Shown here: positions 1 through 64,000 of the stretch, in pieces
Layout: each line of letters opens with the position of its first letter
Position numbering within the stretch: position 1 is the first letter of the stretch
IMG/VR virus record: IMGVR_UViG_3300029286_003689
Location: 11,019-75,018 of that record
DNA from: a virus
Length of the DNA: 64,000 bases
Strand: one strand, 5' to 3'
Notes under the pieces: model-generated
Seen by the model: the letters and a program-made list of their open reading frames with translations, nothing else
The model's database searches: none
What the model was told of the DNA's origin: nothing
Position numbers and translations under genes: made by a program

Positions 1-2443
1 AATGCATTCTTAATCTTGCAACATTAGCAAGCTTTCCGTGAGTCGTTCCGACGTCAGTATTGATATCCCCATCTAAAGGTTCTACGTCGCATATATACGG
101 CAGGCCCACATGAATAATTGAAGCTGGGTTAGATAACACTATCTCTCCGTCTTCAACCACCATTCCTTCTATCCAGTTTCCGTCAGCAACTACTGAAACG
201 GTTTTGCCTTCAAGGTGGTCTAAATCAGGGACTGTCGTGATTGTTTTTCTAACCTCGCCGTCTTCTTCATAAGCCGTATACTCTGTGCCATCTATATCGC
301 TATCGTCTTCCGGGTCAGTTAGTTCAAAGGCATTAGCAGAAGCGTTTGCAACCTTAAACCTTTTTCCGTTTAATTCAGTCATACCCTTTACTTCCAAGAT
401 GTCTACGAGGTCACCGTTTGCAAAACCATGCGCTTCTTCAGTGGTAATTACTACCGGACTGGCCTGAGTAGCTCCGGTTATTGTCATCGGATTATCGTAA
501 CTTATCCCGCAGTCTACGAAGAATTGCTTACGCGGATCCGTTGAGATCATCCGTTTAACCATCTTCTCAATAAATCTTTCTGTGCCGCGTTTTATAACCA
601 TCCAAACCTCATCATATCCAACAGTGGCATTAGGTATCGTCCAAATAGACTCTACCTGTCCGTCGGTATCATGCCAAGCCCAAGCAACTATTTCTTGCTC
701 TCTAAGATAAGTCATAGACAATAACATGCCGTCATCCCTTACCAACCAAACCAAGCTATCAGGTTCTTTTTGGTAAGCCATATCTATAATTCTGTGTCCT
801 TCAAAGAGTTGATTTGAAAGCAAACTTAAAGGATCTCCTGTATAGCCGTCCGAGATATAATCGTATCCTAAATCCCAAACTACTGTCCCCATGGGCTGAA
901 CGTATATAACCCTATTGCCTATCACTACCGGCAACACCTTTGAGCTACCGCGGCCTTCCTGAAGCTTTGGATAAACGGTTGTAGGGGTTAAGACTCCTTC
1001 CGATGATGAACCTATGCTCCATGCCCTTGAAGACGTAAAGGCAAGAATATCTCCTAATAAAATAAAGCTCTTTACGGCGTCCATTTTTCGGCTGGGTAAA
1101 CGTATACTTATGCCATCAGAATCAACCAGGGGGTCGCTTCTGCCAAAATTTATGTAATTATTTGTCCTTGTACTCCAAACCCCAAGAATTTCAGACTTCG
1201 TTGCACCAAAGACTAACCTGTCTTGCTCAAACATACAAGTAGCCGGATAACCTCTCTTTTCCGACCATGAACCCTCTGACCAAAACTCTGTTGCCGCGGT
1301 CGCTCCGACTTCCTTCAATACTTCCGCAGTTACCACTGTCGCGCTTGTAAATGCAGTTATTTTTACTATCCCGACCTGTGTAAAAGCATCTGTGCTCAAA
1401 TCAACATTTATCGTCCCGCTTGTAAAAATAGTACATTTTACCCGGACAAGAACGGCATCGTCTTCATCAAAATCCCCGTAAGTATTGTGGTTGATGTCCC
1501 CATCGTAAGAAGTAAAACTCCTTACAGAAGACCAAGTTGTGCCACCGTCTATTGACTTCTCTATTTTAATAGTGCCTGTCCAGATTCCATGTGTAACAAG
1601 ACGCCACGTGCCATTAGGCCCGCATTTTATTGAAGTAGTTTCTCCGACGGCAGTAAAGGCTTTTGAAACGAATTGACTTTCTATATTATGCTCAAGTTTA
1701 AATAAGGCTCCTATGTGACCTACTTCAAATAATGCTTTACTTGCCGTAAGTGTAATTCCGCTACCTGTCACGGCGTTGGCGGTAAGAGTTAAATCCTCGT
1801 CTATGTTTTGCTGCATAAACGGGCCTTCTTCAAATGGATATAAGGCAATTCGCCAGCTATAATGAGAATATCTTGTAATAGTCCGGGGGCAAAAATCATT
1901 GTGGGTAACGTAGAGTACATCAGCCGATTGAGTGAATTGAAGGTCTTCCAGATCATCTTCAGCGTACGGTGTTTCTATTTCGTATATGTCTGAGGCTTCC
2001 CAATCAGTGACGTTGCCTGGAGGGGTTGCGTGGCCAGCGCCAGAGGTATGATTCGTCTTTGAACGATAAACAATACCGCCTACCTTAACAAAATCTCCTA
2101 TGTAGTAAACTGTGGCTGTTACCCATGCCGCTGTTGTCGTCGGGGCTATGAGCTGTCCGTCATTCATGTAAAATCGGCAATAATACTCTCCGAATTCTAT
2201 TGAATATACCTGATCAGCAGAAAATTCAAATCCTACTCCCCGGCATTTCTTATCGCTGTATTTTGGCTTCTTGATGAAATAGAGACCTGGTCTATTAGAG
2301 GCACCGCCATGGGGATGAGGAAAGGTGTTGCGTAGCCTGCGGCATCCTGAACCATAACGCTGCAGGTCTATGCGTGACCATAGGCTTGGAGCAAACTCTC
2401 CTCCGGTAAAAGCCGGCTTTAGTACTTCTATTTTCTGCGCCAT
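1..2443 (-). CDS. Tail tubular protein B / nozzle (truncated by window edge; absent from ORF track)
   Basis: Hand translation from ATG 2443: MAQKIEVLKPAFTGGEFAPSLWSRIDLQRY...HGGASNRPG; paralogue of 41133-43172; follows tubular A. Confidence 0.85.
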   Translation of the reverse strand, partial: MAQKIEVLKPAFTGGEFAPSLWSRIDLQRYGSGCRRLRNTFPHPHGGASNRPGLYFIKKPKYSDKKCRGVGFEFSADQVYSIEFGEYYCRFYMNDGQLIAPTTTAAWVTATVYYIGDFVKVGGIVYRSKTNHTSGAGHATPPGNVTDWEASDIYEIETPYAEDDLEDLQFTQSADVLYVTHNDFCPRTITRYSHYSWRIALYPFEEGPFMQQNIDEDLTLTANAVTGSGITLTASKALFEVGHIGALFKLEHNIESQFVSKAFTAVGETTSIKCGPNGTWRLVTHGIWTGTIKIEKSIDGGTTWSSVRSFTSYDGDINHNTYGDFDEDDAVLVRVKCTIFTSGTINVDLSTDAFTQVGIVKITAFTSATVVTAEVLKEVGATAATEFWSEGSWSEKRGYPATCMFEQDRLVFGATKSEILGVWSTRTNNYINFGRSDPLVDSDGISIRLPSRKMDAVKSFILLGDILAFTSSRAWSIGSSSEGVLTPTTVYPKLQEGRGSSKVLPVVIGNRVIYVQPMGTVVWDLGYDYISDGYTGDPLSLLSNQLFEGHRIIDMAYQKEPDSLVWLVRDDGMLLSMTYLREQEIVAWAWHDTDGQVESIWTIPNATVGYDEVWMVIKRGTERFIEKMVKRMISTDPRKQFFVDCGISYDNPMTITGATQASPVVITTEEAHGFANGDLVDILEVKGMTELNGKRFKVANASANAFELTDPEDDSDIDGTEYTAYEEDGEVRKTITTVPDLDHLEGKTVSVVADGNWIEGMVVEDGEIVLSNPASIIHVGLPYICDVEPLDGDINTDVGTTHGKLANVARLRMH

Positions 2444-2444
2444 A

Positions 2445-2729
2445 TTAGCTTAAAAGAGTACTTTCTCCGTCTTTAGTTTTTTTCTTGTCTTTCCCTACTA
2501 TCTCGCCTTCTTTTAACTCAAAGGTGACTATCTTGCGCCATTCATTGTCTTCATAGCCGCATATCCTGGCCTTTATCTTGATCTCTACTTCATCGTCGCG
2601 TTTAACGTCTTTGCCTTCGATAAAAGACAACGGTAAATCTACTTTCGGAAAAGTTTCCTTCGGGAAATCCGCTTCTGATGCAGGGTGGTCAATAAACTTA
2701 TTATCTCTTTTTGTTCCTAAGCTTTTCAT
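2445..2729 (-). CDS. Small virion protein (possible capsid staple-like)
   Basis: ORF in structural operon; position only. Confidence 0.45.
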   Translation of the reverse strand: MKSLGTKRDNKFIDHPASEADFPKETFPKVDLPLSFIEGKDVKRDDEVEIKIKARICGYEDNEWRKIVTFELKEGEIVGKDKKKTKDGESTLLS

Positions 2730-2738
2730 GGCTATCTC

Positions 2739-3344
2739 CTATCTTGAGTCCTCAAACGATGAGGTTTGTTTCTGTTTTACATTACTCTCTCCGTCATTTA
2801 TCCTGGCGGCATCACTTACCATTGACAAATATATACTAAGCAGGGTTTTCATCTTATCCTGATCTCCTGTTAGTGGGATTGCTGCATGAGTGGCTACAAG
2901 AAAAGATAATGCCATGGCAGCTGAGACATCAAATTTTGAAACATCGGTTACTTGATAGGTAAATTCTATGTAGGCTTCTTCAGAATTGCAGGCAATAACT
3001 TCTTGATTTAATTCGGGTATAAATACTTTCTCATGCTCAATAGGTTTTGGGTCAGGATCACCTGTATCAAGAAACACCTTTCTAACACACAGGCATTTTG
3101 CGGGAATAGCATAAACGTAACTCCAACCCGGAATCTCTTGGTCATCCAATTCAACAAGAAGTTCCTTTACCTTGGCAAAACCCCAATTCTTAGCTCTAAG
3201 AACATTATCCCGGCAGAATGGAAAAATACGATTAAGAGTCCTAACTTTTTTATCTGTAATATCTTCTAAAGAATCAAGCGGGTCTTCGTTTAGGTGCCCG
3301 AGAGCTATGTTGCTAATTACTAAATCATCTACTGTCTTTGGCAT
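2739..3344 (-). CDS. Tail tubular protein A / head-tail adaptor
   Basis: ISNIALGHL...W.FA...YAIPAKCL.VR pattern; paralogue of 43169-43780. Confidence 0.8.
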   Translation of the reverse strand: MPKTVDDLVISNIALGHLNEDPLDSLEDITDKKVRTLNRIFPFCRDNVLRAKNWGFAKVKELLVELDDQEIPGWSYVYAIPAKCLCVRKVFLDTGDPDPKPIEHEKVFIPELNQEVIACNSEEAYIEFTYQVTDVSKFDVSAAMALSFLVATHAAIPLTGDQDKMKTLLSIYLSMVSDAARINDGESNVKQKQTSSFEDSR

Positions 3345-3363
3345 TTTTACCCTCGAAAATTAA

Positions 3364-3387
3364 GGGGGCTACCAAAAAGTAGCCCCC
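3364..3387 (-). terminator. Intrinsic terminator-like hairpin
   Basis: GGGGGCTAC-6nt-GTAGCCCCC followed by TTAATTTT on minus strand. Confidence 0.6.
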
Positions 3388-3393
3388 GTTAAT

Positions 3394-3738
3394 CTATTTT
3401 TTCTGTCTCTCTTTAGCCTTTTTGACAATAGCCCTTATCTTCTGCTGGCTTATGTCTTTCGCCAATACTTCCAGTAACTCATCGTTATTCAACACTTCCG
3501 CGTCTTTAATACCGCGGCTCTTGGCTTCATCAACCAATTCTAAACGCGCGGCTTCCGCAGCGTTTGCCGGCTCCTGTTGGCCAGAAGCTTCTTTTGCCGG
3601 GGCCGCCAGATGCTTCTCATCTAAAAGCTTAAAATGCTTTGGCGGATTCTCTTTAGGATCAGCCTCAACTATCTGGCCTTTCTCATAAAAAGAATTCCGG
3701 AACCCGTAACAATCTTTCAAAACCTCATATTTTGCCAC
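3394..3738 (-). CDS. Hypothetical structural-operon protein
   Basis: GTG start with AAGGAGGT RBS. Confidence 0.65.
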   Translation of the reverse strand: MAKYEVLKDCYGFRNSFYEKGQIVEADPKENPPKHFKLLDEKHLAAPAKEASGQQEPANAAEAARLELVDEAKSRGIKDAEVLNNDELLEVLAKDISQQKIRAIVKKAKERQKK

Positions 3739-3783
3739 AGCTACCTCCTTTTTTTACCCTCGAAAATTAAGGGATTTTATTTA

Positions 3784-3927
3784 TCAGGTTTGAACTGCTG
3801 TCCTTGAAACTTCATACCAGTGAGAACCATTAGAAACAAAGGTGACTACGTAATACTTTCCTGCAGATGTCCCCAGTGTTAATGTCCCTACTGAACTCAC
3901 TAAGGTTGCATGAAAAGTAATAACCTC
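3784..3927 (-). pseudogene. Start-less C-terminal remnant of a beta-rich virion protein
   Basis: 47-codon frame EVITFHATLVSSVGTLTLGTSAGKYYVVTFVSNGSHWYEVSRTAVQT* fused directly onto an AAGGAGGT RBS with no in-frame start at proper spacing. Confidence 0.55.
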
Positions 3928-3987
3928 CTTTATAGCGGATTAGCCCGGAAGGTTTTTAAGGCTTCCGGGCCATCCTGCTTGGTTTGC

Positions 3988-4389
3988 TTAGGCTATATTA
4001 ACGTCCGGTGTTAAGAACGCATCTATCGTACCGCCGGTGAAAGCATGGTTTCCTTCGGTAAAATACAACCTTAAGAATCTCTTAAGGCCCGGAGGAAGCT
4101 TAATCTTCCAGACGATGGTATTAGCCGCTAATTCGGCCTCAGTGAGGTCTTTCTCGGCTAAGTTAACCGCGGCAACGTTAAAGGCTTCGGCGGAATCGGT
4201 CTGAATAGCAATATTCAGCGTTCCGTCATCTTCAGCGGTTGCTCCGGCTGTCCCTACCCTCACAACCAGGTAGAGTTCTTCTCCTACTGCGTCACCGGCT
4301 TTGCTTAAGTCAATGACGTTGGTACTGGCGCCGGTAAAACTCGTCATTAACTGGCCTTCTGCTAAGATCAAATGCGCGTCTTTAATCAT
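3988..4389 (-). CDS. Capsid cement protein (Bbp16-like)
   Basis: MIKD...STNVIDL...RFLRL pattern directly after MCP. Confidence 0.8.
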   Translation of the reverse strand: MIKDAHLILAEGQLMTSFTGASTNVIDLSKAGDAVGEELYLVVRVGTAGATAEDDGTLNIAIQTDSAEAFNVAAVNLAEKDLTEAELAANTIVWKIKLPPGLKRFLRLYFTEGNHAFTGGTIDAFLTPDVNIA

Positions 4390-4457
4390 GATATTTCTCC
4401 TTTTTTTAACGTTGTTAACGTTCGCTTTTATGCTACTTATTTATTTGCAACCTACTT

Positions 4458-5480
4458 TTACGCTGTGACTATTGACTCAGAATTCAGGATCTTATCGCAA
4501 CGGCGAATAGGTATACCCATGAACGTGGTCAGGGATTTACCATTCTCAAGCTCGCGGATAGTCAAATTCACATTGCTCTTGTTGTACGCTTTGATATCCA
4601 GAGCGGTCTTAACTTCTTTGTTGCAATACCACGCTGCGCGGCCAGAAGCTAAGCTCGGAACTTTATTCATCGCCTGAATCATGAACTTAATCAGGTTAGC
4701 TGAACCGTCAACTTGATCACCGGCTTGCGCTAAGAGAGAAATATCCAGGTTGGCGATACGAACGGCGAATCTCCAGTCTCTCACGCAAAGACCTAAGTCC
4801 TGGTAGAACTGGTCAACGAAAGCCAGATACTGCCCTGCAGGAGTCTGGTCATCGTTTACAAGCTGTTTACCCAAGTCGTTATGGGTAATGCCTGCCTTGG
4901 TTGCGCGGGGATAAAACGCGTGGATGGTATTCTCTCCCCAGATTACTAACCACATAGACGTAACATCGGTCTGGCCAGCTATGGCTCCGCCGTCTATTAC
5001 GTTCTCGGAAGAAGCTACGGCTGCGGCGAGAGACGAGTAATACGGAGATAAACCTGTAAACCTCTCCGGATTGGTCTCTACATTGCCGTAGAAGAGCGTA
5101 GTGGCCATTTCTTGAGACAATGCCTCAATGAATGGCGCGTTTTCGGAAATTCTGAAAGCCGCCTTGTCAACCGCGATATTGACAAGCAATTCATCAATTT
5201 TACCCATGCCTTCAAGGTGCCCTGCGGTAAAAAGCTGCTGCCTTGTCTGGGATTTAGAGGGCTGAACGCCTCGGTTAATCTGTCTCCACGCAACGGTAGG
5301 AAGGCCCGTACGTATTGTGGATTTGTGCCCGGTGGTCGTGTTACCTTCAATGAACACGAGATCGGAAAGTATCTCGTTCTTTTCGTTCATCATTTCTGAA
5401 ATACGTGCTATCTTTCCGTTCGGGTCAAGCCTTCTGGCATGATCCATTAGTGTTAAATTCGTATTGCCGATAGTACTCAT
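4458..5480 (-). CDS. Major capsid protein (BPP-1/epsilon15-like)
   Basis: RTGLP..WR.IN.GV; DWRF.VRIAN.D; F.GIPIRRCD motifs. Confidence 0.9.
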   Translation of the reverse strand: MSTIGNTNLTLMDHARRLDPNGKIARISEMMNEKNEILSDLVFIEGNTTTGHKSTIRTGLPTVAWRQINRGVQPSKSQTRQQLFTAGHLEGMGKIDELLVNIAVDKAAFRISENAPFIEALSQEMATTLFYGNVETNPERFTGLSPYYSSLAAAVASSENVIDGGAIAGQTDVTSMWLVIWGENTIHAFYPRATKAGITHNDLGKQLVNDDQTPAGQYLAFVDQFYQDLGLCVRDWRFAVRIANLDISLLAQAGDQVDGSANLIKFMIQAMNKVPSLASGRAAWYCNKEVKTALDIKAYNKSNVNLTIRELENGKSLTTFMGIPIRRCDKILNSESIVTA

Positions 5481-5503
5481 GGGTTCTTTCCTTTCTTTTT
5501 AGG

Positions 5504-6325
5504 CTACTTCATTGAGTCGCCGTAGAATAAGGCGCCGTCTGATTTTTCGCCTGTTTTGTTTTTACCATCTATAAGTTTATCTTCGCTTATGGCTTTCCCT
5601 ACTTTCAGGAAGAAGTTAACCATCTCTTTCTGGTTGCCTACTCCTGTTTGATTCAGAAACTTGCGCAAATCTGGAGTACCAAAACGCTCAATCGCCTTAC
5701 TGGCAAAAATAAGCTCTTTTTGATAATCCACAATACCGGCTTCTTTCAGGGTAGCAATAGTTGCTTCTTTCCATTCCTTTTTGGTTTGGTTAAATGTTTC
5801 AACTAAACCATCTTGAAAGGATTGAATATGCTTTACCTGAAGGTCAATTAACCTCTGGGCCTTTTCTTGAGAGAGGTCTAATTCCTTAGCCACTGTCTTG
5901 AATTCCTCAAGCATCGGCTGGTTAACCTTCATCCCATCAGGCACTGTGAAATCGGTATAGGCTTCGGGTGCGCCTTTACCTGACGCTAATTTCTTTGCAT
6001 CTTCTTTAGCCTTTAGAAGCGCCGCCTGCTTAACCTGATCTTCCGCGGAGAGCTGGTCTTTAGGGGTATCAAGAAGGCGTTTCTCTTCTTTAGCCGTCTC
6101 AAGTTCAGTCCTCTTGGCTTTCTCAGCATCATTCAGGGTTGTCGGATCTGCTTCTAATATTCGCTTCTCTTCTGCTACTTGAGCTTCCTTTTCAGCGGTT
6201 ATTTCTTCTGCTGTCTTTGCCGCAGCCGGAGCTGCGCCAGAGGCCTCAGCCTTATTCTCGCCCCCAAGTAAACTCTCTTCTTCTTTGATCTCATCTGCTG
6301 GTGCTACTGCTGTTGGTTCTGGCAT
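5504..6325 (-). CDS. Scaffolding protein
   Basis: Acidic helical; APEAY.F..PDG, LSQEKAQ, GKAISED; upstream of MCP. Confidence 0.75.
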   Translation of the reverse strand: MPEPTAVAPADEIKEEESLLGGENKAEASGAAPAAAKTAEEITAEKEAQVAEEKRILEADPTTLNDAEKAKRTELETAKEEKRLLDTPKDQLSAEDQVKQAALLKAKEDAKKLASGKGAPEAYTDFTVPDGMKVNQPMLEEFKTVAKELDLSQEKAQRLIDLQVKHIQSFQDGLVETFNQTKKEWKEATIATLKEAGIVDYQKELIFASKAIERFGTPDLRKFLNQTGVGNQKEMVNFFLKVGKAISEDKLIDGKNKTGEKSDGALFYGDSMK

Positions 6326-6368
6326 TTCTCTCTCCTTTGTTTGCTCCTGCCGGGGATATACGAATCAG

Positions 6369-6686
6369 TTAAATATCGTCTGTCTCCGGAGGAATTTCTT
6401 TTTTAAGACTTTCTTGTTCTGATTTATATTCGTTCTGCATTTGCAGAAAAGCTTCTGGGGTTATATCAGCCCAGAAGAGTTGACCTATAGATTGTTTTCC
6501 ACAATTAAAATCTGTTTTGTTGTCGCCGGCAAAAGGGTTACGTAACACGCCGGATACACTCAACAAACGCCACATTAACCGTCTACCTTCAGCTAAACGC
6601 AAGACCCGGACAATATCACTAAGCTCGCGTTCCCTGAGCCTCTTGTCTCGTTCAGCTATTTTTTTACCTCTCTCTTCAGCGTTCAT
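6369..6686 (-). CDS. Bbp19-like protein
   Basis: EGRRLMWRLL...FNCGKQSIG; between portal and scaffold. Confidence 0.7.
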   Translation of the reverse strand: MNAEERGKKIAERDKRLRERELSDIVRVLRLAEGRRLMWRLLSVSGVLRNPFAGDNKTDFNCGKQSIGQLFWADITPEAFLQMQNEYKSEQESLKKEIPPETDDI

Positions 6687-8428
6687 TATTTCTTACCCTC
6701 TTGAACCTTTTGAGGAACGTCTTTGCCGGTTAAAGCTTTTATCACTGCATCAAGAGCAGTTCCCTCTCCCACTTTTGCTTGAGAAAGAGTCTTGGCGCCT
6801 TCAGCTGCTTGCATGCCTGACTGCATCTGTTGCTGCTTTAGAAGAGCTTCTTGTTTAGCCTTACGCATAGCAGCCACAATTTCAGCACTCCGTACAAGCC
6901 TTGCTGGAACACCCTTCATTTCGCTAAATGTCTCTATAATTTCATCAATATCAATCTTGTCTTCTGGCCCAGATTCCGGGAATACCTTTCTTAACTCACC
7001 TACGAATTGACACAACTCTTGGATAGCCTGCGTCCCTATAGCCTTTTGAGCTTGCGAAAGTACTGAGATAAAATCGATCTTAATATCCTGACCTTGTAGT
7101 TCTTCGGGAATCTCTGGAATCATGCCAAGAGCGAGCATTATTAAAAATGTTCTGCTTATCAATAAATCAAGGAAGTCTTCAATTACGTCAAGCACCGGGC
7201 CGAGCATCATTAGCTTCTCTTCATACTTCTTTGCTATCTCTTCGGCGGTTACCTGTCTGCGATCAGACTGAAGAAGCATGAGAAATAAATCGGTATAGAA
7301 AGCCCTGCTTACTGAAGCGCGCGTATTCTCAATACTCTTGTCTACATCTGCAAGGCTAATCTGGACTTGATACGCAGGTCTTACACCGGCGTCCGGAAGG
7401 TTAGAAGAGGATGTGGTTATTCCGCCAGGAGCAGTGTTTACCTCTCCTGAAACATTAGCGTCTTTTTGCAGTGGGGGCTTTAACTGTAAGTCAAGAGCAA
7501 GATACCTGTCTTTCTGTAGCTTCTGAAGGCCTTTAGAAGCACCTAAAGCAAGCCAGCCCGGAGCACCCTTGCCATAAATATCCGCTGAAGTAGTAACTCC
7601 CCAGACAGCAGTCAAAACAGGGAAATCGTTATAACCACCTATGCGTAAGAAAGTATCTGCTGGGGATCCTGACTCCCATTGAATTGACCGGTATTTCATA
7701 TTCTGGAAATCTGCCTTATCCGGCACCCGGTCATCATTTTCTTCAATAAGATGGATTACTTTAATCCATTGACCTAATTCAGCCGCCCTCTTTGATTCAT
7801 AGGATTTCTTTACGGTATCGCTTACGTTGTCTTTGCCAAACTCCTTAACGAGTTGGTCAACGGTCATCCAGAATTCACGCGCGAATCCGTTAACTCTTCC
7901 ATCTGGGCCAACGCTTAAGAAATATTCGCCTGCGGTAAAATTCCTGGCTCTAACAACAGAATCAAAATCTTCCCCGATATACATTGCCGCTGTCCCAAAG
8001 CTTCCCAACTCTTCAAAGAACGAAGTCAATGCCCCGTAGATATTTGAGCGCTGGAAAACATTACGCATACGCTCTTCCACGGTATCAAGCCACAGTTTAA
8101 CGTTTTGATTATCCATTAAGTCTTGGTCAGATACTCCAAGCTTAAACCAAGGCCTGACCTGAGAAGTCATACCGCTTGAGATACCAGAGCCAAGAGTCCT
8201 GCTACAATATTGAGGGTGCTCGTCAAGAAGCGTCTTATGATCTATAGCCTTTCCGTCATTAGGCTGATCATCAAAAAAGCCCCGTGTGGGGGCCTCATAG
8301 AGTTTGATATCTTTATACGTCGGCCAATACCGTTGACCTTCGCTCTTCATTGCGCTAACGCGCTGCTCAAACATTGCCCTGAGCAATCCTATACCAACCT
8401 TCTTTTTTTCTACTACTGCTTCAGGCAT
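6686..8428 (-). CDS. Portal (head-tail connector)
   Basis: RPWF, FGTA, TAEEI...EEKL..LGPV motifs; 580 aa. Confidence 0.9.
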   Translation of the reverse strand: MPEAVVEKKKVGIGLLRAMFEQRVSAMKSEGQRYWPTYKDIKLYEAPTRGFFDDQPNDGKAIDHKTLLDEHPQYCSRTLGSGISSGMTSQVRPWFKLGVSDQDLMDNQNVKLWLDTVEERMRNVFQRSNIYGALTSFFEELGSFGTAAMYIGEDFDSVVRARNFTAGEYFLSVGPDGRVNGFAREFWMTVDQLVKEFGKDNVSDTVKKSYESKRAAELGQWIKVIHLIEENDDRVPDKADFQNMKYRSIQWESGSPADTFLRIGGYNDFPVLTAVWGVTTSADIYGKGAPGWLALGASKGLQKLQKDRYLALDLQLKPPLQKDANVSGEVNTAPGGITTSSSNLPDAGVRPAYQVQISLADVDKSIENTRASVSRAFYTDLFLMLLQSDRRQVTAEEIAKKYEEKLMMLGPVLDVIEDFLDLLISRTFLIMLALGMIPEIPEELQGQDIKIDFISVLSQAQKAIGTQAIQELCQFVGELRKVFPESGPEDKIDIDEIIETFSEMKGVPARLVRSAEIVAAMRKAKQEALLKQQQMQSGMQAAEGAKTLSQAKVGEGTALDAVIKALTGKDVPQKVQEGKK

Positions 8429-8430
8429 AT

Positions 8431-8679
8431 TTATCCTAACTTAGTTTTCTGGCCGCCTAAAATGGCAGGCATAAGAAGATTAACTCCTGATGTATCACCG
8501 GAGTCCGATGTCTTAACTGTGCTACTTATACCGTATTTAACAGCTGCGACTTGCCGTCTTTTCTTTTCTGCAAGATTAGAAGAAGTAACATCTGTGGAAG
8601 ATTTTATTGCCGTTGAAGGAGGAGGTGTCGCTGTTTTAGATGTTGTGGTGCTTGGAGTATCTCCGCCACCGAAACACAT
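8431..8679 (-). CDS. Small virion protein
   Basis: MCFGGG...KTKLG, typical of the gene preceding the portal in this phage type. Confidence 0.65.
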   Translation of the reverse strand: MCFGGGDTPSTTTSKTATPPPSTAIKSSTDVTSSNLAEKKRRQVAAVKYGISSTVKTSDSGDTSGVNLLMPAILGGQKTKLG

Positions 8680-8712
8680 ATTTCACTCCTTTGTTTGAGA
8701 GTTAAAAAAATA

Positions 8713-8743
8713 GGGCTGTCCCCGCTCGTCGACGAGAACAGCC
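8713..8743 (-). terminator. Bulged intrinsic terminator in leader of portal operon
   Basis: GGGCTGTTC-TCGTCGACGA-GCG-GGACAGCCC-TATTTTTTT. Confidence 0.7.
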
Positions 8744-8816
8744 CAAAAAAATAACCAACCTGCTGTGCACAGATTGGTTAAAATGATTTGTGAGGCGCTA
8801 CCTCACGCGTAATTAT

Positions 8817-8845
8817 TTTATATCATCTACTTGTCATTTTGTCAA
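8817..8845 (-). promoter_or_regulatory. sigma70-type promoter for portal/capsid operon
   Basis: TTGACA-17nt-TATAAA. Confidence 0.7.
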
Positions 8846-8848
8846 GTC

Positions 8849-10342
8849 CTATTTGTTTGCGAAGGGGTCGTAATCGTTCTTGGCGAATTGAGGCTGTTCG
8901 TTAGACTTCTTTTTAGTAATGGGAAAGGCAAAGGTAATTGCGGGAGCATCTGCCCTGCTTGGTGAAGCAAGACCCCTATCTTTCATTGTCTTTTTAGACT
9001 CAAGGACTATCTCGCCTTTTAAATTTGGATAAGATTCCGGGCCAGTTAAATCGTCAATTAACTTTTGGTCATCAGGAACACAACCGCCTTCTTCAAGCCA
9101 CTTCTTCATCTTGCCCCACATCTCAGCGCGCTTATTAGCATATCCGGGCGTTGTTGATTTAGAGCCAAAAGAACAAAGCAGCCATTGCCGATTCATCTGT
9201 TTACCAAAAGAATAAACGCCTGTGCCGTAACCTAAGTCAATAATAACTCCGTCGGCTTTCTCTCTATCTTCCCATGCGGCCACTGCTGCCGCTATCAAAG
9301 CGTCATTGTCATTCTTCTGGAATGTTTGCAGTTGCCGATATACCAAGCCTTGTCGTATACCAATAACTATTTCATCCCCGCCAGTCCAAGCCATATCTAC
9401 GCCGATTATTTTGGGAGCAAAATTATATTTATGCGCTTCTATCTGCCTGCCGCGGGCTGCCTCTGCTAAATCAGTAGGAATAAATTGCAGATCTCCAGCT
9501 TTAGGAAAAAGCCCAAGCACGTGCACACGCACCCAGTCGCTATCTATTCCTAAGTCATCAATCCACTCTCTAACCTTTTTTTGGTTAACGAGCATTGACT
9601 TACGAATATCAAGCTGCCATTGCTTCCAGCGATGCCGCATCTTTCCCCAGCATTCACGAAAGCGGCCGGTATTTCTGGTAGGGTTTCCAAAGACAAGCCA
9701 CAGTATCTGAGTTCCTAAGTCAGTTAACGCACCTTCTGCTGTCTCCCATATCTTGTCAGGAATAGCTGAAGCCTCATCAAAAACAAGGAGTATGCGCTTG
9801 CCTTTATTGTGTAAGCCGGCAAAAGCCTCAACATTATGCTCACTCCAAGGAACCTGATCTATTCTCCAGGTACGCTCATGCTCTTTGCTCTTGGCGTATA
9901 TGGCTGTAGCTGTAAGTTCAAACCAGTGCTTAGCTATAAAAAGCCTGTACCATTTACTAAGTTCAGCCCACGTCTTAGTGCGCAGCTGAGTCTCTGTGTT
10001 AGCAGTAACAACTCCGCGCGTATCTTCAAAGGTCGATAAAGCCCAAAGGATAATCCAAGCAACCAGCGCGCTCTTACCAGGCCCATTACCTGAAGCCACC
10101 GAAATCTGGACAACATAGCTTACAGCTTCCTGAACCGTCTTTTTACCGGCTTGCAACTGATCCCGAATGTACTTTAAAACCTCTTCCTGCCATTTATCCG
10201 GGCCTGTGTATCCTTCAAGCTCATCTTCACCCCACCTAAAAGAAAAAAGAACCCAGCCGTACGGATCCTTTTCAAATGAAGCCATGTCTTCAACAAGCTG
10301 AAGTTCGGCTTTTATTTCTTCTTCGCGGTCGAGCTCTGGCAT
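8849..10342 (-). CDS. terL: Terminase large subunit
   Basis: Walker A SGNGPGKS, Walker B LVFDEAS, GNPTR, nuclease GVD and SPSRADA. Confidence 0.92.
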   Translation of the reverse strand: MPELDREEEIKAELQLVEDMASFEKDPYGWVLFSFRWGEDELEGYTGPDKWQEEVLKYIRDQLQAGKKTVQEAVSYVVQISVASGNGPGKSALVAWIILWALSTFEDTRGVVTANTETQLRTKTWAELSKWYRLFIAKHWFELTATAIYAKSKEHERTWRIDQVPWSEHNVEAFAGLHNKGKRILLVFDEASAIPDKIWETAEGALTDLGTQILWLVFGNPTRNTGRFRECWGKMRHRWKQWQLDIRKSMLVNQKKVREWIDDLGIDSDWVRVHVLGLFPKAGDLQFIPTDLAEAARGRQIEAHKYNFAPKIIGVDMAWTGGDEIVIGIRQGLVYRQLQTFQKNDNDALIAAAVAAWEDREKADGVIIDLGYGTGVYSFGKQMNRQWLLCSFGSKSTTPGYANKRAEMWGKMKKWLEEGGCVPDDQKLIDDLTGPESYPNLKGEIVLESKKTMKDRGLASPSRADAPAITFAFPITKKKSNEQPQFAKNDYDPFANK

Positions 10343-10902
10343 GTTCTTTGCCTTGCTTTCTTTAATTGTTCTGCGAGATTTTCTAAGCCTCTGTGTTCAG
10401 TGATATCGGTGAACATTTTTAAATGTTTACCCAAGAGTTCTTGAGCCCTCAGTCTATCAACAACCTTTATTGTTTTTGCCGTACCGATATGCTCACGGTC
10501 TTTACCATAACCATCAAACAATTCTTCTGTTTTTATTTCTGATATTACTTTTGCAAGAGGCTCAGGCATATCCTTAACCGGTAGAAGATTACCGTCTTCA
10601 TCATAAGCCATCCTGATATCGATTTCCGCCGCTTTTAATAAACCCCTTAAAATCCTGTTTACATCAAGCTTAACGACTTTGAAGCGCTCTTCCAGTAATT
10701 CATTGATTCTTCCTCTAATCATAACATTTGTTAACAGCCGGGAAGCCTGCGCTTGCGCTGTGTGCGCTGAATACCTTGCTCTTATGGCTGCTTGCGTACC
10801 GTTATAATCTTTAATATACTGCAAGCAAAAATCCTCTTGCTGTGCTGAAAGAGGACGGGCTTTTTCTTTTTTTTGTTTTTTATCTTTAAGTTCTTTGCTC
10901 AT
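10312..10902 (-). CDS. terS: Terminase small subunit
   Basis: F...Y..D.NGTQAAIRA.YS...A...ASRLL; LLGKHL.MF. Confidence 0.9.
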   Translation of the reverse strand: MSKELKDKKQKKEKARPLSAQQEDFCLQYIKDYNGTQAAIRARYSAHTAQAQASRLLTNVMIRGRINELLEERFKVVKLDVNRILRGLLKAAEIDIRMAYDEDGNLLPVKDMPEPLAKVISEIKTEELFDGYGKDREHIGTAKTIKVVDRLRAQELLGKHLKMFTDITEHRGLENLAEQLKKARQRTCQSSTAKKK

Positions 10903-11279
10903 GGTTTAAACATCCTTATACTTTCAATGAGAGGTATCCCGTTACACTTAACGCTCTCGCCAATCTCATTATTATAAAAATAAGCTCGTTTTGCTTTTAA
11001 ATTACCTTCTTCAATCTTAAAACCAACAACTACTGAAAACCCCCTTAGTATAGCTACACATGCCTTAATACGATTTATTAACCTTCCCCGGTGGTTACCC
11101 ATCTACCCCTCGCGCTTACTAAGGCGTAAGCTAATCCGGGCTATTTTGAGTTCACGCTTGGCTACCGCCAACATCATCTTCGTATATATGATCTCAAAAT
11201 AATCGCCTACCGCTAACCTTACTATTTCCTCTCCAACTGCTATCATTCTTCCCCTCCCGTTAATCTCGGCTTATCATAA

Positions 11280-11298
11280 ACTTGTCATTTTGTCAAGT
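11280..11298 (-). promoter_or_regulatory. Second copy of 19-bp ACTTGACAAAATGACAAGT (-35 box-containing) upstream of terS operon
   Basis: Exact match to 8829-8847. Confidence 0.6.
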
Positions 11299-11301
11299 TG
11301 T

Positions 11302-11721
11302 TTACGCGACATCCAATCTTATAAGTTCTCTTTCAATTACGCTTAGATATAAATTCTGCCACGCCAATGCCTCTCTCTTCTGAAAATTCTTGCAGTTAGA
11401 AATATAACTCATATATGGCCACTCATCTTTGACATAAGCCAAGCCAAACGGTTTTGGGATTTCCTCTTTTTTTATTAGGCCTTCAGGACAAACTATACAG
11501 AGAGAAGAAAGAAACTTTGAATATTCTTGCCATTTACAGTCTTGTAAAAAATCGGCGCGAGACACTTTTATTTCAAAGCCCCTAAGCCAACGATGTTCCG
11601 TATCCACAAGCATAGCGTCAATCCTTAAAGATCCATAAGTATACTCAGGAACCAAAATCTGTCCCCAATGGCAGGCCTCAAATTTCTTTTTCATTAACCC
11701 ATAAACTTCTTCAGAGGTCAT
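11302..11721 (-). CDS. PD-(D/E)XK nuclease-like (MmcB-like)
   Basis: RIDA...GFEIKVSRADF.D.KW. Confidence 0.7.
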   Translation of the reverse strand: MTSEEVYGLMKKKFEACHWGQILVPEYTYGSLRIDAMLVDTEHRWLRGFEIKVSRADFLQDCKWQEYSKFLSSLCIVCPEGLIKKEEIPKPFGLAYVKDEWPYMSYISNCKNFQKREALAWQNLYLSVIERELIRLDVA

Positions 11722-11927
11722 ACTTCTACCTCTTTCTTTTTTTTAAATTCAATCTTCTTCCAAGCAGGGGGAAAAGGAGACATAAAAATCACTGTTCCTT
11801 TTTCAATCCGCTCACACCTTTCGCAATACCGTGTCATATCCGCAAAGAGGAGATCAAGCTCAAGAAACCCGGAAGGAGTTGTTTTGTATTTCCATCTATG
11901 CAGGCCCAGCTTACAGAGTAAGCTCAT
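11718..11927 (-). CDS. DUF1660-like small Cys/His protein
   Basis: LCKLGLHRWKY...RYCERC; homologue at 54590-54796. Confidence 0.6.
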   Translation of the reverse strand: MSLLCKLGLHRWKYKTTPSGFLELDLLFADMTRYCERCERIEKGTVIFMSPFPPAWKKIEFKKKKEVEV

Positions 11928-12277
11928 TTTCTTCTTCTCCTTAAAAGCTCCTCTACAGCATCGCTTCCGCCTAAAAACATATCTATAGAGACGCCGAGAG
12001 AAACTGCTTCTTTGATTCTCTTACGAACTTCTGGCTTTCTTAGTTCTTTATTCACGAGCTGCTCAGTTTCTTTTAGCCACTTCCTAACCTTGGAAGATTT
12101 AAGCAGCTTCCTGTGTGGTTCTTTAATACTTAACCCGACCTGTAACACTGGTAACTCCGAAGATATTATTTTTAATTTTTCCATCGCTCCCCCTTTATAA
12201 TAATCACACTCAAAAACCTCAGTGTCGGATTCTTTGCATAGCTTCTTAAAAATACAGGTCTCGCAAAGACTTTTCAT
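11924..12277 (-). CDS. Hypothetical protein
   Basis: ORF overlapping neighbours by ATGA. Confidence 0.55.
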   Translation of the reverse strand: MKSLCETCIFKKLCKESDTEVFECDYYKGGAMEKLKIISSELPVLQVGLSIKEPHRKLLKSSKVRKWLKETEQLVNKELRKPEVRKRIKEAVSLGVSIDMFLGGSDAVEELLRRRRK

Positions 12278-12825
12278 TTCAGTACCTCATCAATATTGAT
12301 ATCACTCTCTACTTCATTGCCCCAGGCGTCCCAACCAATCGCTCTCTCACGTGCGAAAAGTTCAATTTTACTAATACCCCCCCCCAGCAAAGAAACAATC
12401 TTATCGCGCGCCTCTTCCGGTTTTTGGCTATGTTTCCTGAGTGGGGATGCTATTATTTGAGAAACTGAGTTGTCTACTCTCCGGGGGTGTCCTTTGGTAG
12501 CCAATAGGCAAGGCTCTGTGTTTCCCCGGGTCCACCGGCCTAAGCCAAAAAAGTATTTACCGTTTTTCTTATTGAGCTTTACCCATTGGAAAGCGATTGT
12601 TTTATATTTGAATCCCCAAGCGCTTATTACTTCCAAGGCTTCTTTGAGCATCGGATAAGTAGCCCAAAGAAATAAAACAGCATCCTCCGAAGTAATATCT
12701 TTTACCGGGAGTGCTTTAATATCCTCTAAGCGCATCCCCTTGTAGTGATTAGCCATAGTCCCCTGGCAACCTTGATCTTGATAATTCCAAGGTGGATCAG
12801 CATATATAATTTGGTATTTTTTCAT
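12274..12825 (-). CDS. MT-A70 family adenine methyltransferase
   Basis: IYADPPW, LFLWAT, HSQKP, IELFAR. Confidence 0.9.
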   Translation of the reverse strand: MKKYQIIYADPPWNYQDQGCQGTMANHYKGMRLEDIKALPVKDITSEDAVLFLWATYPMLKEALEVISAWGFKYKTIAFQWVKLNKKNGKYFFGLGRWTRGNTEPCLLATKGHPRRVDNSVSQIIASPLRKHSQKPEEARDKIVSLLGGGISKIELFARERAIGWDAWGNEVESDINIDEVLK

Positions 12826-13133
12826 AGATATTTAATTTTTATTCCTAACTCTTTAGCTCTCGTTATCTCTGCCCGCGTTCCTTTGCTATTTTCGCTATTA
12901 GGTAACACCCAAACCTCATCCGATACCTCAAGCCAAGCCATAGAATAACGGTAATAATCTTCAATGGTTAATGTCTTGTCAAAAAAGTGAAATTGGTAAT
13001 CAAGCCACGGACAAAAAGGAGCATCCCCTTGTTTTAAAACTTCAACACTTTTTTTTATCCCGTCGTGGATATTGCTGAGACAGCCTAAAATATTATCTGC
13101 ACTATACTTACCTGCAATGTAAATTCTTTTCAT
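12822..13133 (-). CDS. DUF4406/nucleoside deoxyribosyltransferase-like protein
   Basis: RIYIAG.YS...D.VWVLP..E.SKG..AE...A. Confidence 0.65.
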   Translation of the reverse strand: MKRIYIAGKYSADNILGCLSNIHDGIKKSVEVLKQGDAPFCPWLDYQFHFFDKTLTIEDYYRYSMAWLEVSDEVWVLPNSENSKGTRAEITRAKELGIKIKYL

Positions 13134-13159
13134 ACTATCTACCTTTTTTAAGGCCTCCT

Positions 13160-13399
13160 TTATCCGTATTGTCTCTTCTCGTAATCACCACCACCCGCGG
13201 CTTTCCGATAGATATTTTCAGTGGCTGTAGACTGCTTATAACTTAAGGGCTTATTCGGATCTCTTTGCGCCAATGTCAATATGCTCAAGATAAAACCCTT
13301 TTCCCAGTCATTAGCCTTATAGCCTAAATCTTTAACCTGCTTAAGTAAAATTATAGCTTCTTTGCATAGCATATTAGTGCATGCTCCCAGCTGCGCCAT
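13160..13399 (-). CDS. Hypothetical protein
   Basis: NDWEKGFI..LS.KQ; homologue at 52394-52612. Confidence 0.55.
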   Translation of the reverse strand: MAQLGACTNMLCKEAIILLKQVKDLGYKANDWEKGFILSILTLAQRDPNKPLSYKQSTATENIYRKAAGGGDYEKRQYG

Positions 13400-13543
13400 A
13401 TCCTGCGCGCTTGCCCTGTCTTATCCCAGCCGTTTGTTTTTTCTTATACTGATTTTCGCATTTCTTAGGCGCAGGACAAAACAACAATCCTTCACTTATT
13501 TGCCGGCCACAATTCCAACAAAAACCCGTAGGTTCTAAAGCCA

Positions 13544-13813
13544 TTATCTAATTACCACGGCTATCCGGGCCTCTGGCAGCGCAAAATAATGCTCTTTGTC
13601 GTAGTCAAACTCAGTTGAAGCTGGCGCGGATATGATTATCTGATCGTTACGCTTAATGCCACTTTTGCACTGCGCGCCTACATCTATAACCCGAAATACT
13701 GAACCGGATTTAATTACCCCCTTAGCGATATCCGGTACTACTATTTGCCCACCTTCTTCTTCAATCAGCTGCACAATTACAAATTCACCTATTGCTTTTG
13801 GTCTTTTGCTCAC
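13544..13813 (-). CDS. GroES/Cpn10-like co-chaperonin
   Basis: PKAIGEFVIV...GGQIVVPD...VIDVG...D.II...E..IAVV; 89 aa. Confidence 0.7.
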   Translation of the reverse strand: MSKRPKAIGEFVIVQLIEEEGGQIVVPDIAKGVIKSGSVFRVIDVGAQCKSGIKRNDQIIISAPASTEFDYDKEHYFALPEARIAVVIR

Positions 13814-13830
13814 TTGATACTCCTTTCTGT

Positions 13831-14697
13831 TTAGTTAAACAATCTCTTGAATGCGCTATGATGTTTAATTTGTGGCCAATTATTCTTAGCTCTCGTATTG
13901 ATAATTGCCGGTCGACTCCAAGCACACGCAAATAACTTATATTCCTGGGAATATTTTATCTTCCCCTCTGGATCCCGGTAGAGCTGCGCGAAAGGAGTAG
14001 CCCCGGCTTCATAGATCCTCCGACACCTGTTTTCTTCTTTCTGCATATCTTTTCCAACCACCGTATAGCAATATATTTTATGTTGATTGAAACCTGCCTC
14101 ATTCAATATAGCCACGGCGTCCTCTAAAACCCCTATTTCCTTTGTATTATCACAAGCAAGAAAAATCTGCTCTATGCTCAAACCTTTAATTGCAGAGGCA
14201 AATTTCTTAGTCAAAAGGTATTTATCTAACCCGCCCGCAAATTTTATTCTGTGTTGGGTTTCAAGCATGCTTAAAACTTTCCCTATATGATTATCGCTAC
14301 ACTGGATAAAATTATTGTCTTGTAGTATGTTTCCAGCGGGAAAATCGTCAAACTCTATTATCCCTTTACTCACACGACAGTTTTTGCAATAGCCAGGGCC
14401 CCAACCTACCTTGTCACAACCGCGTGAAGTTATCGTTATACCTTGTTTCAGAAACTTCCCAGCTGAAAAAGGTTCCCTACTCTCTCCATCTATGGCAGGG
14501 CCACCTATTTTCACAGTTGAAGCATTATTTTTCCACGCCTCAGCTAATCTCTGAGCCTTAACTTTATCCCATGTAAAAGCTACTGAAATAAGAGCAAAAT
14601 CGTAATAAGGAGTAAAGAGCCCTGGCTCATCAAAATAAGCATCCTGATCAGTAGGAGAAAACTTAGTTTTGCTTGGGAATATCCGTGCAACCTTCAA
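13831..14697 (-). CDS. Radical SAM-like protein with atypical Cys spacing
   Basis: TSRGC-x9-C-x2-C, DNNF, GGLD, PFAQLYR. Confidence 0.65.
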   Translation of the reverse strand: MKVARIFPSKTKFSPTDQDAYFDEPGLFTPYYDFALISVAFTWDKVKAQRLAEAWKNNASTVKIGGPAIDGESREPFSAGKFLKQGITITSRGCDKVGWGPGYCKNCRVSKGIIEFDDFPAGNILQDNNFIQCSDNHIGKVLSMLETQHRIKFAGGLDKYLLTKKFASAIKGLSIEQIFLACDNTKEIGVLEDAVAILNEAGFNQHKIYCYTVVGKDMQKEENRCRRIYEAGATPFAQLYRDPEGKIKYSQEYKLFACAWSRPAIINTRAKNNWPQIKHHSAFKRLFN

Positions 14698-16256
14698 TTT
14701 AATAACTCCTTACATAGCGCTTTCGCGAGCTCAACCGGAACGGCATTGCCTATCTGCTTAACCTGCTCTTCTCTGTTGCCTTCAAATTTATAGTCATCTC
14801 CGAAGGACATTGCACGCGCCAACTCGTGAGGTTTAAGCATGCGGAAATGAATATCCAGTTTTTTCCCGTTAATTATTGGTTGAATTAAAGATATTGCTCC
14901 GGCTCCCGCTACTGTCATAATTGGTTTGTCTACTGACCGGGGAGCTGAGCAACTTTGTTGACCTAAAACGAAAGGCTCGCATAAAGCAAATTCTTCTTTA
15001 GTGCAAAGTGTAGGAACTGGGGAGTCTATGGAACGGATGCGTTTTCCTCCTCCGGTTTGAGTTATCCCTACTAAGAAAGGTTGTACTAAGGCCCCTGCCC
15101 CATGCCCCGTAACCGCAGGAAGCGGTTTATTTATACTACGACAACGTGGATGTTGTCCTTTGCGTTCAGTAAAATTAGGAACAATAAACGGTTCGCATAC
15201 TGCAAACCTATCTTTTGTGGTAACTGTGGGCGTTGGTTTATCAATTGAATGGGCCTTGCCGTTGCCATAATATTCCACAAGAAACGGACTACAAACTCCG
15301 AAATGTTCTTTTGTAGTTTGAGCCGGCAATGGCTCTTTAACTGAAACCGGCTTACTATTGCGATTGAACTGGACAATAAAAGGCTCACAAAGTGCAGCGT
15401 GATTCCCACTGGTAGTAACTGTAGGCATTGGACGGTTTATTGAACGGGCATCATTCGTTCCGTAAAGCATTACCAAAAAAGGCTCAAGCTCTTTACTGGA
15501 GAATTTTCTTAAGCCAGCATAAATCCTATTCATAGTATTCTGACTTAAGGGTTTCTTTCGGGAGAATATACTCTGCCCTGGAATACTCCAGTCTATGATT
15601 TCCCGCGCCGTTCTCCAAGGCTTAGTCTTACCAAACAAATTACTGCTGCCGTCAGGCGTATGCGTAGGATCCGGCCAGTTGATTTTCCTATTTCCTCTCC
15701 GGGCAATAATAAATAGCCTTTCGCGCGTGGTAGGATCCCCGTAGTAAGCTGCATTAAGTACCCGAAAATCTACCTTGTAGCCTAAAGACTCTAAAGCAAT
15801 TATAAATGCCCGGAAAGTTTCGCCCTTACGGCTTTTCATTGGACGTCCGCGCTTATCGAGGGGCCCCCAAGACTGAAACTCCTTGACGTTTTCTATAAGA
15901 ATGTTCTCAATGTATAAAGCTTCAGCCCAGCGCACAATCTGCCAGGCTGACGCCCTGGATTGATCAGAACACGGCTTCCCACCGCGGGCGTTAGAGTGAT
16001 GGGTACATTCTGGGGAAGCAACGAGTATTCCTAAGCGACCGCCAGGAACAACTTTTCTGGGATTGACGTTGTCTATATTCTCGCAAATATGCTTTGCGTA
16101 AGAATGATTAGCTGAATGTGTAGCAATAGCAATCCCCCAATGATTGATAGCAATAAGCTTAAGTATAAGCCCTAAAGATTCACATGCTTTTTTAAGCCCG
16201 GTTGAAGTGCCACCGCCGCCGCAAAAAAGATCAACTGCAAGGATAGTTTTATCCAT
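14694..16256 (-). CDS. DNA (cytosine-5) methyltransferase
   Basis: DLFCGGGG, SPEC, ENV, R.R, QIGNAV; six internal repeats. Confidence 0.92.
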   Translation of the reverse strand: MDKTILAVDLFCGGGGTSTGLKKACESLGLILKLIAINHWGIAIATHSANHSYAKHICENIDNVNPRKVVPGGRLGILVASPECTHHSNARGGKPCSDQSRASAWQIVRWAEALYIENILIENVKEFQSWGPLDKRGRPMKSRKGETFRAFIIALESLGYKVDFRVLNAAYYGDPTTRERLFIIARRGNRKINWPDPTHTPDGSSNLFGKTKPWRTAREIIDWSIPGQSIFSRKKPLSQNTMNRIYAGLRKFSSKELEPFLVMLYGTNDARSINRPMPTVTTSGNHAALCEPFIVQFNRNSKPVSVKEPLPAQTTKEHFGVCSPFLVEYYGNGKAHSIDKPTPTVTTKDRFAVCEPFIVPNFTERKGQHPRCRSINKPLPAVTGHGAGALVQPFLVGITQTGGGKRIRSIDSPVPTLCTKEEFALCEPFVLGQQSCSAPRSVDKPIMTVAGAGAISLIQPIINGKKLDIHFRMLKPHELARAMSFGDDYKFEGNREEQVKQIGNAVPVELAKALCKELLN

Positions 16257-16418
16257 TAAGACGCTTCTCCCCTGTTAATTTCTTTAGCCTTTGATAATTC
16301 CTGCGTGCCTTGCTGGCATGGATCTCGCCTGTTGAACCGTTTTTATAATACTCTCCTGTGGTAGTTGGAATACCGCGTAAAAACAAACTCTTCCTAATCT
16401 TCTTTGCTCTCCTATGGC

Positions 16419-16982
16419 TCATTTTTTCTCCTCAGCTTTCTCTTGAAGTGTGGCTATCTCGTCGCAAAAATACATAAGCTTAACGATAGGATAATGAAAC
16501 CAAGCATTAGCCATTCCTTCATTTCTCAGGTTATACTCACCCTTGTGCTCTTGCCCTGGATCCTGAAACTCCACTAAGCCATATACTCCCATGTGATAGA
16601 GAATCATCTTCTCTTCCAATTCGGTAAGCTCTATAAACTTCTTAATTCTCTCCAGCGATAACTTAGCATGGCCTGCAGGCTGCATTTTGTTAAAAGAATA
16701 CGGTTTCTCTTTCCCAATATAGGCCCCTATCTTACAGACATCATGAAGCAGGGTGGCAATGACAACCGAATACACCGGGACTTCTAAATGAAGTGCATCA
16801 ATAAATCTTCTAAGGTTCTTGAGTACGTTGAGTGAATGGGTAGCTAAGCCTCCTGAATAACAGCCGTGAAATCTTGTAGAGGCAGGGGATTCAAAAAACC
16901 CATCTTTAATAAGCCACTCTATCAGCTTATCCATGCCTTCCCGCTTAGTTAACTCCAGTAGCTTAATGATCTCTTCCTTCAC
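16419..16982 (-). CDS. HD-domain phosphohydrolase
   Basis: PASTRFH...GGL..HS...LLHDVCK...H...YHMG. Confidence 0.85.
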   Translation of the reverse strand: MKEEIIKLLELTKREGMDKLIEWLIKDGFFESPASTRFHGCYSGGLATHSLNVLKNLRRFIDALHLEVPVYSVVIATLLHDVCKIGAYIGKEKPYSFNKMQPAGHAKLSLERIKKFIELTELEEKMILYHMGVYGLVEFQDPGQEHKGEYNLRNEGMANAWFHYPIVKLMYFCDEIATLQEKAEEKK

Positions 16983-17717
16983 TTAACCCTCCTTGTTTAG
17001 AATTATGATTTTAGTATTAACCTTAGTCCCGCTTTCTTCAAAAGAGCAGTCCGGCAAATCAATTACCTCGCTTATCAAAGACTGTACTGCTCTGTATTTT
17101 TTCTGCAATTTCTCTGTTATCATTGAAGGCGCCACCGCAACAATACGCCCACTCTTTTTAAGCAGAGAATAAGCGTGAAGAATATGGCTTACATCTTGCC
17201 CAGAGGTAAAAGGCGGATTCATTATAATCCTATCAAACTTCTTCTCTGTATAAGTCAAGAAATCCTGACAGATAGGAGCAAAGCCTAATGCTTTTAATTT
17301 GGCGCACTTCTCATTATCCACTTCAATAAGAGTGCTTCCTTTGGGAAGATATTTTGCTATTGCTCCATGCCCAGCGCTTGGTTCAAGAACGTCATCGCCC
17401 TCTAAGATTTCAGCAAGATTTATCAGTTCCATAGCCACTTCATCAGGAGTTTCAAAAAACTGGTAAGTCTTTTTCTTGTCAATTACCCTACCTTCTTCTA
17501 AGACTTCTTTTAATTGTGAGGCTATGCTATCTTGAAAAATATGACACTTAGCGGAGCGATTCCACTTACCGCCGAGCAATTCGAGTATTTTATTAACTTC
17601 TAAATACATTTTTCTATCAAGCTGTTGTGGCGGTAAATAATAATTACTGCCTGAAACCTTACCTGCTTTTAAGACCAATTTTACTTCTGTTGATATTTCA
17701 ACATTAAATATTTTCAC
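16983..17717 (-). CDS. N6-adenine DNA methyltransferase
   Basis: LEPSAG.G, IMNPPF; probable GTG start at 17717 (GTGA overlap). Confidence 0.85.
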   Translation of the reverse strand: MKIFNVEISTEVKLVLKAGKVSGSNYYLPPQQLDRKMYLEVNKILELLGGKWNRSAKCHIFQDSIASQLKEVLEEGRVIDKKKTYQFFETPDEVAMELINLAEILEGDDVLEPSAGHGAIAKYLPKGSTLIEVDNEKCAKLKALGFAPICQDFLTYTEKKFDRIIMNPPFTSGQDVSHILHAYSLLKKSGRIVAVAPSMITEKLQKKYRAVQSLISEVIDLPDCSFEESGTKVNTKIIILNKEG

Positions 17718-18265
17718 CCTTCTCTCCTTATTGTTTGGCAAACTTCGCAGCTGTCCGGGTAATAAAGATGATCGCAATATCCTGATGGATTGCGGATAGC
17801 TTTATCCAGAAAACAATGCGGGCAGGTTTGCTCTGGTGTTGGCCGCTTAATCTGTCCCAAGAGATAACGGCTTGTCTCTTTTTCTAAGTATTCTCTTGCT
17901 TCGGGGAAATCAAATTTTCCAGGTACAATAATTGCGTAAAAACCGCGTTTTAATAATTCATCTCTCCATTTTTTTTGTTCTTCACTGGGAGAAGATTTGA
18001 CCTTCAACTCCGTAAACATACCGTGCCAACCGGCGCGCGGCTCCAAGATAGTCACATCAGGATAACCTGCCTTATACCCCATACGCTTAAGCTTGATAGC
18101 TACGCCCCTGCTTAATTTCATGCCTTGAGTAGAAGCGCAAAATAAAATACTCCAAGAATTCAATAAAAATACATACCACTCTTGGAGCGTCTGTTCTTCA
18201 TGCTTGCGAATAAGTACTCTTTCTTCTCCGCCAAATTTTCTATTGCGATATCCAAATCTTCTCAT
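17714..18265 (-). CDS. VRR-NUC nuclease
   Basis: G.PD...F.ELK...S.EQ..W; start taken at ATG 18265; homologue at 57626-58021. Confidence 0.8.
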   Translation of the reverse strand: MRRFGYRNRKFGGEERVLIRKHEEQTLQEWYVFLLNSWSILFCASTQGMKLSRGVAIKLKRMGYKAGYPDVTILEPRAGWHGMFTELKVKSSPSEEQKKWRDELLKRGFYAIIVPGKFDFPEAREYLEKETSRYLLGQIKRPTPEQTCPHCFLDKAIRNPSGYCDHLYYPDSCEVCQTIRREG

Positions 18266-19038
18266 TTTATCTTCATCCCTGCCAGTAACTGCGCTATAAG
18301 TGGAGACACTGGAGTCTTCTTCCATTCTTCACCTTCTTTAATCTGCTGACCAACGTGCCAAACTTCCCATTCCTTCTTGGCAGTTACCAAGAACCAGGGC
18401 CAAAGCTTTTTTATTCCTGCCTTATTTTTTATATAGCTTGCACAAATTCTATTAACAACTTCTTCGGGGACTTCTACGCCTCTCATTTTTTTAAGCTTTC
18501 CTAAGAGCTTATAAACATTAAATCCCTTACTTACTTCTTCCATCTGTTTTTGAGATTCTTCTTTAAAAGCAGCCCAATAAGGCTGTGTTCTTTCTCTATT
18601 CTTCTCTATTCTATTCAATTCTATTCTTCGTGAGGACTCGCTGAGCACACTGTGAGGGCTCATTGAGGAGTCATTGAGTTTCCTTATTTTCTCTGGGATT
18701 AACTCAAGATATGGGGAAGGTGGTAATGGTAGGTGCGATCTTGACGGCCATTGTATAATTTGCCGGTTGTGGAACCCTTTAATAAAAGCATAAATCTTAT
18801 TGTCTACCCGGTATTCTATGTATTTTCCGTTGTTTCTTATCTGACTATAAAGAGGTTCGGTGTCAATTATATCGTGAGGGAATATCTGGGCTTTAAGGGT
18901 TAGGTGTTTTACCTCAAAGACTCCGGTATCTTCACAGTTACACCAAGTACCTGCATAAAATAGTCGCCCGGAGAAAGGAAGCACCGCTATCTCTTCATCC
19001 GTAAAGAATTCCGGATCAAGCTGTCTTTTTCTGGCCAC
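18262..19038 (-). CDS. Putative replication initiator
   Basis: MARKRQLDPEFF.D N-terminus typical of phage initiators; repetitive central region. Confidence 0.65.
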   Translation of the reverse strand: MARKRQLDPEFFTDEEIAVLPFSGRLFYAGTWCNCEDTGVFEVKHLTLKAQIFPHDIIDTEPLYSQIRNNGKYIEYRVDNKIYAFIKGFHNRQIIQWPSRSHLPLPPSPYLELIPEKIRKLNDSSMSPHSVLSESSRRIELNRIEKNRERTQPYWAAFKEESQKQMEEVSKGFNVYKLLGKLKKMRGVEVPEEVVNRICASYIKNKAGIKKLWPWFLVTAKKEWEVWHVGQQIKEGEEWKKTPVSPLIAQLLAGMKIK

Positions 19039-19039
19039 G

Positions 19040-19399
19040 TTATTCTCCCGGTTCTTCCTCTGATGAAGTTCCCTCTTTTATCCGATCAAGGAACTGAATG
19101 TCTTCTACGTGCAATTCTATAACTGATCTCTTTTGCTCATCCTGCTCCCATGACCGAGTAACCAGCCGGCCTTCAACAAATACGTGGCTGCCTTTCTTAA
19201 GGTATTTAGCGCAGTTTTCCGCGCGTTTAGCCCATACAGTAGCAGTAATAAAAAGCACCTCTTCTTTATCCTGTCCGTCCTTTTTCTTAATGATGTGATT
19301 TGACGCTATCCTTAAATTACAAACTGCGGTATCTTGCGGAGTAAATCTTAATTCAGGTTCTTTGGCTAAGTTTCCAACAATAAACGTTCTATTAAACAT
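19040..19399 (-). CDS. ssb: Single-stranded DNA-binding protein
   Basis: N...VGNL..PELR.T; W...AE....L.KGS.V.VEGRL..RSW. Confidence 0.92.
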   Translation of the reverse strand: MFNRTFIVGNLAKEPELRFTPQDTAVCNLRIASNHIIKKKDGQDKEEVLFITATVWAKRAENCAKYLKKGSHVFVEGRLVTRSWEQDEQKRSVIELHVEDIQFLDRIKEGTSSEEEPGE

Positions 19400-19410
19400 G
19401 CTTCCTCCGG

Positions 19411-19710
19411 TTATAATAGATGCAGTTGTTCCTCTTTTATGTGCTCTGTTTGATTTTGGTAAATTCTTACAGCCCGTACGTGACTACACTCTAACCCCTT
19501 ACGACCTCTTTGACAGTTGCACGCCAAACGACCCATAAGCTCTCTTATGGTATAGGTAGTTATGTTGTAGCCCGGAATAGGCAGGCATTGGTAGAGACCA
19601 TCAGTTATTTTGCGAACCAGCCCTAACTCAAGAAGCTTTTTTATTTTCTGACTAACTGGTTGTTCAAAAGTTCTTGTCCCTGCGTTATAATGCTGAATAG
19701 TCTCTACCAT
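19411..19710 (-). CDS. SWIM zinc-finger protein
   Basis: CNCQ...CSH; homologue at 61496-61795. Confidence 0.7.
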   Translation of the reverse strand: MVETIQHYNAGTRTFEQPVSQKIKKLLELGLVRKITDGLYQCLPIPGYNITTYTIRELMGRLACNCQRGRKGLECSHVRAVRIYQNQTEHIKEEQLHLL

Positions 19711-19721
19711 ACCTCTCCTTT

Positions 19722-20762
19722 CTATTGGCTTGCGTATGCCTTACTTACTTCCCTGATTAACTCATTAGCTTTATCAATATTCGGTATCTCCTCTACTTTT
19801 TCAAAGCCTAACCCGCCGAGAATAGCAGTAAATCTTTCTTCATTGTTCAGTTTCTTCCTGCAATTTTCAATCGTAATCAGAATATTTTTTGACAGTGGAG
19901 ATACTATTGCCGGCCCTAACTCCTTTTTTTCTTTAAGCGGCGCCCCAGTTGTTTCTATTGCAGGCTCTTCCCAGGTTGTAGTAACTGGAAGATCAAGGGC
20001 GTTATCAATGCCTTTACGGTATTCGCGGCTGGTCTCATCGATGGATATGGCGCGCTGCATTTCTACGGACAGAGGCAAAAGCTTAGCCAGCTGTATCAAA
20101 ACCGTCTTCATGCACATTGCGTCAGGATCCTTGGCCCAGGGAGAGCTTGGGTAAAAATTATTCTTATCTTTATCGTATGTCTTGGAATGCTTCTTACCAT
20201 GTTCTATACACTCTGCTTTTGACATAAACCGGAATACGCAACCGCCAGATTTCATTTTGGCAATAGCGTAATATCCTACTGCGGGCCCGCGATCTCCCAG
20301 TACCGGCTTATGCTTAATAAAGCTATCCGTACCGTAGTTATAGTCAAACTGGTCTTTCTCATGCACGGTCTGCATTTCAATGGAGAGAGTACTTGCGTGC
20401 CGATAAAATAACTCAGCTAAGCCCTTGTATCCTATAAGTGCCTGTACCTCTGGAATAACCACCCAGTTTTCGCCTATCTTGCGCTTATTTTTAAACGGCA
20501 AGAGGTACGCGCGGCCAGCAATAGGCTCAAGCCCAAGCTGAGCAAGCACAAATAAACTACCCATAAAGCTTTCCGGTGTGCACTTAAGCAACTCCGGATT
20601 AAGTCTTATTGATGTCAATGCTATTCCAACAAGTCTCTCCGGACTCATGAATGCCGGCAATGTTTGAGCAAAATCCTTAGATGCTCCTCTAATTAACGCC
20701 TCTAAACTCTTTTGATCTGTCGCTTTACTTATCGCTCCCGCTACATCTGTTTGTTTAGCCAT
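19722..20762 (-). CDS. recT: RecT/Bet-type single-strand annealing recombinase
   Basis: LGLEP...AYL.PF, IGYKGL, SPW...AM..KTV...KLLPLS. Confidence 0.9.
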   Translation of the reverse strand: MAKQTDVAGAISKATDQKSLEALIRGASKDFAQTLPAFMSPERLVGIALTSIRLNPELLKCTPESFMGSLFVLAQLGLEPIAGRAYLLPFKNKRKIGENWVVIPEVQALIGYKGLAELFYRHASTLSIEMQTVHEKDQFDYNYGTDSFIKHKPVLGDRGPAVGYYAIAKMKSGGCVFRFMSKAECIEHGKKHSKTYDKDKNNFYPSSPWAKDPDAMCMKTVLIQLAKLLPLSVEMQRAISIDETSREYRKGIDNALDLPVTTTWEEPAIETTGAPLKEKKELGPAIVSPLSKNILITIENCRKKLNNEERFTAILGGLGFEKVEEIPNIDKANELIREVSKAYASQ

Positions 20763-20772
20763 TTGTTCCTCC

Positions 20773-21741
20773 TCACTTTTTTACTGAAATCCGTAATACT
20801 CGTTTTTCTTTTGGTTTCGCATACTTCTCGTATAAACCCGGTTCTTCTCTTTTGAATAATTCGACGTCAACCCTCCTCTCTTTCTGGTTTTTCCAGGTAA
20901 TTCTGTATTTTGCTGTTACGCCAGTTTCGTAAGTTTTTAGCATTGCCCGCAGCGTATTCTTTTGCTCGTCAATTTCTTTTTCAAGCACTGCGTAGTCTGC
21001 CTGCATAGAATCAAGGCTCTCGCATACGCGACTGGCATCATCGCCAAGCTCTATAATGCTTTCACTGGCAGCTTGCGGATAGAGCCTATAGAGGATATCG
21101 TCATCTTGTGAAGTTACCTGCATAGGCATAACCTTCGGGACAATAAAGGTATTCCAGAAATAAACTTCTTTTTCTACGATATTATTAAGAGTCTCTGGAG
21201 CAACTATATTGATGTACTCTTTAGGCATATCAGGAAGGTTAACCTTTGCATCCGCTCTGACAAAAACTTTCCACAGAAAAGCTGTGTTTCCGATAAGCAC
21301 CGCGATGTACCAGATAGGCAATCCGGTTACAGCCATATAGTGAAGGCATTGTACCTGGTATTCTTGTGGGATCTCTTCTACCTGCCACTCGCTCATCTTG
21401 AATTGATTGGCCGTTTTACACTCAAGCCCTGCAGGTTCACCAACCACAAGACGGTCTATATTGGCCCCAAGGAATGAGTATTTTGGATGGAAAAACATCT
21501 TTTCCGCCGGCACTACCTTCTTACCTGTTTCATCCATAAAAAACTCAGCTACGGCCTGCTCAAGCTTATTGCCGAGCTTTACAGGAGTATTATCGGAAAT
21601 ATCAAGCGGGGTAACCTGTCCTGTCTTAATAGCCCATACCTCAAGAGGGGTTCTGTACCTGGAGAGACCAAGAATTGCCGCGGCATCGCTTCCGCCGATG
21701 TAGGTTTTACGCGCTTCTATTTGTTCTTTTGTCCAATCCAT
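20773..21741 (-). CDS. YqaJ/lambda-exonuclease family protein
   Basis: IGGSDAAAILG, ANID, LECKT, Q..HY. Confidence 0.9.
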   Translation of the reverse strand: MDWTKEQIEARKTYIGGSDAAAILGLSRYRTPLEVWAIKTGQVTPLDISDNTPVKLGNKLEQAVAEFFMDETGKKVVPAEKMFFHPKYSFLGANIDRLVVGEPAGLECKTANQFKMSEWQVEEIPQEYQVQCLHYMAVTGLPIWYIAVLIGNTAFLWKVFVRADAKVNLPDMPKEYINIVAPETLNNIVEKEVYFWNTFIVPKVMPMQVTSQDDDILYRLYPQAASESIIELGDDASRVCESLDSMQADYAVLEKEIDEQKNTLRAMLKTYETGVTAKYRITWKNQKERRVDVELFKREEPGLYEKYAKPKEKRVLRISVKK

Positions 21742-21764
21742 TTATTACTCCTTTTAGTTTATTG

Positions 21765-21918
21765 ATACGAGAGTCCGCGCTTGTATCGGAACCACCCGTC
21801 TTTACATAGGCGCGGTACTCTCTCGATGATTCTTTCCTCATGGCACGTCCGGGGAGACGTTCATCTAATTGCCACTTCTTATTTCCGGGCTGTGGTTAGC
21901 AGACCCTCACCACCCTAT
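21765..21918 (-). ncRNA. Candidate structured RNA between tRNA and exonuclease gene
   Basis: GAGAGT(A)CCGCGC/GCGCGGACTCTC long stem, TGGCA/TGCCA with ACGTC/GACGT stem, GGG-CTG/CAG-CCC stem. Confidence 0.45.
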
Positions 21919-21921
21919 TTA

Positions 21922-21993
21922 TTGCGGGGGTGGGAATCGAACCCACGCTTATCCGGGTATGAACCGGACGCCTTTCCGCTTGGCTACCCCGCG
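21922..21993 (-). tRNA. tRNA with CAT anticodon (Met/fMet-like), CCA not encoded
   Basis: Cloverleaf CGCGGGG TA GCCAAGCGGAAAGGC G TCCGG TTCATAC CCGGA TAAGC GTGGG TTCGATT CCCAC CCCCGCA A. Confidence 0.9.
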
Positions 21994-22073
21994 AGATCTT
22001 AGTTTTCGCTTCAATTTCTTTATAAGCCTAAGACTATTTTGCAAAACAATATAAGCACCTATGCCAGTAATCG

Positions 22074-23630
22074 TCATTTCGTCTCTACGAGTAATTCTCC
22101 GTCAGTAACGATAGTCACGAAGAATTGAAACTCTTTATCTGCCTCTATCTGCTGTAGGAATTCTGCCCGGACAGTTTCATCAAGATGTTCAAGCTTATCC
22201 ACGCAGATCAATTTAAGTGGATTGTCTTTTGCGAGAATACGAGCAATATCAAGACAGGTAGTTACTTGTTTGGCTGTGGATAGGTTTGACAGAGGCAAAC
22301 CATTTATCGTTACAATTCCGCGTCCATCAACCCCAAGGCCCTTAACCGGTAATTCTACTGTGGCAAGCAAATCATGCGGTTTAAGCCTGGCTATCTCAAC
22401 GCATTTATCGTAATGCTCAGCCTTAGCCATTTCTTCTTTTAGCCGGGCCTGTAGCGCGCCTACTTCTTTAGCTAAAGGAATAAAAGACTTCATATATTCG
22501 GCTTCTGTGCAGCGGTTATTTATCGGGGCTATATCAATAGGCTGATGTACGTCAATAAAAAACTCGGCTTCCTTTTTCTTAGTTTTAAGCCGAGCGAATT
22601 CTTCCTCTTTATTCTTAGCGATATTTTTTGTTTTTTCCAGTGTTGTAGCGGCAATAGTACCGCTTCTTTCTCTTAGAGTAACCTTTACCAATACGTCAGC
22701 TTTTGATACGAGATCATCCCTCTGCTTTTCAAGCTTTTGTATTTGGCTATTGATATCATCAACTTCTTGGCTAATGGCACTCAGCTGTTCATCAATATCT
22801 TCCTTTATTTTCTTTAAATCAGAGGCTTCTTGCTCATAAGCCTCTTTTACCTGCAAACCATATTTATTATCTATGGCTTCTACTTCTGTTTCGTATGCCT
22901 CTAATACCTTACGATTTTCTACAATGTCCCTGTTTGTTTCTTGAGCGGCGTTGAGCTCTGCAAATAGTTCTCCGAGGTTTACCTTCTCCCAAACGCCTAT
23001 CTCGTAGTTATCCGGCAACCTTTTTGCTATGGCCAAGCATTCATCATCTGTAGCCTTTACCTTAGAGTTTGCTTCACGCCTTGCTTCATAAAACCACTCT
23101 TCCAAGGCTTTTAACACTTGCAGACCATGCTTCTCGTAATTTACCTTTGGGGCTTCTCCAAACCATTTTAGAGCTTCATTCGATGTTACAGTGATAGGCA
23201 GAAGGCTAAGCAAAATATCCGTCTGCTCAGTATCCTTTTTTTGCATGAAGTCGACCGGATTAAAAGCGAATACATCTTTACCCCGTTTTCCGTTAGTCCC
23301 AAATAAATCCTTAAGGAAGGTCTCAGGGGCCTTTACCGGCACCCCACCCTGCGTTACTTTAACCGAACCTTCATCTAAGCCAGCTTCATCCTCTTTAACA
23401 GTCCGGCGTATATTTATCCCGTTGTCGGTTTCCAGTTCAATGTATGCCTTGTCTGCGCCCGTACGCACAAAGCGCGCGCGGCGCTTAGTGTTATAAAGGG
23501 CCTTTTCTATAGTCTCAAGAATTGAAGTTTTACCTCGCTCATTGCCGCCAGATATCACATTTACTTTACCGGGATTGATAGCAAGTTCTTCAATCCCCAA
23601 ACAATCCTTAATTACCAGTCTCTTAATCAT
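22074..23630 (-). CDS. SMC/Rad50-like ATPase with coiled coil
   Basis: Walker A GGNERGKTS, long coiled coil, LS..., CVDKLEHLD; start taken at ATG 23630 with GGAGGA RBS. Confidence 0.8.
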   Translation of the reverse strand: MIKRLVIKDCLGIEELAINPGKVNVISGGNERGKTSILETIEKALYNTKRRARFVRTGADKAYIELETDNGINIRRTVKEDEAGLDEGSVKVTQGGVPVKAPETFLKDLFGTNGKRGKDVFAFNPVDFMQKKDTEQTDILLSLLPITVTSNEALKWFGEAPKVNYEKHGLQVLKALEEWFYEARREANSKVKATDDECLAIAKRLPDNYEIGVWEKVNLGELFAELNAAQETNRDIVENRKVLEAYETEVEAIDNKYGLQVKEAYEQEASDLKKIKEDIDEQLSAISQEVDDINSQIQKLEKQRDDLVSKADVLVKVTLRERSGTIAATTLEKTKNIAKNKEEEFARLKTKKKEAEFFIDVHQPIDIAPINNRCTEAEYMKSFIPLAKEVGALQARLKEEMAKAEHYDKCVEIARLKPHDLLATVELPVKGLGVDGRGIVTINGLPLSNLSTAKQVTTCLDIARILAKDNPLKLICVDKLEHLDETVRAEFLQQIEADKEFQFFVTIVTDGELLVETK

Positions 23631-23844
23631 TGTCTCCTCCAATCCCGTTAATGAAATATAGCCCTTAAAACTAAAAGAATCCCTGCTATCGCTATGCTCC
23701 CCAGCACAACCACCGCATTAAATGGGGATTCTTCTATCCTCTGCCTATAGTAATCGTTCATACTAATCCTCTCTGATGTCTCTTTCGTGTCCGGGGTCAT
23801 CCGGATCATACTGCTCTTCTTCATCAAAAATTTCATTAGGCATC

Positions 23845-24069
23845 TTATTTTGGCTGCAAAAACAACTGCTTAAACTCGTCCCGGAAAAACAAAAGTTTTC
23901 TTTGCTTAGCTCTCGTTTTCTGTGGTTTTAGCCCAGGAAGTATATCTGTCCAGTTGTTCCGAACGTATCCAAGGCTAAGGTGTAATTCTGCTGCTATTTC
24001 TTCAACTCCTATAAATTCGCTTTGCATGTCAAGACTTCTCTTTCTTATAGCGACGACACTTGGCAACAT
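23845..24069 (-). CDS. Excisionase-like small DNA-binding protein
   Basis: IGVEEIAAEL.LS..YV...LLF.R pattern. Confidence 0.5.
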   Translation of the reverse strand: MLPSVVAIRKRSLDMQSEFIGVEEIAAELHLSLGYVRNNWTDILPGLKPQKTRAKQRKLLFFRDEFKQLFLQPK

Positions 24070-24323
24070 AACAAACTTTTTCGCGAGCTAATTTCCTATC
24101 TCTTTTCATCCTTTCATGCGCTATAACCGCCATCATTTTGCCATTCAAGTCGTTTAATGTTTTGTTCTTCGACTGTCTTATCCAATCAAGAACGATTCCA
24201 AAGACAAAACATTCTAAACTTACTAAATCTGCGTTACACACTTCCCTGTTATTTCTTTGGATATAATTTTTAACTGCATCCTTATTAATAAAATTAGCCA
24301 CTTATCCCCTCCTGCAATCTTTG

Positions 24324-24518
24324 TTAAGTTTCGTCAACCTTTCTTACTTGACGCTTATAGAATCCTGGTTTAAACTTGGTAACATAAAGCCCCTGTTCTA
24401 TGAGATACTGGATTTCTTGGGTTAATGTACGCATATTGGCTTCGGCCTCATGTTCTATGCTTTTACGTAAGGCTGCTGGTAATCTTAAATAAATGATTTC
24501 AGTACGTTTATCAGACAT
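24324..24518 (-). CDS. Arc-like ribbon-helix-helix protein
   Basis: IYLRLP..L...I...A..N.RTL..EI..LI. Confidence 0.75.
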   Translation of the reverse strand: MSDKRTEIIYLRLPAALRKSIEHEAEANMRTLTQEIQYLIEQGLYVTKFKPGFYKRQVRKVDET

Positions 24519-24809
24519 AAAAAAACTGCTACTTTAAGCAGTAGCTAATTGTTCTTTGACAAAAGGGCCTAAATTTGCCCCACAATCAATTTTCTCAGTT
24601 TTGGCTACCCTTGTATTATTTGCTAAAACGCGTGTCACTATGGGACTCTGGTGCGTTTCGCTATGCTTGAAGGGTATACCCCTATTTGAATATGGCAGAA
24701 GCCTCTGGTTACTTTGAAAACAAAGGCATGAAACAACGGTAATTTGTTTCCATTGCTTACATTTTTCTGTACATTGCGCACAAAGTTTATTTACTCCAGA
24801 TAGAGGCAT

Positions 24810-25058
24810 TTAATTAACCTCACCATTTAGGTGTTGTTTCTGATCAAAAAAATATTGAATAGGCTTATTAAAAAAATTAGCTAATGTAGCAATTTCATTA
24901 GCGTCTGGGGTGGTTACGCCAGTTTCCCAATTTATAAGCGTCGGACGTGATATGCGCAAACCTATTTTATCTAATTTAAACATCAGATCAGTTTGGGTGA
25001 GTTCTTTCTCTTCCCGGCATTTTCTTAATTTCTCGGCGATAAACATTTTACTAAGCAC
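24810..25058 (-). CDS. Cro-like XRE HTH regulator
   Basis: LRKCREEKELTQ..L...ISR.T..NWE.G...P; first gene of leftward early operon. Confidence 0.85.
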   Translation of the reverse strand: MLSKMFIAEKLRKCREEKELTQTDLMFKLDKIGLRISRPTLINWETGVTTPDANEIATLANFFNKPIQYFFDQKQHLNGEVN

Positions 25059-25081
25059 CTCCTTTTTCTTTAACTGTTTTA

Positions 25082-25110
25082 AGTATACTACACCAGTTAG
25101 GTTTTGTCAA
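25082..25110 (-). promoter_or_regulatory. Early lytic promoter
   Basis: TTGACA-17nt-TATACT. Confidence 0.8.
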
Positions 25111-25135
25111 GTATTTTTTTACAATATTTTTTATC

Positions 25136-25164
25136 TTGCAACATTACAAAAAGAGGAGTAAAAT
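25136..25164 (+). promoter_or_regulatory. Repressor promoter (probably leaderless transcript)
   Basis: TTGCAA-17nt-TAAAAT, ATG at 25172. Confidence 0.65.
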
Positions 25165-25171
25165 TACGAGT

Positions 25172-25726
25172 ATGAACATGAAAACTACATTGAAATTTAA
25201 AGACTTGTTAGCTAAATATCGCGACCGCGAAAACTTGTCAAAAACTGATATTGCTCAAAAGATAGATGTAACGGTTAGCTATATCATCGATATTGAAGCT
25301 GGCAGGAAGAAACCGCCAACATTGGAGAAATGCCAAAAACTGATAGAAGTTTTAAAATTAACTGCTGAAGAAGCGGGGGGATTCATTAAATCCGCACTTT
25401 ATGAAAGGGCCTCTAAAGAAATACTGGAATTTCTAAAATTGCAATCTGAACTTAAAGATTTGTTTGTGGATAAAGCTATACGAGGGGTTTCTTCTGTTAA
25501 GGAAGATCGCAATACTCTGTTCGTGCAAGTTCCTAAAGAATTTGCTTATATTATCAAAAAACATCCAGAGATATTTGCCGCCATCCAAGACCCAATCGCC
25601 ATTAATGCGTTGCTTATTACCTTTAAAAATACGCAAGATATTAAGAATACTATTAAGGCCCTTTTGGAGACTATACCGAGTCTTACTCCGGAAAAGAGGC
25701 GGGCGTTATTAGCATTATGTAGATGA
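25172..25726 (+). CDS. CI-like XRE HTH repressor (no evident S24 peptidase domain)
   Basis: LSKTDIAQKI.VT.SYI.DIE.GRK.PP; divergent from cro. Confidence 0.8.
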   Translation: MNMKTTLKFKDLLAKYRDRENLSKTDIAQKIDVTVSYIIDIEAGRKKPPTLEKCQKLIEVLKLTAEEAGGFIKSALYERASKEILEFLKLQSELKDLFVDKAIRGVSSVKEDRNTLFVQVPKEFAYIIKKHPEIFAAIQDPIAINALLITFKNTQDIKNTIKALLETIPSLTPEKRRALLALCR

Positions 25727-25739
25727 AGAGGGATAAGTT

Positions 25740-26030
25740 TTGAAGATTGGCGGATGGGAAGTTAATAAGTTAGAGGTAATAGTAGGCGCTTCTTTGCTAC
25801 TGTTAATCTTATTAGGATTTTTACTTACGATTGGGACTATCTTTGGCATCCCGAACAAGCTGTCAAATGCCTTGATGGCTGGAGGCTTAATAGTAGGTAT
25901 CCCCTATTTTCTGTGTATAGTGGTTGGTACGCTTTTTCTGCTTCCCGTATTTCTATTCTATATACTTAAAACCTTGTACATTATTTTTACTAACCCACGC
26001 CCAATTAAAAAAACAAAATGGAAAGAGTAA
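25740..26030 (+). CDS. Two-TM membrane protein
   Basis: Two hydrophobic segments. Confidence 0.6.
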   Translation: MKIGGWEVNKLEVIVGASLLLLILLGFLLTIGTIFGIPNKLSNALMAGGLIVGIPYFLCIVVGTLFLLPVFLFYILKTLYIIFTNPRPIKKTKWKE

Positions 26031-26530
26031 TTTCATTCTTATTGATATTGCTTATCTCTGGCTGCGCAACGCTATCTTCCTTACCACAGAAGACATCCGA
26101 AGTTGACTTTAATTCCCTCAATACTGGTCGTACTGCAATGTGGACTTATGAAGACAGTACCTTCTTTGACAATATGGACAAGGAGATGATCTTTCTTGCA
26201 GCTAAGCATGGTTTATCTGTAAATGATTTTATTATCCGTAGGGCTTCTTTTGAGGAGGGGGTTTTATTTGGATATCACGATTCTACTGCCCACGATTGGA
26301 ATGTAGTAGCTGGAGTCTATATTAAACAGTTCGAAAAAAAGACTGCGGTTAAAGTGATAGCAAAAACCTCAAAAGATTTCTCTCTGGTTGGAAATATTGG
26401 AGACACTACCTCTGCCGGTTGGCCGCAACTTATTATTAGCGCGATGCAAGATTATATCGTAAAGGAATCATTAACTTCTAATAGACCTACAAAACATTTA
26501 AGAGTAGATGAATCCAAAAGACAGGATTAG
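26018..26530 (+). CDS. Lipoprotein in immunity region
   Basis: Signal peptide with ISG-C lipobox. Confidence 0.7.
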   Translation: MERVISFLLILLISGCATLSSLPQKTSEVDFNSLNTGRTAMWTYEDSTFFDNMDKEMIFLAAKHGLSVNDFIIRRASFEEGVLFGYHDSTAHDWNVVAGVYIKQFEKKTAVKVIAKTSKDFSLVGNIGDTTSAGWPQLIISAMQDYIVKESLTSNRPTKHLRVDESKRQD

Positions 26531-26536
26531 GATATT

Positions 26537-26737
26537 ATGGAGCTAAAAGATAGGATAAAAATACTCAGAAAAGAAAAACACTTAACCATGTTGCAACTTG
26601 GCAAGGGAGCTAAAGTAGCTGAGTGTACTGTCTCTTATTGGGAAAAGGGCCGTCAGGAACCTAATACTATGCAAAGAAGACGGCTATGTCGCTTCCTCGG
26701 AATTACTCAATCTGAATTATTTAAAGGGGTAACCTGA
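26537..26737 (+). CDS. XRE HTH protein translationally coupled to integrase
   Basis: HTH_3 pattern; TGATG stop/start overlap. Confidence 0.8.
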   Translation: MELKDRIKILRKEKHLTMLQLGKGAKVAECTVSYWEKGRQEPNTMQRRRLCRFLGITQSELFKGVT

Positions 26738-27729
26738 TGTCATCTCTCTACCGCAGAAAAGAGATCTACTGGCTCTCCTTCCGGTACCATGGAAAAGCCT
26801 ACTGTATAAGTCTTGGTACTCGGGATCGCTCCACTGCCATCTATCTAAAGGCCAAAAAAGACCAAGAAATGGCTGAAGGTAAATATATCATTCGCCAGGA
26901 TGTTTCTTGTGAGGAAGTACTGAAAGACTACATGGAAACTTCGCAGCATCGTAAAACAAAAAAAACTAACGATAACGATGAGTCCAGGATAGAAAAATTT
27001 CTAAAGCAGAGCGGGATAACTAAGGTTAATCAGATAACAGAGAAAAGGCTGCAGGAATACCTTAACCATCGCATCAATAAAGATGGGCTTGCGCTTTCAT
27101 CAGCTAACCGGCTTATAGCTACCTTTAAGGCATGGCTTAATTTCGCTGTCAGGCGCAAGATTATCTTTGAGAATCCTATACGATATTTTAAAGGATATAA
27201 CCCGGGCCAACGGCATTTTAAATTATTGACGCTTGATGAGATTAAAACAATAATAGATTCAGCAGAAAAAAATCCACGAGTGGAACTTGCTATTTGGTCT
27301 GGACTATATGCTGGGATGAGAATAGAAGAAGCCTATGGGTTAGAGTGGCCAGACATAGATTTTGAGAATGACGATATAACAATCAAACGAGGCGGGGAAG
27401 TTATAACTAAATCCAAAAAAGAGCGCATTGTCCCTATGACAGAAAAATTCAGGGAAAAGCTTCTATCGGCCAGAAAAAATTCAGGTCGATGCTTTGATTC
27501 TGTCAATCACAAACGCATAGTCGCAAACTTCATAAAATCGACTAAGATAAAGGGTATTAATTTTAAAAGCTTTCGGCATGCTTATGCTTCTTATTTATTA
27601 ATGAGTGGAGTTGATCTCTATACTGTATCTCAGCTTTTAGGACATTCCAGCGTGAGGGTAACCGAACAGCACTACGCACACCTGATAAAGGATCATAAAA
27701 AAGCCTCAGTAAAGAAGCTTCCTTATTAA
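26737..27729 (+). CDS. int: Tyrosine integrase
   Basis: GMRIEE, KSFRH, LLGHSS, HYAH catalytic residues; N-terminal arm-binding region. Confidence 0.93.
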   Translation: MSSLYRRKEIYWLSFRYHGKAYCISLGTRDRSTAIYLKAKKDQEMAEGKYIIRQDVSCEEVLKDYMETSQHRKTKKTNDNDESRIEKFLKQSGITKVNQITEKRLQEYLNHRINKDGLALSSANRLIATFKAWLNFAVRRKIIFENPIRYFKGYNPGQRHFKLLTLDEIKTIIDSAEKNPRVELAIWSGLYAGMRIEEAYGLEWPDIDFENDDITIKRGGEVITKSKKERIVPMTEKFREKLLSARKNSGRCFDSVNHKRIVANFIKSTKIKGINFKSFRHAYASYLLMSGVDLYTVSQLLGHSSVRVTEQHYAHLIKDHKKASVKKLPY

Positions 27730-27732
27730 GAT

Positions 27733-27964
27733 TCACTACAAAAATCACTACATCAAAAAAAATAAACCCTTGTAAATCAAGGGTTTAAGGTAAAACTTGC
27801 CAGTCCTACCACTGAGCTACCTCGGCAAAATTTTATGTGTTTAATTTTCAGTAACTTACAGCAATAACTTACTTTATCGTCGCAATCCTGGCTTAGACAT
27901 CTTTAGAGTTATTTATCCTTATTAAGATGTCTCTTGACAGATAACATTAACAGAACATTAACAG
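27733..27964. other. attP-like junction: arm-type repeats flanking a tRNA 5' fragment core
   Basis: TCACTACA x2 (27733, 27745); IR 27763-27787; core 27806-27826; AACATTAACAG x2 (27943, 27954). Confidence 0.75.
27806..27826 (-). pseudogene. 5' fragment of a tRNA (att core)
   Basis: GCCGAGGTAGCTCAGTGGTAG = acceptor 5' strand plus D arm, then similarity stops; isotype not determinable. Confidence 0.8.
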
Positions 27965-28057
27965 TAAATCCATCCCTAAAATTTCCCTTAGAACAACGGA
28001 TAGTATTATCTATCCTCACCTTAAAATCTTTGTTTGTAGGGCTTCCTACGCAGAGAA

Positions 28058-28085
28058 ATTATAGCACAGACTTAGAAAGGCGCAA
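28058..28085 (-). promoter_or_regulatory. Outward-facing promoter aimed at the att/tRNA fragment
   Basis: TTGCGC-16nt-TATAAT with extended TG. Confidence 0.6.
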
Positions 28086-28287
28086 GATATTTTTCGTTGA
28101 GATGTGATATCTTCTTAACCCACACTCATTTAAAAATATCCTCCAGCGGATGATCCTCTTTGTTTCCTCGATAAGCTTCCTGTGCCGCCAGTTCCACCAC
28201 CAAGTAGTCAGACTAATCATCTTTGCCACCTCCTAACTAATAGACGCAAGGGATGGCAAAATCTAACAGAAATATTTTTTAGGAGAG

Positions 28288-28330
28288 AGCCGGTAGATAC
28301 TGCGTGGTTCGGCGGCCACATCTACCGGCT
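28288..28330. terminator. Long hairpin at end of prophage B late operon
   Basis: AGCCGGTAGAT/ATCTACCGGCT 11-bp stem. Confidence 0.5.
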
Positions 28331-28368
28331 TCTTAGAAGAAGCAGGGAGGAACTGCTCCTTTGGAATT

Positions 28369-28845
28369 TTATATTAACACTAATGGTAAGGTAATTTGTA
28401 TCCACGCTCCGCGGCCACCTTCATTAACTACATCGGCTCTAAACTTCCACACTGGCCGGTTCATCTTAGTAGCCCAGAAACCTATCAATAAAGGCAGTAA
28501 GGCCACTCTAAGGCCAAAACCAAGCCAGTGATGGCTTACGTAGGCGTATGGCGCCAAGGCAAGTGCTATACCAAGGCCATGCAGGTAGAAGTTAATAAAC
28601 CTCTCCGGCGCGCCTTTCTTATTCCAGTAGGTTGTTAAGGCGCCAAACATAAGACCGAAGGATAAAAGGTAAGCCCACCAGTAAGATAATTTAAAGCCTG
28701 CCAAGAACCACAGGGCTATAAAAGCTACCGTGGGGCATCCCATATCCCGCCACTTGGTATTCCAGCTGTCAGAGCCTCCCATCCGGTAAAGGATAAAAGA
28801 GGCTATGGCCGCGGCCAGGGTTAAGAAAATCTTTAAGGCAATCAT
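28369..28845 (-). CDS. Multi-pass membrane protein
   Basis: Several hydrophobic segments; end of late operon. Confidence 0.65.
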   Translation of the reverse strand: MIALKIFLTLAAAIASFILYRMGGSDSWNTKWRDMGCPTVAFIALWFLAGFKLSYWWAYLLSFGLMFGALTTYWNKKGAPERFINFYLHGLGIALALAPYAYVSHHWLGFGLRVALLPLLIGFWATKMNRPVWKFRADVVNEGGRGAWIQITLPLVLI

Positions 28846-29192
28846 TAAAACTCTAACCTTCCGCCTGCGCGGCCACCTACGCCGGTCCGGCCATCGCTTT
28901 CAGCAAATCCATATCCTTCTACAAAAGGAATAGGCAGCCACCACGGCCGCTTTTTAACCTCTTGTTTCTGCTGTTGGCTGGGTGAATAGTCAATATGGCT
29001 AAAGCTGAAAGGGTAGACTATAAATTTCTGCGATTGGCTCTGATTCGGCATAAAGAAGGCCCGCCAAATGGTGAAACCGACCAAGACGATCAAGGCCAGC
29101 CATACCACAAACTGCACGTTCTTGGCGTTAGTTACCGGGCTAATAAACCCTGAGAAGAATTTTTTAATATCAAATTTCTCGGTCTCGGCCAT
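28845..29192 (-). CDS. Single-TM protein (possible spanin-like)
   Basis: N-terminal TM, C-terminal beta-like segment ending in F; lysis position. Confidence 0.45.
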   Translation of the reverse strand: MAETEKFDIKKFFSGFISPVTNAKNVQFVVWLALIVLVGFTIWRAFFMPNQSQSQKFIVYPFSFSHIDYSPSQQQKQEVKKRPWWLPIPFVEGYGFAESDGRTGVGGRAGGRLEF

Positions 29193-29204
29193 GGTACCTG
29201 CCTT

Positions 29205-29303
29205 TCATTTTTTGGGTTGGATAGTCACAAACCCGTATTTGACTAAAAACCACATGCTTGCCATTCCGACGAGCCATGCCACTAAAATTATTGCTATAAT
29301 CAT
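29205..29303 (-). CDS. 32-aa hydrophobic peptide (not in ORF track)
   Basis: MIIAIILVAWLVGMASMWFLVKYGFVTIQPKK with AGGAGG RBS. Confidence 0.55.
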   Translation of the reverse strand: MIIAIILVAWLVGMASMWFLVKYGFVTIQPKK

Positions 29304-29319
29304 CTTATTCCTCCTTTGT

Positions 29320-29658
29320 TTACCAGCCGCGTATCGTCACGTATACTTGGTATTGGTCGACGTGAAAAGCGCAGGCAAGGTTGTCGTTAAATAAAATAAT
29401 ATCTCTATGTCCAGGACTGTTCGCGAATTGCTCAAAGATTATTGCGCGGACAGTCTCGTAAGGGTTATGGAAGAAGCCTCTAACTGCGCAGGCTTCTGAT
29501 TTGCCAGGCCGCAGATGTTCCGGCGCGTGGCATAAGTCTTGCGTTCTGGCCATGTGTAAGCAATGCCAAAGGCAGTTTTGATTCTCTTCCCAATTATCCA
29601 TCTTAATCGGGTGCCTGCCGTTCTGCCTCCTGAAGTCGTTAAGGATATTCTTAATCAT
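29320..29658 (-). CDS. CAP/SCP-domain protein
   Basis: LNDFRRQNG, HC.HMA...H, NSPGHRDIIL. Confidence 0.75.
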   Translation of the reverse strand: MIKNILNDFRRQNGRHPIKMDNWEENQNCLWHCLHMARTQDLCHAPEHLRPGKSEACAVRGFFHNPYETVRAIIFEQFANSPGHRDIILFNDNLACAFHVDQYQVYVTIRGW

Positions 29659-29935
29659 TTTTTAATCCGCTTTGCTTAAGCAGTAAGTCTATCCCCGCTT
29701 TTATTTTTGGAATGCACTCTACTCTGTCCTTAACTTCCTGCAGGGTTTTATCGACCTGTTTATGTACTATGTCGCAGACCTTTTGCTGGACGGTTTCTTG
29801 CTCCAGCTTTTCGGTTTTCTCGTCCAATCTTTCATAGACCCTGCTTATCTGTTTGTCTGTTCTTACGTAGGTGGCAATGCTAAATATCACTACAGATAAT
29901 ATCCCGCCACCAGCTATCCACTCTAAAGGATTCAT
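29651..29935 (-). CDS. Holin-like single-TM/coiled-coil protein
   Basis: N-terminal TM plus coiled coil after tail genes. Confidence 0.45.
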   Translation of the reverse strand: MNPLEWIAGGGILSVVIFSIATYVRTDKQISRVYERLDEKTEKLEQETVQQKVCDIVHKQVDKTLQEVKDRVECIPKIKAGIDLLLKQSGLKND

Positions 29936-30249
29936 TGCTTCTCCTTTTTGAGTAACGCTTCAGCTTCCTTGACGGTAAACCCTAACTTGAAGAGTTCGCA
30001 GTTAGGATCATCTTTGTATTCGTGCTGGTAGCGTTCCTTTACCTCTTTGGTAACCTGGTCCTTTACCTCGACTACCCTGTGCGTGTCGCTGCTCTTTCCG
30101 GTCTCGCCGTCTTTTAGCTTGCCGGTTACCTGCCACGCTTTAACCTCGGTCAGCTTCTGGGTTAAAAAAGCCTTTGTTTCTGCCGGGTAATGCTCAAGGC
30201 AGTAGTCTACGTCGTATCTTGTGTTAAGGTGTTTCGGGAATCCTTTCAT
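29932..30249 (-). CDS. Hypothetical phage protein
   Basis: Good RBS; operon position. Confidence 0.65.
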   Translation of the reverse strand: MKGFPKHLNTRYDVDYCLEHYPAETKAFLTQKLTEVKAWQVTGKLKDGETGKSSDTHRVVEVKDQVTKEVKERYQHEYKDDPNCELFKLGFTVKEAEALLKKEKQ

Positions 30250-30262
30250 ATTCTCCTCCTGG

Positions 30263-30574
30263 TTAGGTGAATGTATAGTATCGGTCTATTTTCTTTATCG
30301 TCGTGATAAAGGGTATTTCAGTCTTATATTTCTCTATCTGATCACGCAGGACGTTGGAGCCGGTAAACATCACGGATATTTTGTCGTCTAATTTAAACTG
30401 TAACGTCATGCACAGCTCGCAATTCGCTTTCTTATAATGGCTATCTTTAATTCTATAATCCAATACCGTAATCTCTCGATTAACCACGTCATCGAGTTTT
30501 ATCTTATTGCCTTCTAACGGCATAGTTTCCCGGGCGAATTCGTTAAATCGCTTGGGCTGTTTTTCCGGCGACAT
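30263..30574 (-). CDS. Small protein overlapping DGR1 RT end (candidate non-Avd accessory)
   Basis: Overlaps RT 3' end; beta-rich, not four-helix Avd-like. Confidence 0.6.
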   Translation of the reverse strand: MSPEKQPKRFNEFARETMPLEGNKIKLDDVVNREITVLDYRIKDSHYKKANCELCMTLQFKLDDKISVMFTGSNVLRDQIEKYKTEIPFITTIKKIDRYYTFT

Positions 30575-31574
30575 TTAATATCTCCTGTAGTTTGTCCAGC
30601 TGTAGCTTAAGGCCTAAGTTGTGGCAGTTGGCCCAGCGCATCCATCCGGTATATGAAGCGATGCAAGAGCGAAAGTATATAAGGGTGATCCTGCCCGCGG
30701 CCAAGAGCTTAGGTAATATCTTTAAGCGGCGCTTTACTCTTATCGCCGTTGACTTTCTTAAGAGTACGTACTTTGGAAAGTGCCGGTAACCTAAGAAGTC
30801 AACGCCTTGGGAGACCGGGAAGAGTTCGCATTTGCTCATCTTTAAGCCAAGCGTTTTATCTAAAAATATCTTTAAGTATTTAGCAATCCGGCGCAGTTCT
30901 GCTTTGTCGTTATGGAAGAACAAGAAGTCATCGCAATAGCGCACGTAATTTTTGACCTTGTAGACGTGCTTGACGTACTGATCTAACTCATTAAGGTAGA
31001 TGTTACCGAACCACTGGCTGGTGTAGTTTCCGATCGGGACGTTCTGGCCGCCGCCAATTCCGTAAATAATAGCTTTGATTAGGTTCAGAGTATCTTTGCA
31101 TTTAATCTTGCGCTGTAAGATATTAAAAAGAATGTCGTGTTTTATAGACGGGTAAAACTTAGAGATGTCGCATTTAAGGCAATACTTATTTACCCGGACA
31201 AACTCCATAGTCCGCTGGCTTCCGGCGTGCAGACCTTTACCATCGATGCAGGCGTAGGAGTCGTGAATAAACATCGGCTTGTAAATTGGTTCAAGGATGT
31301 TCATTAAAGCGTGATGGACGATTCTATCTGGTGCAAACGGTACGACGTAAATAATACGCTCCTTGGGTTCGTGGACATATTTAATACGGTATACCGATGT
31401 CTTAAATTTTTTGCTAACTAACATCTCTTGTATCCTCTTTAGGTTCTCGTCTATATTCAGGTCAAAGACTCTTACCTGGCGTTGCCAAGTTTTACCTTTA
31501 CGTGTTTTGGCATAAGCGAATTTTATATTCTCGGTTGAAGTGATTCTCTCGTAAAGATTGCCATGCCTCTTCAT
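30543..31574 (-). CDS. DGR reverse transcriptase 1
   Basis: DRIVHHA, KCDISKFY, PIGNYTSQ (DGR SQ motif), RYCDDF, DFLGY; no maturase domain. Confidence 0.95.
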   Translation of the reverse strand: MKRHGNLYERITSTENIKFAYAKTRKGKTWQRQVRVFDLNIDENLKRIQEMLVSKKFKTSVYRIKYVHEPKERIIYVVPFAPDRIVHHALMNILEPIYKPMFIHDSYACIDGKGLHAGSQRTMEFVRVNKYCLKCDISKFYPSIKHDILFNILQRKIKCKDTLNLIKAIIYGIGGGQNVPIGNYTSQWFGNIYLNELDQYVKHVYKVKNYVRYCDDFLFFHNDKAELRRIAKYLKIFLDKTLGLKMSKCELFPVSQGVDFLGYRHFPKYVLLRKSTAIRVKRRLKILPKLLAAGRITLIYFRSCIASYTGWMRWANCHNLGLKLQLDKLQEILNVAGKTAQAI

Positions 31575-31704
31575 TGTTTATATGGGTCGGAAGATTTTCG
31601 GTTTCCCTACTAACCTTCCAGCCCCTCCGTTGTGTATTTTGCCTTGTAACGGCAAGGCTAATGCATCCAGCCAGGAGTTTATTTTCTCCGCACATTCCCC
31701 TGTA

Positions 31705-31818
31705 TCCGCGCAAAACCGGCAGCCGATATTCGTATTCGTATTCCAGCGGTAGTTATTCGCATTTCGATACCGGGACCCCGCATTCGCGGCGTTACTCCAA
31801 TTACCGCCAGCCATCAGC
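31705..31818 (-). repeat. DGR1 template repeat (TR1)
   Basis: 114 bp, 9 AAY codons; matches 31906-32019 except at adenines. Confidence 0.95.
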
Positions 31819-31895
31819 AACCGATGACGCATTAGCCTGTGAAACTCTACTTTTCAAAAAACATCGCGGACGTGGTCCGTGTCCGGTCTACTTCG

Positions 31896-34232
31896 TTAAA
31901 CGGGCTCCGCGCAAAACCGGCAGCCGATACTCGAAGCCGTAGCCCAGCGGTAGTAAGTCGCAGTTCGAGACCGGGACCCCGCATTCGCGGCGTAACCCCA
32001 ATTACCGCCAGCCACCAGCTTAATATCACCACCTGAATCTGAGTTGTCCACTTCGGTAGCGCCTGGGTCAGCAGAAAAAGTTGTATAAACAGAACCTTTT
32101 GCGCCAGGTAAATTTCCCCAGTATCCGGTTGAGCCATAAGGATAATATGTTTGCGTCCTTAGCCATTGGTTCATTACACCGCAGGCATCCTCTACGCCTA
32201 TGTTTGATATCATACGCCTTGAGGCTGTGTCTACGTGGCCGCCGGTGGTCCCCGGGTCTGCTGATCCGGTAATGTTGGTCTCTTCGTTTGAACCGGCTGC
32301 TATGGCCTGGAATTCGTCATCCTCAAGCATCCGTTTCTTAACGGCTGCTCCGTCATCGGCAAAGTCCGACCAGTTCCGGGTATCTGAAATTGTTCCGCCG
32401 TAAACTGAGGTTGTGCTGCCTCCGGTCCCCGAGGCGAGGTAGATATCTACCCACTTATTAGTGCCTTCGCTAAATACCATGCCTTCCGGGTTCGATACTG
32501 GCCGGTGCAGGAGATCCCAAATTGAAGCTGGAAGAACGTCGCCAACGGCAAAGTCGGTTAAGGTATGGCCTGAAATCGTTCCTACGGCAACGCATAGCCC
32601 GTGAAAACCGCCAATCTTGCGGCTTGTTGAGGCTGAGTAGCCTGATGGCGTGGTTGAATTGGCTGATACCTTAATCGTGGGAGCTGCGCCGGACCCAGGC
32701 ACGCAGGCGTAAATATAGAAGTTTACTCCTGCTCTGTTTGCGGCCGTCCTGTAATCTGTCCCGCTTATCGTATCCCACGACGCCTCTAAGGACAAATCTA
32801 CCTCTGCTTGAGCAGTCAAGAAGTAGACTGTTCCGTTGATGTCTACGCTGAGTTTGTTGGGTGTCAAAATGATGTACCTATTTGCTGCTGTTGAGTAGGG
32901 TGTCTTTAAAGCCCACTTCTGGTCGCGCTGGTAAAGGCTTGGGTAAAGGGCTGCTAACTTTTCGGCAAGATAACCGGCTGAGGCGTCACCTGAGACGTTC
33001 TTGACTTTTTCGTCGGTTCCTCCGCCAGCAGGATTAAGTAATTCCCACCTGGTGTTAGCGAGATTATATTCTACGATTGCCACAAAGCCTGCTCCAGCGA
33101 TATCTCCGGCTGCTAAGGCTTGACCGCCTTTCTTAGCGATGGTATGAGGTGTCAGGCCGTCAGGAGCAAATGTCGGGGTTGTGGATGTATTGGCGCCGCT
33201 TGCTACAAAGAAGCAAATAGCCAAATTTGACAGAGTCATATCCGGGGTGTAGTCTGCGGTTATTGCGTCTACTGTGCCTCCCGCTGTGGCGATAGGTATA
33301 CCTGCGGCTGAGGCGGCATAGGCTGCTGCTTGGTCTCTGGCAGTCTCGGCGGCTGCTTGGGCCGTCTCGGCGTTGACTTCTGCGGCCTCTGCGTTAGTTT
33401 CCGCAGTCTCGGCGTTCGTCTCAGCGATTTCAGCGTTGGTCTCTGCTGTTTCCGCTGCGGTTTGGGCGGCCTGCGCTGCGTTCTTGGCCGTTACTGCGTC
33501 GTCTTTGGCTGTTACGGCTGTGTCTCTGGCGGATTCCGCGGCCACTTGCGCGACCTCTGCGTTAGTTTCCGCAGTCTCGGCGTTCGTCTCAGCCAACTCC
33601 GCGTTGGTCTCTGCTGTTTCCGCTGCGGTCTTTGAAGCTGCTGCTTCTGAGGCTTTGGTAGATGCTGTTGCTGCGCTCGCTGCGGCGGCGTTCTGAGAAA
33701 CTAAGGCTGCGGCCGCGCTGGCTGCTGCCGCGACTGCGGCCTCGTCGGCGTCAAGTATTGTGTTCTCTATGCCGTCTCCGTCGTCGTTCCATTTTAAGCC
33801 TTTACCCGGGTCCGGTTCGGCAACTGTAAGGTCTGTGGTCCCGCCGATCTTAGTCTTTAAGGTTCTTTTAACCTCTTCTTTTATATCCTGAACTCCGGCT
33901 ACGGCTTTATCAACCATTGCTTCAACCACTTTAGCTTGGAAACCTGCCGAGGTAGTCAAGGGTACGGCTTGCGACTTTGGAATATCCCTACCAATAACAA
34001 CGTAATAATCGTCAGAAGGAGCGTCTGCAAAAGTTACGACTCCTCCTGGTGTATCGTCGTCAAATTCAACAGTATAATCACTGCCAAGCGTCTGTAAGGT
34101 CTGAACGCCCGTTTCTACGTCCTCAAGATAGACACGGATATTTGCTTCGGCTATCAAAGCAAAACCGAATGAGAACTCCGTCGTTACTCCGTTGCCAAGC
34201 GTTTTTACTGGTGTATAATTGTCAGCTATCAT
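31896..34232 (-). CDS. Tail fibre / receptor-binding protein with Mtd-like CLec C-terminus (DGR1 target)
   Basis: T7 gp17-like N-terminus (GNGVTT.F.F.F), Ala-rich heptad stalk, WVDIYL...G.ED.CG..NQW...GGNW...GSR...IG.RF. Confidence 0.9.
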   Translation of the reverse strand: MIADNYTPVKTLGNGVTTEFSFGFALIAEANIRVYLEDVETGVQTLQTLGSDYTVEFDDDTPGGVVTFADAPSDDYYVVIGRDIPKSQAVPLTTSAGFQAKVVEAMVDKAVAGVQDIKEEVKRTLKTKIGGTTDLTVAEPDPGKGLKWNDDGDGIENTILDADEAAVAAAASAAAALVSQNAAAASAATASTKASEAAASKTAAETAETNAELAETNAETAETNAEVAQVAAESARDTAVTAKDDAVTAKNAAQAAQTAAETAETNAEIAETNAETAETNAEAAEVNAETAQAAAETARDQAAAYAASAAGIPIATAGGTVDAITADYTPDMTLSNLAICFFVASGANTSTTPTFAPDGLTPHTIAKKGGQALAAGDIAGAGFVAIVEYNLANTRWELLNPAGGGTDEKVKNVSGDASAGYLAEKLAALYPSLYQRDQKWALKTPYSTAANRYIILTPNKLSVDINGTVYFLTAQAEVDLSLEASWDTISGTDYRTAANRAGVNFYIYACVPGSGAAPTIKVSANSTTPSGYSASTSRKIGGFHGLCVAVGTISGHTLTDFAVGDVLPASIWDLLHRPVSNPEGMVFSEGTNKWVDIYLASGTGGSTTSVYGGTISDTRNWSDFADDGAAVKKRMLEDDEFQAIAAGSNEETNITGSADPGTTGGHVDTASRRMISNIGVEDACGVMNQWLRTQTYYPYGSTGYWGNLPGAKGSVYTTFSADPGATEVDNSDSGGDIKLVAGGNWGYAANAGSRSRTATYYRWATASSIGCRFCAEPV
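31906..32019 (-). repeat. DGR1 variable repeat in tail-fibre 3' end
   Basis: 13 mismatches vs TR1, all at TR A (5 G, 5 C, 3 T). Confidence 0.95.
33372..33640 (-). repeat. Heptad repeats (AETNAET) with 168-bp internal duplication in tail-fibre stalk
   Basis: CCTCTGCGTTAGTTTCCGCAGTCTCGGCGTTCGTCTCAGC at 33386 and 33554. Confidence 0.8.
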
Positions 34233-34256
34233 GATAATGCCTCCTTAAGATTTGGG

Positions 34257-34286
34257 TTGACAAAGGGTTTAAAATGGTGGTAGACT
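34257..34286 (+). promoter_or_regulatory. Moron promoter
   Basis: TTGACA-18nt-TAGACT with extended TG; ATG 6 nt downstream. Confidence 0.6.
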
Positions 34287-34292
34287 CTGGTT

Positions 34293-34622
34293 ATGAAAAA
34301 GTTATTTATCATGCTTCTTTTAATTCCTTTCATTCAAGGTTGCGCTATTGGCTTGCTTGCAGGTGGCGTTGGCTATGGCGTCGGTCAAGGCCGAAAGGGC
34401 AGCGCCAAACTCATAGAAGCAAAAGCCAAATATTCCGAGAACTACAACAACTATAAGCTCGGTATGGAAAAAATTAATCTTGAGAGAGAACAGTCTAAAT
34501 TACCGTCTCAACCTATCCTTGACTTTGAAACTTGGTTGCAACAGCAACCTCTTACGCCCGAAGAAATAAAAATGTTTAAATACTACAAAGGGCAAACTGT
34601 AAAAGAACTAACAAAAAAATAA
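34293..34622 (+). CDS. Lipoprotein moron
   Basis: MKK signal peptide, IQG-C lipobox, glycine-zipper-like segment; opposite strand to late operon. Confidence 0.75.
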   Translation: MKKLFIMLLLIPFIQGCAIGLLAGGVGYGVGQGRKGSAKLIEAKAKYSENYNNYKLGMEKINLEREQSKLPSQPILDFETWLQQQPLTPEEIKMFKYYKGQTVKELTKK

Positions 34623-34624
34623 CG

Positions 34625-34798
34625 ATGAAAAACTTACCGGATGAGGGATTAATCTTAAGCAGGGTGCGCGAAGAAAATAAACGGTTACTTACTTCACGAT
34701 GGAAAGCCCCTGTTTTTATGATAATCTGGTTAATATTAGCTGTAATTTTATTTTTCATTGGATACGCAGTTATTTTTTCTAAGATTAATCATTCGTAG
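34625..34798 (+). CDS. 57-aa single-TM protein (not in ORF track)
   Basis: MKNLPDEG...VFMIIWLILAVILFFIGYAVIF directly after lipoprotein. Confidence 0.5.
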   Translation: MKNLPDEGLILSRVREENKRLLTSRWKAPVFMIIWLILAVILFFIGYAVIFSKINHS

Positions 34799-37700
34799 AA
34801 AGCCTCCCAAATATCTGTTCCCATTGAGTCCCGCCTGGAGTATTTAGAAGAATTGCCCTAATAAAGTTGTTTATCTTTTTATCATCATCTTCCGCTCTAA
34901 ACGATGTGCTCAACTTACGAAAAAATTTATTACTAAATTCCACGGCCGGTATCGGATTAGAACCGTATTTAAATGACTGAATTACGGTTCCAAAAAAAGG
35001 AACAGTCTGTAGTCCATTTTCTACTATTTCCTGTTCTATCGTTTTCTCTTCATCGTCTGGCTCTTCGCCACTCATAGCATCTATAAGCGCCCTGATCCCA
35101 CGTCTAATCCCTACCTCTGTAATAGTAGCGAGGCTTAGAAAGAAGAAAATATTCATCGCCTGACTCATACGACCTTCTTTTATACCAGCTCGCCATAAGT
35201 CATGTCGGACAAGGCTCCAACGGTTCAACATAAAAGACTGGAACTGAAAAATCAGCTTATTCACCGATTTATAATGTGTTATTTTATCTCGCGTTAGAAT
35301 GGCTGGGGCATCTTTAAAAAATGAACTGGATTGTGTTCTCCGAACTATCCTTTGAGCATAGTCTATCCCGTCCGGGTTAGGATTAGAAAAATCGACCTCA
35401 ATATTGTTTTCATTGCAGTATTTCTTATAGGCCCCAGCAGCGATTGAAGAAGCAGTTAAACGGTCGAGATTTTGCAATGCCCAAAAGCCTGCCTTTTCGA
35501 CTTCTGATACAACTCCCTTTCCTTCCCCAAATTCCAGAAAGGCGGGATCATCTCCAATTCTTTCTTTTACCTCTGGGAAATTATCCAAAATAAACTTTCG
35601 CCAGTCTTTATTACCGGCTATGGCGTACGCTCCTTCAAATGCGTAGTTCCCAATTAAAGCCGCCCCATCCATAAGGGCGGTCGGCTGAATAAGCGTTGAA
35701 GAAAGCCTATACGCGAGGACTGCCGCACCGGTATGCTTTCTAAGTGTGTCTAAAATATTATGCCTCTCTCCGGCGATTTTGCCTTTCCGCGCTATTAAAT
35801 CAACCCAGTCTCTCACTATTTCTTGACCTAATTCACCTACTGCTTCGGCGTATTCCTCCGAAGAAGCCAATTCTCCAAGCCACTTTGTTTCTTTACCCAC
35901 AGTTACAAAATAAGCAGCGTTATCAACGTGCTTAAGGAATACCTCCATTGCATTAAGCTTAATCTTTTGCTTCCCGCCAACCCTACGCATAGCAAAACCA
36001 TGCTTAACGTTCTTTTTAGGAGCAAGACCAAATTGTTCGACACTATCGCCAAAGCGTGATCGTATTTCAGAAGCGCTCATCTTCTCGAAATCCGTCATAA
36101 ACGGAAAGTAGTTTTTGACTGCGTAAAAAGGTTCGTTATAGACAAGACGCATAATTTCCGAAATAAGGGGCCTAAATGTTTCAAGCTTTTCTCGCATTAA
36201 GTCATAAAATTTCGTTTCTTCGTCGGTAAGTATGATATTTTCTATTTCCTGTTCGGTTAACCCCATATTGATAAGCTTCTCTGTCCCGCCTTCCTGCATT
36301 TTTGCGGCGTACACGCCTATACGTTCAAAATTAAGGACATCAAGCTTTAATTTAGTAGCCAACTCTTTAACCGTATCCTCTGCGTCATTTTTAAGCTGTA
36401 AATACGTAGTAAAAGCCTTATCTATAGTCTGTTTAAATGTTTGGTAGTTTGCCCCCGCATACTTCTTAAAACCATCAAGTAAGTCAAAAATTACATCCAT
36501 AGGAGTTATGGCGAGGTCAAGGTCTTGGAGCTTATTAAGGGCGTCTGTGTATTTATTTTTAAGTTTCTCTCCGGCATTAAGCTTTTCGCCTATTGGCGCC
36601 CGGGTAGATTCTTTTTCTTCGAGAGGCTTGGCGTCTCTCCGGATTTCTGCAAGTGCGGCCTGCTTTCTTTGTTCTTCCGCCATCTGCCGTAATCGTAACT
36701 TAGCTTGTCCGATACGCCCCAACTCATCTATCGTATCTGATAATTCCTCCAACTCTTCGGTAGATATATCGGCTAAGGGCTTGCGCTCCAGAATATCTAA
36801 TTGTTTTAATACCTCTTTAGGCATTTCTATTTCTTTACCCTCTTTTATTGCCCGTTCGATATATTCCCTTGTGCCTTGCAGGGCCTCTATGGTTTCGGTT
36901 CTATGCCCCTGTAACTCAAACTCGTTGACGAGCGCATCGATCGTCTGAGCGTATTCGACGGCTATGGTATTTGATGATTTTGCGCGTTCGGTAGATTTTT
37001 TAATATTACCCACTATCTCCGAACGTGTCTGTTTCTCCTTCATCTGACGCAGGCGCGTTACCACCTTTGGCAATTCTCTTGCCAAATCTTCTTTGGTTTG
37101 AATATTCTTTATAAGCCGTAAGAATTTACCTCTTTCATCAAGAGGAAGTCTTGCGGCTTCTATCATCTCAATAAGTTCACCCTGAACCTTTGAAATTTCT
37201 TCTTTTGTCTGTATCCGGCCTTCTTTTATCCCTTGCTCTGTGGCCTTAATCTTCTCGTTAAGAAGCGTGGTCTCGCGTTTAGTGATTAACTCCGGCCGGT
37301 TAGATTTTATCTCATCAATTAGGTCTTTTCGTGACCTTTCAAGTCCCTGTAAATACTCCTTAAGGCCAACCTCGTCATTAACCTCTACTCCGAAATGATT
37401 GCGTAGCTCCTCCATAGCCTCGTCTGGCTTTAATCCGCCCTCTTTAGTAATATAAAAAGCTGGCGTGCCTTGTAACTCTTCTTTCAGATAAGCGTCTCTG
37501 TATTTTGTTATCCTGCCCTTAAAATACTGCCGAACAGTATCAATCTCCTGTAAAGCGTCCTTTGAGATTTCTACGCGCGCCTGGCGCTCTTCCATACCCT
37601 GTATTTGGCGCTGTAATGGGGTAATGCCAGAAACATCTGGCTTAGATTTTTCAGGCTTGATAAACTCTGAAACCTGTTTTTCTTTAGGCTTAGCCTCCTC

Positions 37701-38867
37701 TTCCTTAATCCCAATACTTTCCCTAAACTGTTTTATTATCTCTCCGCGCTTATTTATGTCTTTTTCTTGTGCTAAATCCTGGACAAGCGTCTCAACTTCT
37801 TTTTTTATGGCTTCTCTTTTTATTGTCTGGGTTTCTCCTCTTGCCTCAATGACCGCTCCAGGTAATGATAAAAGACCTAAGCCGGCGGCCATCCTTGGGG
37901 CTGAATCAAGGAGCTGAGCTTTCCATTCCTCAAGAGACGGCTGGGCGTCCGGATTCTTTTCAATGGTTGCAGCAAGAGATTGACCGCCGAGTTGGATTGC
38001 GTTTTGTATCTCTTCCTCTGCGATTTCCATTCCTACCGTCTTGGCGTATTTTTTTATGAAGTTAAAGATAAAGGTTTGACCGGCTTTAGTGCTCAGGGTT
38101 TTGGCTACCTGTTTACGTATTAACCCTCCGAAAGTCTTTTTTACTACTGGACCGCCTACTAAGAACATCTCCCCAAGCTCAACAACTCCGGTAAGTGTCC
38201 CCGCTACTAAAGCTATGGGCTGGGCGGTTTTTCTGGATATGCCCTTTCCCACCATATCCAAATACATTGATCCACCTTCGCGCTCAAGGATGTTCTTTAT
38301 TACACCGTAGGCAAAACCAGTTTTCATACCAGCGACAAATGCTCCGGGAACGGTTATGATCTCTTCCGGAAAAGCTACTTGCGGGCCTGCCTGGCCTGCT
38401 ACGGCTGCAATCGTCCCAAAGCCCATGCCCATAGGAAAGCCCCATTTAAGACCTTCAAAGGTTGAACTAATCATATAAGGTATTTGCTGGGCGGCCTCTC
38501 CGATAGTGCCTTTAATCGGATGCTCCACAAGAGAAAGGTCTTTATAAGGTCCGGCCATAGTAATATGGTAATCTCTTTCTTTCGTGCCCTTTTGCAGAGC
38601 TTCTTCGTCGGACATCTTACCCTGCATAGCCGAGGCGCCGTAAAGGCTGTATGTTTTCTGAGCAGTATCCATGCCGATTTTGTATCTTATATAGTTAGGC
38701 AAAGAAACATAGTCAGGCTCTTTGACAAGAAGCTTGCCTTCTTCCAGAACACCCTCCGCAGAAACACCGCCAAACTCCGCAAATGGGTCGTTCTTAACAG
38801 GGGGCACGGATTCTTGTCCTTCTTCAAGAGCCACTCCGCCAAATTCTTCAAAAGGATTATTTGGCAC
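34785..38867 (-). CDS. Large internal virion (DNA ejection) protein
   Basis: 1360 aa helical; position equivalent to T7 gp16; RRTQ...FQSF motif. Confidence 0.7.
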   Translation of the reverse strand: MPNNPFEEFGGVALEEGQESVPPVKNDPFAEFGGVSAEGVLEEGKLLVKEPDYVSLPNYIRYKIGMDTAQKTYSLYGASAMQGKMSDEEALQKGTKERDYHITMAGPYKDLSLVEHPIKGTIGEAAQQIPYMISSTFEGLKWGFPMGMGFGTIAAVAGQAGPQVAFPEEIITVPGAFVAGMKTGFAYGVIKNILEREGGSMYLDMVGKGISRKTAQPIALVAGTLTGVVELGEMFLVGGPVVKKTFGGLIRKQVAKTLSTKAGQTFIFNFIKKYAKTVGMEIAEEEIQNAIQLGGQSLAATIEKNPDAQPSLEEWKAQLLDSAPRMAAGLGLLSLPGAVIEARGETQTIKREAIKKEVETLVQDLAQEKDINKRGEIIKQFRESIGIKEEEAKPKEKQVSEFIKPEKSKPDVSGITPLQRQIQGMEERQARVEISKDALQEIDTVRQYFKGRITKYRDAYLKEELQGTPAFYITKEGGLKPDEAMEELRNHFGVEVNDEVGLKEYLQGLERSRKDLIDEIKSNRPELITKRETTLLNEKIKATEQGIKEGRIQTKEEISKVQGELIEMIEAARLPLDERGKFLRLIKNIQTKEDLARELPKVVTRLRQMKEKQTRSEIVGNIKKSTERAKSSNTIAVEYAQTIDALVNEFELQGHRTETIEALQGTREYIERAIKEGKEIEMPKEVLKQLDILERKPLADISTEELEELSDTIDELGRIGQAKLRLRQMAEEQRKQAALAEIRRDAKPLEEKESTRAPIGEKLNAGEKLKNKYTDALNKLQDLDLAITPMDVIFDLLDGFKKYAGANYQTFKQTIDKAFTTYLQLKNDAEDTVKELATKLKLDVLNFERIGVYAAKMQEGGTEKLINMGLTEQEIENIILTDEETKFYDLMREKLETFRPLISEIMRLVYNEPFYAVKNYFPFMTDFEKMSASEIRSRFGDSVEQFGLAPKKNVKHGFAMRRVGGKQKIKLNAMEVFLKHVDNAAYFVTVGKETKWLGELASSEEYAEAVGELGQEIVRDWVDLIARKGKIAGERHNILDTLRKHTGAAVLAYRLSSTLIQPTALMDGAALIGNYAFEGAYAIAGNKDWRKFILDNFPEVKERIGDDPAFLEFGEGKGVVSEVEKAGFWALQNLDRLTASSIAAGAYKKYCNENNIEVDFSNPNPDGIDYAQRIVRRTQSSSFFKDAPAILTRDKITHYKSVNKLIFQFQSFMLNRWSLVRHDLWRAGIKEGRMSQAMNIFFFLSLATITEVGIRRGIRALIDAMSGEEPDDEEKTIEQEIVENGLQTVPFFGTVIQSFKYGSNPIPAVEFSNKFFRKLSTSFRAEDDDKKINNFIRAILLNTPGGTQWEQIFGRLSTND

Positions 38868-40317
38868 GCTTTAAACCTTTCTTTTCTGCTTCGGCTACTT
38901 TATCTTTTGGAATAAATCCAATAGTTCCATCGGAAGCCACCATTTTTACGGTATCTTTCGGCTGGACTTTTGGTATGGCTTTTTCGTGGTAAGCTTCGGT
39001 ATTTTTAACGGCTTCACTCAGTTCGTTCTTGATATATTCCGTGGAAACCTCTAAAGCGGCTTCGTCCGGGTCTTTACCGGCTCTCACCTTATCCATAAGC
39101 ATAGACCACATCTCGTATTGTGCCTCGATGCGCTTTGACTTAAGACCGTAGACAGAGGATTGTGCCTTAAGGGTATCTAATGCCCGGTTGAAATTTGGCT
39201 TTTTTATGAAGAGACTATCAACGCCATATTTGGTATCGGTAAGCAAATCAACCATCTGCGATTTTTCTATCTTGCCATCTGAATATGCCGAAATAATATT
39301 CGCACGAAAACGGGCGAGTTCATCAAAACTGGCTTTATTAAAGAAACGCCTTTTGTGTAAATCTTTAGCTTGAGTAACTAACTTGACGTATTCCTCCGGA
39401 TCAGTTTTCGCCCTTACCGTCTTAGAGCTTAGGATAGCGTTTCTCATCTGTTTGGCGAACTCCGGACGTATCTGTTTAGCCTCAAGCGCCTTATCAACTG
39501 TCAAGATGTCTACCTTAGAACTGTCTAATAGGTAATTCGTCAGTAGATTATCTTCCGCTTCATTCTGGGACTTCAACAGCCCTTCTTCTCTTAGCTTTTT
39601 GTTCTTCTCGACTATACTGCGAAGAGTAGTCATATCCTCCGGGCTGTCAATATCGTTCTGTATGTCCTGTTGATTAAGTAAAAGCTCTGCTTTGTCGGGA
39701 TCGCTTTCGGCAGCGCCATACATAAACATTTTCATTGAGTCGCGGTGGTAATTCTTTAGCAACTTATCTGTTTTGTCTTTTCCGATGGTTCCTGTGGCAG
39801 ATGTCTCCAATGCCTCACGGGTTAACTGATAAGAATTCTTTAATTTATTGGTGTCAAAGGTTCTTCCCAACTGCCTGAACATCTCTAAATTTTTATCGAT
39901 GCTGTCGTTTGTGCTGCTTTCAACATTAACCACTGTCTGCTTAATCCCCCACTCCGCATTGTCAAGCTGATATTGGCTCTTAAGCCGGTCGCTGCTTCTT
40001 AACCATTCCCCACGAGAAAGAAGGCCGACCTTCTCATTGTATTGGCTGAGTATCTTATCGTAATCCGCGTGGAGCTTGCCAAGAGACTCTTGGTTGGTTG
40101 GGTCGCTTTCGTTGGATATGCGCCACTTATTCGTAGCGTCGAGCATTTGCATATTAGCATCTGCCAAGTAATCATTTATATTGGCAAGGTCTTTCCTCTT
40201 CTCCAACTCCGCAAACCCTAAAGCTGTATCTGCGAGACTGGCTAATCCCTCGGCCGTCCTGTCCTGCGGAATCGTAACGTCTGTAACTTCTCTCTTGGCT
40301 AATTGCCTGCGTGCCAT
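38857..40317 (-). CDS. Internal virion protein
   Basis: Helical; T7 gp15-like position. Confidence 0.6.
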   Translation of the reverse strand: MARRQLAKREVTDVTIPQDRTAEGLASLADTALGFAELEKRKDLANINDYLADANMQMLDATNKWRISNESDPTNQESLGKLHADYDKILSQYNEKVGLLSRGEWLRSSDRLKSQYQLDNAEWGIKQTVVNVESSTNDSIDKNLEMFRQLGRTFDTNKLKNSYQLTREALETSATGTIGKDKTDKLLKNYHRDSMKMFMYGAAESDPDKAELLLNQQDIQNDIDSPEDMTTLRSIVEKNKKLREEGLLKSQNEAEDNLLTNYLLDSSKVDILTVDKALEAKQIRPEFAKQMRNAILSSKTVRAKTDPEEYVKLVTQAKDLHKRRFFNKASFDELARFRANIISAYSDGKIEKSQMVDLLTDTKYGVDSLFIKKPNFNRALDTLKAQSSVYGLKSKRIEAQYEMWSMLMDKVRAGKDPDEAALEVSTEYIKNELSEAVKNTEAYHEKAIPKVQPKDTVKMVASDGTIGFIPKDKVAEAEKKGLKRAK

Positions 40318-40328
40318 ATATATCCTCG

Positions 40329-40721
40329 CTAACTAAATAATTTTCCCATTCCCAAAGACAAGTTTCCTAAGCCGCTCAATAACTGGGTCCGGGCCTGTGA
40401 ATATACGTTTTCTATCTGGGTATCGTAATTATCTTTAATCTGGCCTATATCTTCCTTGCCTTTCCTGAACGTACTGGTTAAGACACCCATAGGCGTATCA
40501 TCTTCTCCGGTCAAAGATATGCCTGAATTCAAGAAAGAAACCTTCTGCGCTGCGGCCAAGGCGTTTGTTTCCCGCGCTCTTTCGGTTGCTTTAAGTTCGC
40601 CTTCCTTCTTTAGCGCCTCAGCTTGCTTCTTGGCGCTGGAATTGGATGAGGCCATGCCTGCGGCTGATAAGCCTAATCCGGCACCTACCAAACCCCCCAT
40701 CAAAATAGTCTCTAATCCCAT
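40329..40721 (-). CDS. Small internal virion protein
   Basis: Gly/Ala hydrophobic N-terminus, Q..SF..SG; gp14-like position. Confidence 0.6.
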   Translation of the reverse strand: MGLETILMGGLVGAGLGLSAAGMASSNSSAKKQAEALKKEGELKATERARETNALAAAQKVSFLNSGISLTGEDDTPMGVLTSTFRKGKEDIGQIKDNYDTQIENVYSQARTQLLSGLGNLSLGMGKLFS

Positions 40722-40722
40722 G

Positions 40723-41136
40723 TTAAGCCTCCTGGAATACCATAGCCCACATTTTATAATCTCTATTTTTAAGGAATTTTATCTTTGTCCCTTCGCAAAT
40801 AAACCCTAAGAATTTATGCCACTTATTTAACTCTTCGCAGTCAAGGCTCAAGGTCTCAATGCGTTTGGCGCCTATCCTGTCTTTTAATTTATGGATAAAG
40901 TCTTTTATCTCCTGGCCGTCAAAGCTGTTCATCAATACCGAACACACCAGAAATCCCTCATAGTTTTTCTCGGCGTAATTGCGGTAAAAAATGATAGCCT
41001 TGACTATGCCTTCTTTTTCTAATGTCCAACCTTCATACATCTTCAAAATGGACTTTAGCTTATTGACTAAATCTCCGTCTCCAAAATCATTTAGTTCTAT
41101 ATTGGATAAATCCTCTTCTACGAATTCCCGTATCAT
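40723..41136 (-). CDS. GNAT-fold acetyltransferase-like virion assembly protein
   Basis: W...LGF.CEG...F motif; start ATG 41136 overlapping nozzle stop. Confidence 0.65.
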   Translation of the reverse strand: MIREFVEEDLSNIELNDFGDGDLVNKLKSILKMYEGWTLEKEGIVKAIIFYRNYAEKNYEGFLVCSVLMNSFDGQEIKDFIHKLKDRIGAKRIETLSLDCEELNKWHKFLGFICEGTKIKFLKNRDYKMWAMVFQEA

Positions 41137-43172
41137 AGTTTTGTCCCGTAATTGGCATCGCACATAATTGCCGTAATATGCAAAGGAAGCGGCTCTCTTT
41201 GCCTGACATAAAGACATTTTTCGGTCTCAAAGCTGTCGTCAAAAACTATTTCCCTGCTATCTCCATCCATAGGCAGAGGCGGCAGATCGTAGTATCCGGC
41301 TGGGTCAAAATTCTGTATTTTCTCCATCCTATACAAGGAAGGCCCTATCTCTCCACCGGCTGAGGCAACAAACCTTAGTTTCGCTTTATTTATGTTCTTA
41401 ACCAATGTCTGGGTATTAAGGCCCTGTATCATAAAGCCAAGATTGAATGTTTTAATAAGCCCTTCGTATAATATGCCGATACAGGCAACGGTAACTTCCC
41501 GGTCAAGCGTTAATACTCCGCCAGCCGAAACGGTATATTCGCCTAAATAACCGCCATCTCCGACGACAGATACTTCCATATTGGCGTAATCGGTTAGTCC
41601 GGATATCGTGCTTGCGCTTTTATACCATGAGGAGTAACTGTTCTGTGTAGGAGTAGTCAAGACTTCAACCTTAACAGTCGTTGCGTTTACATATTCAGTT
41701 ATCTCAAAAATTCCTTTCTCAACACCTGTTGCGGTTTTATAATGAATCCGTCTGCCGACATCAGAAGCAGAAAAATCGTTCTCCGAAGAGGTTATTGCAT
41801 CTGTCCCGTTAAAGGTAATCGTGCTGTCATATAAATCCTTGAACACTACGGAATTATCAAGATAAATGCAGTCTTTCATAAGTTCGGCTACATACCGCCA
41901 GTATGCCTCTCGATCCGCTTCTTCGCTCTCCTCGTCGGTATAGAATTCGTGGCGCAAAGGAAACTCTACCTCGCTGGCAAGACGCTCAATGAACACGCCG
42001 TTGTCTCTTTCAATAAGAGCGAACAGGTCATCTTCGCCGGTATTTGGGTTATACATCTTGGCTATATCAAGAAATACGCCTTCCGTGTCGTGTTCATGCC
42101 AACCGACTATTCTCTCAATTTGATTAAAGTTCAACGATAAGAGCGCTCCGTCGTTCCTGAGCATAAAAACAAGGTCATTGCGGCCTTTGATGTAAACCAA
42201 CTTCTTAATGCCGGTTTTCGTAATGTCGTAGCTGACAAAATTAGTATCGTCGGACTTAAAGCTTTCAGTAAGCAGGTCATAAGAAAAGTAGTCTACATTA
42301 CGACCGAGGGCGTTAATATAGAACAGGAAGAGGTCTTTTCTTATCGGTTGCGTATTGTCTGTTCCGTCGGTATTCGTGATCGTGGCTTCTACCGAAGCAG
42401 GGGTTATCGGTTCGCTAACTGAGCCTCCGTTTACCGCAATCAAGGCTTGGGAAGAGCCTACAATAAGGCTATTTGAACCCCCCATAAGCCATATAATGGC
42501 CTCTGTAAGGTCTGAAATCGCAAAAATAACGGCATCATCGTCGTCAACCTCAGCCGGGACCGTAAAATCATCGTAAGAACCGGCTACGCTGCCGTAGATA
42601 TTGGTCTTTTTCTTGCTGGGGCCTCCATACCAAAGCCTGCCCTTGTAAAAGCGTACACAGGCAGGCCAGCCGGTGGATCCGCTTGAGGGATCGTCAAATG
42701 GGTCGGAAGTTCTGGTAAAGGTGGCTAAGGTAAAGCTGGTTGCGCTTACCCGTGTAAGCTTCCTTGGTTCATAGCTATTGTGCACCGCATACATCACGTC
42801 GGCGTTTTGGTCGTATGATAATTCCTTACAGTGAGCCAGAGTATAAGGTGAAGCTACGTCTAAATCGCTGCCTCCACTCTGGACAAGTCCGATATCTCCA
42901 TTCTCATCGTAACTTAAAAATTTTATGTGGCCGTTATAGAAAAGTGCTATATAATCCTGTTCATTAGAGAATTTAAACTCTACAAAACGGCAATCTTGAA
43001 ATTTAAAGATAGTTTCAAAGCCTGGCCGGTAAATCGCATTACCCTTAAAATTGGAAAAGAAATTCCTAAAGACATCCGCCCCGCTTGTATAAATAGGCAG
43101 ATCATACCGGCCGTTAAGATCGTGGTCTAATTTGCCTCTTGAGAAATTATTAAAGCCAGTGGATATCTTCAT
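41133..43172 (-). CDS. Tail tubular protein B / nozzle
   Basis: NFSRG.L...GR.D, RPG, Q.ADV, GWH.H. Confidence 0.85.
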   Translation of the reverse strand: MKISTGFNNFSRGKLDHDLNGRYDLPIYTSGADVFRNFFSNFKGNAIYRPGFETIFKFQDCRFVEFKFSNEQDYIALFYNGHIKFLSYDENGDIGLVQSGGSDLDVASPYTLAHCKELSYDQNADVMYAVHNSYEPRKLTRVSATSFTLATFTRTSDPFDDPSSGSTGWPACVRFYKGRLWYGGPSKKKTNIYGSVAGSYDDFTVPAEVDDDDAVIFAISDLTEAIIWLMGGSNSLIVGSSQALIAVNGGSVSEPITPASVEATITNTDGTDNTQPIRKDLFLFYINALGRNVDYFSYDLLTESFKSDDTNFVSYDITKTGIKKLVYIKGRNDLVFMLRNDGALLSLNFNQIERIVGWHEHDTEGVFLDIAKMYNPNTGEDDLFALIERDNGVFIERLASEVEFPLRHEFYTDEESEEADREAYWRYVAELMKDCIYLDNSVVFKDLYDSTITFNGTDAITSSENDFSASDVGRRIHYKTATGVEKGIFEITEYVNATTVKVEVLTTPTQNSYSSWYKSASTISGLTDYANMEVSVVGDGGYLGEYTVSAGGVLTLDREVTVACIGILYEGLIKTFNLGFMIQGLNTQTLVKNINKAKLRFVASAGGEIGPSLYRMEKIQNFDPAGYYDLPPLPMDGDSREIVFDDSFETEKCLYVRQREPLPLHITAIMCDANYGTKL

Positions 43173-43780
43173 CTCTTATTAAAGTTCTCCGGATTATCGG
43201 CTGTCCTTGCCTGCTTGAATTTAGACCTATTTATCCTTATAGGACGGTTTTCTTGCCCGTTTAATGCGCTTGCCTCTGCCTGATCTGACCTCTTAAGGGT
43301 ATTTAAAGCAGTGAGTTTGTCCGGGTCCTGCGTAAGCTGCAAAGACACCTTCTCACCTAATTCGGCGCTCAGTGCCATGATAAACTCTGCGGAAAATTTA
43401 GTAACGTCGGTTTCGTCTTTGATGTATCTTACTTCCATACCTTCGTCATATTCCTCGTCGGTAAGTATCTGGTTTCCCTCAACTGAATAATTATTTTCCT
43501 TATCCTGAACCTCACCAATACCTAAAAGCTTAAGGCAGTCCTTGGGATATTCATAGGCGTAGGCATAACCGAAGGCAGGGGTCTCTTCTAATTGAGCCAC
43601 AACCTTTCGGCCAAGGGCAAAATTAGGCATAAGCTTCTTAAGCATAAACTGGCGGCAGATGTCATACCAGATTGCGAATACACGCTCTACCGCAGTCTGC
43701 GGGTTATCTAAGCTATTTATGCTTTCTTTGCCTCCTAAGCGACTATATGCAAGATTACAAATCTGTTCTGGTGAATTCAT
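43169..43780 (-). CDS. Tail tubular protein A
   Basis: ICNLA..RLG, NFA, Y.YP.DCL. Confidence 0.8.
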   Translation of the reverse strand: MNSPEQICNLAYSRLGGKESINSLDNPQTAVERVFAIWYDICRQFMLKKLMPNFALGRKVVAQLEETPAFGYAYAYEYPKDCLKLLGIGEVQDKENNYSVEGNQILTDEEYDEGMEVRYIKDETDVTKFSAEFIMALSAELGEKVSLQLTQDPDKLTALNTLKRSDQAEASALNGQENRPIRINRSKFKQARTADNPENFNKR

Positions 43781-43891
43781 ATTCTCACCTCTTATCTCCT
43801 AATGAATCCGATTAAATATCTATCTTTAGGGGCGGGAGAGAGGAGCCGGAAAACCCCTCTCCCCCTCGCCTAAGCTTAGACTAACTGATTG

Positions 43892-44368
43892 CTACGCAGG
43901 AAACTGTATTAAAATCTCCGCTTCAATCGTACCTACGCCAGCACCTTGGGTATTTACCGTGGCGGTTACATTAACTCCGCCTGATGGTTCTGATTCTGGG
44001 GATACACCAAGAAGCTCGGCAATGGTCTTAGTTTTATCCGCAGAAAGTATATCAATCGCATACGTTCTTGCAGCCGCGAAAGAAATACCATCGACAAGGA
44101 TATCCTTGTCGACTACTGCGTTGTTATCTGACCGATGAAGCCCAAAATCAACATCAGTCAAATCGGTTACTACCGCACTTCCGAACGGGAAACGAATACC
44201 GATAATCTTTGCAGAATAGGGTAAGTTTCTCGCCAGAATATGGACGTCTCCATCCGCGGCACCAGACGTAATACTAATTGCTGCCTGAACTATGCGCGGA
44301 TAAATCCCGTTACCATATAACGGGTCTTTAGGTTTTGCTGTATATCCTAACGTGTTAACAATAGCCAT
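43892..44368 (-). CDS. Capsid decoration/minor capsid protein
   Basis: Beta-rich; directly after MCP. Confidence 0.55.
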   Translation of the reverse strand: MAIVNTLGYTAKPKDPLYGNGIYPRIVQAAISITSGAADGDVHILARNLPYSAKIIGIRFPFGSAVVTDLTDVDFGLHRSDNNAVVDKDILVDGISFAAARTYAIDILSADKTKTIAELLGVSPESEPSGGVNVTATVNTQGAGVGTIEAEILIQFPA

Positions 44369-44427
44369 CTCAAACCTCCTTATTTAGCCAGGCGCTCAAG
44401 CTTTAAGCTCAAGCGCCTGACGATTGT

Positions 44428-45363
44428 TTATATTGTGGTCGTTACGATTATTACCCTGGCACCCTCAGTCCTCATAGCGTTGATCCAGAGGTCTATGGTG
44501 ATATCCATTGAGTTGACCTTATTCGGGTTTTTCTCAACAGACAGGTCTCCTATTTCCATAGCAACGGCTACGGATTCAGGAGTTAGCGCAAGGCAGTTCC
44601 TTACGGTCCCGCTTGAAGGAGTTTCATCAAGCACGGGGCTTGTAACGGTAAGGCCCGTTTCGCTACCGGCGAACAAAGCCACTTCAAACAAACCGGCTTT
44701 GCTAATTTTCCCGTCGGCAATCGGTTTTGCGTCCATATACAGGCTGTTGATAAACTTATCATCAGCCATTAACGCGCTGTTTTCCTTGCCCGTGATACAA
44801 AGCACGGAACCGCGTATCAGATCATACGGCAGATCGTTGTTGATGAACTTCTGGATAACCCCGTTGAGAATCGTGGAAGAGATACCAGCAGTTCCGGCAA
44901 CGGTAAGAACGCCATCAGTAGCAGCGCTGACTGATGTAGGAGCTGCGTCGGGCTGTCCGATAAGGACGGCGCCCTGAGCGGCTGAGGCGATAACGCGGTC
45001 AATCACGCGCTCTTTAGCGTTAACTAATTGTTTCAGGATGTCACTGGTGGGGTCTTTTAGAAGCTCATTGATGTCATATTTCGCATCGATGGTGATGGTT
45101 TTGGTGAACCGGCGCTTTGTTAACTGCCTGTTATCCACCGAATAATCGCCGTAGGACTTATTCGGGTTGCGGGTTGACACTTCTTCCAGCTCAATGCGGC
45201 CAATGCGAGCCAGATTGTTTGTTTTGCCTTTGGAAGGCAGATACGTTACTACCTTTGACCCTCCCAAAAGGGATTTGGTCTGCTGAGCCAACTCCATAAA
45301 GTTATCCTGGAAGATGAGCTTAGCAGCCTGGTCGATGCTCGGACTGTAAGTGTTGCTTGCCAT
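44428..45363 (-). CDS. Major capsid protein (type distinct from prophage A)
   Basis: F.DN...LAQQ..S.L, DP.S, D.VI..A; strong RBS; between scaffold and tubular A. Confidence 0.8.
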   Translation of the reverse strand: MASNTYSPSIDQAAKLIFQDNFMELAQQTKSLLGGSKVVTYLPSKGKTNNLARIGRIELEEVSTRNPNKSYGDYSVDNRQLTKRRFTKTITIDAKYDINELLKDPTSDILKQLVNAKERVIDRVIASAAQGAVLIGQPDAAPTSVSAATDGVLTVAGTAGISSTILNGVIQKFINNDLPYDLIRGSVLCITGKENSALMADDKFINSLYMDAKPIADGKISKAGLFEVALFAGSETGLTVTSPVLDETPSSGTVRNCLALTPESVAVAMEIGDLSVEKNPNKVNSMDITIDLWINAMRTEGARVIIVTTTI

Positions 45364-45400
45364 CTGTTACCTCCTGTTTAAGTTGTTTAACTACTTACTC

Positions 45401-45503
45401 ACCTGGTCGAAAAGTGTCCGCGTTTCAGCGGGTTTTCTTGATGTTCTTAGGTGAACATCCAAGACCTTTCGCACCGGGCTTCTTAAACAGAAGGTGTCCG
45501 GGC
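45401..45503 (-). ncRNA. Structured 5' leader of capsid gene
   Basis: Multi-stem fold with two GGACAC/CCC internal-loop motifs. Confidence 0.55.
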
Positions 45504-45525
45504 ATTTCTTTGTTGCTAAAAATTC

Positions 45526-46185
45526 CTAACCAATTACTAACTTATACGCCTTCTCGTAGCTGACGTTTGCCGGTAATTTAATCCCTTTTTCCTTGGCTAT
45601 CTTCTTTAATTCGGCCAAGGTAAAGGTCTTGTCGGCCCCGGGTCCTGCCCCCGTGTTATCCTGCTCTTCTTTAAGAGCCTCTTCGTTTGTTTGCGGCTTG
45701 GGGCTTGCGGCCTTCTTTTCGCTACCGTCCACAAACAAATTAGGAAGTTCGACGAAGTTATATCCTTTCGCCTCTTTATCAATATCTTTTCCGAGTATGT
45801 GTTTAGAATACTCAATGTAGGCGATTTCCCGGGCGTGGCGTAAATCAGAAGCCCTATACGCCGGAATAAGCCTTAAATTCTTATAGCAGGCCAATTCCTG
45901 TAATTCTTCCCAGCTTAAGTCTTTGATGTTCTTGCCGACGACAGAAGGTTTTCCTTCTATCTTTTCGACTTTATCTATATACACGCTTCTAAACATCTCA
46001 AACCTCTGCGTAAATCTCTTGTCGCCCTTAATAGCGATCTGCAACAACCTATTCTGTACGTTAGGCATGATGAAATCTTCGTGGCACTCAGGCATAATGA
46101 CTATCACGCCTTCAAAATCCACAATGTCGCTTCCCAGTTTACCGCTTGTCCTGTAATCTCCGCTTATCGTAACTTTTAGTAACAT
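45526..46185 (-). CDS. Hypothetical head-operon protein
   Basis: C-terminal LAELKKIAKEKGI (Rho-N/HeH-like) motif. Confidence 0.6.
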   Translation of the reverse strand: MLLKVTISGDYRTSGKLGSDIVDFEGVIVIMPECHEDFIMPNVQNRLLQIAIKGDKRFTQRFEMFRSVYIDKVEKIEGKPSVVGKNIKDLSWEELQELACYKNLRLIPAYRASDLRHAREIAYIEYSKHILGKDIDKEAKGYNFVELPNLFVDGSEKKAASPKPQTNEEALKEEQDNTGAGPGADKTFTLAELKKIAKEKGIKLPANVSYEKAYKLVIG

Positions 46186-46196
46186 TTTCGCCCCCT

Positions 46197-47075
46197 TTAT
46201 TTTTTGTATGTTGCTTCTAATTTATCAATTAACTTCTGCTTTTCTTCCGCTGTATGAGAACGCTGGCTAAGAGCCGCGATCTCCGCCCTTATTGATTTCC
46301 TGGTCGCTTCAACATCTCCGCCACCACCTGCGCCACCCCCTCCACCTCCGCCATCAATTTCTGGTTTAATTCCGTAGGCTTTGATGAAGTTGTTTGTAAA
46401 GCGATAGATAATCCCCAAATGTTCATTAGGTATTTTCTCTAAAGCTTTGCGATCCTCGGCTGAAAGATGTTTTGCCAAAACATTAGCTGTCTCTCCGGCG
46501 GTTTTTTGATAATCTGCACCGTCTTTACCAAAAGACTCTTTCAAGATTGCTTCCATTCCGTCCTTTGAGTATCTTTGCGCGACAACGCTCTTCTCAAGTT
46601 CCGAGTAGGAAGCTATAATCTTATTACCGATTGCCTTTGGAGTTCCGTTGTCGTAAAGCATTTTCGCTATCTTACCGGCAATCTCTTTATTTGCTCCCTC
46701 CGGAAACTTATAGTCCTCTATCTTGGTATCTCCGCGAAGAGTAGCGAGGTAAGCATTGATTACTTCGGGAGTATCTTTCTCAAAATCCGGCACGACCATC
46801 TTTTTACCGGCCAAGCCATCTAAGTTATCAATGAGCTTAAAGACATCTTCCTGCGTCTTTATTTTCTTAGCCCAACCTTTTTCGGCGTATTCCTTGGGAA
46901 CGCTGAATTGCTGCGCCCCTTGACCTGCGCCTTCACCGGACCCGGCACCGCCTTGTCCTTCACCAGCGCCAGCCCCCGCGCCTGCTCCGCTGCCTGTTCC
47001 TGCACCGGCCGCACCGGCGCCTGCTCCGGCTCCTGTCCCTGCTCCCGTGCCTTCTTGTTTCTGTTCCTCTGCCAT
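46197..47075 (-). CDS. Scaffolding protein
   Basis: Gly/Ala low-complexity N-terminus; position after Bbp19-like gene. Confidence 0.65.
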   Translation of the reverse strand: MAEEQKQEGTGAGTGAGAGAGAAGAGTGSGAGAGAGAGEGQGGAGSGEGAGQGAQQFSVPKEYAEKGWAKKIKTQEDVFKLIDNLDGLAGKKMVVPDFEKDTPEVINAYLATLRGDTKIEDYKFPEGANKEIAGKIAKMLYDNGTPKAIGNKIIASYSELEKSVVAQRYSKDGMEAILKESFGKDGADYQKTAGETANVLAKHLSAEDRKALEKIPNEHLGIIYRFTNNFIKAYGIKPEIDGGGGGGGAGGGGDVEATRKSIRAEIAALSQRSHTAEEKQKLIDKLEATYKK

Positions 47076-47389
47076 TATTCGCCCCTTTCTATTGCGGATA
47101 AGACATCCTTATCCAATATTTTCCGGAAAAATAAGATATATAAAGTTTCCATCCCCTTTTGAAATGCTAACTGCTGACCTTCTAATGCCTGCGGATTATG
47201 AGCAAAATCCGGCGCTTCAAATATCCCCGAAGTCTGATATATTGCCCGCGCAAAGAACTTTCCGTCATCCGTAGAGAATAGACGGTTAGCGCAATCCTTT
47301 AACATCTTAACCTGCTCGGCTCTCTTTGCGTCCAACTCGGCCTTTAACTTAGCCGCGTCTTGAAGCTTGTCTACTGTGCTTTTTTCCAT
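47075..47389 (-). CDS. Bbp19-like protein
   Basis: LFSTDDGK...AFQKG; follows portal. Confidence 0.6.
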   Translation of the reverse strand: MEKSTVDKLQDAAKLKAELDAKRAEQVKMLKDCANRLFSTDDGKFFARAIYQTSGIFEAPDFAHNPQALEGQQLAFQKGMETLYILFFRKILDKDVLSAIERGE

Positions 47390-49188
47390 TACCTTCCCTC
47401 CTCCGTTTTTGTTGCTGCCACGTCTTTTTTCGCCCCCGCTATATTTCCGGCTATCTCCGAGCCGGTCTTACCAGCCTGTAACTGTAACATCTGTGCCTGC
47501 ATTTCGGCCTGTGCCGCAATCTTGGTTTTAAAATCATCCGCACTTATTACAAAGCTGCCTTGGATATTTAATGCCTCTTTAAAATCAGTTAAGAACTTAT
47601 ACCAATCAATAGCCTCAATGATGGCCGGATAAGCCCCTGCGAGAGCCATAATGATATTTAACATCTGCATAAGACCTTCAAGCTTCTCTGTCCGGGTCAA
47701 TTTCTCAAGCTCATTATTGAATTTAATCTTATACCAAGGCTTACCCGCTGCTTTACACGCTAAAACAGCGTCGGGAATAATCATCTCTGTCTTGCCACGA
47801 TTTAAGAAGGCTTTGACTATATCAGGGAATAGACGAGGATTAACCCCTAATACTCCCATATCCTCAAGGATTGATACGCTTCTATGAGTTAGAGGCTCTA
47901 ACATCTCCGTCTTTTGCTGCTGTATCATACCGGCCAAAGACCTGCCTCTTATCGCATACCGTTGCAACATTTCGGTTGCCGTCTTGCTCGATTTATTGTT
48001 GAAGTCAAGTAAAACGTCAATTTTAAATGCTGTGGTAATTTTTTCATTAAGATATGGGATAAGGAATTTAACTAAGTTAGACGGATCGCCTACGTCGTGC
48101 AATGGGAATACTGGTGATCTTTCCCCTGCGGCGAAGGCTTGATTAAATACAGTCAATCCCTCGGCCGATGTGTCCAAGACGTTATCGCCGAGAATAGCAT
48201 TACCCCACATACCAAGAGCTGGACTTGCCTGTTTCTCCATAATCTCAATGACCTTGCCAACCATATAGTTTACGCTGCGGATGGTGGCAATAAGCATTGT
48301 CCCGCTGGACCGGCCGTAAACCTCACCCCTAATCTTGATTGCGCGGCACACTGAAACAGGAAGCCTCTTATAATCTTCTTCGTAGAATGGCTGATCGGCG
48401 TTATCATCCAAGAACCATACGCCTCTGTATTTTGCCCCGCGCTTACCTTCCAATTTCGGGTCAAAATCTTCTCTGGGGATAATTCCGTGAACGATATTGA
48501 ATTCTTGGTTGAAGTCTTTCTTCTTATAGGCGTCTTGGATTGCTTTAGGAAGCTTCTCCAGCATTTCTTTATTTATCTTCCCCTTATCCTTGGCAAACTC
48601 ATTGACTATACGATTGGTGCGCCAGCGATACGGAACAAAGATAATATCAACCAACCCGTTCTTGCCTTCGTCAATGATGAGGTTGTCTACGCCGTAATTG
48701 CGGAATATTAGCGCGTTCTCTTCAATTCCCTGCTTAAATGAACTATTAGGGAAAGCCCCGATACCGCTTGTGCCAAATCCGGATTGGTCGTAAAAATACG
48801 CCTTCATAGCCGTATTAAGGCCAGCCTGGCTATGGTTCATGTGGGACAATAGCTTCCTGGTGATATACTGAAAATACTTTGATACCTTTGAGGCGTCGGC
48901 TAATTCCAAGACATCGTCGCTTGGCTCTAAGGTTAACGCTCCGTCTCCGGTCCCCCAACAAACACCCTGCAAATAGTCCCCTGCTTGGTTAACAGAGATA
49001 GCGGATGTGGGGTCGTCTATACACTCATCCCTTTGCTCGCCTTGGGTAAGCTTGCCCTGCGTAGCGTAAGTAGGCTCAACGCCAATTCCGATAATCTTGG
49101 AAATGGAATTCCAAAGAGCGACATTGCGCTCGCGATTAGTCTTTAATGTCGTGTATAAATCTTTTATGTTTTGGAAGTCTTTTTTCAT
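47389..49188 (-). CDS. Portal (head-tail connector)
   Basis: FGTS, GEVYGRS, TATE; 599 aa. Confidence 0.88.
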   Translation of the reverse strand: MKKDFQNIKDLYTTLKTNRERNVALWNSISKIIGIGVEPTYATQGKLTQGEQRDECIDDPTSAISVNQAGDYLQGVCWGTGDGALTLEPSDDVLELADASKVSKYFQYITRKLLSHMNHSQAGLNTAMKAYFYDQSGFGTSGIGAFPNSSFKQGIEENALIFRNYGVDNLIIDEGKNGLVDIIFVPYRWRTNRIVNEFAKDKGKINKEMLEKLPKAIQDAYKKKDFNQEFNIVHGIIPREDFDPKLEGKRGAKYRGVWFLDDNADQPFYEEDYKRLPVSVCRAIKIRGEVYGRSSGTMLIATIRSVNYMVGKVIEIMEKQASPALGMWGNAILGDNVLDTSAEGLTVFNQAFAAGERSPVFPLHDVGDPSNLVKFLIPYLNEKITTAFKIDVLLDFNNKSSKTATEMLQRYAIRGRSLAGMIQQQKTEMLEPLTHRSVSILEDMGVLGVNPRLFPDIVKAFLNRGKTEMIIPDAVLACKAAGKPWYKIKFNNELEKLTRTEKLEGLMQMLNIIMALAGAYPAIIEAIDWYKFLTDFKEALNIQGSFVISADDFKTKIAAQAEMQAQMLQLQAGKTGSEIAGNIAGAKKDVAATKTEEGR

Positions 49189-49431
49189 TTAGTTCCCCAG
49201 CAATGTATCCCTTTTTTTAACGTCGCCTGATAACAACTCGGCTCCGGAACTTCCGCCGCCGGTTTTATATAATGCGCTTCTTACGGCTTTGGCTTTCTTG
49301 GCTTCTGTTGCTACAGATGACTCTGCTTCGGATGTATCTGTGCCACCACCACCCCCGCTTGTTTCCTCTTCTTCCGGGAAGAAATAATCGCTAAAAGGCC
49401 ACGTCATTACTCTGCCAAAATCTTCACCCAT
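49189..49431 (-). CDS. Small virion protein
   Basis: Ends TLLGN; precedes portal. Confidence 0.6.
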   Translation of the reverse strand: MGEDFGRVMTWPFSDYFFPEEEETSGGGGGTDTSEAESSVATEAKKAKAVRSALYKTGGGSSGAELLSGDVKKRDTLLGN

Positions 49432-49804
49432 TTTTCCTTACCTCCTCGTATAATTGCTTTGGAGTTATGATCCACCATTTATTGATACCTAAGAAATCCT
49501 TGCATATTCCGACGCAGGTTCTAAAGAACTTAAAACGCGGGTTAATCAACTCAACCTCACGCGCCATATATTCAGCGACAATATAACCGGCTTGAACTGC
49601 TTCTAAGGCCATATCGTTGGAATTTTTGGAGTAGTAATACATTCCTATCCCGCCAGTCGTCGGGTTAATCATAATGCTGGTATTCTCAACAGGCCCGGCA
49701 CACAGCAAGAAACAGTGGTTAAACTTCTTATGCAAAAACCAGTTCCACCACTTCGGCTTATTGATATTTTTAAAGACTACGTAGAATTTACGTCTATACT
49801 TCAC
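49424..49804 (-). CDS. Hypothetical protein (His/Cys pattern, possible permuted papain-like)
   Basis: F.HC...TCV...LGI....I.TP.QLY. Confidence 0.5.
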   Translation of the reverse strand: MKYRRKFYVVFKNINKPKWWNWFLHKKFNHCFLLCAGPVENTSIMINPTTGGIGMYYYSKNSNDMALEAVQAGYIVAEYMAREVELINPRFKFFRTCVGICKDFLGINKWWIITPKQLYEEVRKNG

Positions 49805-51147
49805 TTGTGCGCTCCTACTCTATGGTTAACGCGCTTTACCTGTTGCCCAGACTCTCCTACTGCAATCTTGCCTAAGAGATATTTAATACCGTACACGGCC
49901 ATCATAACGCTGTCGGCGTGGTCCGGACTTTCTATACCGTCGTTTCTCATCTCTGGCTTAGACTGGATATAAACCTTGCCGTTCTTTTGATACTTACGCT
50001 TAATGGTTTCAAGTTGTTTAATTACCTTCTCGTGTTTGCCTAAGATAAGCCATTCCTGGTCTGTAAAGTCTTTTAAAACAAGGTAGCCGTCTGCGCGCTG
50101 GTTACCGGCGTTAATCTGTAAGCTCTCTCCAGCTCCGTCAAAGCCTTGAATATCCTTAATTGACTTTGATAATGAAACATACATCGGGTATCCTAAACCG
50201 CCCTTGTCAACTATTGAGAGTGTCGGCTGCCATAGGCTCTTTAACGCTATGGTCTTGCCAACGCTTAAATCTGTGTCTCTGTCGCTCCAGGCGCGTTGAT
50301 CTACCAGTTCCCAATGAACATTGCTTTTACGCTGGAGTAATGAGGCAACACACATATCCCCGCCGCCACCGGAAAAATCAACACCCATTACGGATTGAGG
50401 AATAAATAAGTCTCCGAAGGGCTGTAAGGTCTTAGCGATATCCAGCTTGGCAAAGTTAAAAAGATAATCCTCTGCCTGGTCTAACGGCTCTCCCAGCCAG
50501 ATATGGTTATAATCAGCCTCGTTGTTTCGTTTGCACTCTTCGGATTCTACGATTAAGGCTTGGGGACATTTTGGGTTATCAGTATAATTTATTTTGATAT
50601 GAAGGCAGTCTGACCGGCCAGCGCAAAATACGTACACCGGGTCATTGCGGACAAACCTGTTCATCGTAAAGAATATTTTGGCGTTCTCTTTACGGATTGT
50701 CGGGATTAAAGCGTCAAGGGTTCTCTTGGTTATTGCTTGGGCCTCATCAATCCAGACAATATCAACGCCTTCCATACCCTGAATGTTGACAGCGCCTTGC
50801 TCGCGGAAGCCGCGGAAGTTAAAGGCCGTGCCGGTCTCGCGGTGAGTTATCTTGCTTGCCAATACTTCAAAATAGAGAAAGTTCTTGCCGATTAACTCGG
50901 ATAAAAGGGTATAGACTGATTCCTGAATAGTATTTTGAATTTCACGGCCGCATACGATACGCAAGCGCGATAGCTTCTCAGCCAGGTATAATAAGAGCCT
51001 TCCGACTGTCTGGGATTTGGCGCCGCCACGGCCACCCTCAATCAAAAAATACCGATACTTGTTGATGTCCGTGATTAACGGCATCAGCTTAGACGGTATT
51101 TCTGATAAGATTTCCGGAAGCTCTAACTCCATAACAGCGCTATCCAA
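49801..51147 (-). CDS. terL: Terminase large subunit (PBSX-type)
   Basis: GGRGGAKS, CGREIQNTI.ESV, WIDEAQ, Y.HIWLG, SPD.AD. Confidence 0.92.
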   Translation of the reverse strand: MDSAVMELELPEILSEIPSKLMPLITDINKYRYFLIEGGRGGAKSQTVGRLLLYLAEKLSRLRIVCGREIQNTIQESVYTLLSELIGKNFLYFEVLASKITHRETGTAFNFRGFREQGAVNIQGMEGVDIVWIDEAQAITKRTLDALIPTIRKENAKIFFTMNRFVRNDPVYVFCAGRSDCLHIKINYTDNPKCPQALIVESEECKRNNEADYNHIWLGEPLDQAEDYLFNFAKLDIAKTLQPFGDLFIPQSVMGVDFSGGGGDMCVASLLQRKSNVHWELVDQRAWSDRDTDLSVGKTIALKSLWQPTLSIVDKGGLGYPMYVSLSKSIKDIQGFDGAGESLQINAGNQRADGYLVLKDFTDQEWLILGKHEKVIKQLETIKRKYQKNGKVYIQSKPEMRNDGIESPDHADSVMMAVYGIKYLLGKIAVGESGQQVKRVNHRVGAHK

Positions 51148-51601
51148 TTTTAATCTCCAAGTTCTTACCAGCTATTTTAATAGCGGGCATTTGGGTAAAT
51201 TTAACTTCACCGCTTAATTCAGTCTCAATCTTATCAACCCAACCAAAGTTCTTTAAGGCGAAGATTGCGCCGGTGCAATTTGAACCGGACAATAATCTCT
51301 CGTAATAAACAGACATTAAGGCTCGCGCTCTTTTTATAGTGTGAGTAAACTCTGGCTTTACTTCATACTCATAGAAGCTGTGTCTATCCGCAAAACCACA
51401 AAATAAAGCTAACCCTGAAATAGTAGGAGAATATTTTCTTAGAGTAGACTTACTCTTTTTTGTTCTCATTAAGCCAACGTCAACATAAGCTTCGGTATTA
51501 AAATAGTCTCGGATTTTGTTTTCTAACTCCGCAGCAGATTTATAAAATGGCGGGCGGCCTTCGGGATTTTTTTTCTTTGGGATTATCTTTTTCTTTTTCA
51601 T
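51140..51601 (-). CDS. terS: Terminase small subunit (P22 gp3-like)
   Basis: GRP, TISGLA...GF, GAIFALKN.GW.D. Confidence 0.85.
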   Translation of the reverse strand: MKKKKIIPKKKNPEGRPPFYKSAAELENKIRDYFNTEAYVDVGLMRTKKSKSTLRKYSPTISGLALFCGFADRHSFYEYEVKPEFTHTIKRARALMSVYYERLLSGSNCTGAIFALKNFGWVDKIETELSGEVKFTQMPAIKIAGKNLEIKIG

Positions 51602-51619
51602 CGTCGAGCTTCCAATAAA

Positions 51620-51656
51620 AAAGCCAGTTTCCGCCGTTCGAACGGTAACTGGCTTT
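51620..51656 (-). terminator. Bulged intrinsic terminator in leader of terS
   Basis: AAAGCCAGTT-A-CCGTTCGAACGG-CGGA-AACTGGCTTTTTT. Confidence 0.7.
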
Positions 51657-51952
51657 ATAATCTATTTAGACAGGGAGCGACCCTATCTTGCCTACATTAT
51701 CGCACTACCCTCTATTATAAAGCAAGGGATACTCACGAGGACTTGGGAACGAAATCATCTTATAGCCAACTCCGTAGCCTGTTGCTTAACTCTCGTAATA
51801 GAAACTGATACTCTCCGGTCTGTCTTTCGTAAAAATTCATCGAAATATTTTCTCCCCTGTTCTAATTTTCTTTTATGCTGACATTCTGGCACTCCGCAAG
51901 TTTCTTTTATTTTTGGTCGTTTGTTACAGTAGGGACATAACCCTGCCATCAA

Positions 51953-52381
51953 TCATCTCCTTTCGCTTGAGACTAAATCTGTTATTAGTTTACCGTCCAT
52001 ATGGTCTATCTCGTGCTGAATAAGGCGCGCTTCAAATCCCGAAGCTTTTTTCTTTTTACCATTGCTTATATACTCAATCATCCAAGCTCGCTCAACATCG
52101 CGCCACACATTGGGGATTGATAAGCAACCTTCCTTCTGTTTATCTGTGCCCCATCTGTTTATAATTACCGGATTAAATAAAACACGCTCTTTGCCATTAT
52201 GAATATACCAGGCAAACCTTAAGGGTATGCCGATTTGAATTGCTGCCAATCCTGCGCCTTTAGTCCATGCTGTCTTATTAGCCTCTCTCAACTTCCTGAT
52301 TAAATCTAATTCTGCGACCTCTTCCTGTGTCGTTTTCTTAGAGACCTGATGAAGTATCTCTTTGTCTGTTATTATTTCCAT
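51953..52381 (-). CDS. def: Peptide deformylase (short, phage type)
   Basis: GAGLAAIQIG, EGCLS, QHEIDHMDG. Confidence 0.93.
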   Translation of the reverse strand: MEIITDKEILHQVSKKTTQEEVAELDLIRKLREANKTAWTKGAGLAAIQIGIPLRFAWYIHNGKERVLFNPVIINRWGTDKQKEGCLSIPNVWRDVERAWMIEYISNGKKKKASGFEARLIQHEIDHMDGKLITDLVSSERR

Positions 52382-52393
52382 CTCCGTCCTCCC

Positions 52394-52612
52394 CTAATTG
52401 CTTCTTTTTACCTTATCGCTTCCAATATAAATGCCTCCGCCCTGAGACTTCCGGTAAACCTTCTGTAATGCGTCGCCTTGTTTCTGCGATAGATTTCTTC
52501 CCTTATCAACCTGTTCTTCTATGGAGATCATAAAGTCCATCTCCCACGCGTTCAGGGTGTAGTCTGAATCCTTAATTTTCTCAATAAGTATTTTGGCGTC
52601 ATTGTTTAACAT
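52394..52612 (-). CDS. Hypothetical protein
   Basis: Homologue of 13160-13399. Confidence 0.55.
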   Translation of the reverse strand: MLNNDAKILIEKIKDSDYTLNAWEMDFMISIEEQVDKGRNLSQKQGDALQKVYRKSQGGGIYIGSDKVKRSN

Positions 52613-53033
52613 TGACCGTCTCCTGTAAAATTATTTTACCTGTCCTTAAGTTCATCGTTCCTATCTTGCCGCAACGTTCACATTTATATTCATTGAAGAA
52701 ATGATGCTCTCCGAAAGCAAGATGTGTATAGACTACCCACCTATGCCAACCCAAAAGACAACGAATAAAAATCATCCCTTGCCCTCCTCTACCTTAAAAA
52801 TTCTGCCACTGCCGTCAAACTCAATCTTAAGCGTCTTTCCTTCTTGCTTAAGATACTCCGCTACTTCCGGCCAAAGCACGAAGCGTAAGTCTTTCGGCAC
52901 CCCCTCTATCACCAACTTAGCCATTATTTATCTCCTTTCGGTTTTTATTGTTCCCTGTAATCGTCGCACTCAAAAACTTGAGTGTCTACTTCCTGGCAGA
53001 ACTTCTTCAAAATACAGGTATCACACAGACTTT

Positions 53034-53693
53034 TCATTTCTTCCCTTCCGGCCATTGCTGTATCAACTCCGAAGGCCAATACGGTTTAAGGTTATTCTTC
53101 ATAAAAAGAGGCAGCCTTAATCTCTTGCTCGTTTGGATTATCTCTAAGAGCGCGCCACTATCCGGCTTGTGCTCTCTTGCCTGCGCCCCGGTCATTGCTC
53201 CTACGATAAGCCAACAGCCTAAAAATAAATAGTCTGTATAGCCGTCCATCATTGGCTCGTAGGAAATAAAAATCTTGCTGCTGTTATTAGTCCTGTGGAT
53301 TAGTTGAGCTATGCGCCACTCGTCTCCGTATTTGGTGTACGTAACTCCGATCCAGCAGTTCTCCGGGACCCGGGCAAAATCTTTAATCTTGTGTGGTTGC
53401 TTCGTGAGAAAAAAAAAGGTATGCTCTGGACAGGCCCGGATAATGTTATATACCTCATCCCGCCAGATTTGATACGTGCCTTTGCCCCAGAAGTCGGCTA
53501 CGCTGCAAACGAATATCCGGGAAGGCTTCTCAAGTCTTACGGGTTGCATGAGCCGGTCATAGTGAAACTCCGGCTTAAAGGACTTCTTAAAACGCGCGTA
53601 AATCCTCTGCGCGTAGCAATAAGAACAGCCCTTAAGGCAGCCGGTTATTGGATTCCAAGTATAATCGCACCACTCTATCTTGGTCTTGTTCAT
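53034..53693 (-). CDS. DUF5131 (gp37/gp68) radical-SAM-like protein
   Basis: TKIEWCD.TWNP.TGC..GC.YCYA, FVCS.AD, LTK. Confidence 0.88.
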   Translation of the reverse strand: MNKTKIEWCDYTWNPITGCLKGCSYCYAQRIYARFKKSFKPEFHYDRLMQPVRLEKPSRIFVCSVADFWGKGTYQIWRDEVYNIIRACPEHTFFFLTKQPHKIKDFARVPENCWIGVTYTKYGDEWRIAQLIHRTNNSSKIFISYEPMMDGYTDYLFLGCWLIVGAMTGAQAREHKPDSGALLEIIQTSKRLRLPLFMKNNLKPYWPSELIQQWPEGKK

Positions 53694-53699
53694 CTTCTT

Positions 53700-54593
53700 T
53701 TACTCCGTTCTGACAAAAGGTAACTCTTTACATTGAAAACCTGCGGCTTGCTTATGTCCTCCACCTCCATATATTTTTGCGATTGCCGAAACGTCAATAT
53801 CTTTTTTGGTATACAGGGACACTGTCCACTGTTTACCGTCAAAGACAAAGGTTATCATCAAAGCATAATCTTCTTTGACGCTATCGAATAACTGACTTGA
53901 TACCGAACCGGCATTACAGCAGATTGTCTTATATCCGTGAAAATATGCCTCAAAAGACCACGCTTTAATAAGAGATGCGTACTGATTGTCTCGGTATTGT
54001 AAAGCGATACCACCCATTTCAAGTAAACTCGTTAAACCATCCATAATAAAACCTGCTCCATCTATTTCCTGTCCTTCTCTTTTTGTGTTTAGCCAACCTC
54101 TCCATTTATCACTTTCGGGAGAAGTATTAAATAATCTTATGCCGGTTTGTAGTTTGTTAAGGTCATTGCCATACTTAGAGAAGTCCCAAATATCATAAGC
54201 GCCCAACATATCAACAATACGAGGCAACTCTATATTCGGATAAAAATATTGCCAAGTAAGAACGCAACCGGCCACTCCGTCTTTGCGTATACCACTAACA
54301 TCTATGTTGCCGTGCTTTTCAATCGCTGTTTTATGATGGTCTATCCAAATAACCTTGTCAGTTATTGAGAGTAGCCTCTGGAATTCACCCTCTTTCTGTA
54401 AAGAAAAGTCAACGATAACAACCGTCTCGTTTGGGGTGATCTTCTCAAAAGGGAACGCATCTTTATAGTCAATAGAGATAAACTCGCAAGACTCGCCAAT
54501 CTCCTTTGTGTAGTCCCTGTCTAATTTAAAAAACTTATAGACTATTGCCCCCGCACACTTACCGTCCATGTCCCTGTGGTAAAAACATTTCAT
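53700..54593 (-). CDS. DHH/DHHA1 phosphoesterase
   Basis: H.D.DG, VDFS, IDHH, GGGGH..AAG. Confidence 0.9.
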   Translation of the reverse strand: MKCFYHRDMDGKCAGAIVYKFFKLDRDYTKEIGESCEFISIDYKDAFPFEKITPNETVVIVDFSLQKEGEFQRLLSITDKVIWIDHHKTAIEKHGNIDVSGIRKDGVAGCVLTWQYFYPNIELPRIVDMLGAYDIWDFSKYGNDLNKLQTGIRLFNTSPESDKWRGWLNTKREGQEIDGAGFIMDGLTSLLEMGGIALQYRDNQYASLIKAWSFEAYFHGYKTICCNAGSVSSQLFDSVKEDYALMITFVFDGKQWTVSLYTKKDIDVSAIAKIYGGGGHKQAAGFQCKELPFVRTE

Positions 54594-54796
54594 TTGTTTA
54601 CCCCTTTCTTCTCTGGTTGTTTTCCGGTAACTTTTTTATAAACTGGTGGGAATATGCTTCCCGGTATAAAGCAATCATCCCTCTCTATCCGCTCACATCT
54701 TTCGCAATAGCGAGTAACTTGATAGCTTAAAAAGGGAAACCAAGAAATTGATCTATACTTCCACCTATGCAGACCAATCTTGCAGAGAAAATTCAT
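54590..54796 (-). CDS. DUF1660-like small protein
   Basis: LCKIGLHRWKY...RYCERC. Confidence 0.6.
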   Translation of the reverse strand: MNFLCKIGLHRWKYRSISWFPFLSYQVTRYCERCERIERDDCFIPGSIFPPVYKKVTGKQPEKKGVNK

Positions 54797-55059
54797 TTAT
54801 TATCTTCCTCCGCCCTTTCATAAGTCGTCTCAAAGATGTCTGGCTTACAAGGATAAAATTCACCTTTGACGCCCTTGATAATATAGTCGCCTCTTTGAGC
54901 AACCATATTCCCTTCCAGAGTAGGAATAGATAAAGGCCAGGAATTCTCTCCGCCATACCCCATATCAATTACTGACGGACAAAATTCTTGTATTTCCTTA
55001 AAATTCTCTCCTGTCCACTGGACTGCCTCGATTATTACTGGCTTCTTTCTAAATTTCAT
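54793..55059 (-). CDS. Conserved phage protein
   Basis: KFRKKPV.IEA.QW...TLEG...GDYII.G..GEFYPCKPDIF..TY. Confidence 0.75.
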   Translation of the reverse strand: MKFRKKPVIIEAVQWTGENFKEIQEFCPSVIDMGYGGENSWPLSIPTLEGNMVAQRGDYIIKGVKGEFYPCKPDIFETTYERAEEDNK

Positions 55060-55060
55060 C

Positions 55061-55510
55061 TTACCCCTCCTTCAATAACTCCGAATTCTCATAGATATTG
55101 CCGATAACTTCAAAAACATAATCAGAATCCATCGCAAAATCTAATGTCCATTCCTCCCAGTCGCCAAATTCCCCTCGTATAACCCCGAAATCTCCTACTT
55201 GGGTTATTTGTACCTCTTGAGGGAAGCTTTCCTTATCATCCTCCCCTACCACCATATCGTCTGCGTGGCAAAATCTTAAGATATCTCCCTCGTAAATCTC
55301 TCGGCCGTTTCTATCCTTCCGGCCAAGATAGAAAAGAGGGGTTAGTTTTTTATAAGCCGCCTCCGGTTTATGTGGGGCTGTCATTGGACCATAAACCATA
55401 ACCTGCCCCGCCTGGGTAAGCAGAAACCAAGAAGCTGCCTCTTCCATACACTTTTCTATTTGACCGTTAATTTCAAATTCACACCATACTCTAAACTTTG
55501 CGTCGCGCAT
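55061..55510 (-). CDS. YopX family protein
   Basis: KFR.W, G.KD.NG.EIYEGDI, EVIGNIYEN. Confidence 0.85.
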   Translation of the reverse strand: MRDAKFRVWCEFEINGQIEKCMEEAASWFLLTQAGQVMVYGPMTAPHKPEAAYKKLTPLFYLGRKDRNGREIYEGDILRFCHADDMVVGEDDKESFPQEVQITQVGDFGVIRGEFGDWEEWTLDFAMDSDYVFEVIGNIYENSELLKEG

Positions 55511-55523
55511 CTTATTCCTCCTC

Positions 55524-56324
55524 TTAAAATAAACTCCCTATCGTATTCATCAACCTGCGTTCGGCCTTCTGGCAATATCTGGTATCCTTCTCTATTCCGA
55601 TAAAGCGCCGGTTTAATTCTTTACAGGCTATCAAAACAAAACCCGTCCCCATAAAGGGGTCAAGAACTATGTCGTCTTTATTGCTCCAGTAAGATACGAA
55701 TTTCTTGGCGATTGAGATTGGCTTTTGGGTAGGATGTATTCGCTCTCCGTCCTCTTTTGTGGTGTGGCCTACGATGGCTCTTACGCCCCAGTCTTTGGCC
55801 TGGCCGAGTTGGTAATTATAGGTGAGCTTTCCTCCGGGCTTCTGCCACATCCCGATAATTTCCCAGCCGTTCATCCATTTGACTTTGCGGGCCTGCGGGA
55901 CGGGGTTAGATTTTAAATCGGCGTAATATCCTTTGCATTTGAAGCCGTATTTGTCTTGCAGATACCGGCTAATGAAATTGACCTTATCCCTATCAAAATA
56001 TGAACAGAGCATACCCCCCCCTCTGAGTATTCTGACAGCTTCATCCAGCCACTTGAACGTCCAATCCATAAACTCATCAAGGGAATTAAACTTGTCCCAA
56101 TCTCCAAAATCTTGGCTGATGTCTTTACCCTTGAATTTCATTTTGTTACGGCCGCGGGTGATTACGACCTCGTTGGAGATGGCGTAGGGCGGATCCGTGA
56201 AGATAAGTTCAACCGCCTCCGCAGGGATAAGCTTCATTAACTCAAGGCTATCTCCGCAAATTACTTTGTTTATAAAATTATCTGGGTATACCAGAGTTTC
56301 TCTATCTAAACATTCCAAAGGCAT
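55524..56324 (-). CDS. N4/N6 DNA methyltransferase
   Basis: TDPPY, HPTQKP, LDPFMGTG. Confidence 0.92.
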   Translation of the reverse strand: MPLECLDRETLVYPDNFINKVICGDSLELMKLIPAEAVELIFTDPPYAISNEVVITRGRNKMKFKGKDISQDFGDWDKFNSLDEFMDWTFKWLDEAVRILRGGGMLCSYFDRDKVNFISRYLQDKYGFKCKGYYADLKSNPVPQARKVKWMNGWEIIGMWQKPGGKLTYNYQLGQAKDWGVRAIVGHTTKEDGERIHPTQKPISIAKKFVSYWSNKDDIVLDPFMGTGFVLIACKELNRRFIGIEKDTRYCQKAERRLMNTIGSLF

Positions 56325-57465
56325 CTTGTAACCTCTTCTCCGCTATCTCTATGTATTTGGGATTTAGTTCGATACCGACAAACTTCCGGGAAAGATTTCT
56401 TGCTACGAGTGCCGTTGTGCCTGAACCCATAAAAGGGTCGAGACATACCCCCCCCTGCGGGCAACCGGCTTTAATCATTGGCTCTATAAGGTTTTCGGGG
56501 AATGTTGCAAAGTGCGCCTCCTTAAAAGGATGGGTAGCGATAGTCCATACAGAGCGTTTATTGCGGCCAAGGGGATTATTCCATTTATAAGGCATAGCCA
56601 TACCCTTACCATCATTCCCGTAGCGGCCGGTATAATCCCGGGTTTCCCCTTTTGTCTTGAATTGATCGCTACCGTATTCTTCTTTTTGGTATTTGCTTTG
56701 AGGATATAGCCGCTGCCTTAATATTCCGAATGGTCTTTTCTCTTTTAAGTATGCCTCGCTTAATTTCTCGCGCTGAATTTCAAAATAATATTTCTTACTT
56801 TTGGCTAATAAAAAAATGTATTCGTGTGCTTTCGTACACCTATCTGTTACGCTCTCTGGCATAGGATTGGATTTATGCCAAATTATATCTTGACGCAGAT
56901 ACCAACCGTCGGATTGTAATGCGAAGGCAACGCGCCAAGGAATACCTACGAGGTCTTTTTGCTTTAGACCTTTGGGAATAATACTGTCGGGCATATTTCG
57001 CGTACCCCGATTCGATTGTTGTTTAGGGGTATTACAACCACGGCCACCGCCAGCGTAACTATCTCCCAAATTAAGCCATAACGTTCCTTCCTTTTTTAAT
57101 ACTCGCCTAACCTCATTAAATATCTCTACTATCTTAATAATATATTCCCCTGGAGTTTTCTCTAAGCCGAGCTGCCTATCTATACGCAGAGCACCACATT
57201 TGAAACAAGTATTTTTGTATATACCATCTCCACTATTCGCACCCTCTCTTTTCTGGCCGGTATTGGCACTTTTACTTTTATTGTCCCGATAATGATTGCA
57301 GTTTTTATCTCCACCTATCCACTCACCAGTACCGTAATCTCGCAGGCCCCAATAAGGTGGCGATGTTATAACGCAATCTATACTATTCGCAGGAAAAGTT
57401 TTAAGTGTTTCCAATGCTTCGCCAAGATAGATTTTATTTAACTCTAAGGTTAATGTTTCTTCCAT
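56302..57465 (-). CDS. N4/N6 DNA methyltransferase (SPPY, likely N4-C)
   Basis: TSPPY, HFATFP, LDPFMGSGTT; start taken at ATG 57465. Confidence 0.92.
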   Translation of the reverse strand: MEETLTLELNKIYLGEALETLKTFPANSIDCVITSPPYWGLRDYGTGEWIGGDKNCNHYRDNKSKSANTGQKREGANSGDGIYKNTCFKCGALRIDRQLGLEKTPGEYIIKIVEIFNEVRRVLKKEGTLWLNLGDSYAGGGRGCNTPKQQSNRGTRNMPDSIIPKGLKQKDLVGIPWRVAFALQSDGWYLRQDIIWHKSNPMPESVTDRCTKAHEYIFLLAKSKKYYFEIQREKLSEAYLKEKRPFGILRQRLYPQSKYQKEEYGSDQFKTKGETRDYTGRYGNDGKGMAMPYKWNNPLGRNKRSVWTIATHPFKEAHFATFPENLIEPMIKAGCPQGGVCLDPFMGSGTTALVARNLSRKFVGIELNPKYIEIAEKRLQDAFGMFR

Positions 57466-57625
57466 GATGTCCCCAATACCCAGACCACAAAACCTCGCGG
57501 CAGATCGCAAAGAAATTGCGGCTTTGTAAGTGCTGCTACGGCTTTCTGGACCGGCACCGCTACTTCACGAATGAGCAGGTCGCCGGTAGTTTCGTTTAAC
57601 ATTAAAAGGTTAAGCACGCTTTCCA

Positions 57626-58021
57626 TTACTTAATCTCACTGTTTAAATACTTCATTGTCTCAATTATCAAAAACTCCCGCGCCTCTTGATAGTTAAACTT
57701 CCCGGGAACAATCACCGCGTAATAACCTCTTTTAAGTAACTCCGCTTGCCATTCTTTTTGTTCCTCGCTGGGGTAGCTTCCCAGTTTTAACTCTGCGGCC
57801 ATACCGTGAAACTGGCCGCGGGGTTCATAAATGAACACGTCGGGGAAGCCCTTCTTGTAACCGGCGCGCTTCATTCTTATTGCTGTGTGCATTGAGGTTC
57901 TCATCCCCCCTGCTGAGGCGCAATGCAGAACGCCTAAGCTATGAAGAAAGAACGCATACCATTCTTGAAGGGGCTGCTCTTGGGACCTGCGAATAGGAAG
58001 GTCACGGTATCTATAACGCAT
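57626..58021 (-). CDS. VRR-NUC nuclease
   Basis: GFPD, ELK, S.EQ..W. Confidence 0.8.
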   Translation of the reverse strand: MRYRYRDLPIRRSQEQPLQEWYAFFLHSLGVLHCASAGGMRTSMHTAIRMKRAGYKKGFPDVFIYEPRGQFHGMAAELKLGSYPSEEQKEWQAELLKRGYYAVIVPGKFNYQEAREFLIIETMKYLNSEIK

Positions 58022-58844
58022 TGGCTAAGCCCTCCGGCATCATCCGCTTGAGAATGTCTTGCAGGTTTTCCATATCGCCACCGCGGAAGTCCGCGCCTTC
58101 GGTCTTTATCTTTAAGTGCTCGGCGTCTTGTTTACTTACCCACCACTCCGTAGAGGCTTTGGAGATTGCAGAAAGAACCCAAGGGAAATGCTCGCCTTTT
58201 ATTCCTGACCTGTTTTTAAGATAGCTTTCGCATACACGGATTAAGATTTCATCCGGCAAACGATAGTCCTCTCCGAACATAAGCAGCCGTTTCTTCTTGG
58301 CCTGTTTTCTGAACTTACCAATGAGCTGGTAAATATTGAACCCTGACTTAAAAACCTCTTCTAAAAGCTTTTTTAGTTTGGGGTTTTCCACAGGGACAGG
58401 CGGCTTTTTGCCTGTCTTTTCTTTATGTTGGTTAGGTTGGTCCGGTTGGTTAGGTGGACGGTCTAAAGTCTGACTAAAGTCCGACTTAGCCTTCTCGTGC
58501 TTGGCCTTGATGGCTTTAAGCCGTTCAGGGTTAGAGGTTCGATACTTCGCCTCTAAATACCTGCCAGCATAGTCAAGCCAGTCGTGGATTATACGCCCAT
58601 CAAGCCATTTGTGCTTTTGGAGCAGTTGGACGAACTCTTGGGGGTTACCAGAGAAACAGGCGGAATCGGCAATAAACTCATCTGTCCAATGAGAGAGATC
58701 ACCATCTTCGGCCTGTTCAAGGGCAACGTGCCATAGTGCGTGTAAGTGCCCCAGCACATAAACGGGTTTAAGGCGTAAATCAAATGCCAGAGGCTTAAGC
58801 TTCCTGTGCCTCAACAATACTGTATGAGATTCTATCCAGGGCAT
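58011..58844 (-). CDS. Putative replication initiator
   Basis: WIE.H..L..H.K...G.L..LW...IHDW..Y; repetitive linker. Confidence 0.7.
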   Translation of the reverse strand: MPWIESHTVLLRHRKLKPLAFDLRLKPVYVLGHLHALWHVALEQAEDGDLSHWTDEFIADSACFSGNPQEFVQLLQKHKWLDGRIIHDWLDYAGRYLEAKYRTSNPERLKAIKAKHEKAKSDFSQTLDRPPNQPDQPNQHKEKTGKKPPVPVENPKLKKLLEEVFKSGFNIYQLIGKFRKQAKKKRLLMFGEDYRLPDEILIRVCESYLKNRSGIKGEHFPWVLSAISKASTEWWVSKQDAEHLKIKTEGADFRGGDMENLQDILKRMMPEGLANAL

Positions 58845-59254
58845 ACAGCTTCCTTCTGTGCGGGCGCGACCTCTACGGGTTTATCTTCTGCAAGAATAGG
58901 CGCGCCGTTGTTGATAAGATGTTCTATGGTTCGTATGAGCTTAGTTGTGTTTTGACCGCGATACTGCACGGCTCTATCGTCTATGAAAACGTGATATATC
59001 GGCTTCTGTGATGTGTCCGGCGGATTGTGCTTACAGGAGTTTATGCTGTCGTAAGGGACATTGTTACGGCTTAAGTATGCCTTTAATGCCGGTGTAACCT
59101 TTCGTGTGGTCCAGATGATGATGTGGTAGCCTTTGGCCTTGAGCTGCTTCATTGCATCGATGACGTCCCAATTAGGCTTCTCAAAAACGTCTACTCCTTT
59201 CCATCCTTCGTAATGCGCGATGACCCCGTCAAAATCAAAAGCTATGACCTTCAT
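58832..59254 (-). CDS. HAD-superfamily phosphatase-like protein
   Basis: DFDGVI, WT.R, KP, IDDRA. Confidence 0.85.
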   Translation of the reverse strand: MKVIAFDFDGVIAHYEGWKGVDVFEKPNWDVIDAMKQLKAKGYHIIIWTTRKVTPALKAYLSRNNVPYDSINSCKHNPPDTSQKPIYHVFIDDRAVQYRGQNTTKLIRTIEHLINNGAPILAEDKPVEVAPAQKEAVCPG

Positions 59255-60345
59255 GCAACCTCCATTCTTAATTTATTGGTTAGCCGGTAACTGTTGGCGT
59301 GTTTAAGATGACCCATATATGACGCAAACATATCGCGGAATTTCTTAAAGTCTTTTACCTTTGCCTGGCGGAACTGGCGGATTTTTTCTTTAAGGTTGTT
59401 TATCACTCTCCGCCGGACCAGAACGTATGTCGGCCGGATGATGTAGCCTAAGAAGTCTATGCCGTTTGAGATAGGCAGGAGTTTACGGCGTTTCGGGTGA
59501 AGGCGTAGCTTAAGGCGGTTGGTGAGGAATTCTTCAATCTGAGCCTGCCAAGCGCGTAATTGCGAGGCATCTGGGGAGAGGATGACAAAATCGTCTACGT
59601 AGCGCAGATAGTAGTGCGCTTTAAGGACGTGCTTAACGTATTGGTCGAGTTCGTTCAGGTAGATGTTGGCAAAGTATTGGCTCGTCAAGTTTCCGATTGG
59701 CAGGCCGGTTCGGTTATTTTTGCCAAAGAGGCTTTTGTTGGGTGGAATGTTTAAGAGAAGTTGTTGGTCTCCTTTGGGGACGTAGGATTTTGTGCAGTCC
59801 CAGAAGAGAACCTTTTGCGTAAGCCAGAGGATGTCCGGGTCTTTTACTTTGCGCTGAATTATTGTAAACAATAATTCCTTGTCTATTGACGTAAAGAAGT
59901 CCTTAATATCCAGTTGCAGGTAATAGGCGCGGACGTGGCCGTTCTTGGTTGTTTGCCGGGTGAATTTCTCCAAGCGTTCCTTTGCCGCGTGTGTGCCTTT
60001 GCCGTCGCGGCAGGCGTAGCTGTCGTGGATGAAGATAGGCTCGTAGATAGGTTTATACTCATTGGCTAAAAGGTGATGGACGATACGGTCTCTAAAATCG
60101 GCGGCGAATATCTCTCTTTTTTTGGGTTTCTTAACAGCGAAAAGAAGCGAGCGCGAAGGATGGTAAGTCCTATTTTTAAGTTCTTGTTCAAGCTTTACAT
60201 TATTCTCTTCCGCGTTCATCTCGTATTTAAGAGCATTGAAAGTATTGCGCTTCTTACTCTGGCAATCGAGATAAGCGGTATCTACATTCCTGTAAGAGAA
60301 TTTATCGTTTTGTAAGCCGCTGGCTGGGACGGACAGGCCGAACAT
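59251..60345 (-). CDS. DGR reverse transcriptase 2
   Basis: AYLDC..KKRN, FRDRIVHH, LDIKDFF, LPIGNLTSQ, RYVDDF, DFLGY; start ATG lies inside TR2. Confidence 0.95.
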   Translation of the reverse strand: MFGLSVPASGLQNDKFSYRNVDTAYLDCQSKKRNTFNALKYEMNAEENNVKLEQELKNRTYHPSRSLLFAVKKPKKREIFAADFRDRIVHHLLANEYKPIYEPIFIHDSYACRDGKGTHAAKERLEKFTRQTTKNGHVRAYYLQLDIKDFFTSIDKELLFTIIQRKVKDPDILWLTQKVLFWDCTKSYVPKGDQQLLLNIPPNKSLFGKNNRTGLPIGNLTSQYFANIYLNELDQYVKHVLKAHYYLRYVDDFVILSPDASQLRAWQAQIEEFLTNRLKLRLHPKRRKLLPISNGIDFLGYIIRPTYVLVRRRVINNLKEKIRQFRQAKVKDFKKFRDMFASYMGHLKHANSYRLTNKLRMEVA

Positions 60346-60430
60346 AATATTTGTTGTCCTTATTGTTGTAGTTCACGTTGCCGTTGTCATAATTCACGAT
60401 GCGAGCGTTGCTCTTATTCCAGGCAACCTT
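60326..60430 (-). repeat. DGR2 template repeat (TR2)
   Basis: 105 bp reading KVAWNKSNARIVNYDNGNVNYNNKDNKYYVRPVRP; 9 AAY codons. Confidence 0.95.
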
Positions 60431-60558
60431 TGCTTACACACTTATTGCCTCTTCTTGAGGCTCTTCAAGAACCGATCCTTTTGGGTACGGTTCTTTGTGT
60501 TCTTATACCGTTTTAAGGTGGCGTAAGCGCCCAGTGAGTTACAAAATCGCACGCTTCC

Positions 60559-60924
60559 TCAAGGTTTACCGCTTGGGGAATTCTGGCACTTTAACCATCC
60601 TTCGCACTGCTTTGCTACCTCAACAACTTTCTTGACTGCGACCTCAAAGCTTTTGAAACTGTTAAATGCTTTCCTGCGTTTGGCAAAGCGCAAGAGAATC
60701 TTCATTGCCTCCAGTTTATCGCGCACCTGAATAAGGCAGTCCTTCCGCTCTGCCTTCTTGATGGCTGAGGCGATTAAAAGGAGTGCTTCAAGAGAAAGAT
60801 TAAGCAGCTTAGTCCCGACGGTATATTTGTGGCGTTTAGCGAAATAGCAGACTATCTCATCAATATACTCCGCAAGGTCTAAGGCACTCTTATAGATTGG
60901 AAGATTCTCGTATGCGCTTTCCAT
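60559..60924 (-). CDS. avd: Avd accessory variability determinant (four-helix bundle)
   Basis: LPIYK...F...HKYTVG...KQ..GWLK; basic; between target and TR. Confidence 0.88.
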   Translation of the reverse strand: MESAYENLPIYKSALDLAEYIDEIVCYFAKRHKYTVGTKLLNLSLEALLLIASAIKKAERKDCLIQVRDKLEAMKILLRFAKRRKAFNSFKSFEVAVKKVVEVAKQCEGWLKCQNSPSGKP

Positions 60925-60948
60925 TCAAACCCCCTAAAGGTCAAAAAA

Positions 60949-61341
60949 TCAATTCACTGGCATGGGACGGACAGGCCGAACATAATAAGAGTTGCCCTTA
61001 ATGTAGTAGCCCACGAGGCCGAAGCCATAACTCACGATGCGAGCGTAGCTCTTACTCCAGGCAACCTCGGTCTTAGTTGCGTAGTAATCGTCCGTTTTGG
61101 TATCGGCGAAGATCGGGAAGAAGCAGGGGTCGCCTTCAAAGTTAATAATGGACGTTGCCTCCGCGGCCGTTGGTTCTTCTCCTCCGAGTTTGGCGCAGAA
61201 TTCTTTTCTGTCCTCCGGACCCATTATCCTGTCAGAGCTGGGGCCGTGCTCTTTTCTCTCCCTGTAATCCCTTATCCAGCCGTCGGGAAGTTTCTCAAAC
61301 CTTGCCGGATCGTTTACGTCAATAACTACCTTTACTTCCAT
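60949..61341 (-). CDS. DGR2 target 1: stand-alone Lcl/DUF1566-like CLec protein (130 aa)
   Basis: ATG 61341 with AGGAGG RBS; RF..LPDG.I.D, PT..E..SI, ends YVRPVR; contains VR. Confidence 0.85.
   Translation of the reverse strand: MEVKVVIDVNDPARFEKLPDGWIRDYRERKEHGPSSDRIMGPEDRKEFCAKLGGEEPTAAEATSIINFEGDPCFFPIFADTKTDDYYATKTEVAWSKSYARIVSYGFGLVGYYIKGNSYYVRPVRPMPVN
60964..61068 (-). repeat. DGR2 variable repeat VR-a
   Basis: 17 mismatches vs TR2, all at TR A (7 G, 8 T, 2 C). Confidence 0.95.
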
Positions 61342-61495
61342 GCCTCTCCTCCTTGTTAAAAAGTTACGCAGGTGTTTGCTAAGGCGTAGGCTAACCAAAG
61401 CAAGCCCCTGCGTATGTCCCCCGTTATTAAATAGACTATGCCTGCGCCTATACAGGCCACAATTACCAGAAGCGGAAATATCTTCTCTTTAGTTA

Positions 61496-61795
61496 TCATG
61501 CGTAAGCAAACGTCCTTTGGCTTTCCATCGTAATCGGCGTGTTGCGCGAGATAAAGATACGCACGGCCTCAATATGGCTGCAATACTTATTCTTGTGAAA
61601 CCCCTGACAGTTGCAGCGGTAGGTATCGTCGGGAAACTTCTGGATGGTGTACGTGTGAATGTTGTAGCCGAGAATGGGCTTGCATATCCAGGTATTCTCT
61701 CCGGTCTGGACAATGCAGTCTTTCTCAAGGAATTTGTTTGCCTTATCATTCATACGCTGCCGCGACTCCGAAGTTAAAAAAGCTTGCTCTTTCAC
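61496..61795 (-). CDS. SWIM zinc-finger protein
   Basis: PI.GYN..TY, CNCQG...CSH; homologue of 19411-19710. Confidence 0.75.
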   Translation of the reverse strand: MKEQAFLTSESRQRMNDKANKFLEKDCIVQTGENTWICKPILGYNIHTYTIQKFPDDTYRCNCQGFHKNKYCSHIEAVRIFISRNTPITMESQRTFAYA

Positions 61796-61810
61796 GTTCT
61801 TGCCTCCTTT

Positions 61811-62122
61811 CTATGCCTGCGGCTGCGGGTTATACTTCTCCCACTTCTTCAAGAAGAGCGCGCCTTTGGGCTGCTTATACTCTCCGAATTCCTGCTTAGA
61901 TTTACATTTAGGACAGTAGAGTTCCACGTAGATATACTGGCCGTCTTTGGTCTGCCTGGCGCGAAGCTCTATATCTTTATCGTTCTGACAGATACCACAT
62001 ACCCCCTTAAGCTGCATAAAGGGCGTGGCCTTGAGCAGGGCTTCTTTAAGGTCTTGCTCTCCGTCAAACTTGATGGTGAGTTGGGTGGTGCAATTTATCT
62101 TTTTCGTTACCGTAATATCCAT
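61811..62122 (-). CDS. Small Zn-binding protein
   Basis: CxxC...CxxC; ATG 62122 with AAGGAGGT RBS. Confidence 0.6.
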   Translation of the reverse strand: MDITVTKKINCTTQLTIKFDGEQDLKEALLKATPFMQLKGVCGICQNDKDIELRARQTKDGQYIYVELYCPKCKSKQEFGEYKQPKGALFLKKWEKYNPQPQA

Positions 62123-62154
62123 GCTTACCTCCTTAAATTTAATTGTCAAAAAGT

Positions 62155-62685
62155 CTAAATACTGGCTGGACGGACAGGCCGAACATAATATTTGTAGTCC
62201 TTATTGTGGTAGTCCACGTAGCCGTCGCCATAACCCACGATGCGAGCGTAGCTCTTATCCCAGGCAACCTCTTCGTTCGTCCAGTAACCGGCCTCTTTTG
62301 TGTCTTTAAAGATAGTGGTATCTATCTGGGGACCGTTGGCTTTATTTTTCACTAAGGAGAAGCCCAACTGCGGCGAGTGTAAGAACCAGCCCTTATGACC
62401 GGCGAAGCTAAGTTCGGCGCAAGCTATCTTTGACTCTTCCCAAGGCATACCCTCTTTGAAGTGATTTGGCAGGTCCGTGTGGGGAAGGGTTACGAGATAC
62501 ATATTGTGCCAGGTATCAAATACTGTGCCGTCGTGGTTGTCAATGTAGCGCGGTTCCGGATAGTCTTTAACCTTGATAATCTTTACGTGTCTCTGTGCTA
62601 AGATTGCCGAGATATCTCTGGCTGCTCCCTCAAGGTTGGTGCGGTCTTTTAATACTTTCAAAATCTGGTTCTGATTCAGTTGCAT
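62155..62685 (-). CDS. DGR2 target 2: Lcl/DUF1566-like CLec protein (176 aa)
   Basis: RYIDNHDGTV.D, M.WEE...AC..L.FAGH.GW, YW, YVRPVR; contains VR. Confidence 0.88.
   Translation of the reverse strand: MQLNQNQILKVLKDRTNLEGAARDISAILAQRHVKIIKVKDYPEPRYIDNHDGTVFDTWHNMYLVTLPHTDLPNHFKEGMPWEESKIACAELSFAGHKGWFLHSPQLGFSLVKNKANGPQIDTTIFKDTKEAGYWTNEEVAWDKSYARIVGYGDGYVDYHNKDYKYYVRPVRPASI
62168..62271 (-). repeat. DGR2 variable repeat VR-b
   Basis: 11 mismatches vs TR2, all at TR A (7 G, 3 T, 1 C). Confidence 0.95.
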
Positions 62686-62699
62686 TTGCCCCCTCCTTT

Positions 62700-63014
62700 T
62701 TAATAAACTAACCCTAAGTGCTTGGCGTATCCCAAGGCTTCATTTATTGCTTTCTGCGCGTTCTTTGACGCTCCCTGTGGCTCGTAGTTTACATTGTCGT
62801 ATACTACCCAAATACCGTTATGCCCCTCCGTGAGAAACCATCCGCTGGGAAGCAGTCTCTTACCACAATCAATACAGTATGGTCCCGCATCCGGCTCTGC
62901 GAAGTGTCCCCCTAATAAACATCGCATTTTTATAAATAACCTCGGTATCTCACAGACAATTTTTATAAGTAATTTTCGTATCTTCCACATATTGTCCTCC
63001 GTTCTAAAGCCCAT
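62700..63014 (-). CDS. Hypothetical protein
   Basis: ORF in early operon; C..GH...C..CG. Confidence 0.5.
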   Translation of the reverse strand: MGFRTEDNMWKIRKLLIKIVCEIPRLFIKMRCLLGGHFAEPDAGPYCIDCGKRLLPSGWFLTEGHNGIWVVYDNVNYEPQGASKNAQKAINEALGYAKHLGLVY

Positions 63015-63693
63015 AAACCTGATAAAAAATTTTTCGGTCTTTAATAAAATACTTAAAGTAGGTATCTACGTCCCTCTCCACGATCGGCTTACTGAAACCG
63101 CATTTGTTACCCGGATTGAGAGGAACAATTACTACCTGTTTTACCTCTTCGTTCCCATCACATTTTGCGTATGCCGACATCTGCTTCTTGAATTTCCGGA
63201 CCTTATGCTCTGGATAATTCATGCAGGCTTTAAAGTCCGCTATGGCAGGTTCATCCCGGTAGAGACACGGCCAGTCAATATGACCGTGATATCGGAACTG
63301 CTCATTAAAACAGGTCTCCTCTTTGAACTCGCCTTTCCACGGTTTAAAGTCTTTGCCGTATTTATCCAGAAACGCTAAGAAGTTACAATCCTCCCAACTT
63401 AAGTGAAGGCTTCCCTCCGAAACTGTTTGCAGGTCTTTGCACATACGCAACATTTCCTCTTCGGTCTGAGGTATCTTCATTAAGTTGGTTTCCCAACGGC
63501 CGGTGCGAAGAAAATATTTATTCTGCGCGTCTACTATGGATCCGCGAGCTGCGTATTGCCTGAGCTTATATTCCGGGAAGGCTATGGGATAAATTGCCGA
63601 AAGAACTGAAGTTACTGATGGATATTTAATATTTTGCCTTTCAACCACCCGCGCGTCTTTTGGCAGCGGGAGATATTTCCTGGTTTCTTGCAT
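63004..63693 (-). CDS. PD-(D/E)XK exonuclease (phage type)
   Basis: YPSVTSVL, RGS, Y.G.ID, IADFK, Q.SAY. Confidence 0.8.
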   Translation of the reverse strand: MQETRKYLPLPKDARVVERQNIKYPSVTSVLSAIYPIAFPEYKLRQYAARGSIVDAQNKYFLRTGRWETNLMKIPQTEEEMLRMCKDLQTVSEGSLHLSWEDCNFLAFLDKYGKDFKPWKGEFKEETCFNEQFRYHGHIDWPCLYRDEPAIADFKACMNYPEHKVRKFKKQMSAYAKCDGNEEVKQVVIVPLNPGNKCGFSKPIVERDVDTYFKYFIKDRKIFYQVYGL

Positions 63694-64000
63694 TAACTTG
63701 CCCCTTCCTCCGGAAGGTCCCGCTTCTTCTTACGCGAGACTATATTGCCATCCGGTAATTTGACGATCACTGTCGTCTTGGTTTCTTTGATTAACTCTGC
63801 CTCTACGAGTTTGCGTCCACCTTTGTCATTGATATATACCTTCAACTGGCCTCACCCCCCTTCGGAAGTTATGTTGGTTAATGAATTCTTTGCAAGATTG
63901 CACTAAACAAAACCAAAATCCCCGCGGCCACGATACAACCTAAGATTATGGTTGCTTCGTATATTGCGTTCTCCGCTTTTCTTGCGTAATAATCGTGCAT

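Follow-up and report, generated by a model that had tools for sequence, protein, structure and literature searches.

Two complete DGRs of unrelated lineages in one prophage of a metagenome-assembled viral record

Introduction

The prototype of the DGRs is the mtd-avd-TR-brt element of Bordetella phage BPP-1. To our knowledge, no natural system other than the DGRs hypermutates proteins in a targeted way in prokaryotes and their viruses, and the way in which an RT recognizes its own template and target is only partly understood. The survey of Wu et al. 2018 (PMC5758913) describes Architecture A, which consists of TR-RT without an accessory gene, and B1, which consists of avd-TR-RT. The accessory classes listed there are Avd, HRDC, MSL and CH1, with no OB-fold gene among them. 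Multiple DGRs were found in about 10% of bacterial genomes in that survey, and two classes inside one phage were not reported (PMC5758913).

Two described systems are of particular importance for comparison. Quimbyvirus (Benler et al. 2021, PMC8008677) hypermutates a protein of the tail module and also a non-structural lectin-fold protein, whose gene lies outside the structural module, with methyltransferase and nuclease genes around it. Both VRs of this phage are served by a single RT and a single TR (PMC8008677). The cultured phages Burkholderia Magia, Shewanella vB_Sb_QDWS and Pseudomonas LPPA56 carry a DGR with two small tandem targets (118-220 aa), avd, TR and RT; it is found in their early or lysogeny region, where genes for recombination, methylases and integrase are close by. 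The mismatches in these three DGRs are found at A only, and the Magia record annotates a 'lectin fold domain protein; potential DGR target'. No paper on the DGRs of these phages was found in the literature search.

Here we present a prophage, called prophage B, which carries two complete DGRs of unrelated lineages. It is located in a window of 64,000 nucleotides (the whole stretch of DNA analysed), the source record of which is a metagenome assembly, and it is cut by the contig end at 64000. Prophage B is, very probably, a BPP-1-like temperate podovirus with two self-sufficient DGRs that differ in lineage and architectural class. DGRs themselves are already known, and it is the pairing of two unrelated ones in one phage that appears to be new. 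The literature search returned only bacterial genomes with several DGRs and the single-RT, two-target Quimbyvirus, with no dual-DGR phage reported; a further search on DGRs in Omnitrophota and on phage Magia likewise found none. Two RTs were present in none of the roughly 160 phage records of GenBank that have a related RT, and in only one of 20 IMG/VR relatives.

Results

Both DGRs are located on the minus strand of prophage B, as are all features of the two cassettes described below, and every feature of the original prediction was found in its place. DGR1 (30263-34232) has the predicted order target-TR-RT-ORF and consists of an Mtd-homologous fibre, TR1, RT1 and an OB-fold ORF, without avd. 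The target is a tail fibre of 778 aa (31896-34232) with the C-terminus SIGCRFCAEPV, which contains the predicted VR end IGCRFC. The C-terminal half of the fibre is homologous to Mtd (Pfam mtd_2nd, 3.5e-16), with 29% identity to BPP-1 Mtd over 214 aa (E 3e-18), in agreement with the outside function, host recognition, that had been proposed for DGR1. The VR domain of Mtd has the CLec fold. VR1 (31906-32019) lies in the C-terminal end of the fibre and ends 8 codons before the stop; the Mtd-homologous part is upstream, and the VR1 domain itself gave no Pfam match and no PDB sequence match.

The template repeat TR1 (31705-31818) contains 27 adenines and 9 AAY codons. It begins about 78 nt past the fibre stop, and no avd is present in that gap. 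TR1 and VR1 differ by 13 mismatches in 114 nt, all 13 at TR1 adenines, with a chance probability of about (27/114)^13 = 7e-9. The A-free 3' stretch of 21 nt, TCGGCTGCCGGTTTTGCGCGG, is identical in TR1 and VR1 and is followed immediately by divergence, an IMH-like arrangement. Only a short 5-bp hairpin is found downstream of VR1, and the hairpins downstream of all VRs are no stronger than those in shuffled sequence. RT1 (30543-31574, 343 aa, Pfam RVT_1 3.9e-18) carries the motifs IGNYTSQWFGN and, as predicted, YCDD, and is 37% identical to BPP-1 Brt.

DGR1 is positioned at the end of the late operon, where BPP-1 has its DGR, in both cases near small lysis-side genes and the att site. The two phages also share the Mtd-homologous target, the adenine-only changes and the whole late-gene order. 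However, DGR1 differs from the BPP-1 element in having no avd between target and TR and in having a conserved OB-fold ORF past the RT. It corresponds to A1 (target-TR-RT, Avd-less lineage) of Wu et al. 2018 (PMC5758913). By the proposed mechanism, RT1 would make a cDNA of TR1 RNA in which errors fall specifically at adenines, and VR1 would be replaced by this cDNA (mutagenic retrohoming). The receptor-binding tip of the fibre would be diversified at about 17 codons, giving roughly 10^15 variants.

Two other sequences were considered in connection with DGR1. The VR of the prophage A fibre at the contig start was rejected as a product of TR1, as it shows 29 mismatches, 12 of them at non-adenines. 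A relative with a near-identical RT1 (L028, 99% aa identity) was rejected as an isogenic comparison for DGR1 activity, since both its TR (10 differences) and its target (72%) have diverged.

DGR2 (59251-62685) consists of two small Lcl_C/DUF1566 proteins, avd, TR2 and RT2, in the predicted order target..target-avd-TR-RT; it fits B1 (avd-TR-RT) of Wu et al. 2018 (PMC5758913), with two targets. Target b (62155-62685, 176 aa) is a stand-alone Lcl_C/DUF1566 protein of C-type-lectin fold with VR2b (62168-62270) at its C-terminus, which reads YYVRPVRPASI and contains the predicted VR end VRPVR. Its Pfam match to Lcl_C (4.4e-14, 53 bits against a cut-off of 34.9 bits) spans the VR, and its translation contains no signal peptide and no hydrophobic segment. 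Target a (60949-61398) is 149 aa long when translated from TTG and 130 aa when the first ATG is used, and contains VR2a (60965-61067). It matches Lcl_C below the cut-off (1e-5) and has 60% identity with target b in the VR domain. The Atlas neighbours in the fold test of the DGR2 targets were all Lcl_C proteins, and a PDB sequence search with the targets of both DGRs gave nothing useful.

Between targets b and a lies an early gene of the backbone (61496-61795, 99 aa) that is not part of the DGR. It is 88% identical at the amino acid level, over its full length, to a gene of a siphovirus (G012:C43) described below, has a prophage A homologue at 19411-19710, and shows a weak SWIM zinc-finger match below cut-off. 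The avd gene (60559-60924) codes for the accessory four-helix-bundle protein, with a Pfam bAvd match (1.9e-15, 57.7 bits against a 40-bit cut-off) and a full-length NCBIfam DivGenRetAVD match (1.2e-12) below the equivalog cut-off. TR2 (60327-60429) has 34 adenines and 9 AAY codons. Its 3' end overlaps the start codon region of RT2, a layout which is the same in RT2-type relatives, and the A-free stretch GTTCGGCCTGTCCGTCC after TR2 is common to VR2a and VR2b. The core mismatches between TR2 and its two VRs are again confined to TR2 adenines, 16 of 16 for VR2a and 10 of 10 for VR2b. RT2 (59251-60345, 364 aa, Pfam RVT_1 1.3e-20) carries IGNLTSQYFAN and the predicted YVDD, and is 31% identical to BPP-1 Brt. 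Both RT1 and RT2, whose SQ and YxDD motifs are of the DGR type, scored below cut-off against the group II, retron, Drt and Abi models.

DGR2 lies in the early region, flanked by an exonuclease gene and replication genes. Its order starts with target b, which is separated by one backbone gene from target a, and continues with avd, TR2 and RT2. This is a further difference from BPP-1, which has one DGR, while phage B has a second and unrelated one in the early region. DGR2 would diversify the C-terminal lectin-fold face of two proteins of 130-176 aa without signal peptide, with about 20 diversified codons in each target and roughly 10^19 variants. DGR1 would rewrite the tip of the tail fibre, and DGR2 the two small early-region proteins, which are proposed to be binding proteins made early in infection.

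It could be argued that only one of the two elements is active and that the other is a relic with frozen VR differences. A single consensus sequence cannot reveal activity, and VR2b has fewer substitutions (10) than VR2a (16). However, the RT1 and RT2 ORFs are intact with their catalytic motifs present, and no non-adenine mismatches are found over 103-114 nt, while a long-dead element would have gained some. In addition, the same pattern is preserved for both cassette types across dozens of relatives. We consider a relic unlikely, and both DGRs are predicted to be currently active.

The backbone of phage B between the two DGRs (34785-59254, minus strand) was assigned with PHROG. It begins with an HAD/PNK-like phosphatase, a replication initiator, a resolvase-like gene and two DNA methyltransferases. 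These are followed by a DHH phosphoesterase, peptide deformylase, terS, terL, portal and major head protein, and then by tail tubular proteins A and B, internal virion proteins and a protein of 1360 aa. The inter-cassette genome is co-directional and has the BPP-1 order of replication, methylases, terminase, portal, head, tail and fibre. No integrase was found between the cassettes among the ORFs scanned. The placement of both DGRs in one prophage is supported by this single BPP-1-like genome between them. Their predicted spacing of about 28 kb holds when measured from RT to RT (28.7 kb), but the cassettes themselves are separated by 25 kb. By megablast, the 25-kb backbone had no match among GenBank phages, and Pfam searches with the small late-end ORFs and with the large tail proteins yielded nothing further. 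The junction between prophage A and the late-gene end of prophage B is located at 27730-28056, next to the tyrosine integrase of prophage A (26737-27729, plus strand, Pfam).

In each of two independent assemblies, made from other samples, a single contig likewise carries cassettes of both types. One of these (G001) is a podovirus with a backbone like that of prophage A, in which a DGR2-type cassette separates two genes that are direct neighbours in prophage A. The other (G012:C43) is a siphovirus with a serine integrase in an Omnitrophota MAG. Similarity to phage B stops at 28056 for the podovirus and at 28278 for the siphovirus. The two cassettes behave as separate mobile modules.

These observations bear on the possibility of an assembly chimera, in which cassettes from different phages were joined by the assembler at shared sequence. 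The 75-kb record does contain two phage genomes, its start lies within a VR, and many related contigs break at TR/VR repeats: contig ends were found within 800 nt upstream of the RT, where these repeats are located, in 9 of 27 RT2-type and 11 of 60 RT1-type contigs, a pattern which also lends indirect support to mutagenic retrohoming. However, the 25 kb between the cassettes have a coherent gene order as in BPP-1, and the early and late halves are linked by no repeat longer than the TR/VR pairs. Since the same pair occurs in two other assemblies with different backbones, misassembly is unlikely, and we regard a chimera as a very improbable origin of this arrangement.

The relatives of each cassette keep a characteristic composition. 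RT2-type relatives almost always have one or two small targets (140-265 codons), avd, TR and RT, while RT1-type relatives have one large target, TR and RT, with no Avd by tblastn. Avd was found in none of 60 RT1-type loci in a search with one Pfam model and one tblastn query, which a very divergent Avd could escape. In four complete RT1-only phages, the VRs of which differ at A only, bAvd was absent; the podovirus G001, used as a positive control, shows one. Each cassette type works alone elsewhere.

The small ORF at the end of DGR1, orf103 (30263-30574, minus strand, 103 aa), overlaps the RT1 stop by 32 nt. In 51 of 59 RT1-type loci, that of vir525 among them, a homologue immediately follows the RT. 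The AF2 model of orf103 has a pLDDT of 86.9; a wide structure search with it matched SSB and OB folds at Z 5-7, and Foldseek gave weak OB-fold matches only. These structural matches are suggestive but not decisive. A relation of orf103 to Avd or to BPP-1 bbp4 was considered and rejected, as profile comparison gave no sign of one. The conserved position, together with a mid-level fold match (Z under 8), makes orf103 a candidate accessory factor of the Avd-less RT1-type lineage.

It is important to consider whether DGR1 might borrow the Avd of DGR2, the two cassettes forming one functionally coupled system with two RTs. The requirement of BPP-1 Brt for Avd (PMC5758913) would favour this, as DGR1 has no space for avd between target and TR and there is no second bAvd on the contig; the avd of DGR2 is the single PF22296 match in the whole 75-kb record. 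However, Avd-less DGR lineages are already described, and the absence of Avd does not disqualify DGR1 because about 26% of curated DGRs lack avd (PMC5758913). The four RT1-type phages with A-only VRs and bAvd nowhere also argue against borrowing, as do the 60 RT1-type loci without Avd and the retention of orf103. Coupling of this kind is most unlikely, and two self-sufficient DGRs remain the better description of prophage B.

The separate origin of the cassettes is seen most clearly in their RTs and templates. The best local alignment of TR1 with TR2 has a score of 11, compared with 8.4 +/- 1.8 for shuffled sequences, in accordance with the original prediction of no evident similarity. The RTs were predicted to differ in length and at the N-terminus. 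The length does differ, but mainly through an internal insertion of about 26 aa in RT2 and not through the N-terminus. In the RT tree, RT2 is grouped with the DGR RTs, annotated ones among them, of the Shewanella, Burkholderia and Pseudomonas phages (support 100/100) and RT1 with those of vir525 and the crAss-like cr55_1 (support 100/94). The RTs of Magia, vB_Sb_QDWS and LPPA56 form the sister group of the RT2 type at about 40-42% identity. These phages differ from phage B in their Proteobacteria hosts and in having a single RT locus each, with no fibre DGR. A joint clade of RT1 and RT2 was rejected by the AU test (p 2.6e-6), for which the group was named only after a first tree had been seen. 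The well-supported distinct lineages and this test bear out the separate acquisition that had been proposed.

Duplication within the phage, one cassette being copied from the other and then diverging, has a negligible probability: short stretches of the RT1 and RT2 genes are 70-76% similar at the DNA level, but the RTs are only 36% identical, each is closer to RTs of unrelated phages (RT1 56% to vir525, RT2 42% to those of the Shewanella and Pseudomonas phages), the AU test rejects the joint clade, and accessory genes, TRs and target families are all different.

Each RT would be expected to use its own template only, because neither the TRs nor the A-free homing ends are related to each other, because the accessory proteins differ (Avd and the OB-fold protein, respectively) and because each cassette type operates alone in other phages. 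DGR1 and DGR2 are thus predicted to be orthogonal, with no cross-talk.

Discussion

Phage B resembles Quimbyvirus in that a tail-module protein and a non-structural lectin-fold protein are both targets of hypermutation. However, Quimbyvirus achieves this with one RT and one TR for two VRs (PMC8008677), while the two full cassettes of phage B differ in RT lineage and accessory protein and have TRs that are unrelated to each other. Specificity and orthogonality are put to a natural test by a 40-kb phage of this kind, since one cell would contain two RTs, each with a TR RNA, a homing end and a different cofactor. It is also relevant to engineering as a case of two independent diversification channels in vivo.

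The small targets of DGR2 were originally proposed to serve an inside function. An intracellular, conflict-related role is suggested by two features, the early-region position and the absence of a signal peptide or membrane segment. These proteins could also be minor virion components. The Avd-dependent lineage may have a conserved task, the diversification of small intracellular lectin-fold binders in phages of Omnitrophota and Proteobacteria. Such binders may serve in conflicts between phage and host or between phages, for instance by binding variable defence proteins or proteins of superinfecting phages. If so, the phage evolves its specificity of entry and of intracellular recognition independently and simultaneously. 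The cultured Shewanella, Burkholderia and Pseudomonas phages provide systems for studying the function of the small non-structural targets.

The SSB-like OB-fold protein orf103, as modelled, may be the cofactor of the Avd-independent DGR lineage. It would then add a fifth class to the accessory factors, one in which retrohoming has a different biochemistry. The broadest reading is that of a natural, orthogonal two-channel hypermutation, in which an OB-fold-cofactor lineage is combined with an Avd lineage for intracellular binders; we offer it tentatively, as a possibility about which we are more doubtful than confident.

The fibre-targeting and early-region cassettes move as separate modules between podoviruses and siphoviruses, in phages of a host phylum that is little studied. 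The host of prophage B is probably an Omnitrophota bacterium. Loci of both the RT2 type and the RT1 type were found on contigs of more than 150 kb in Omnitrophota MAGs.

Anatomy of the two DGRs

The record is a 75,018-bp IMG/VR provirus, and the window covers its last 64 kb. A repeat search returns two independent repeat families in the window, and every feature of both DGRs lies on the minus strand. DGR1 has TR1 (31705-31818) and VR1 (31906-32019); DGR2 has TR2 (60327-60429), VR2a (60965-61067) and VR2b (62168-62270). Compared base by base, VR1 differs from TR1 at 13 of 114 positions, all 13 at TR1 adenines, and the core mismatches of VR2a (16/16) and VR2b (10/10) all fall on TR2 adenines. 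Given 27 adenines in TR1 and 34 in TR2, the chance expectation of this adenine-only pattern is about 1e-8, 1e-8 and 1e-5 for VR1, VR2a and VR2b, respectively.

Each TR sits immediately upstream of its own RT gene. RT1 (30543-31574, 343 aa) and RT2 (59251-60345, 364 aa) are intact RVT_1 genes with the DGR-type motif IGxxxSQ and YCDD or YVDD, respectively, and both stay under the cut-offs of the group II, retron, Abi and Drt models. The avd gene of DGR2 (60559-60924), a bAvd/DivGenRetAVD match, is located between target a and TR2. DGR1 has none, and a search of the whole record found the single Avd of DGR2 only. No similarity between TR1 and TR2 is detectable (local score 11 versus 8.4 +/- 1.8 in shuffles). 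The original prediction of two DGRs with unrelated TRs in one prophage is confirmed in all particulars of importance: the two DGRs are real, and the interpretation offered for them was largely right.

Separate RT lineages

The RT1 and RT2 sequences are 36% identical. RT1 shares 56% identity with the Methanosarcinales-associated virus vir525 and 43% with the crAss-like phage cr55_1; RT2 shares 40-42% with RTs of Shewanella, Burkholderia and Pseudomonas phages. The RT phylogeny places RT1 and RT2 in different supported clades. A 97% branch separates the two types in a tree of 90 sequences, and a 35-sequence tree (LG+C20+F+G4) likewise separates them, joining the RT2 type to the three proteobacterial phages (100/100) and the RT1 type to vir525 and cr55_1 (100/94). 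Enforcing a single RT1 and RT2 clade, a group named after the first tree was seen, costs 101 log-likelihood units (p-AU 2.6e-6). The trees and this rejection bear out the proposed separate acquisition of the two DGRs.

Prophage B and its neighbour

According to PHROG and Pfam scans, the order of prophage B, read on the minus strand from 64 kb downward, is exonuclease, DGR2, phosphatase, replication initiator, a resolvase-like gene, two methyltransferases, DHH phosphoesterase, peptide deformylase, terS, terL, portal, major head protein, tail tubular A and B, internal virion proteins, a 1360-aa protein, DGR1, five small ORFs and the junction with prophage A (27730-28056). This junction adjoins a plus-strand tyrosine integrase and an HTH gene, both of prophage A. 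BPP-1 has the same gene order, with its DGR at the position equivalent to DGR1. The ORFs scanned between the two cassettes include no integrase. Prophage B ends at the contig end, a few kb past DGR2. The coherent BPP-1-like order, together with co-occurrence in two independent assemblies, upholds the placing of both cassettes on one contig.

The record starts in the VR of the prophage A fibre, which is homologous to the DGR1 fibre; the record thus comprises two BPP-1-like prophages in tandem. Bases 1-133 of the whole-record contig, 11 kb before the window start, lie inside this Mtd-type fibre VR. It shares 80% identity with the VR1 region (compared over window 31705-32028), and the 3' homing end is common to both. 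Of its 29 differences from TR1, 12 are at non-adenine positions, which rules it out as a TR1 product; a TR and an RT of its own must exist, lost past the contig start.

The peptide deformylase of phage B (51953-52381), just upstream of terS, points to a bacterial and not an archaeal host. The early region of prophage A carries tRNA-Met (21921-21994) and an AAA-ATPase gene (22074-23642) beside a YqaJ/RecT pair; Burkholderia phage Magia has the same RecT and AAA-ATPase neighbourhood ahead of its DGR.

The cassettes on other contigs

RT relatives were fetched from IMG/VR (27 RT2-type and 60 RT1-type loci) and from GTDB genomes. Both types occur together on one contig in two further assemblies. 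The IMG/VR relative G001 (43.6 kb, CheckV 100%) has RTs of 87% (RT1-type) and 72% (RT2-type) amino acid identity, with 17/18 and 14/14 mismatches, respectively, at TR adenines. The second, JAPLLY010000054.1, is 38.3 kb long and belongs to an Omnitrophota MAG from Lac Pavin; its RTs are 90% and 76% identical to those of phage B, and its DGR cassette proteins 76-94%.

The backbone of G001 is like prophage A and unlike prophage B, and its DGR2-type cassette is flanked by homologues of two genes that adjoin in prophage A. The Omnitrophota contig is a siphovirus-type temperate phage with a tape measure, J-like fibre, HK97-type head genes and serine integrase. Its structural genes are unrelated to those of phage B, a case of strong mosaicism across tail morphotypes. 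Since the backbones differ and the G001 cassette is inserted between adjacent genes, the cassettes behave as separate modules that have come together on three or more backbones.

The two-cassette combination is uncommon. Two RTs were found in one of 20 IMG/VR records longer than 30 kb carrying one type, namely G001. The 401 sampled Omnitrophota genomes include five with the RT2 type and two with the RT1 type, and the Lac Pavin MAG is the only one to carry the two on a single contig. In GenBank, the 164 phage records that match RT2 and the 151 that match RT1 have exactly one RT locus each. Two distinct DGRs in one phage were found neither among deposited phage genomes nor in reports in the searchable literature.

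Architecture of the two types

In RT1-type loci, a single large target resembling a fibre is followed by a TR, some 200 nt past the VR, and then by the RT; no Avd match was found in them. A homologue of orf103, the 103-residue ORF at 30263-30574, immediately follows the RT in 51 of 59 such loci. In four complete phages that carry the RT1 type alone and have A-only VRs, bAvd is absent throughout; the control, G001, gives the match linked to its DGR2-type cassette. The Avd-free phages and the conserved orf103 suggest that DGR1 would not need the Avd of DGR2. In the confident family model of orf103 (pLDDT 87), a helix leads into a barrel of five strands. The closest structural matches of this model are SSB and further OB folds (Z 5-7), and an Atlas lead to phi29 SSB is consistent with them. 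No relation to Avd was found, and orf103 was rejected as an Avd relative. DGR1 thus probably has its own nucleic-acid-binding cofactor, and orf103 is a candidate for a DGR accessory factor, of a kind so far undescribed, in the Avd-less lineage.

The order in RT2-type loci is almost always small targets, one or two in number and 140-265 codons long, then avd, a TR overlapping the RT start, and the RT. The cultured temperate phages vB_Sb_QDWS (Shewanella), Magia and LPPA56 (Pseudomonas) have the DGR2 layout with two small tandem targets and A-only mismatches; each carries it in its early or lysogeny region. The Magia annotation already marks a small 'lectin fold' target. These phages are ready experimental systems for the function of small DGR2-type targets.

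The target proteins

The DGR1 target (31896-34232, 778 aa) matches Pfam mtd_2nd and is 29% identical to BPP-1 Mtd across 214 residues (E 3e-18); its relative on the Omnitrophota contig is assigned to a PHROG tail-protein family. These matches identify it as a receptor-binding tail fibre. Tandem 21-nt repeats in the N-terminal half of the gene (33305-33650) encode an Ala/Glu/Thr-rich, AETAETN-like heptad stalk.

The DGR2 targets (b, 176 aa; a, 130-149 aa) contain little beyond an Lcl_C/DUF1566 lectin-fold domain, and neither a signal peptide nor a hydrophobic segment was found in their translations. Their Atlas neighbours are small Lcl_C proteins, viral and bacterial. A conserved 99-aa backbone gene lies between targets a and b. 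Codon analysis gives 17 adenine-bearing codons for DGR1 and 20 for DGR2, corresponding to about 10^15 and 10^19 potential protein variants. In locus L104 (G011:C38, 3393-5176), a close relative of the phage B early region, the small targets are in reversed order relative to avd when compared with window 60940-62652, which suggests recombination between VR repeats.

Relation to known DGRs

By the classification of Wu et al. 2018, DGR1 falls in Architecture A, without Avd, and DGR2 in B1, with two targets. Phage B joins two kinds of DGR that were already known; the combination is new, but not the kind. Bacterial genomes with several DGRs are well documented. Quimbyvirus is a precedent for a phage that diversifies a non-structural as well as a structural protein, but it does so with a single RT and TR, whereas phage B has two of each. 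The value of phage B lies in a natural, putatively orthogonal DGR pair, in the conserved, predicted OB-fold ORF of the Avd-less lineage, and in the recurrent small early-region targets.

About one third of the RT2-type and one fifth of the RT1-type contigs stop at the TR/VR repeats, less than 800 nt upstream of the RT (among them loci L002-L004, L010, L013, L018, L019, L031, L032, L038 and L086). Such ends would be expected where assembly fails at the repeat or at hypervariable VR sequence; DGR-bearing phage genomes are thus systematically fragmented there.

Follow-up and report, generated by a model that had tools for sequence, protein, structure and literature searches.

In Bordetella phage BPP-1, the diversity-generating retroelement (DGR) mtd-avd-TR-brt diversifies Mtd, a 381-aa trimeric tail-fibre tip protein of the late module, and DGRs are usually viewed as devices that change the outside attachment of a phage or cell. 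A non-structural phage DGR target with a proposed conflict role is already published: in Quimbyvirus, the target ORF 80/84 lies among nuclease and methyltransferase genes, and a role in phage-host conflict was proposed for it (Benler et al. 2021, Microbiome 9:78, PMC8008677). Short DUF1566-only targets and two-target cassettes have been catalogued (Wu et al. 2018, PMC5758913), two-target DGRs are described for the gut phages nd4/nd12 with their 'tentaclins' (PMC10743442) and for the Faecalibacterium phages Lelie/CP11 (PMC11792537), and cytoplasmic cellular targets include cyanobacterial regulatory proteins (PMC7517822) and putative antigen sensors of multicellular bacteria (bioRxiv 10.1101/2023.09.22.558884).

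The locus described here lies in a 64,000-nt window (IMG/VR record IMGVR_UViG_3300029286_003689, positions 11,019 to 75,018) from a temperate freshwater phage, some relatives of which are binned with Candidatus Omnitrophota. [quoted passage not shown] As in Quimbyvirus, the hypervariable CLec genes are separated from the structural module and have nucleic-acid-metabolism genes as neighbours, here methyltransferase, nuclease and replication genes; T1 and T2 most likely share a functional class with the non-structural Quimbyvirus target. In Quimbyvirus, however, one RT/TR serves both a tail-module and a remote non-structural target, in a gut Bacteroidota host, whereas the present cassette appears dedicated to two non-structural targets in a freshwater/Omnitrophota setting. 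Distinct here are a dedicated second DGR beside a tail-fibre DGR, Lcl_C-type targets and an environmental host lineage; a little-studied class known from phages of gut Bacteroidota would thereby come to include environmental phages whose hosts belong to an uncultured phylum.

Other described systems share single traits. In the Legionella pneumophila LdtA/'category d' (DUF1566, CLec2) targets (PMC5758913) the VR likewise lies within a DUF1566/Lcl_C-type CLec domain, but LdtA is a surface lipoprotein, and T1 and T2 are phage early genes by position, with neither lipobox nor signal peptide. One TR also serves two CLec-type proteins in nd4/nd12 and Lelie/CP11, including a small one without assigned function; those pairs, however, contain a protein presumed to be structural or an adhesin, which carries Ig or other domains, rather than two minimal paralogous CLec domains in an early operon. 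The cellular targets are diversified recognition domains predicted to be intracellular, but they belong to large cellular proteins of several domains, of signalling or STAND type, unlike the bare phage binding domains found here.

One template repeat serves two target genes

The components of the element are as follows.

59251..60345, minus strand: DGR reverse transcriptase (RT), 364 aa; RVT_1 1.3e-20, with IGNLTSQ and YVDD in the translation
60326..60430, minus strand: template repeat (TR), 105 nt with 35 A; read in the frame of the VRs it has nine AAY codons
60559..60924, minus strand: avd accessory gene, 121 aa; Pfam bAvd 1.9e-15, 57.7 bits against a cut-off of 40
60940..60960, minus strand: conserved AT-rich motif just past VR1, spanning the T1 stop codon, from the alignment of VR ends
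60964..61068, minus strand: VR1, codons 92-126 of T1 (130 aa), at the 3' end of the gene
62139..62165, minus strand: conserved AT-rich motif just past VR2, spanning the T2 stop codon, a candidate target-side homing element
62168..62271, minus strand: VR2, codons 139-173 of T2 (176 aa), at the 3' end of the gene

A repeat search of the window returned three copies of a 103-nt repeat (60327-60429, 60965-61067 and 62168-62270). The initial annotation had claimed one TR with two VRs in separate genes, flanked by avd and an intact RT, and both claims held: when the repeats are compared without gaps on the minus strand, which is the coding one, all 17 mismatches between TR (60326-60430) and VR1 (60964-61068) and all 11 between TR and VR2 (62168-62271) are at TR adenines; counting VR2 over 105 nt adds one C>A difference at the very last base. 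The genes are ordered T2 ... T1-avd-TR-RT, and the final 20 nt of the TR overlap the RT start codon.

Besides its above-threshold bAvd match, Avd matched NCBIfam DivGenRetAVD at 1.2e-12 (48 bits, under the cut-off of 80). The RT was assigned to the DGR clade by its motif 4, (I/L/V)GxxxSQ, together with YxDD and its adjacency to the TR, and it scored under the cut-offs of every NCBIfam group II, retron and DRT model. Across 96% of its length it shares ~40% identity with RTs encoded by Shewanella, Burkholderia and Pseudomonas phages; 90 GenBank phage records match it, Bordetella phage records among them. In relatives the RT is full-length and 74-80% identical. With TR/VR differences confined to adenines, an adjacent RT carrying these motifs, Avd and a C-terminal VR in a CLec-fold target, the element is confirmed as a complete DGR, one TR serving two targets.

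An identical GC-rich 23-mer closes the TR and both VRs; the window contains exactly three copies of this invariant 3' end, against none in 100 shuffles. The AT-rich motif that follows is VR-specific: it is conserved when seven VR ends of four loci are aligned, and absent after the TR. In a further difference from BPP-1, no GC-rich hairpin is predicted past the VRs, nor any stable hairpin after VR1 or VR2 (z +1.4 to +1.5).

The C-termini of both targets vary at template adenines

The layout of one TR and two VRs recurs in five independent relatives, where 141 of the 151 TR-VR mismatches fall at adenines. In alignments of 21 T2 and 23 T1 homologues the hypervariable columns (6-10 residue types) coincide exactly with the nine AAY (Asn) codons of the TR, while the VR codons without A are invariant. 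Read from these alignments, adenine-specific mutagenic retrohoming is shown to have rewritten the C-terminal segment of T1 and T2 repeatedly and independently across the lineage.

That the cassette is now a fossil, its VR differences recording past retrohoming by an element inactive in the present prophage, is very unlikely: all three components (RT, Avd and TR) are intact, adenines and AAY codons are retained in the TR, and the VR sequence differs in every relative. A fossil would fit the contigs of three lake metagenomes, whose VR1 and VR2 are identical to those of the window with no A-site variants listed, but assembled contigs suppress rare variants and the samples are perhaps not independent.

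T1 and T2 are small paralogous C-type-lectin-fold proteins

The two target genes are as follows.

60949..61341, minus strand: T1, 130 aa, little more than a bare Lcl_C/DUF1566 CLec domain; Pfam Lcl_C 9.8e-6
62155..62685, minus strand: T2, 176 aa, an Lcl_C/DUF1566 CLec domain behind an N-terminal helical extension of ~40 aa; Pfam Lcl_C 4.4e-14, 53.2 bits (cut-off 34.9)

T1 was taken to start at the ATG at 61341, a TTG at 61398 giving an alternative of 149 aa. T1 and T2 are 42-47% identical across 85-95 residues. T1 matched Lcl_C (PF07603) at 26.3 bits, under the Pfam cut-off of 34.9, and 13 of its 23 aligned homologues carry a precomputed PF07603 match. Structure prediction, proposed in the initial annotation, gave a lectin fold for T1 but not a usable model for T2. 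The AF2 model of T1 (pLDDT 68.6) has as its top structural match the C-terminal domain of Legionella Lcl, at a modest though highest Z of 5.7, the remaining listed matches being nearly all C-type-lectin-like or related lectin folds, including TaqVP, TvpA and Mtd; the T2 model was of low confidence (pLDDT 37), and the CLec fold of T2 is assigned from its profile match.

Both targets are whole genes rather than fibre fragments, since homologue lengths are constant (127-140 aa in the T1 family, 23 aligned; 173-178 aa in the T2 family, 21) and full-length T2 matches come only from ~175-aa proteins, longer ones aligning only from about residue 40 on. These sizes and the Lcl_C matches bear out the description of stand-alone CLec-like targets in the initial annotation and speak against fragments of a longer fibre gene. 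Its statement that the targets lack a signal peptide or membrane segment likewise stands: sequence and profile analysis detected no signal peptide, membrane segment, stalk or known virion domain in T1 or T2, and no member of either family has a lipobox or a 19-residue hydropathy window above 1.15. Neither had a tblastn match among 50,697 GenBank phage records (E up to 1 and 1e-3). T1 and T2 are paralogous, small, soluble CLec-fold proteins, in families that are conserved and well delimited and hence tractable for expression, structure determination and partner search.

Lcl_C domains are typically found within surface proteins, and our profile search placed Lcl_C-type domains mostly in multi-domain and very large proteins. 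This would suit an extracellular or virion-associated adhesin, T1 and T2 acting as non-covalently docked receptor-binding or decoration subunits, or as lectins freed at lysis, with their early position marking the landing site of a mobile DGR module. The family-specific helical N-terminus of T2 could serve for docking, receptor binding is the role of those phage DGR targets that have been characterised, and small prophage CLec-only targets are by default read as a tail-fibre component (Macadangdang et al. preprint; Roux et al. 2021). We nevertheless regard an adhesin as somewhat unlikely, given the absence of signal peptide, membrane segment, lipobox, stalk and known virion domain noted above, with T1 a bare domain, and given the genomic position of the genes and the separate fibre DGR described below.

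Position points to an early operon separate from the fibre DGR

Three further genes lie between the targets and are given as context only.

61356..61499, minus strand: membrane protein, 47 aa, directly upstream of T1; 19-residue hydropathy window 2.72
61496..61795, minus strand: SWIM-finger-like protein, 99 aa; Pfam SWIM 0.0014, 18.6 bits against a cut-off of 19.6
61811..62149, minus strand: zinc-ribbon protein, 112 aa; phrog_1257 7.7e-6

Among relatives the membrane protein is 89-96% identical (L007, L008, L015, L016, L019) and the SWIM-finger-like protein 88-94%; the zinc-ribbon gene is syntenic in L004, L008, L015, L016 and L021 and missing in L007. The targets sit between the exonuclease (exo) and replication-initiator genes, with a HAD gene as another neighbour, and two methyltransferase genes, VRR-NUC and DHH genes lie downstream. 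The terminase is ~9.3 kb downstream, the targets lying 9-11 kb upstream of it. The neighbours named in the initial annotation are therefore present, the SWIM finger weakly so, and its early-operon location agrees with their position. The survey of homologous prophages that it proposed found the same context: the order exo-T2-zn-swim-tm47-T1-avd-TR-RT-HAD-repini...terL is retained in at least 10 contigs, and the whole arrangement in at least five related (pro)phages. In a close relative, L015, the operon starts at a divergent CI-like/Cro-like pair beside a serine recombinase; ~2.5 kb separate cro from T2, which lies downstream. Position thus supports placing the cassette in a cro-side early recombination/replication operon.

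Shared by at least 10 contigs and by three different phage backbones, this placement argues against the adhesin explanation; every prophage gene is on one strand, however, so late read-through is possible, as that explanation would allow. It is gene position that carries the case against a virion role, and phages can also encode structural or decoration proteins away from their late genes.

The fibre already has a DGR of its own, as follows.

30543-31574: RT of the fibre-directed DGR
31705-31818 and 31906-32019: TR and VR of the fibre-directed DGR

It does not share the 23-mer homing end of the early-region element. Judged from these sequences, a dedicated avd-TR-RT cassette serves only two putatively non-structural targets and an unrelated DGR serves the fibre, a clean separation of two uses in one genome.

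Probable action within the infected cell

We favour, at a probability of roughly 0.55, the reading that the targets of this complete DGR of the early operon, T1 and T2, are variable binders whose most likely place of action is the interior of the infected cell, in conflicts of the phage with its host or with other phages. The proposal in the initial annotation, cytoplasmic binders such as adaptive inhibitors of host defence proteins or of competing phages, would agree with this reading and has a precedent in the role put forward for the Quimbyvirus target. An intracellular site is suggested by the presumed co-transcription with early genes, by the lack of any export, membrane or virion-docking signal, and by the separate fibre DGR. 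One template RNA region encodes nine Asn codons and other adenine-containing codons, and the corresponding C-terminal segment of both proteins has been rewritten; on this reading the cassette would be transcribed together with the exo, replication-initiator and methyltransferase genes, and T1 and T2 would act within the cell as binding proteins with a variable surface. Each progeny genome would carry its own T1 and T2 alleles, to be expressed early in the following infection, so that a genome with a useful binder could itself be selected. If so, this would be a natural, virus-borne, self-renewing library of intracellular binders, of relevance to the biology of counter-defence and to directed evolution with minimal CLec scaffolds of 130 aa.

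The same genes might instead encode lysogen-protecting sensors, the diversified module of the prophage detecting or blocking superinfecting phages. Diversified cytosolic recognition proteins in defence have been put forward in a DGR-immunity hypothesis (Belalov et al. 2023, PMC10053308), putative sensors are described in cyanobacteria and multicellular bacteria, and the highly conserved 47-aa membrane protein that always precedes T1 could in principle be an effector. Such a role is nonetheless improbable. The genes lie downstream of the CI/Cro switch in the cro-side lytic operon and repression in lysogens is therefore expected; the targets carry no fused effector domain; promoters and terminators are not enriched within the cassette, which has no evident autonomous ones; and PADLOC gave no match for avd, T1, T2, zn112, SWIM, h104, HAD or exo, with only generic RT models on the two RTs.

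Possible pairing of T1 and T2

Within the preferred reading of intracellular variable binders, T1 and T2 may work as a pair. The predicted T2:T1 complex has an ipSAE of 0.80 against 0.06 for the best control, a mark attained by 58 out of 80 solved complexes but by two out of 110 mismatched pairs; its runs agree in at least 65% of contacts (partner pLDDT 90). C-type-lectin-like dimers are common among solved structures, so the score may reflect recall by the predictor, and interface conservation gives no backing to the predicted pair. We consider it quite unlikely that T1 and T2 form a heterodimer whose DGR-written beta-hairpins lie side by side as a two-chain combinatorial site, expressed early within the cell against variable host or rival-phage proteins; paired antibody variable domains would be a loose analogue of such a site. 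If it existed, it could also account for the frequency with which DGRs directed at genes of the early module have two small, paralogous targets. Two other phage backbones have T1 but no T2, a point against the preferred reading. In its favour, an unrelated phage that lacks an RT encodes a T1 homologue, again within a replication module.

A second DGR with one template and two targets

A repeat search of the window gave three copies of one sequence (60327-60429, 60965-61067 and 62168-62270), of which the adenine-rich one is the template repeat TR (60326-60430; 35 A in 105 nt, the coding strand being the minus strand). TR differs at 17 positions from VR1 (60964-61068) and at 11 from VR2 (62168-62271), every one at a template adenine, and the initial annotation of one TR matching two variable repeats, with 17/17 and 11/11 substitutions at TR adenines, was thus correct to the coordinate. 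The 3' 23-mer common to TR and the VRs occurs exactly three times in the 64 kb and not once in 100 shuffles. Read in the frame of the targets, TR contains nine AAY (Asn) codons.

Target genes and post-VR motif
62155-62685, minus strand: T2, target carrying VR2; 176 aa; Pfam Lcl_C/DUF1566 above the gathering score
60949-61341, minus strand: T1, target carrying VR1; 130 aa from the ATG used by its homologues; Lcl_C below the gathering score
60940-60960 and 62139-62165: AT-rich post-VR motif, also at the same place in the further records L004, L007 and L009

Between the nearer VR and TR lies avd (121 aa), which scores above cut-off with Pfam bAvd and also matches the NCBIfam Avd model, there below cut-off. 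The RT (59251-60345, minus strand; 364 aa) bears IGNLTSQ and YVDD, so that both an avd and an intact RT do flank TR, as had been proposed. Across its full length this RT shares ~40% identity with its counterparts in GenBank phages of Shewanella, Burkholderia and Pseudomonas, and Bordetella phage records are also present among its 90 matches there; the cassette DNA itself matched GenBank phages only in short RT stretches. DGR2, as we call this avd-TR-RT cassette, is a textbook DGR in the order target ... target-avd-TR-RT.

The RT start codon is inside TR (20-nt overlap at 60326-60345, with the ATG within TATTATGTTCGG), an overlap also kept in L004, L007, L013, L014 and L019. Every VR, in both target families, is followed by a conserved AT-rich motif (consensus CCAGTGATTTGATTTTTTGACAATTAA) that spans the stop codon and is absent 3' of TR; it may serve this DGR lineage as a recognition element on the target side. 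A BPP-1-type GC-rich hairpin was predicted after neither VR.

Record of diversification

A large protein database contained 21 T2-like proteins (60-100% identity, 173-178 aa) and 35 T1-like proteins, 23 of which were aligned (127-140 aa). In both alignments the protein body is conserved, the columns with 6-10 residue types (entropy above ~2 bits) are exactly the nine TR AAY positions, and no variation occurs at the adenine-free codons (V, A, W, R, G, P). One TR with two VRs is found in five independent loci (the window, L004/L021, L005, L007 and L019), and 141 of the 151 TR/VR mismatches in these whole-cassette loci fall at template adenines, which argues that DGR2 has been active repeatedly in the lineage.

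The sequencing runs containing this sequence, among them lake-water, landfill and groundwater metagenomes, were available as assembled Logan contigs rather than raw reads, and no RNA run was among those listed. Contigs from three lake metagenomes carry the VR alleles of the window, and variants restricted to adenine sites did not appear among those listed at the VRs, although assembled contigs hide minority variants. In the two best metagenomes, summed contig depth reached 187 and 285 over the TR bin (60340-60473) against roughly 15-50 in other bins, and many other TR/VR-like sequences of this type are therefore present in the same two metagenomes.

Small Lcl_C-type target proteins

A profile search of 1.84 billion representatives returned 5,336 relatives of T2. 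The long ones (as large as 6,363 aa and with as many as 12 matched stretches) align only from T2 residue ~40 onward, and full-length matches are limited to proteins of ~175 aa; T2 is thus one Lcl_C domain with a family-specific, helical N-terminus of ~40 residues, while T1 is essentially a bare Lcl_C domain. The target sizes of 130 and 176 aa are as initially described.

Structure prediction was informative for T1 only. Its AlphaFold model has a pLDDT of 68.6, with low values confined to the variable segment, and gave zero Foldseek hits in the PDB at E <= 0.001. In exhaustive structural alignment the top match was the C-terminal domain of Legionella Lcl (Z 5.7), and nearly all remaining listed matches are C-type-lectin-like or related lectin folds, including TaqVP, TvpA and Mtd, which are DGR variable proteins. 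The Z-scores are modest, but the match list is homogeneous and consistent with Pfam. The T2 model (21 sequences) was unusable (pLDDT 37), and sequence-profile searches against the PDB gave nothing meaningful.

Hydrophobic segments are lacking in both families (the highest 19-residue Kyte-Doolittle means are 0.94 and 1.15) and no member of either has a lipobox, in line with the proposal that the targets are devoid of signal peptide and TM segment. Upstream extension of the ORFs to gain a signal peptide was rejected, as these are stop-bounded and the homologues share one start. A frameshift fusion of T1 with tm47, a 47-aa membrane protein gene, was also rejected, as the frame offset between the two genes varies among loci. 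PADLOC and PHROGs assigned no function to T1 or T2. Several mostly viral clusters of stand-alone Lcl_C proteins (136-191 aa) exist in the ESM Atlas, so that minimal Lcl_C proteins are a recurrent phage gene type.

Genomic setting

The DGR2-bearing phage spans roughly 28-64 kb of the window (64 kb, the end of a 75-kb IMG/VR provirus record), with all genes on the minus strand. Upstream of the cassette are genes for a 104-aa protein and a PD-(D/E)XK-type exonuclease (exo); downstream are those for a HAD phosphatase, a replication initiator, a VRR-NUC nuclease, two DNA methyltransferases and a DHH phosphoesterase. Terminase (small and large), portal, capsid and tail genes start 9.3 kb downstream of the cassette. 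The exonuclease, SWIM, HAD and replication-initiator neighbours and the distant terminase are as first annotated. At least 10 contigs (IMG/VR, JGI metagenomes, two Candidatus Omnitrophota MAGs) share the order exo-T2-zinc ribbon-SWIM-47-aa membrane protein-T1-avd-TR-RT-HAD-replication initiator ... terminase, with minor variants (T1 and T2 are adjacent in L008 and L019); the survey of related phages that had been suggested thus recovers a shared gene context.

In L015, the closest relative reaching further upstream, the operon begins at a divergent CI-like/Cro-like HTH pair beside a large serine recombinase, and T2 starts ~2.5 kb downstream of the Cro-like gene. In L021, host genes stop ~3 kb upstream of exo. 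The only gap roomy enough for an internal promoter is the 129 nt between avd and TR, and consensus scans of the cassette for promoters and terminators found nothing above chance. The Cro-side layout of L015, together with this lack of an internal promoter signal, makes placement of the targets in an early operon, as initially proposed, a well-supported positional inference.

Three further features of the region may be mentioned. The tm47 gene (61356-61499) is always immediately upstream of T1, is translationally coupled to the SWIM-finger gene through an ATGA overlap, and ranks with the best-conserved genes here (89-96% identity in five relatives, ~50% in L004/L021). In relatives, a Hydrolase_2 cell-wall hydrolase or SLT lytic transglycosylase gene lies just upstream of exo (L015:3632-4153, L021:8752-9162), an unusual location for a muralytic enzyme gene, within the cro-side early operon. 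A tyrosine integrase gene (26737-27729, plus strand) abuts the late-gene end of the DGR2-bearing prophage; it probably belongs to a neighbouring prophage, since relatives carry a large serine recombinase beside the CI-like gene at the opposite end (L015:64-1797).

A separate fibre DGR and a T1 homologue in an RT-less phage

Other loci compared with DGR2
30543-34232: second, unrelated DGR, with RT, TR/VR and 778-aa tail-fibre gene
L009:9900-10480: T1 homologue in a replication module with DnaD-like loader and DnaB-like helicases

The tail genes are followed by that for the 778-aa fibre and then by a second RT (343 aa; phrog_1423 'Reverse transcriptase', 1.8e-120) with its own TR/VR pair (114 nt, 31705-31818/31906-32019, 89% identical), whose VR is at the 3' end of the fibre gene. 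The two RTs of the window are only ~33-36% identical to each other, and the homing end of DGR2 is not present in the fibre.

A T1 homologue with 82% identity occurs in L009, a different phage record (39.9 kb, 97% complete) without any RT. Perfect 108-nt direct repeats flank this homologue and take in the final 21 nt of the VR; an orphan target, the insertion of a cassette and an effect of assembly are all conceivable.

Predicted pairing of T1 and T2

Since T1 and T2 occur together in every complete cassette, complex prediction was run on the pair. The T2:T1 complex had a median ipSAE of 0.80, versus 0.06 for the best of three controls (of 80 solved complexes 58 attained this mark, of 110 mismatched pairs 2), with runs agreeing on at least 65% of contacts and a partner pLDDT of 90. 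The tightest predicted contacts join T2 155-159 with T1 107-112, equivalent G-x-V-x strands of the two variable hairpins in antiparallel arrangement; residues of this interface show no more conservation than the remainder. The chains are paralogues, and the prediction does not separate a heterodimer from general self-association of the domain. Dimers of lectin-like domains abound among solved structures, and the score may reflect their memorisation by the model. T1 occurs without T2 in two other phages. A two-chain variable binder formed by the pair is an attractive idea, though improbable as a full scenario.

Likely site of action

Beyond the demonstrated retrohoming footprint, DGR components and fold, we infer that T1 and T2 most likely act intracellularly (probability roughly 0.55). 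The main rival sees them as accessory adhesins on the particle or as lectins set free by lysis, which is how small prophage CLec targets are read by default in the field; we consider this unlikely, and favour an intracellular role because the early-operon position is conserved in three phage backbones, T1 and T2 have no export or anchoring signal, T1 has no virion-docking domain, and the fibre has a separate DGR. A sensor protecting the lysogen is less likely, since the CI/Cro switch has the T1 and T2 genes on its lytic side.

For an intracellular role, early lytic expression of the DGR would place fresh alleles in the genomes being replicated. Every progeny phage would then produce its own T1 and T2 variants early in the next cell, and selection could act on the genome encoding a useful binder, just as with a receptor-binding protein. 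Anti-defence, host take-over and rival-phage exclusion are all compatible with this; PADLOC and PHROG families gave no hints to a binding partner. The initial interpretation is thus partly supported, for the element, its targets and their early-operon position; that the targets are adaptive inhibitors in the cytoplasm stays a hypothesis.

DUF1566-type (CLec2, "category d") DGR targets have been catalogued (Wu et al., 2018; PMC5758913), and viral targets have been split into "structural" and "unknown" (Roux et al., 2021; PMC8144416). Moreover, the Quimbyvirus DGR diversifies one tail-module and one non-structural protein, with phage-host conflict proposed as the role of the latter (Benler et al., 2021; PMC8008677), and a non-structural phage DGR target is therefore not a new concept. 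Unlike Quimbyvirus, where one DGR serves both kinds of target, the avd-TR-RT cassette here is devoted solely to non-structural targets, and an unrelated second DGR acts on the fibre of the same phage. Further differences are the Lcl_C-type targets, T1 and T2 having no tblastn match in 50,697 GenBank phage records, the predicted pairing of the two, and the environmental lineage, linked to Omnitrophota by several MAG labels. Outside phages, the T2 lectin domain has its nearest relatives in giant proteins (P0059-P0074) of 1,100-6,400 aa with up to 12 matched Lcl_C-like stretches.
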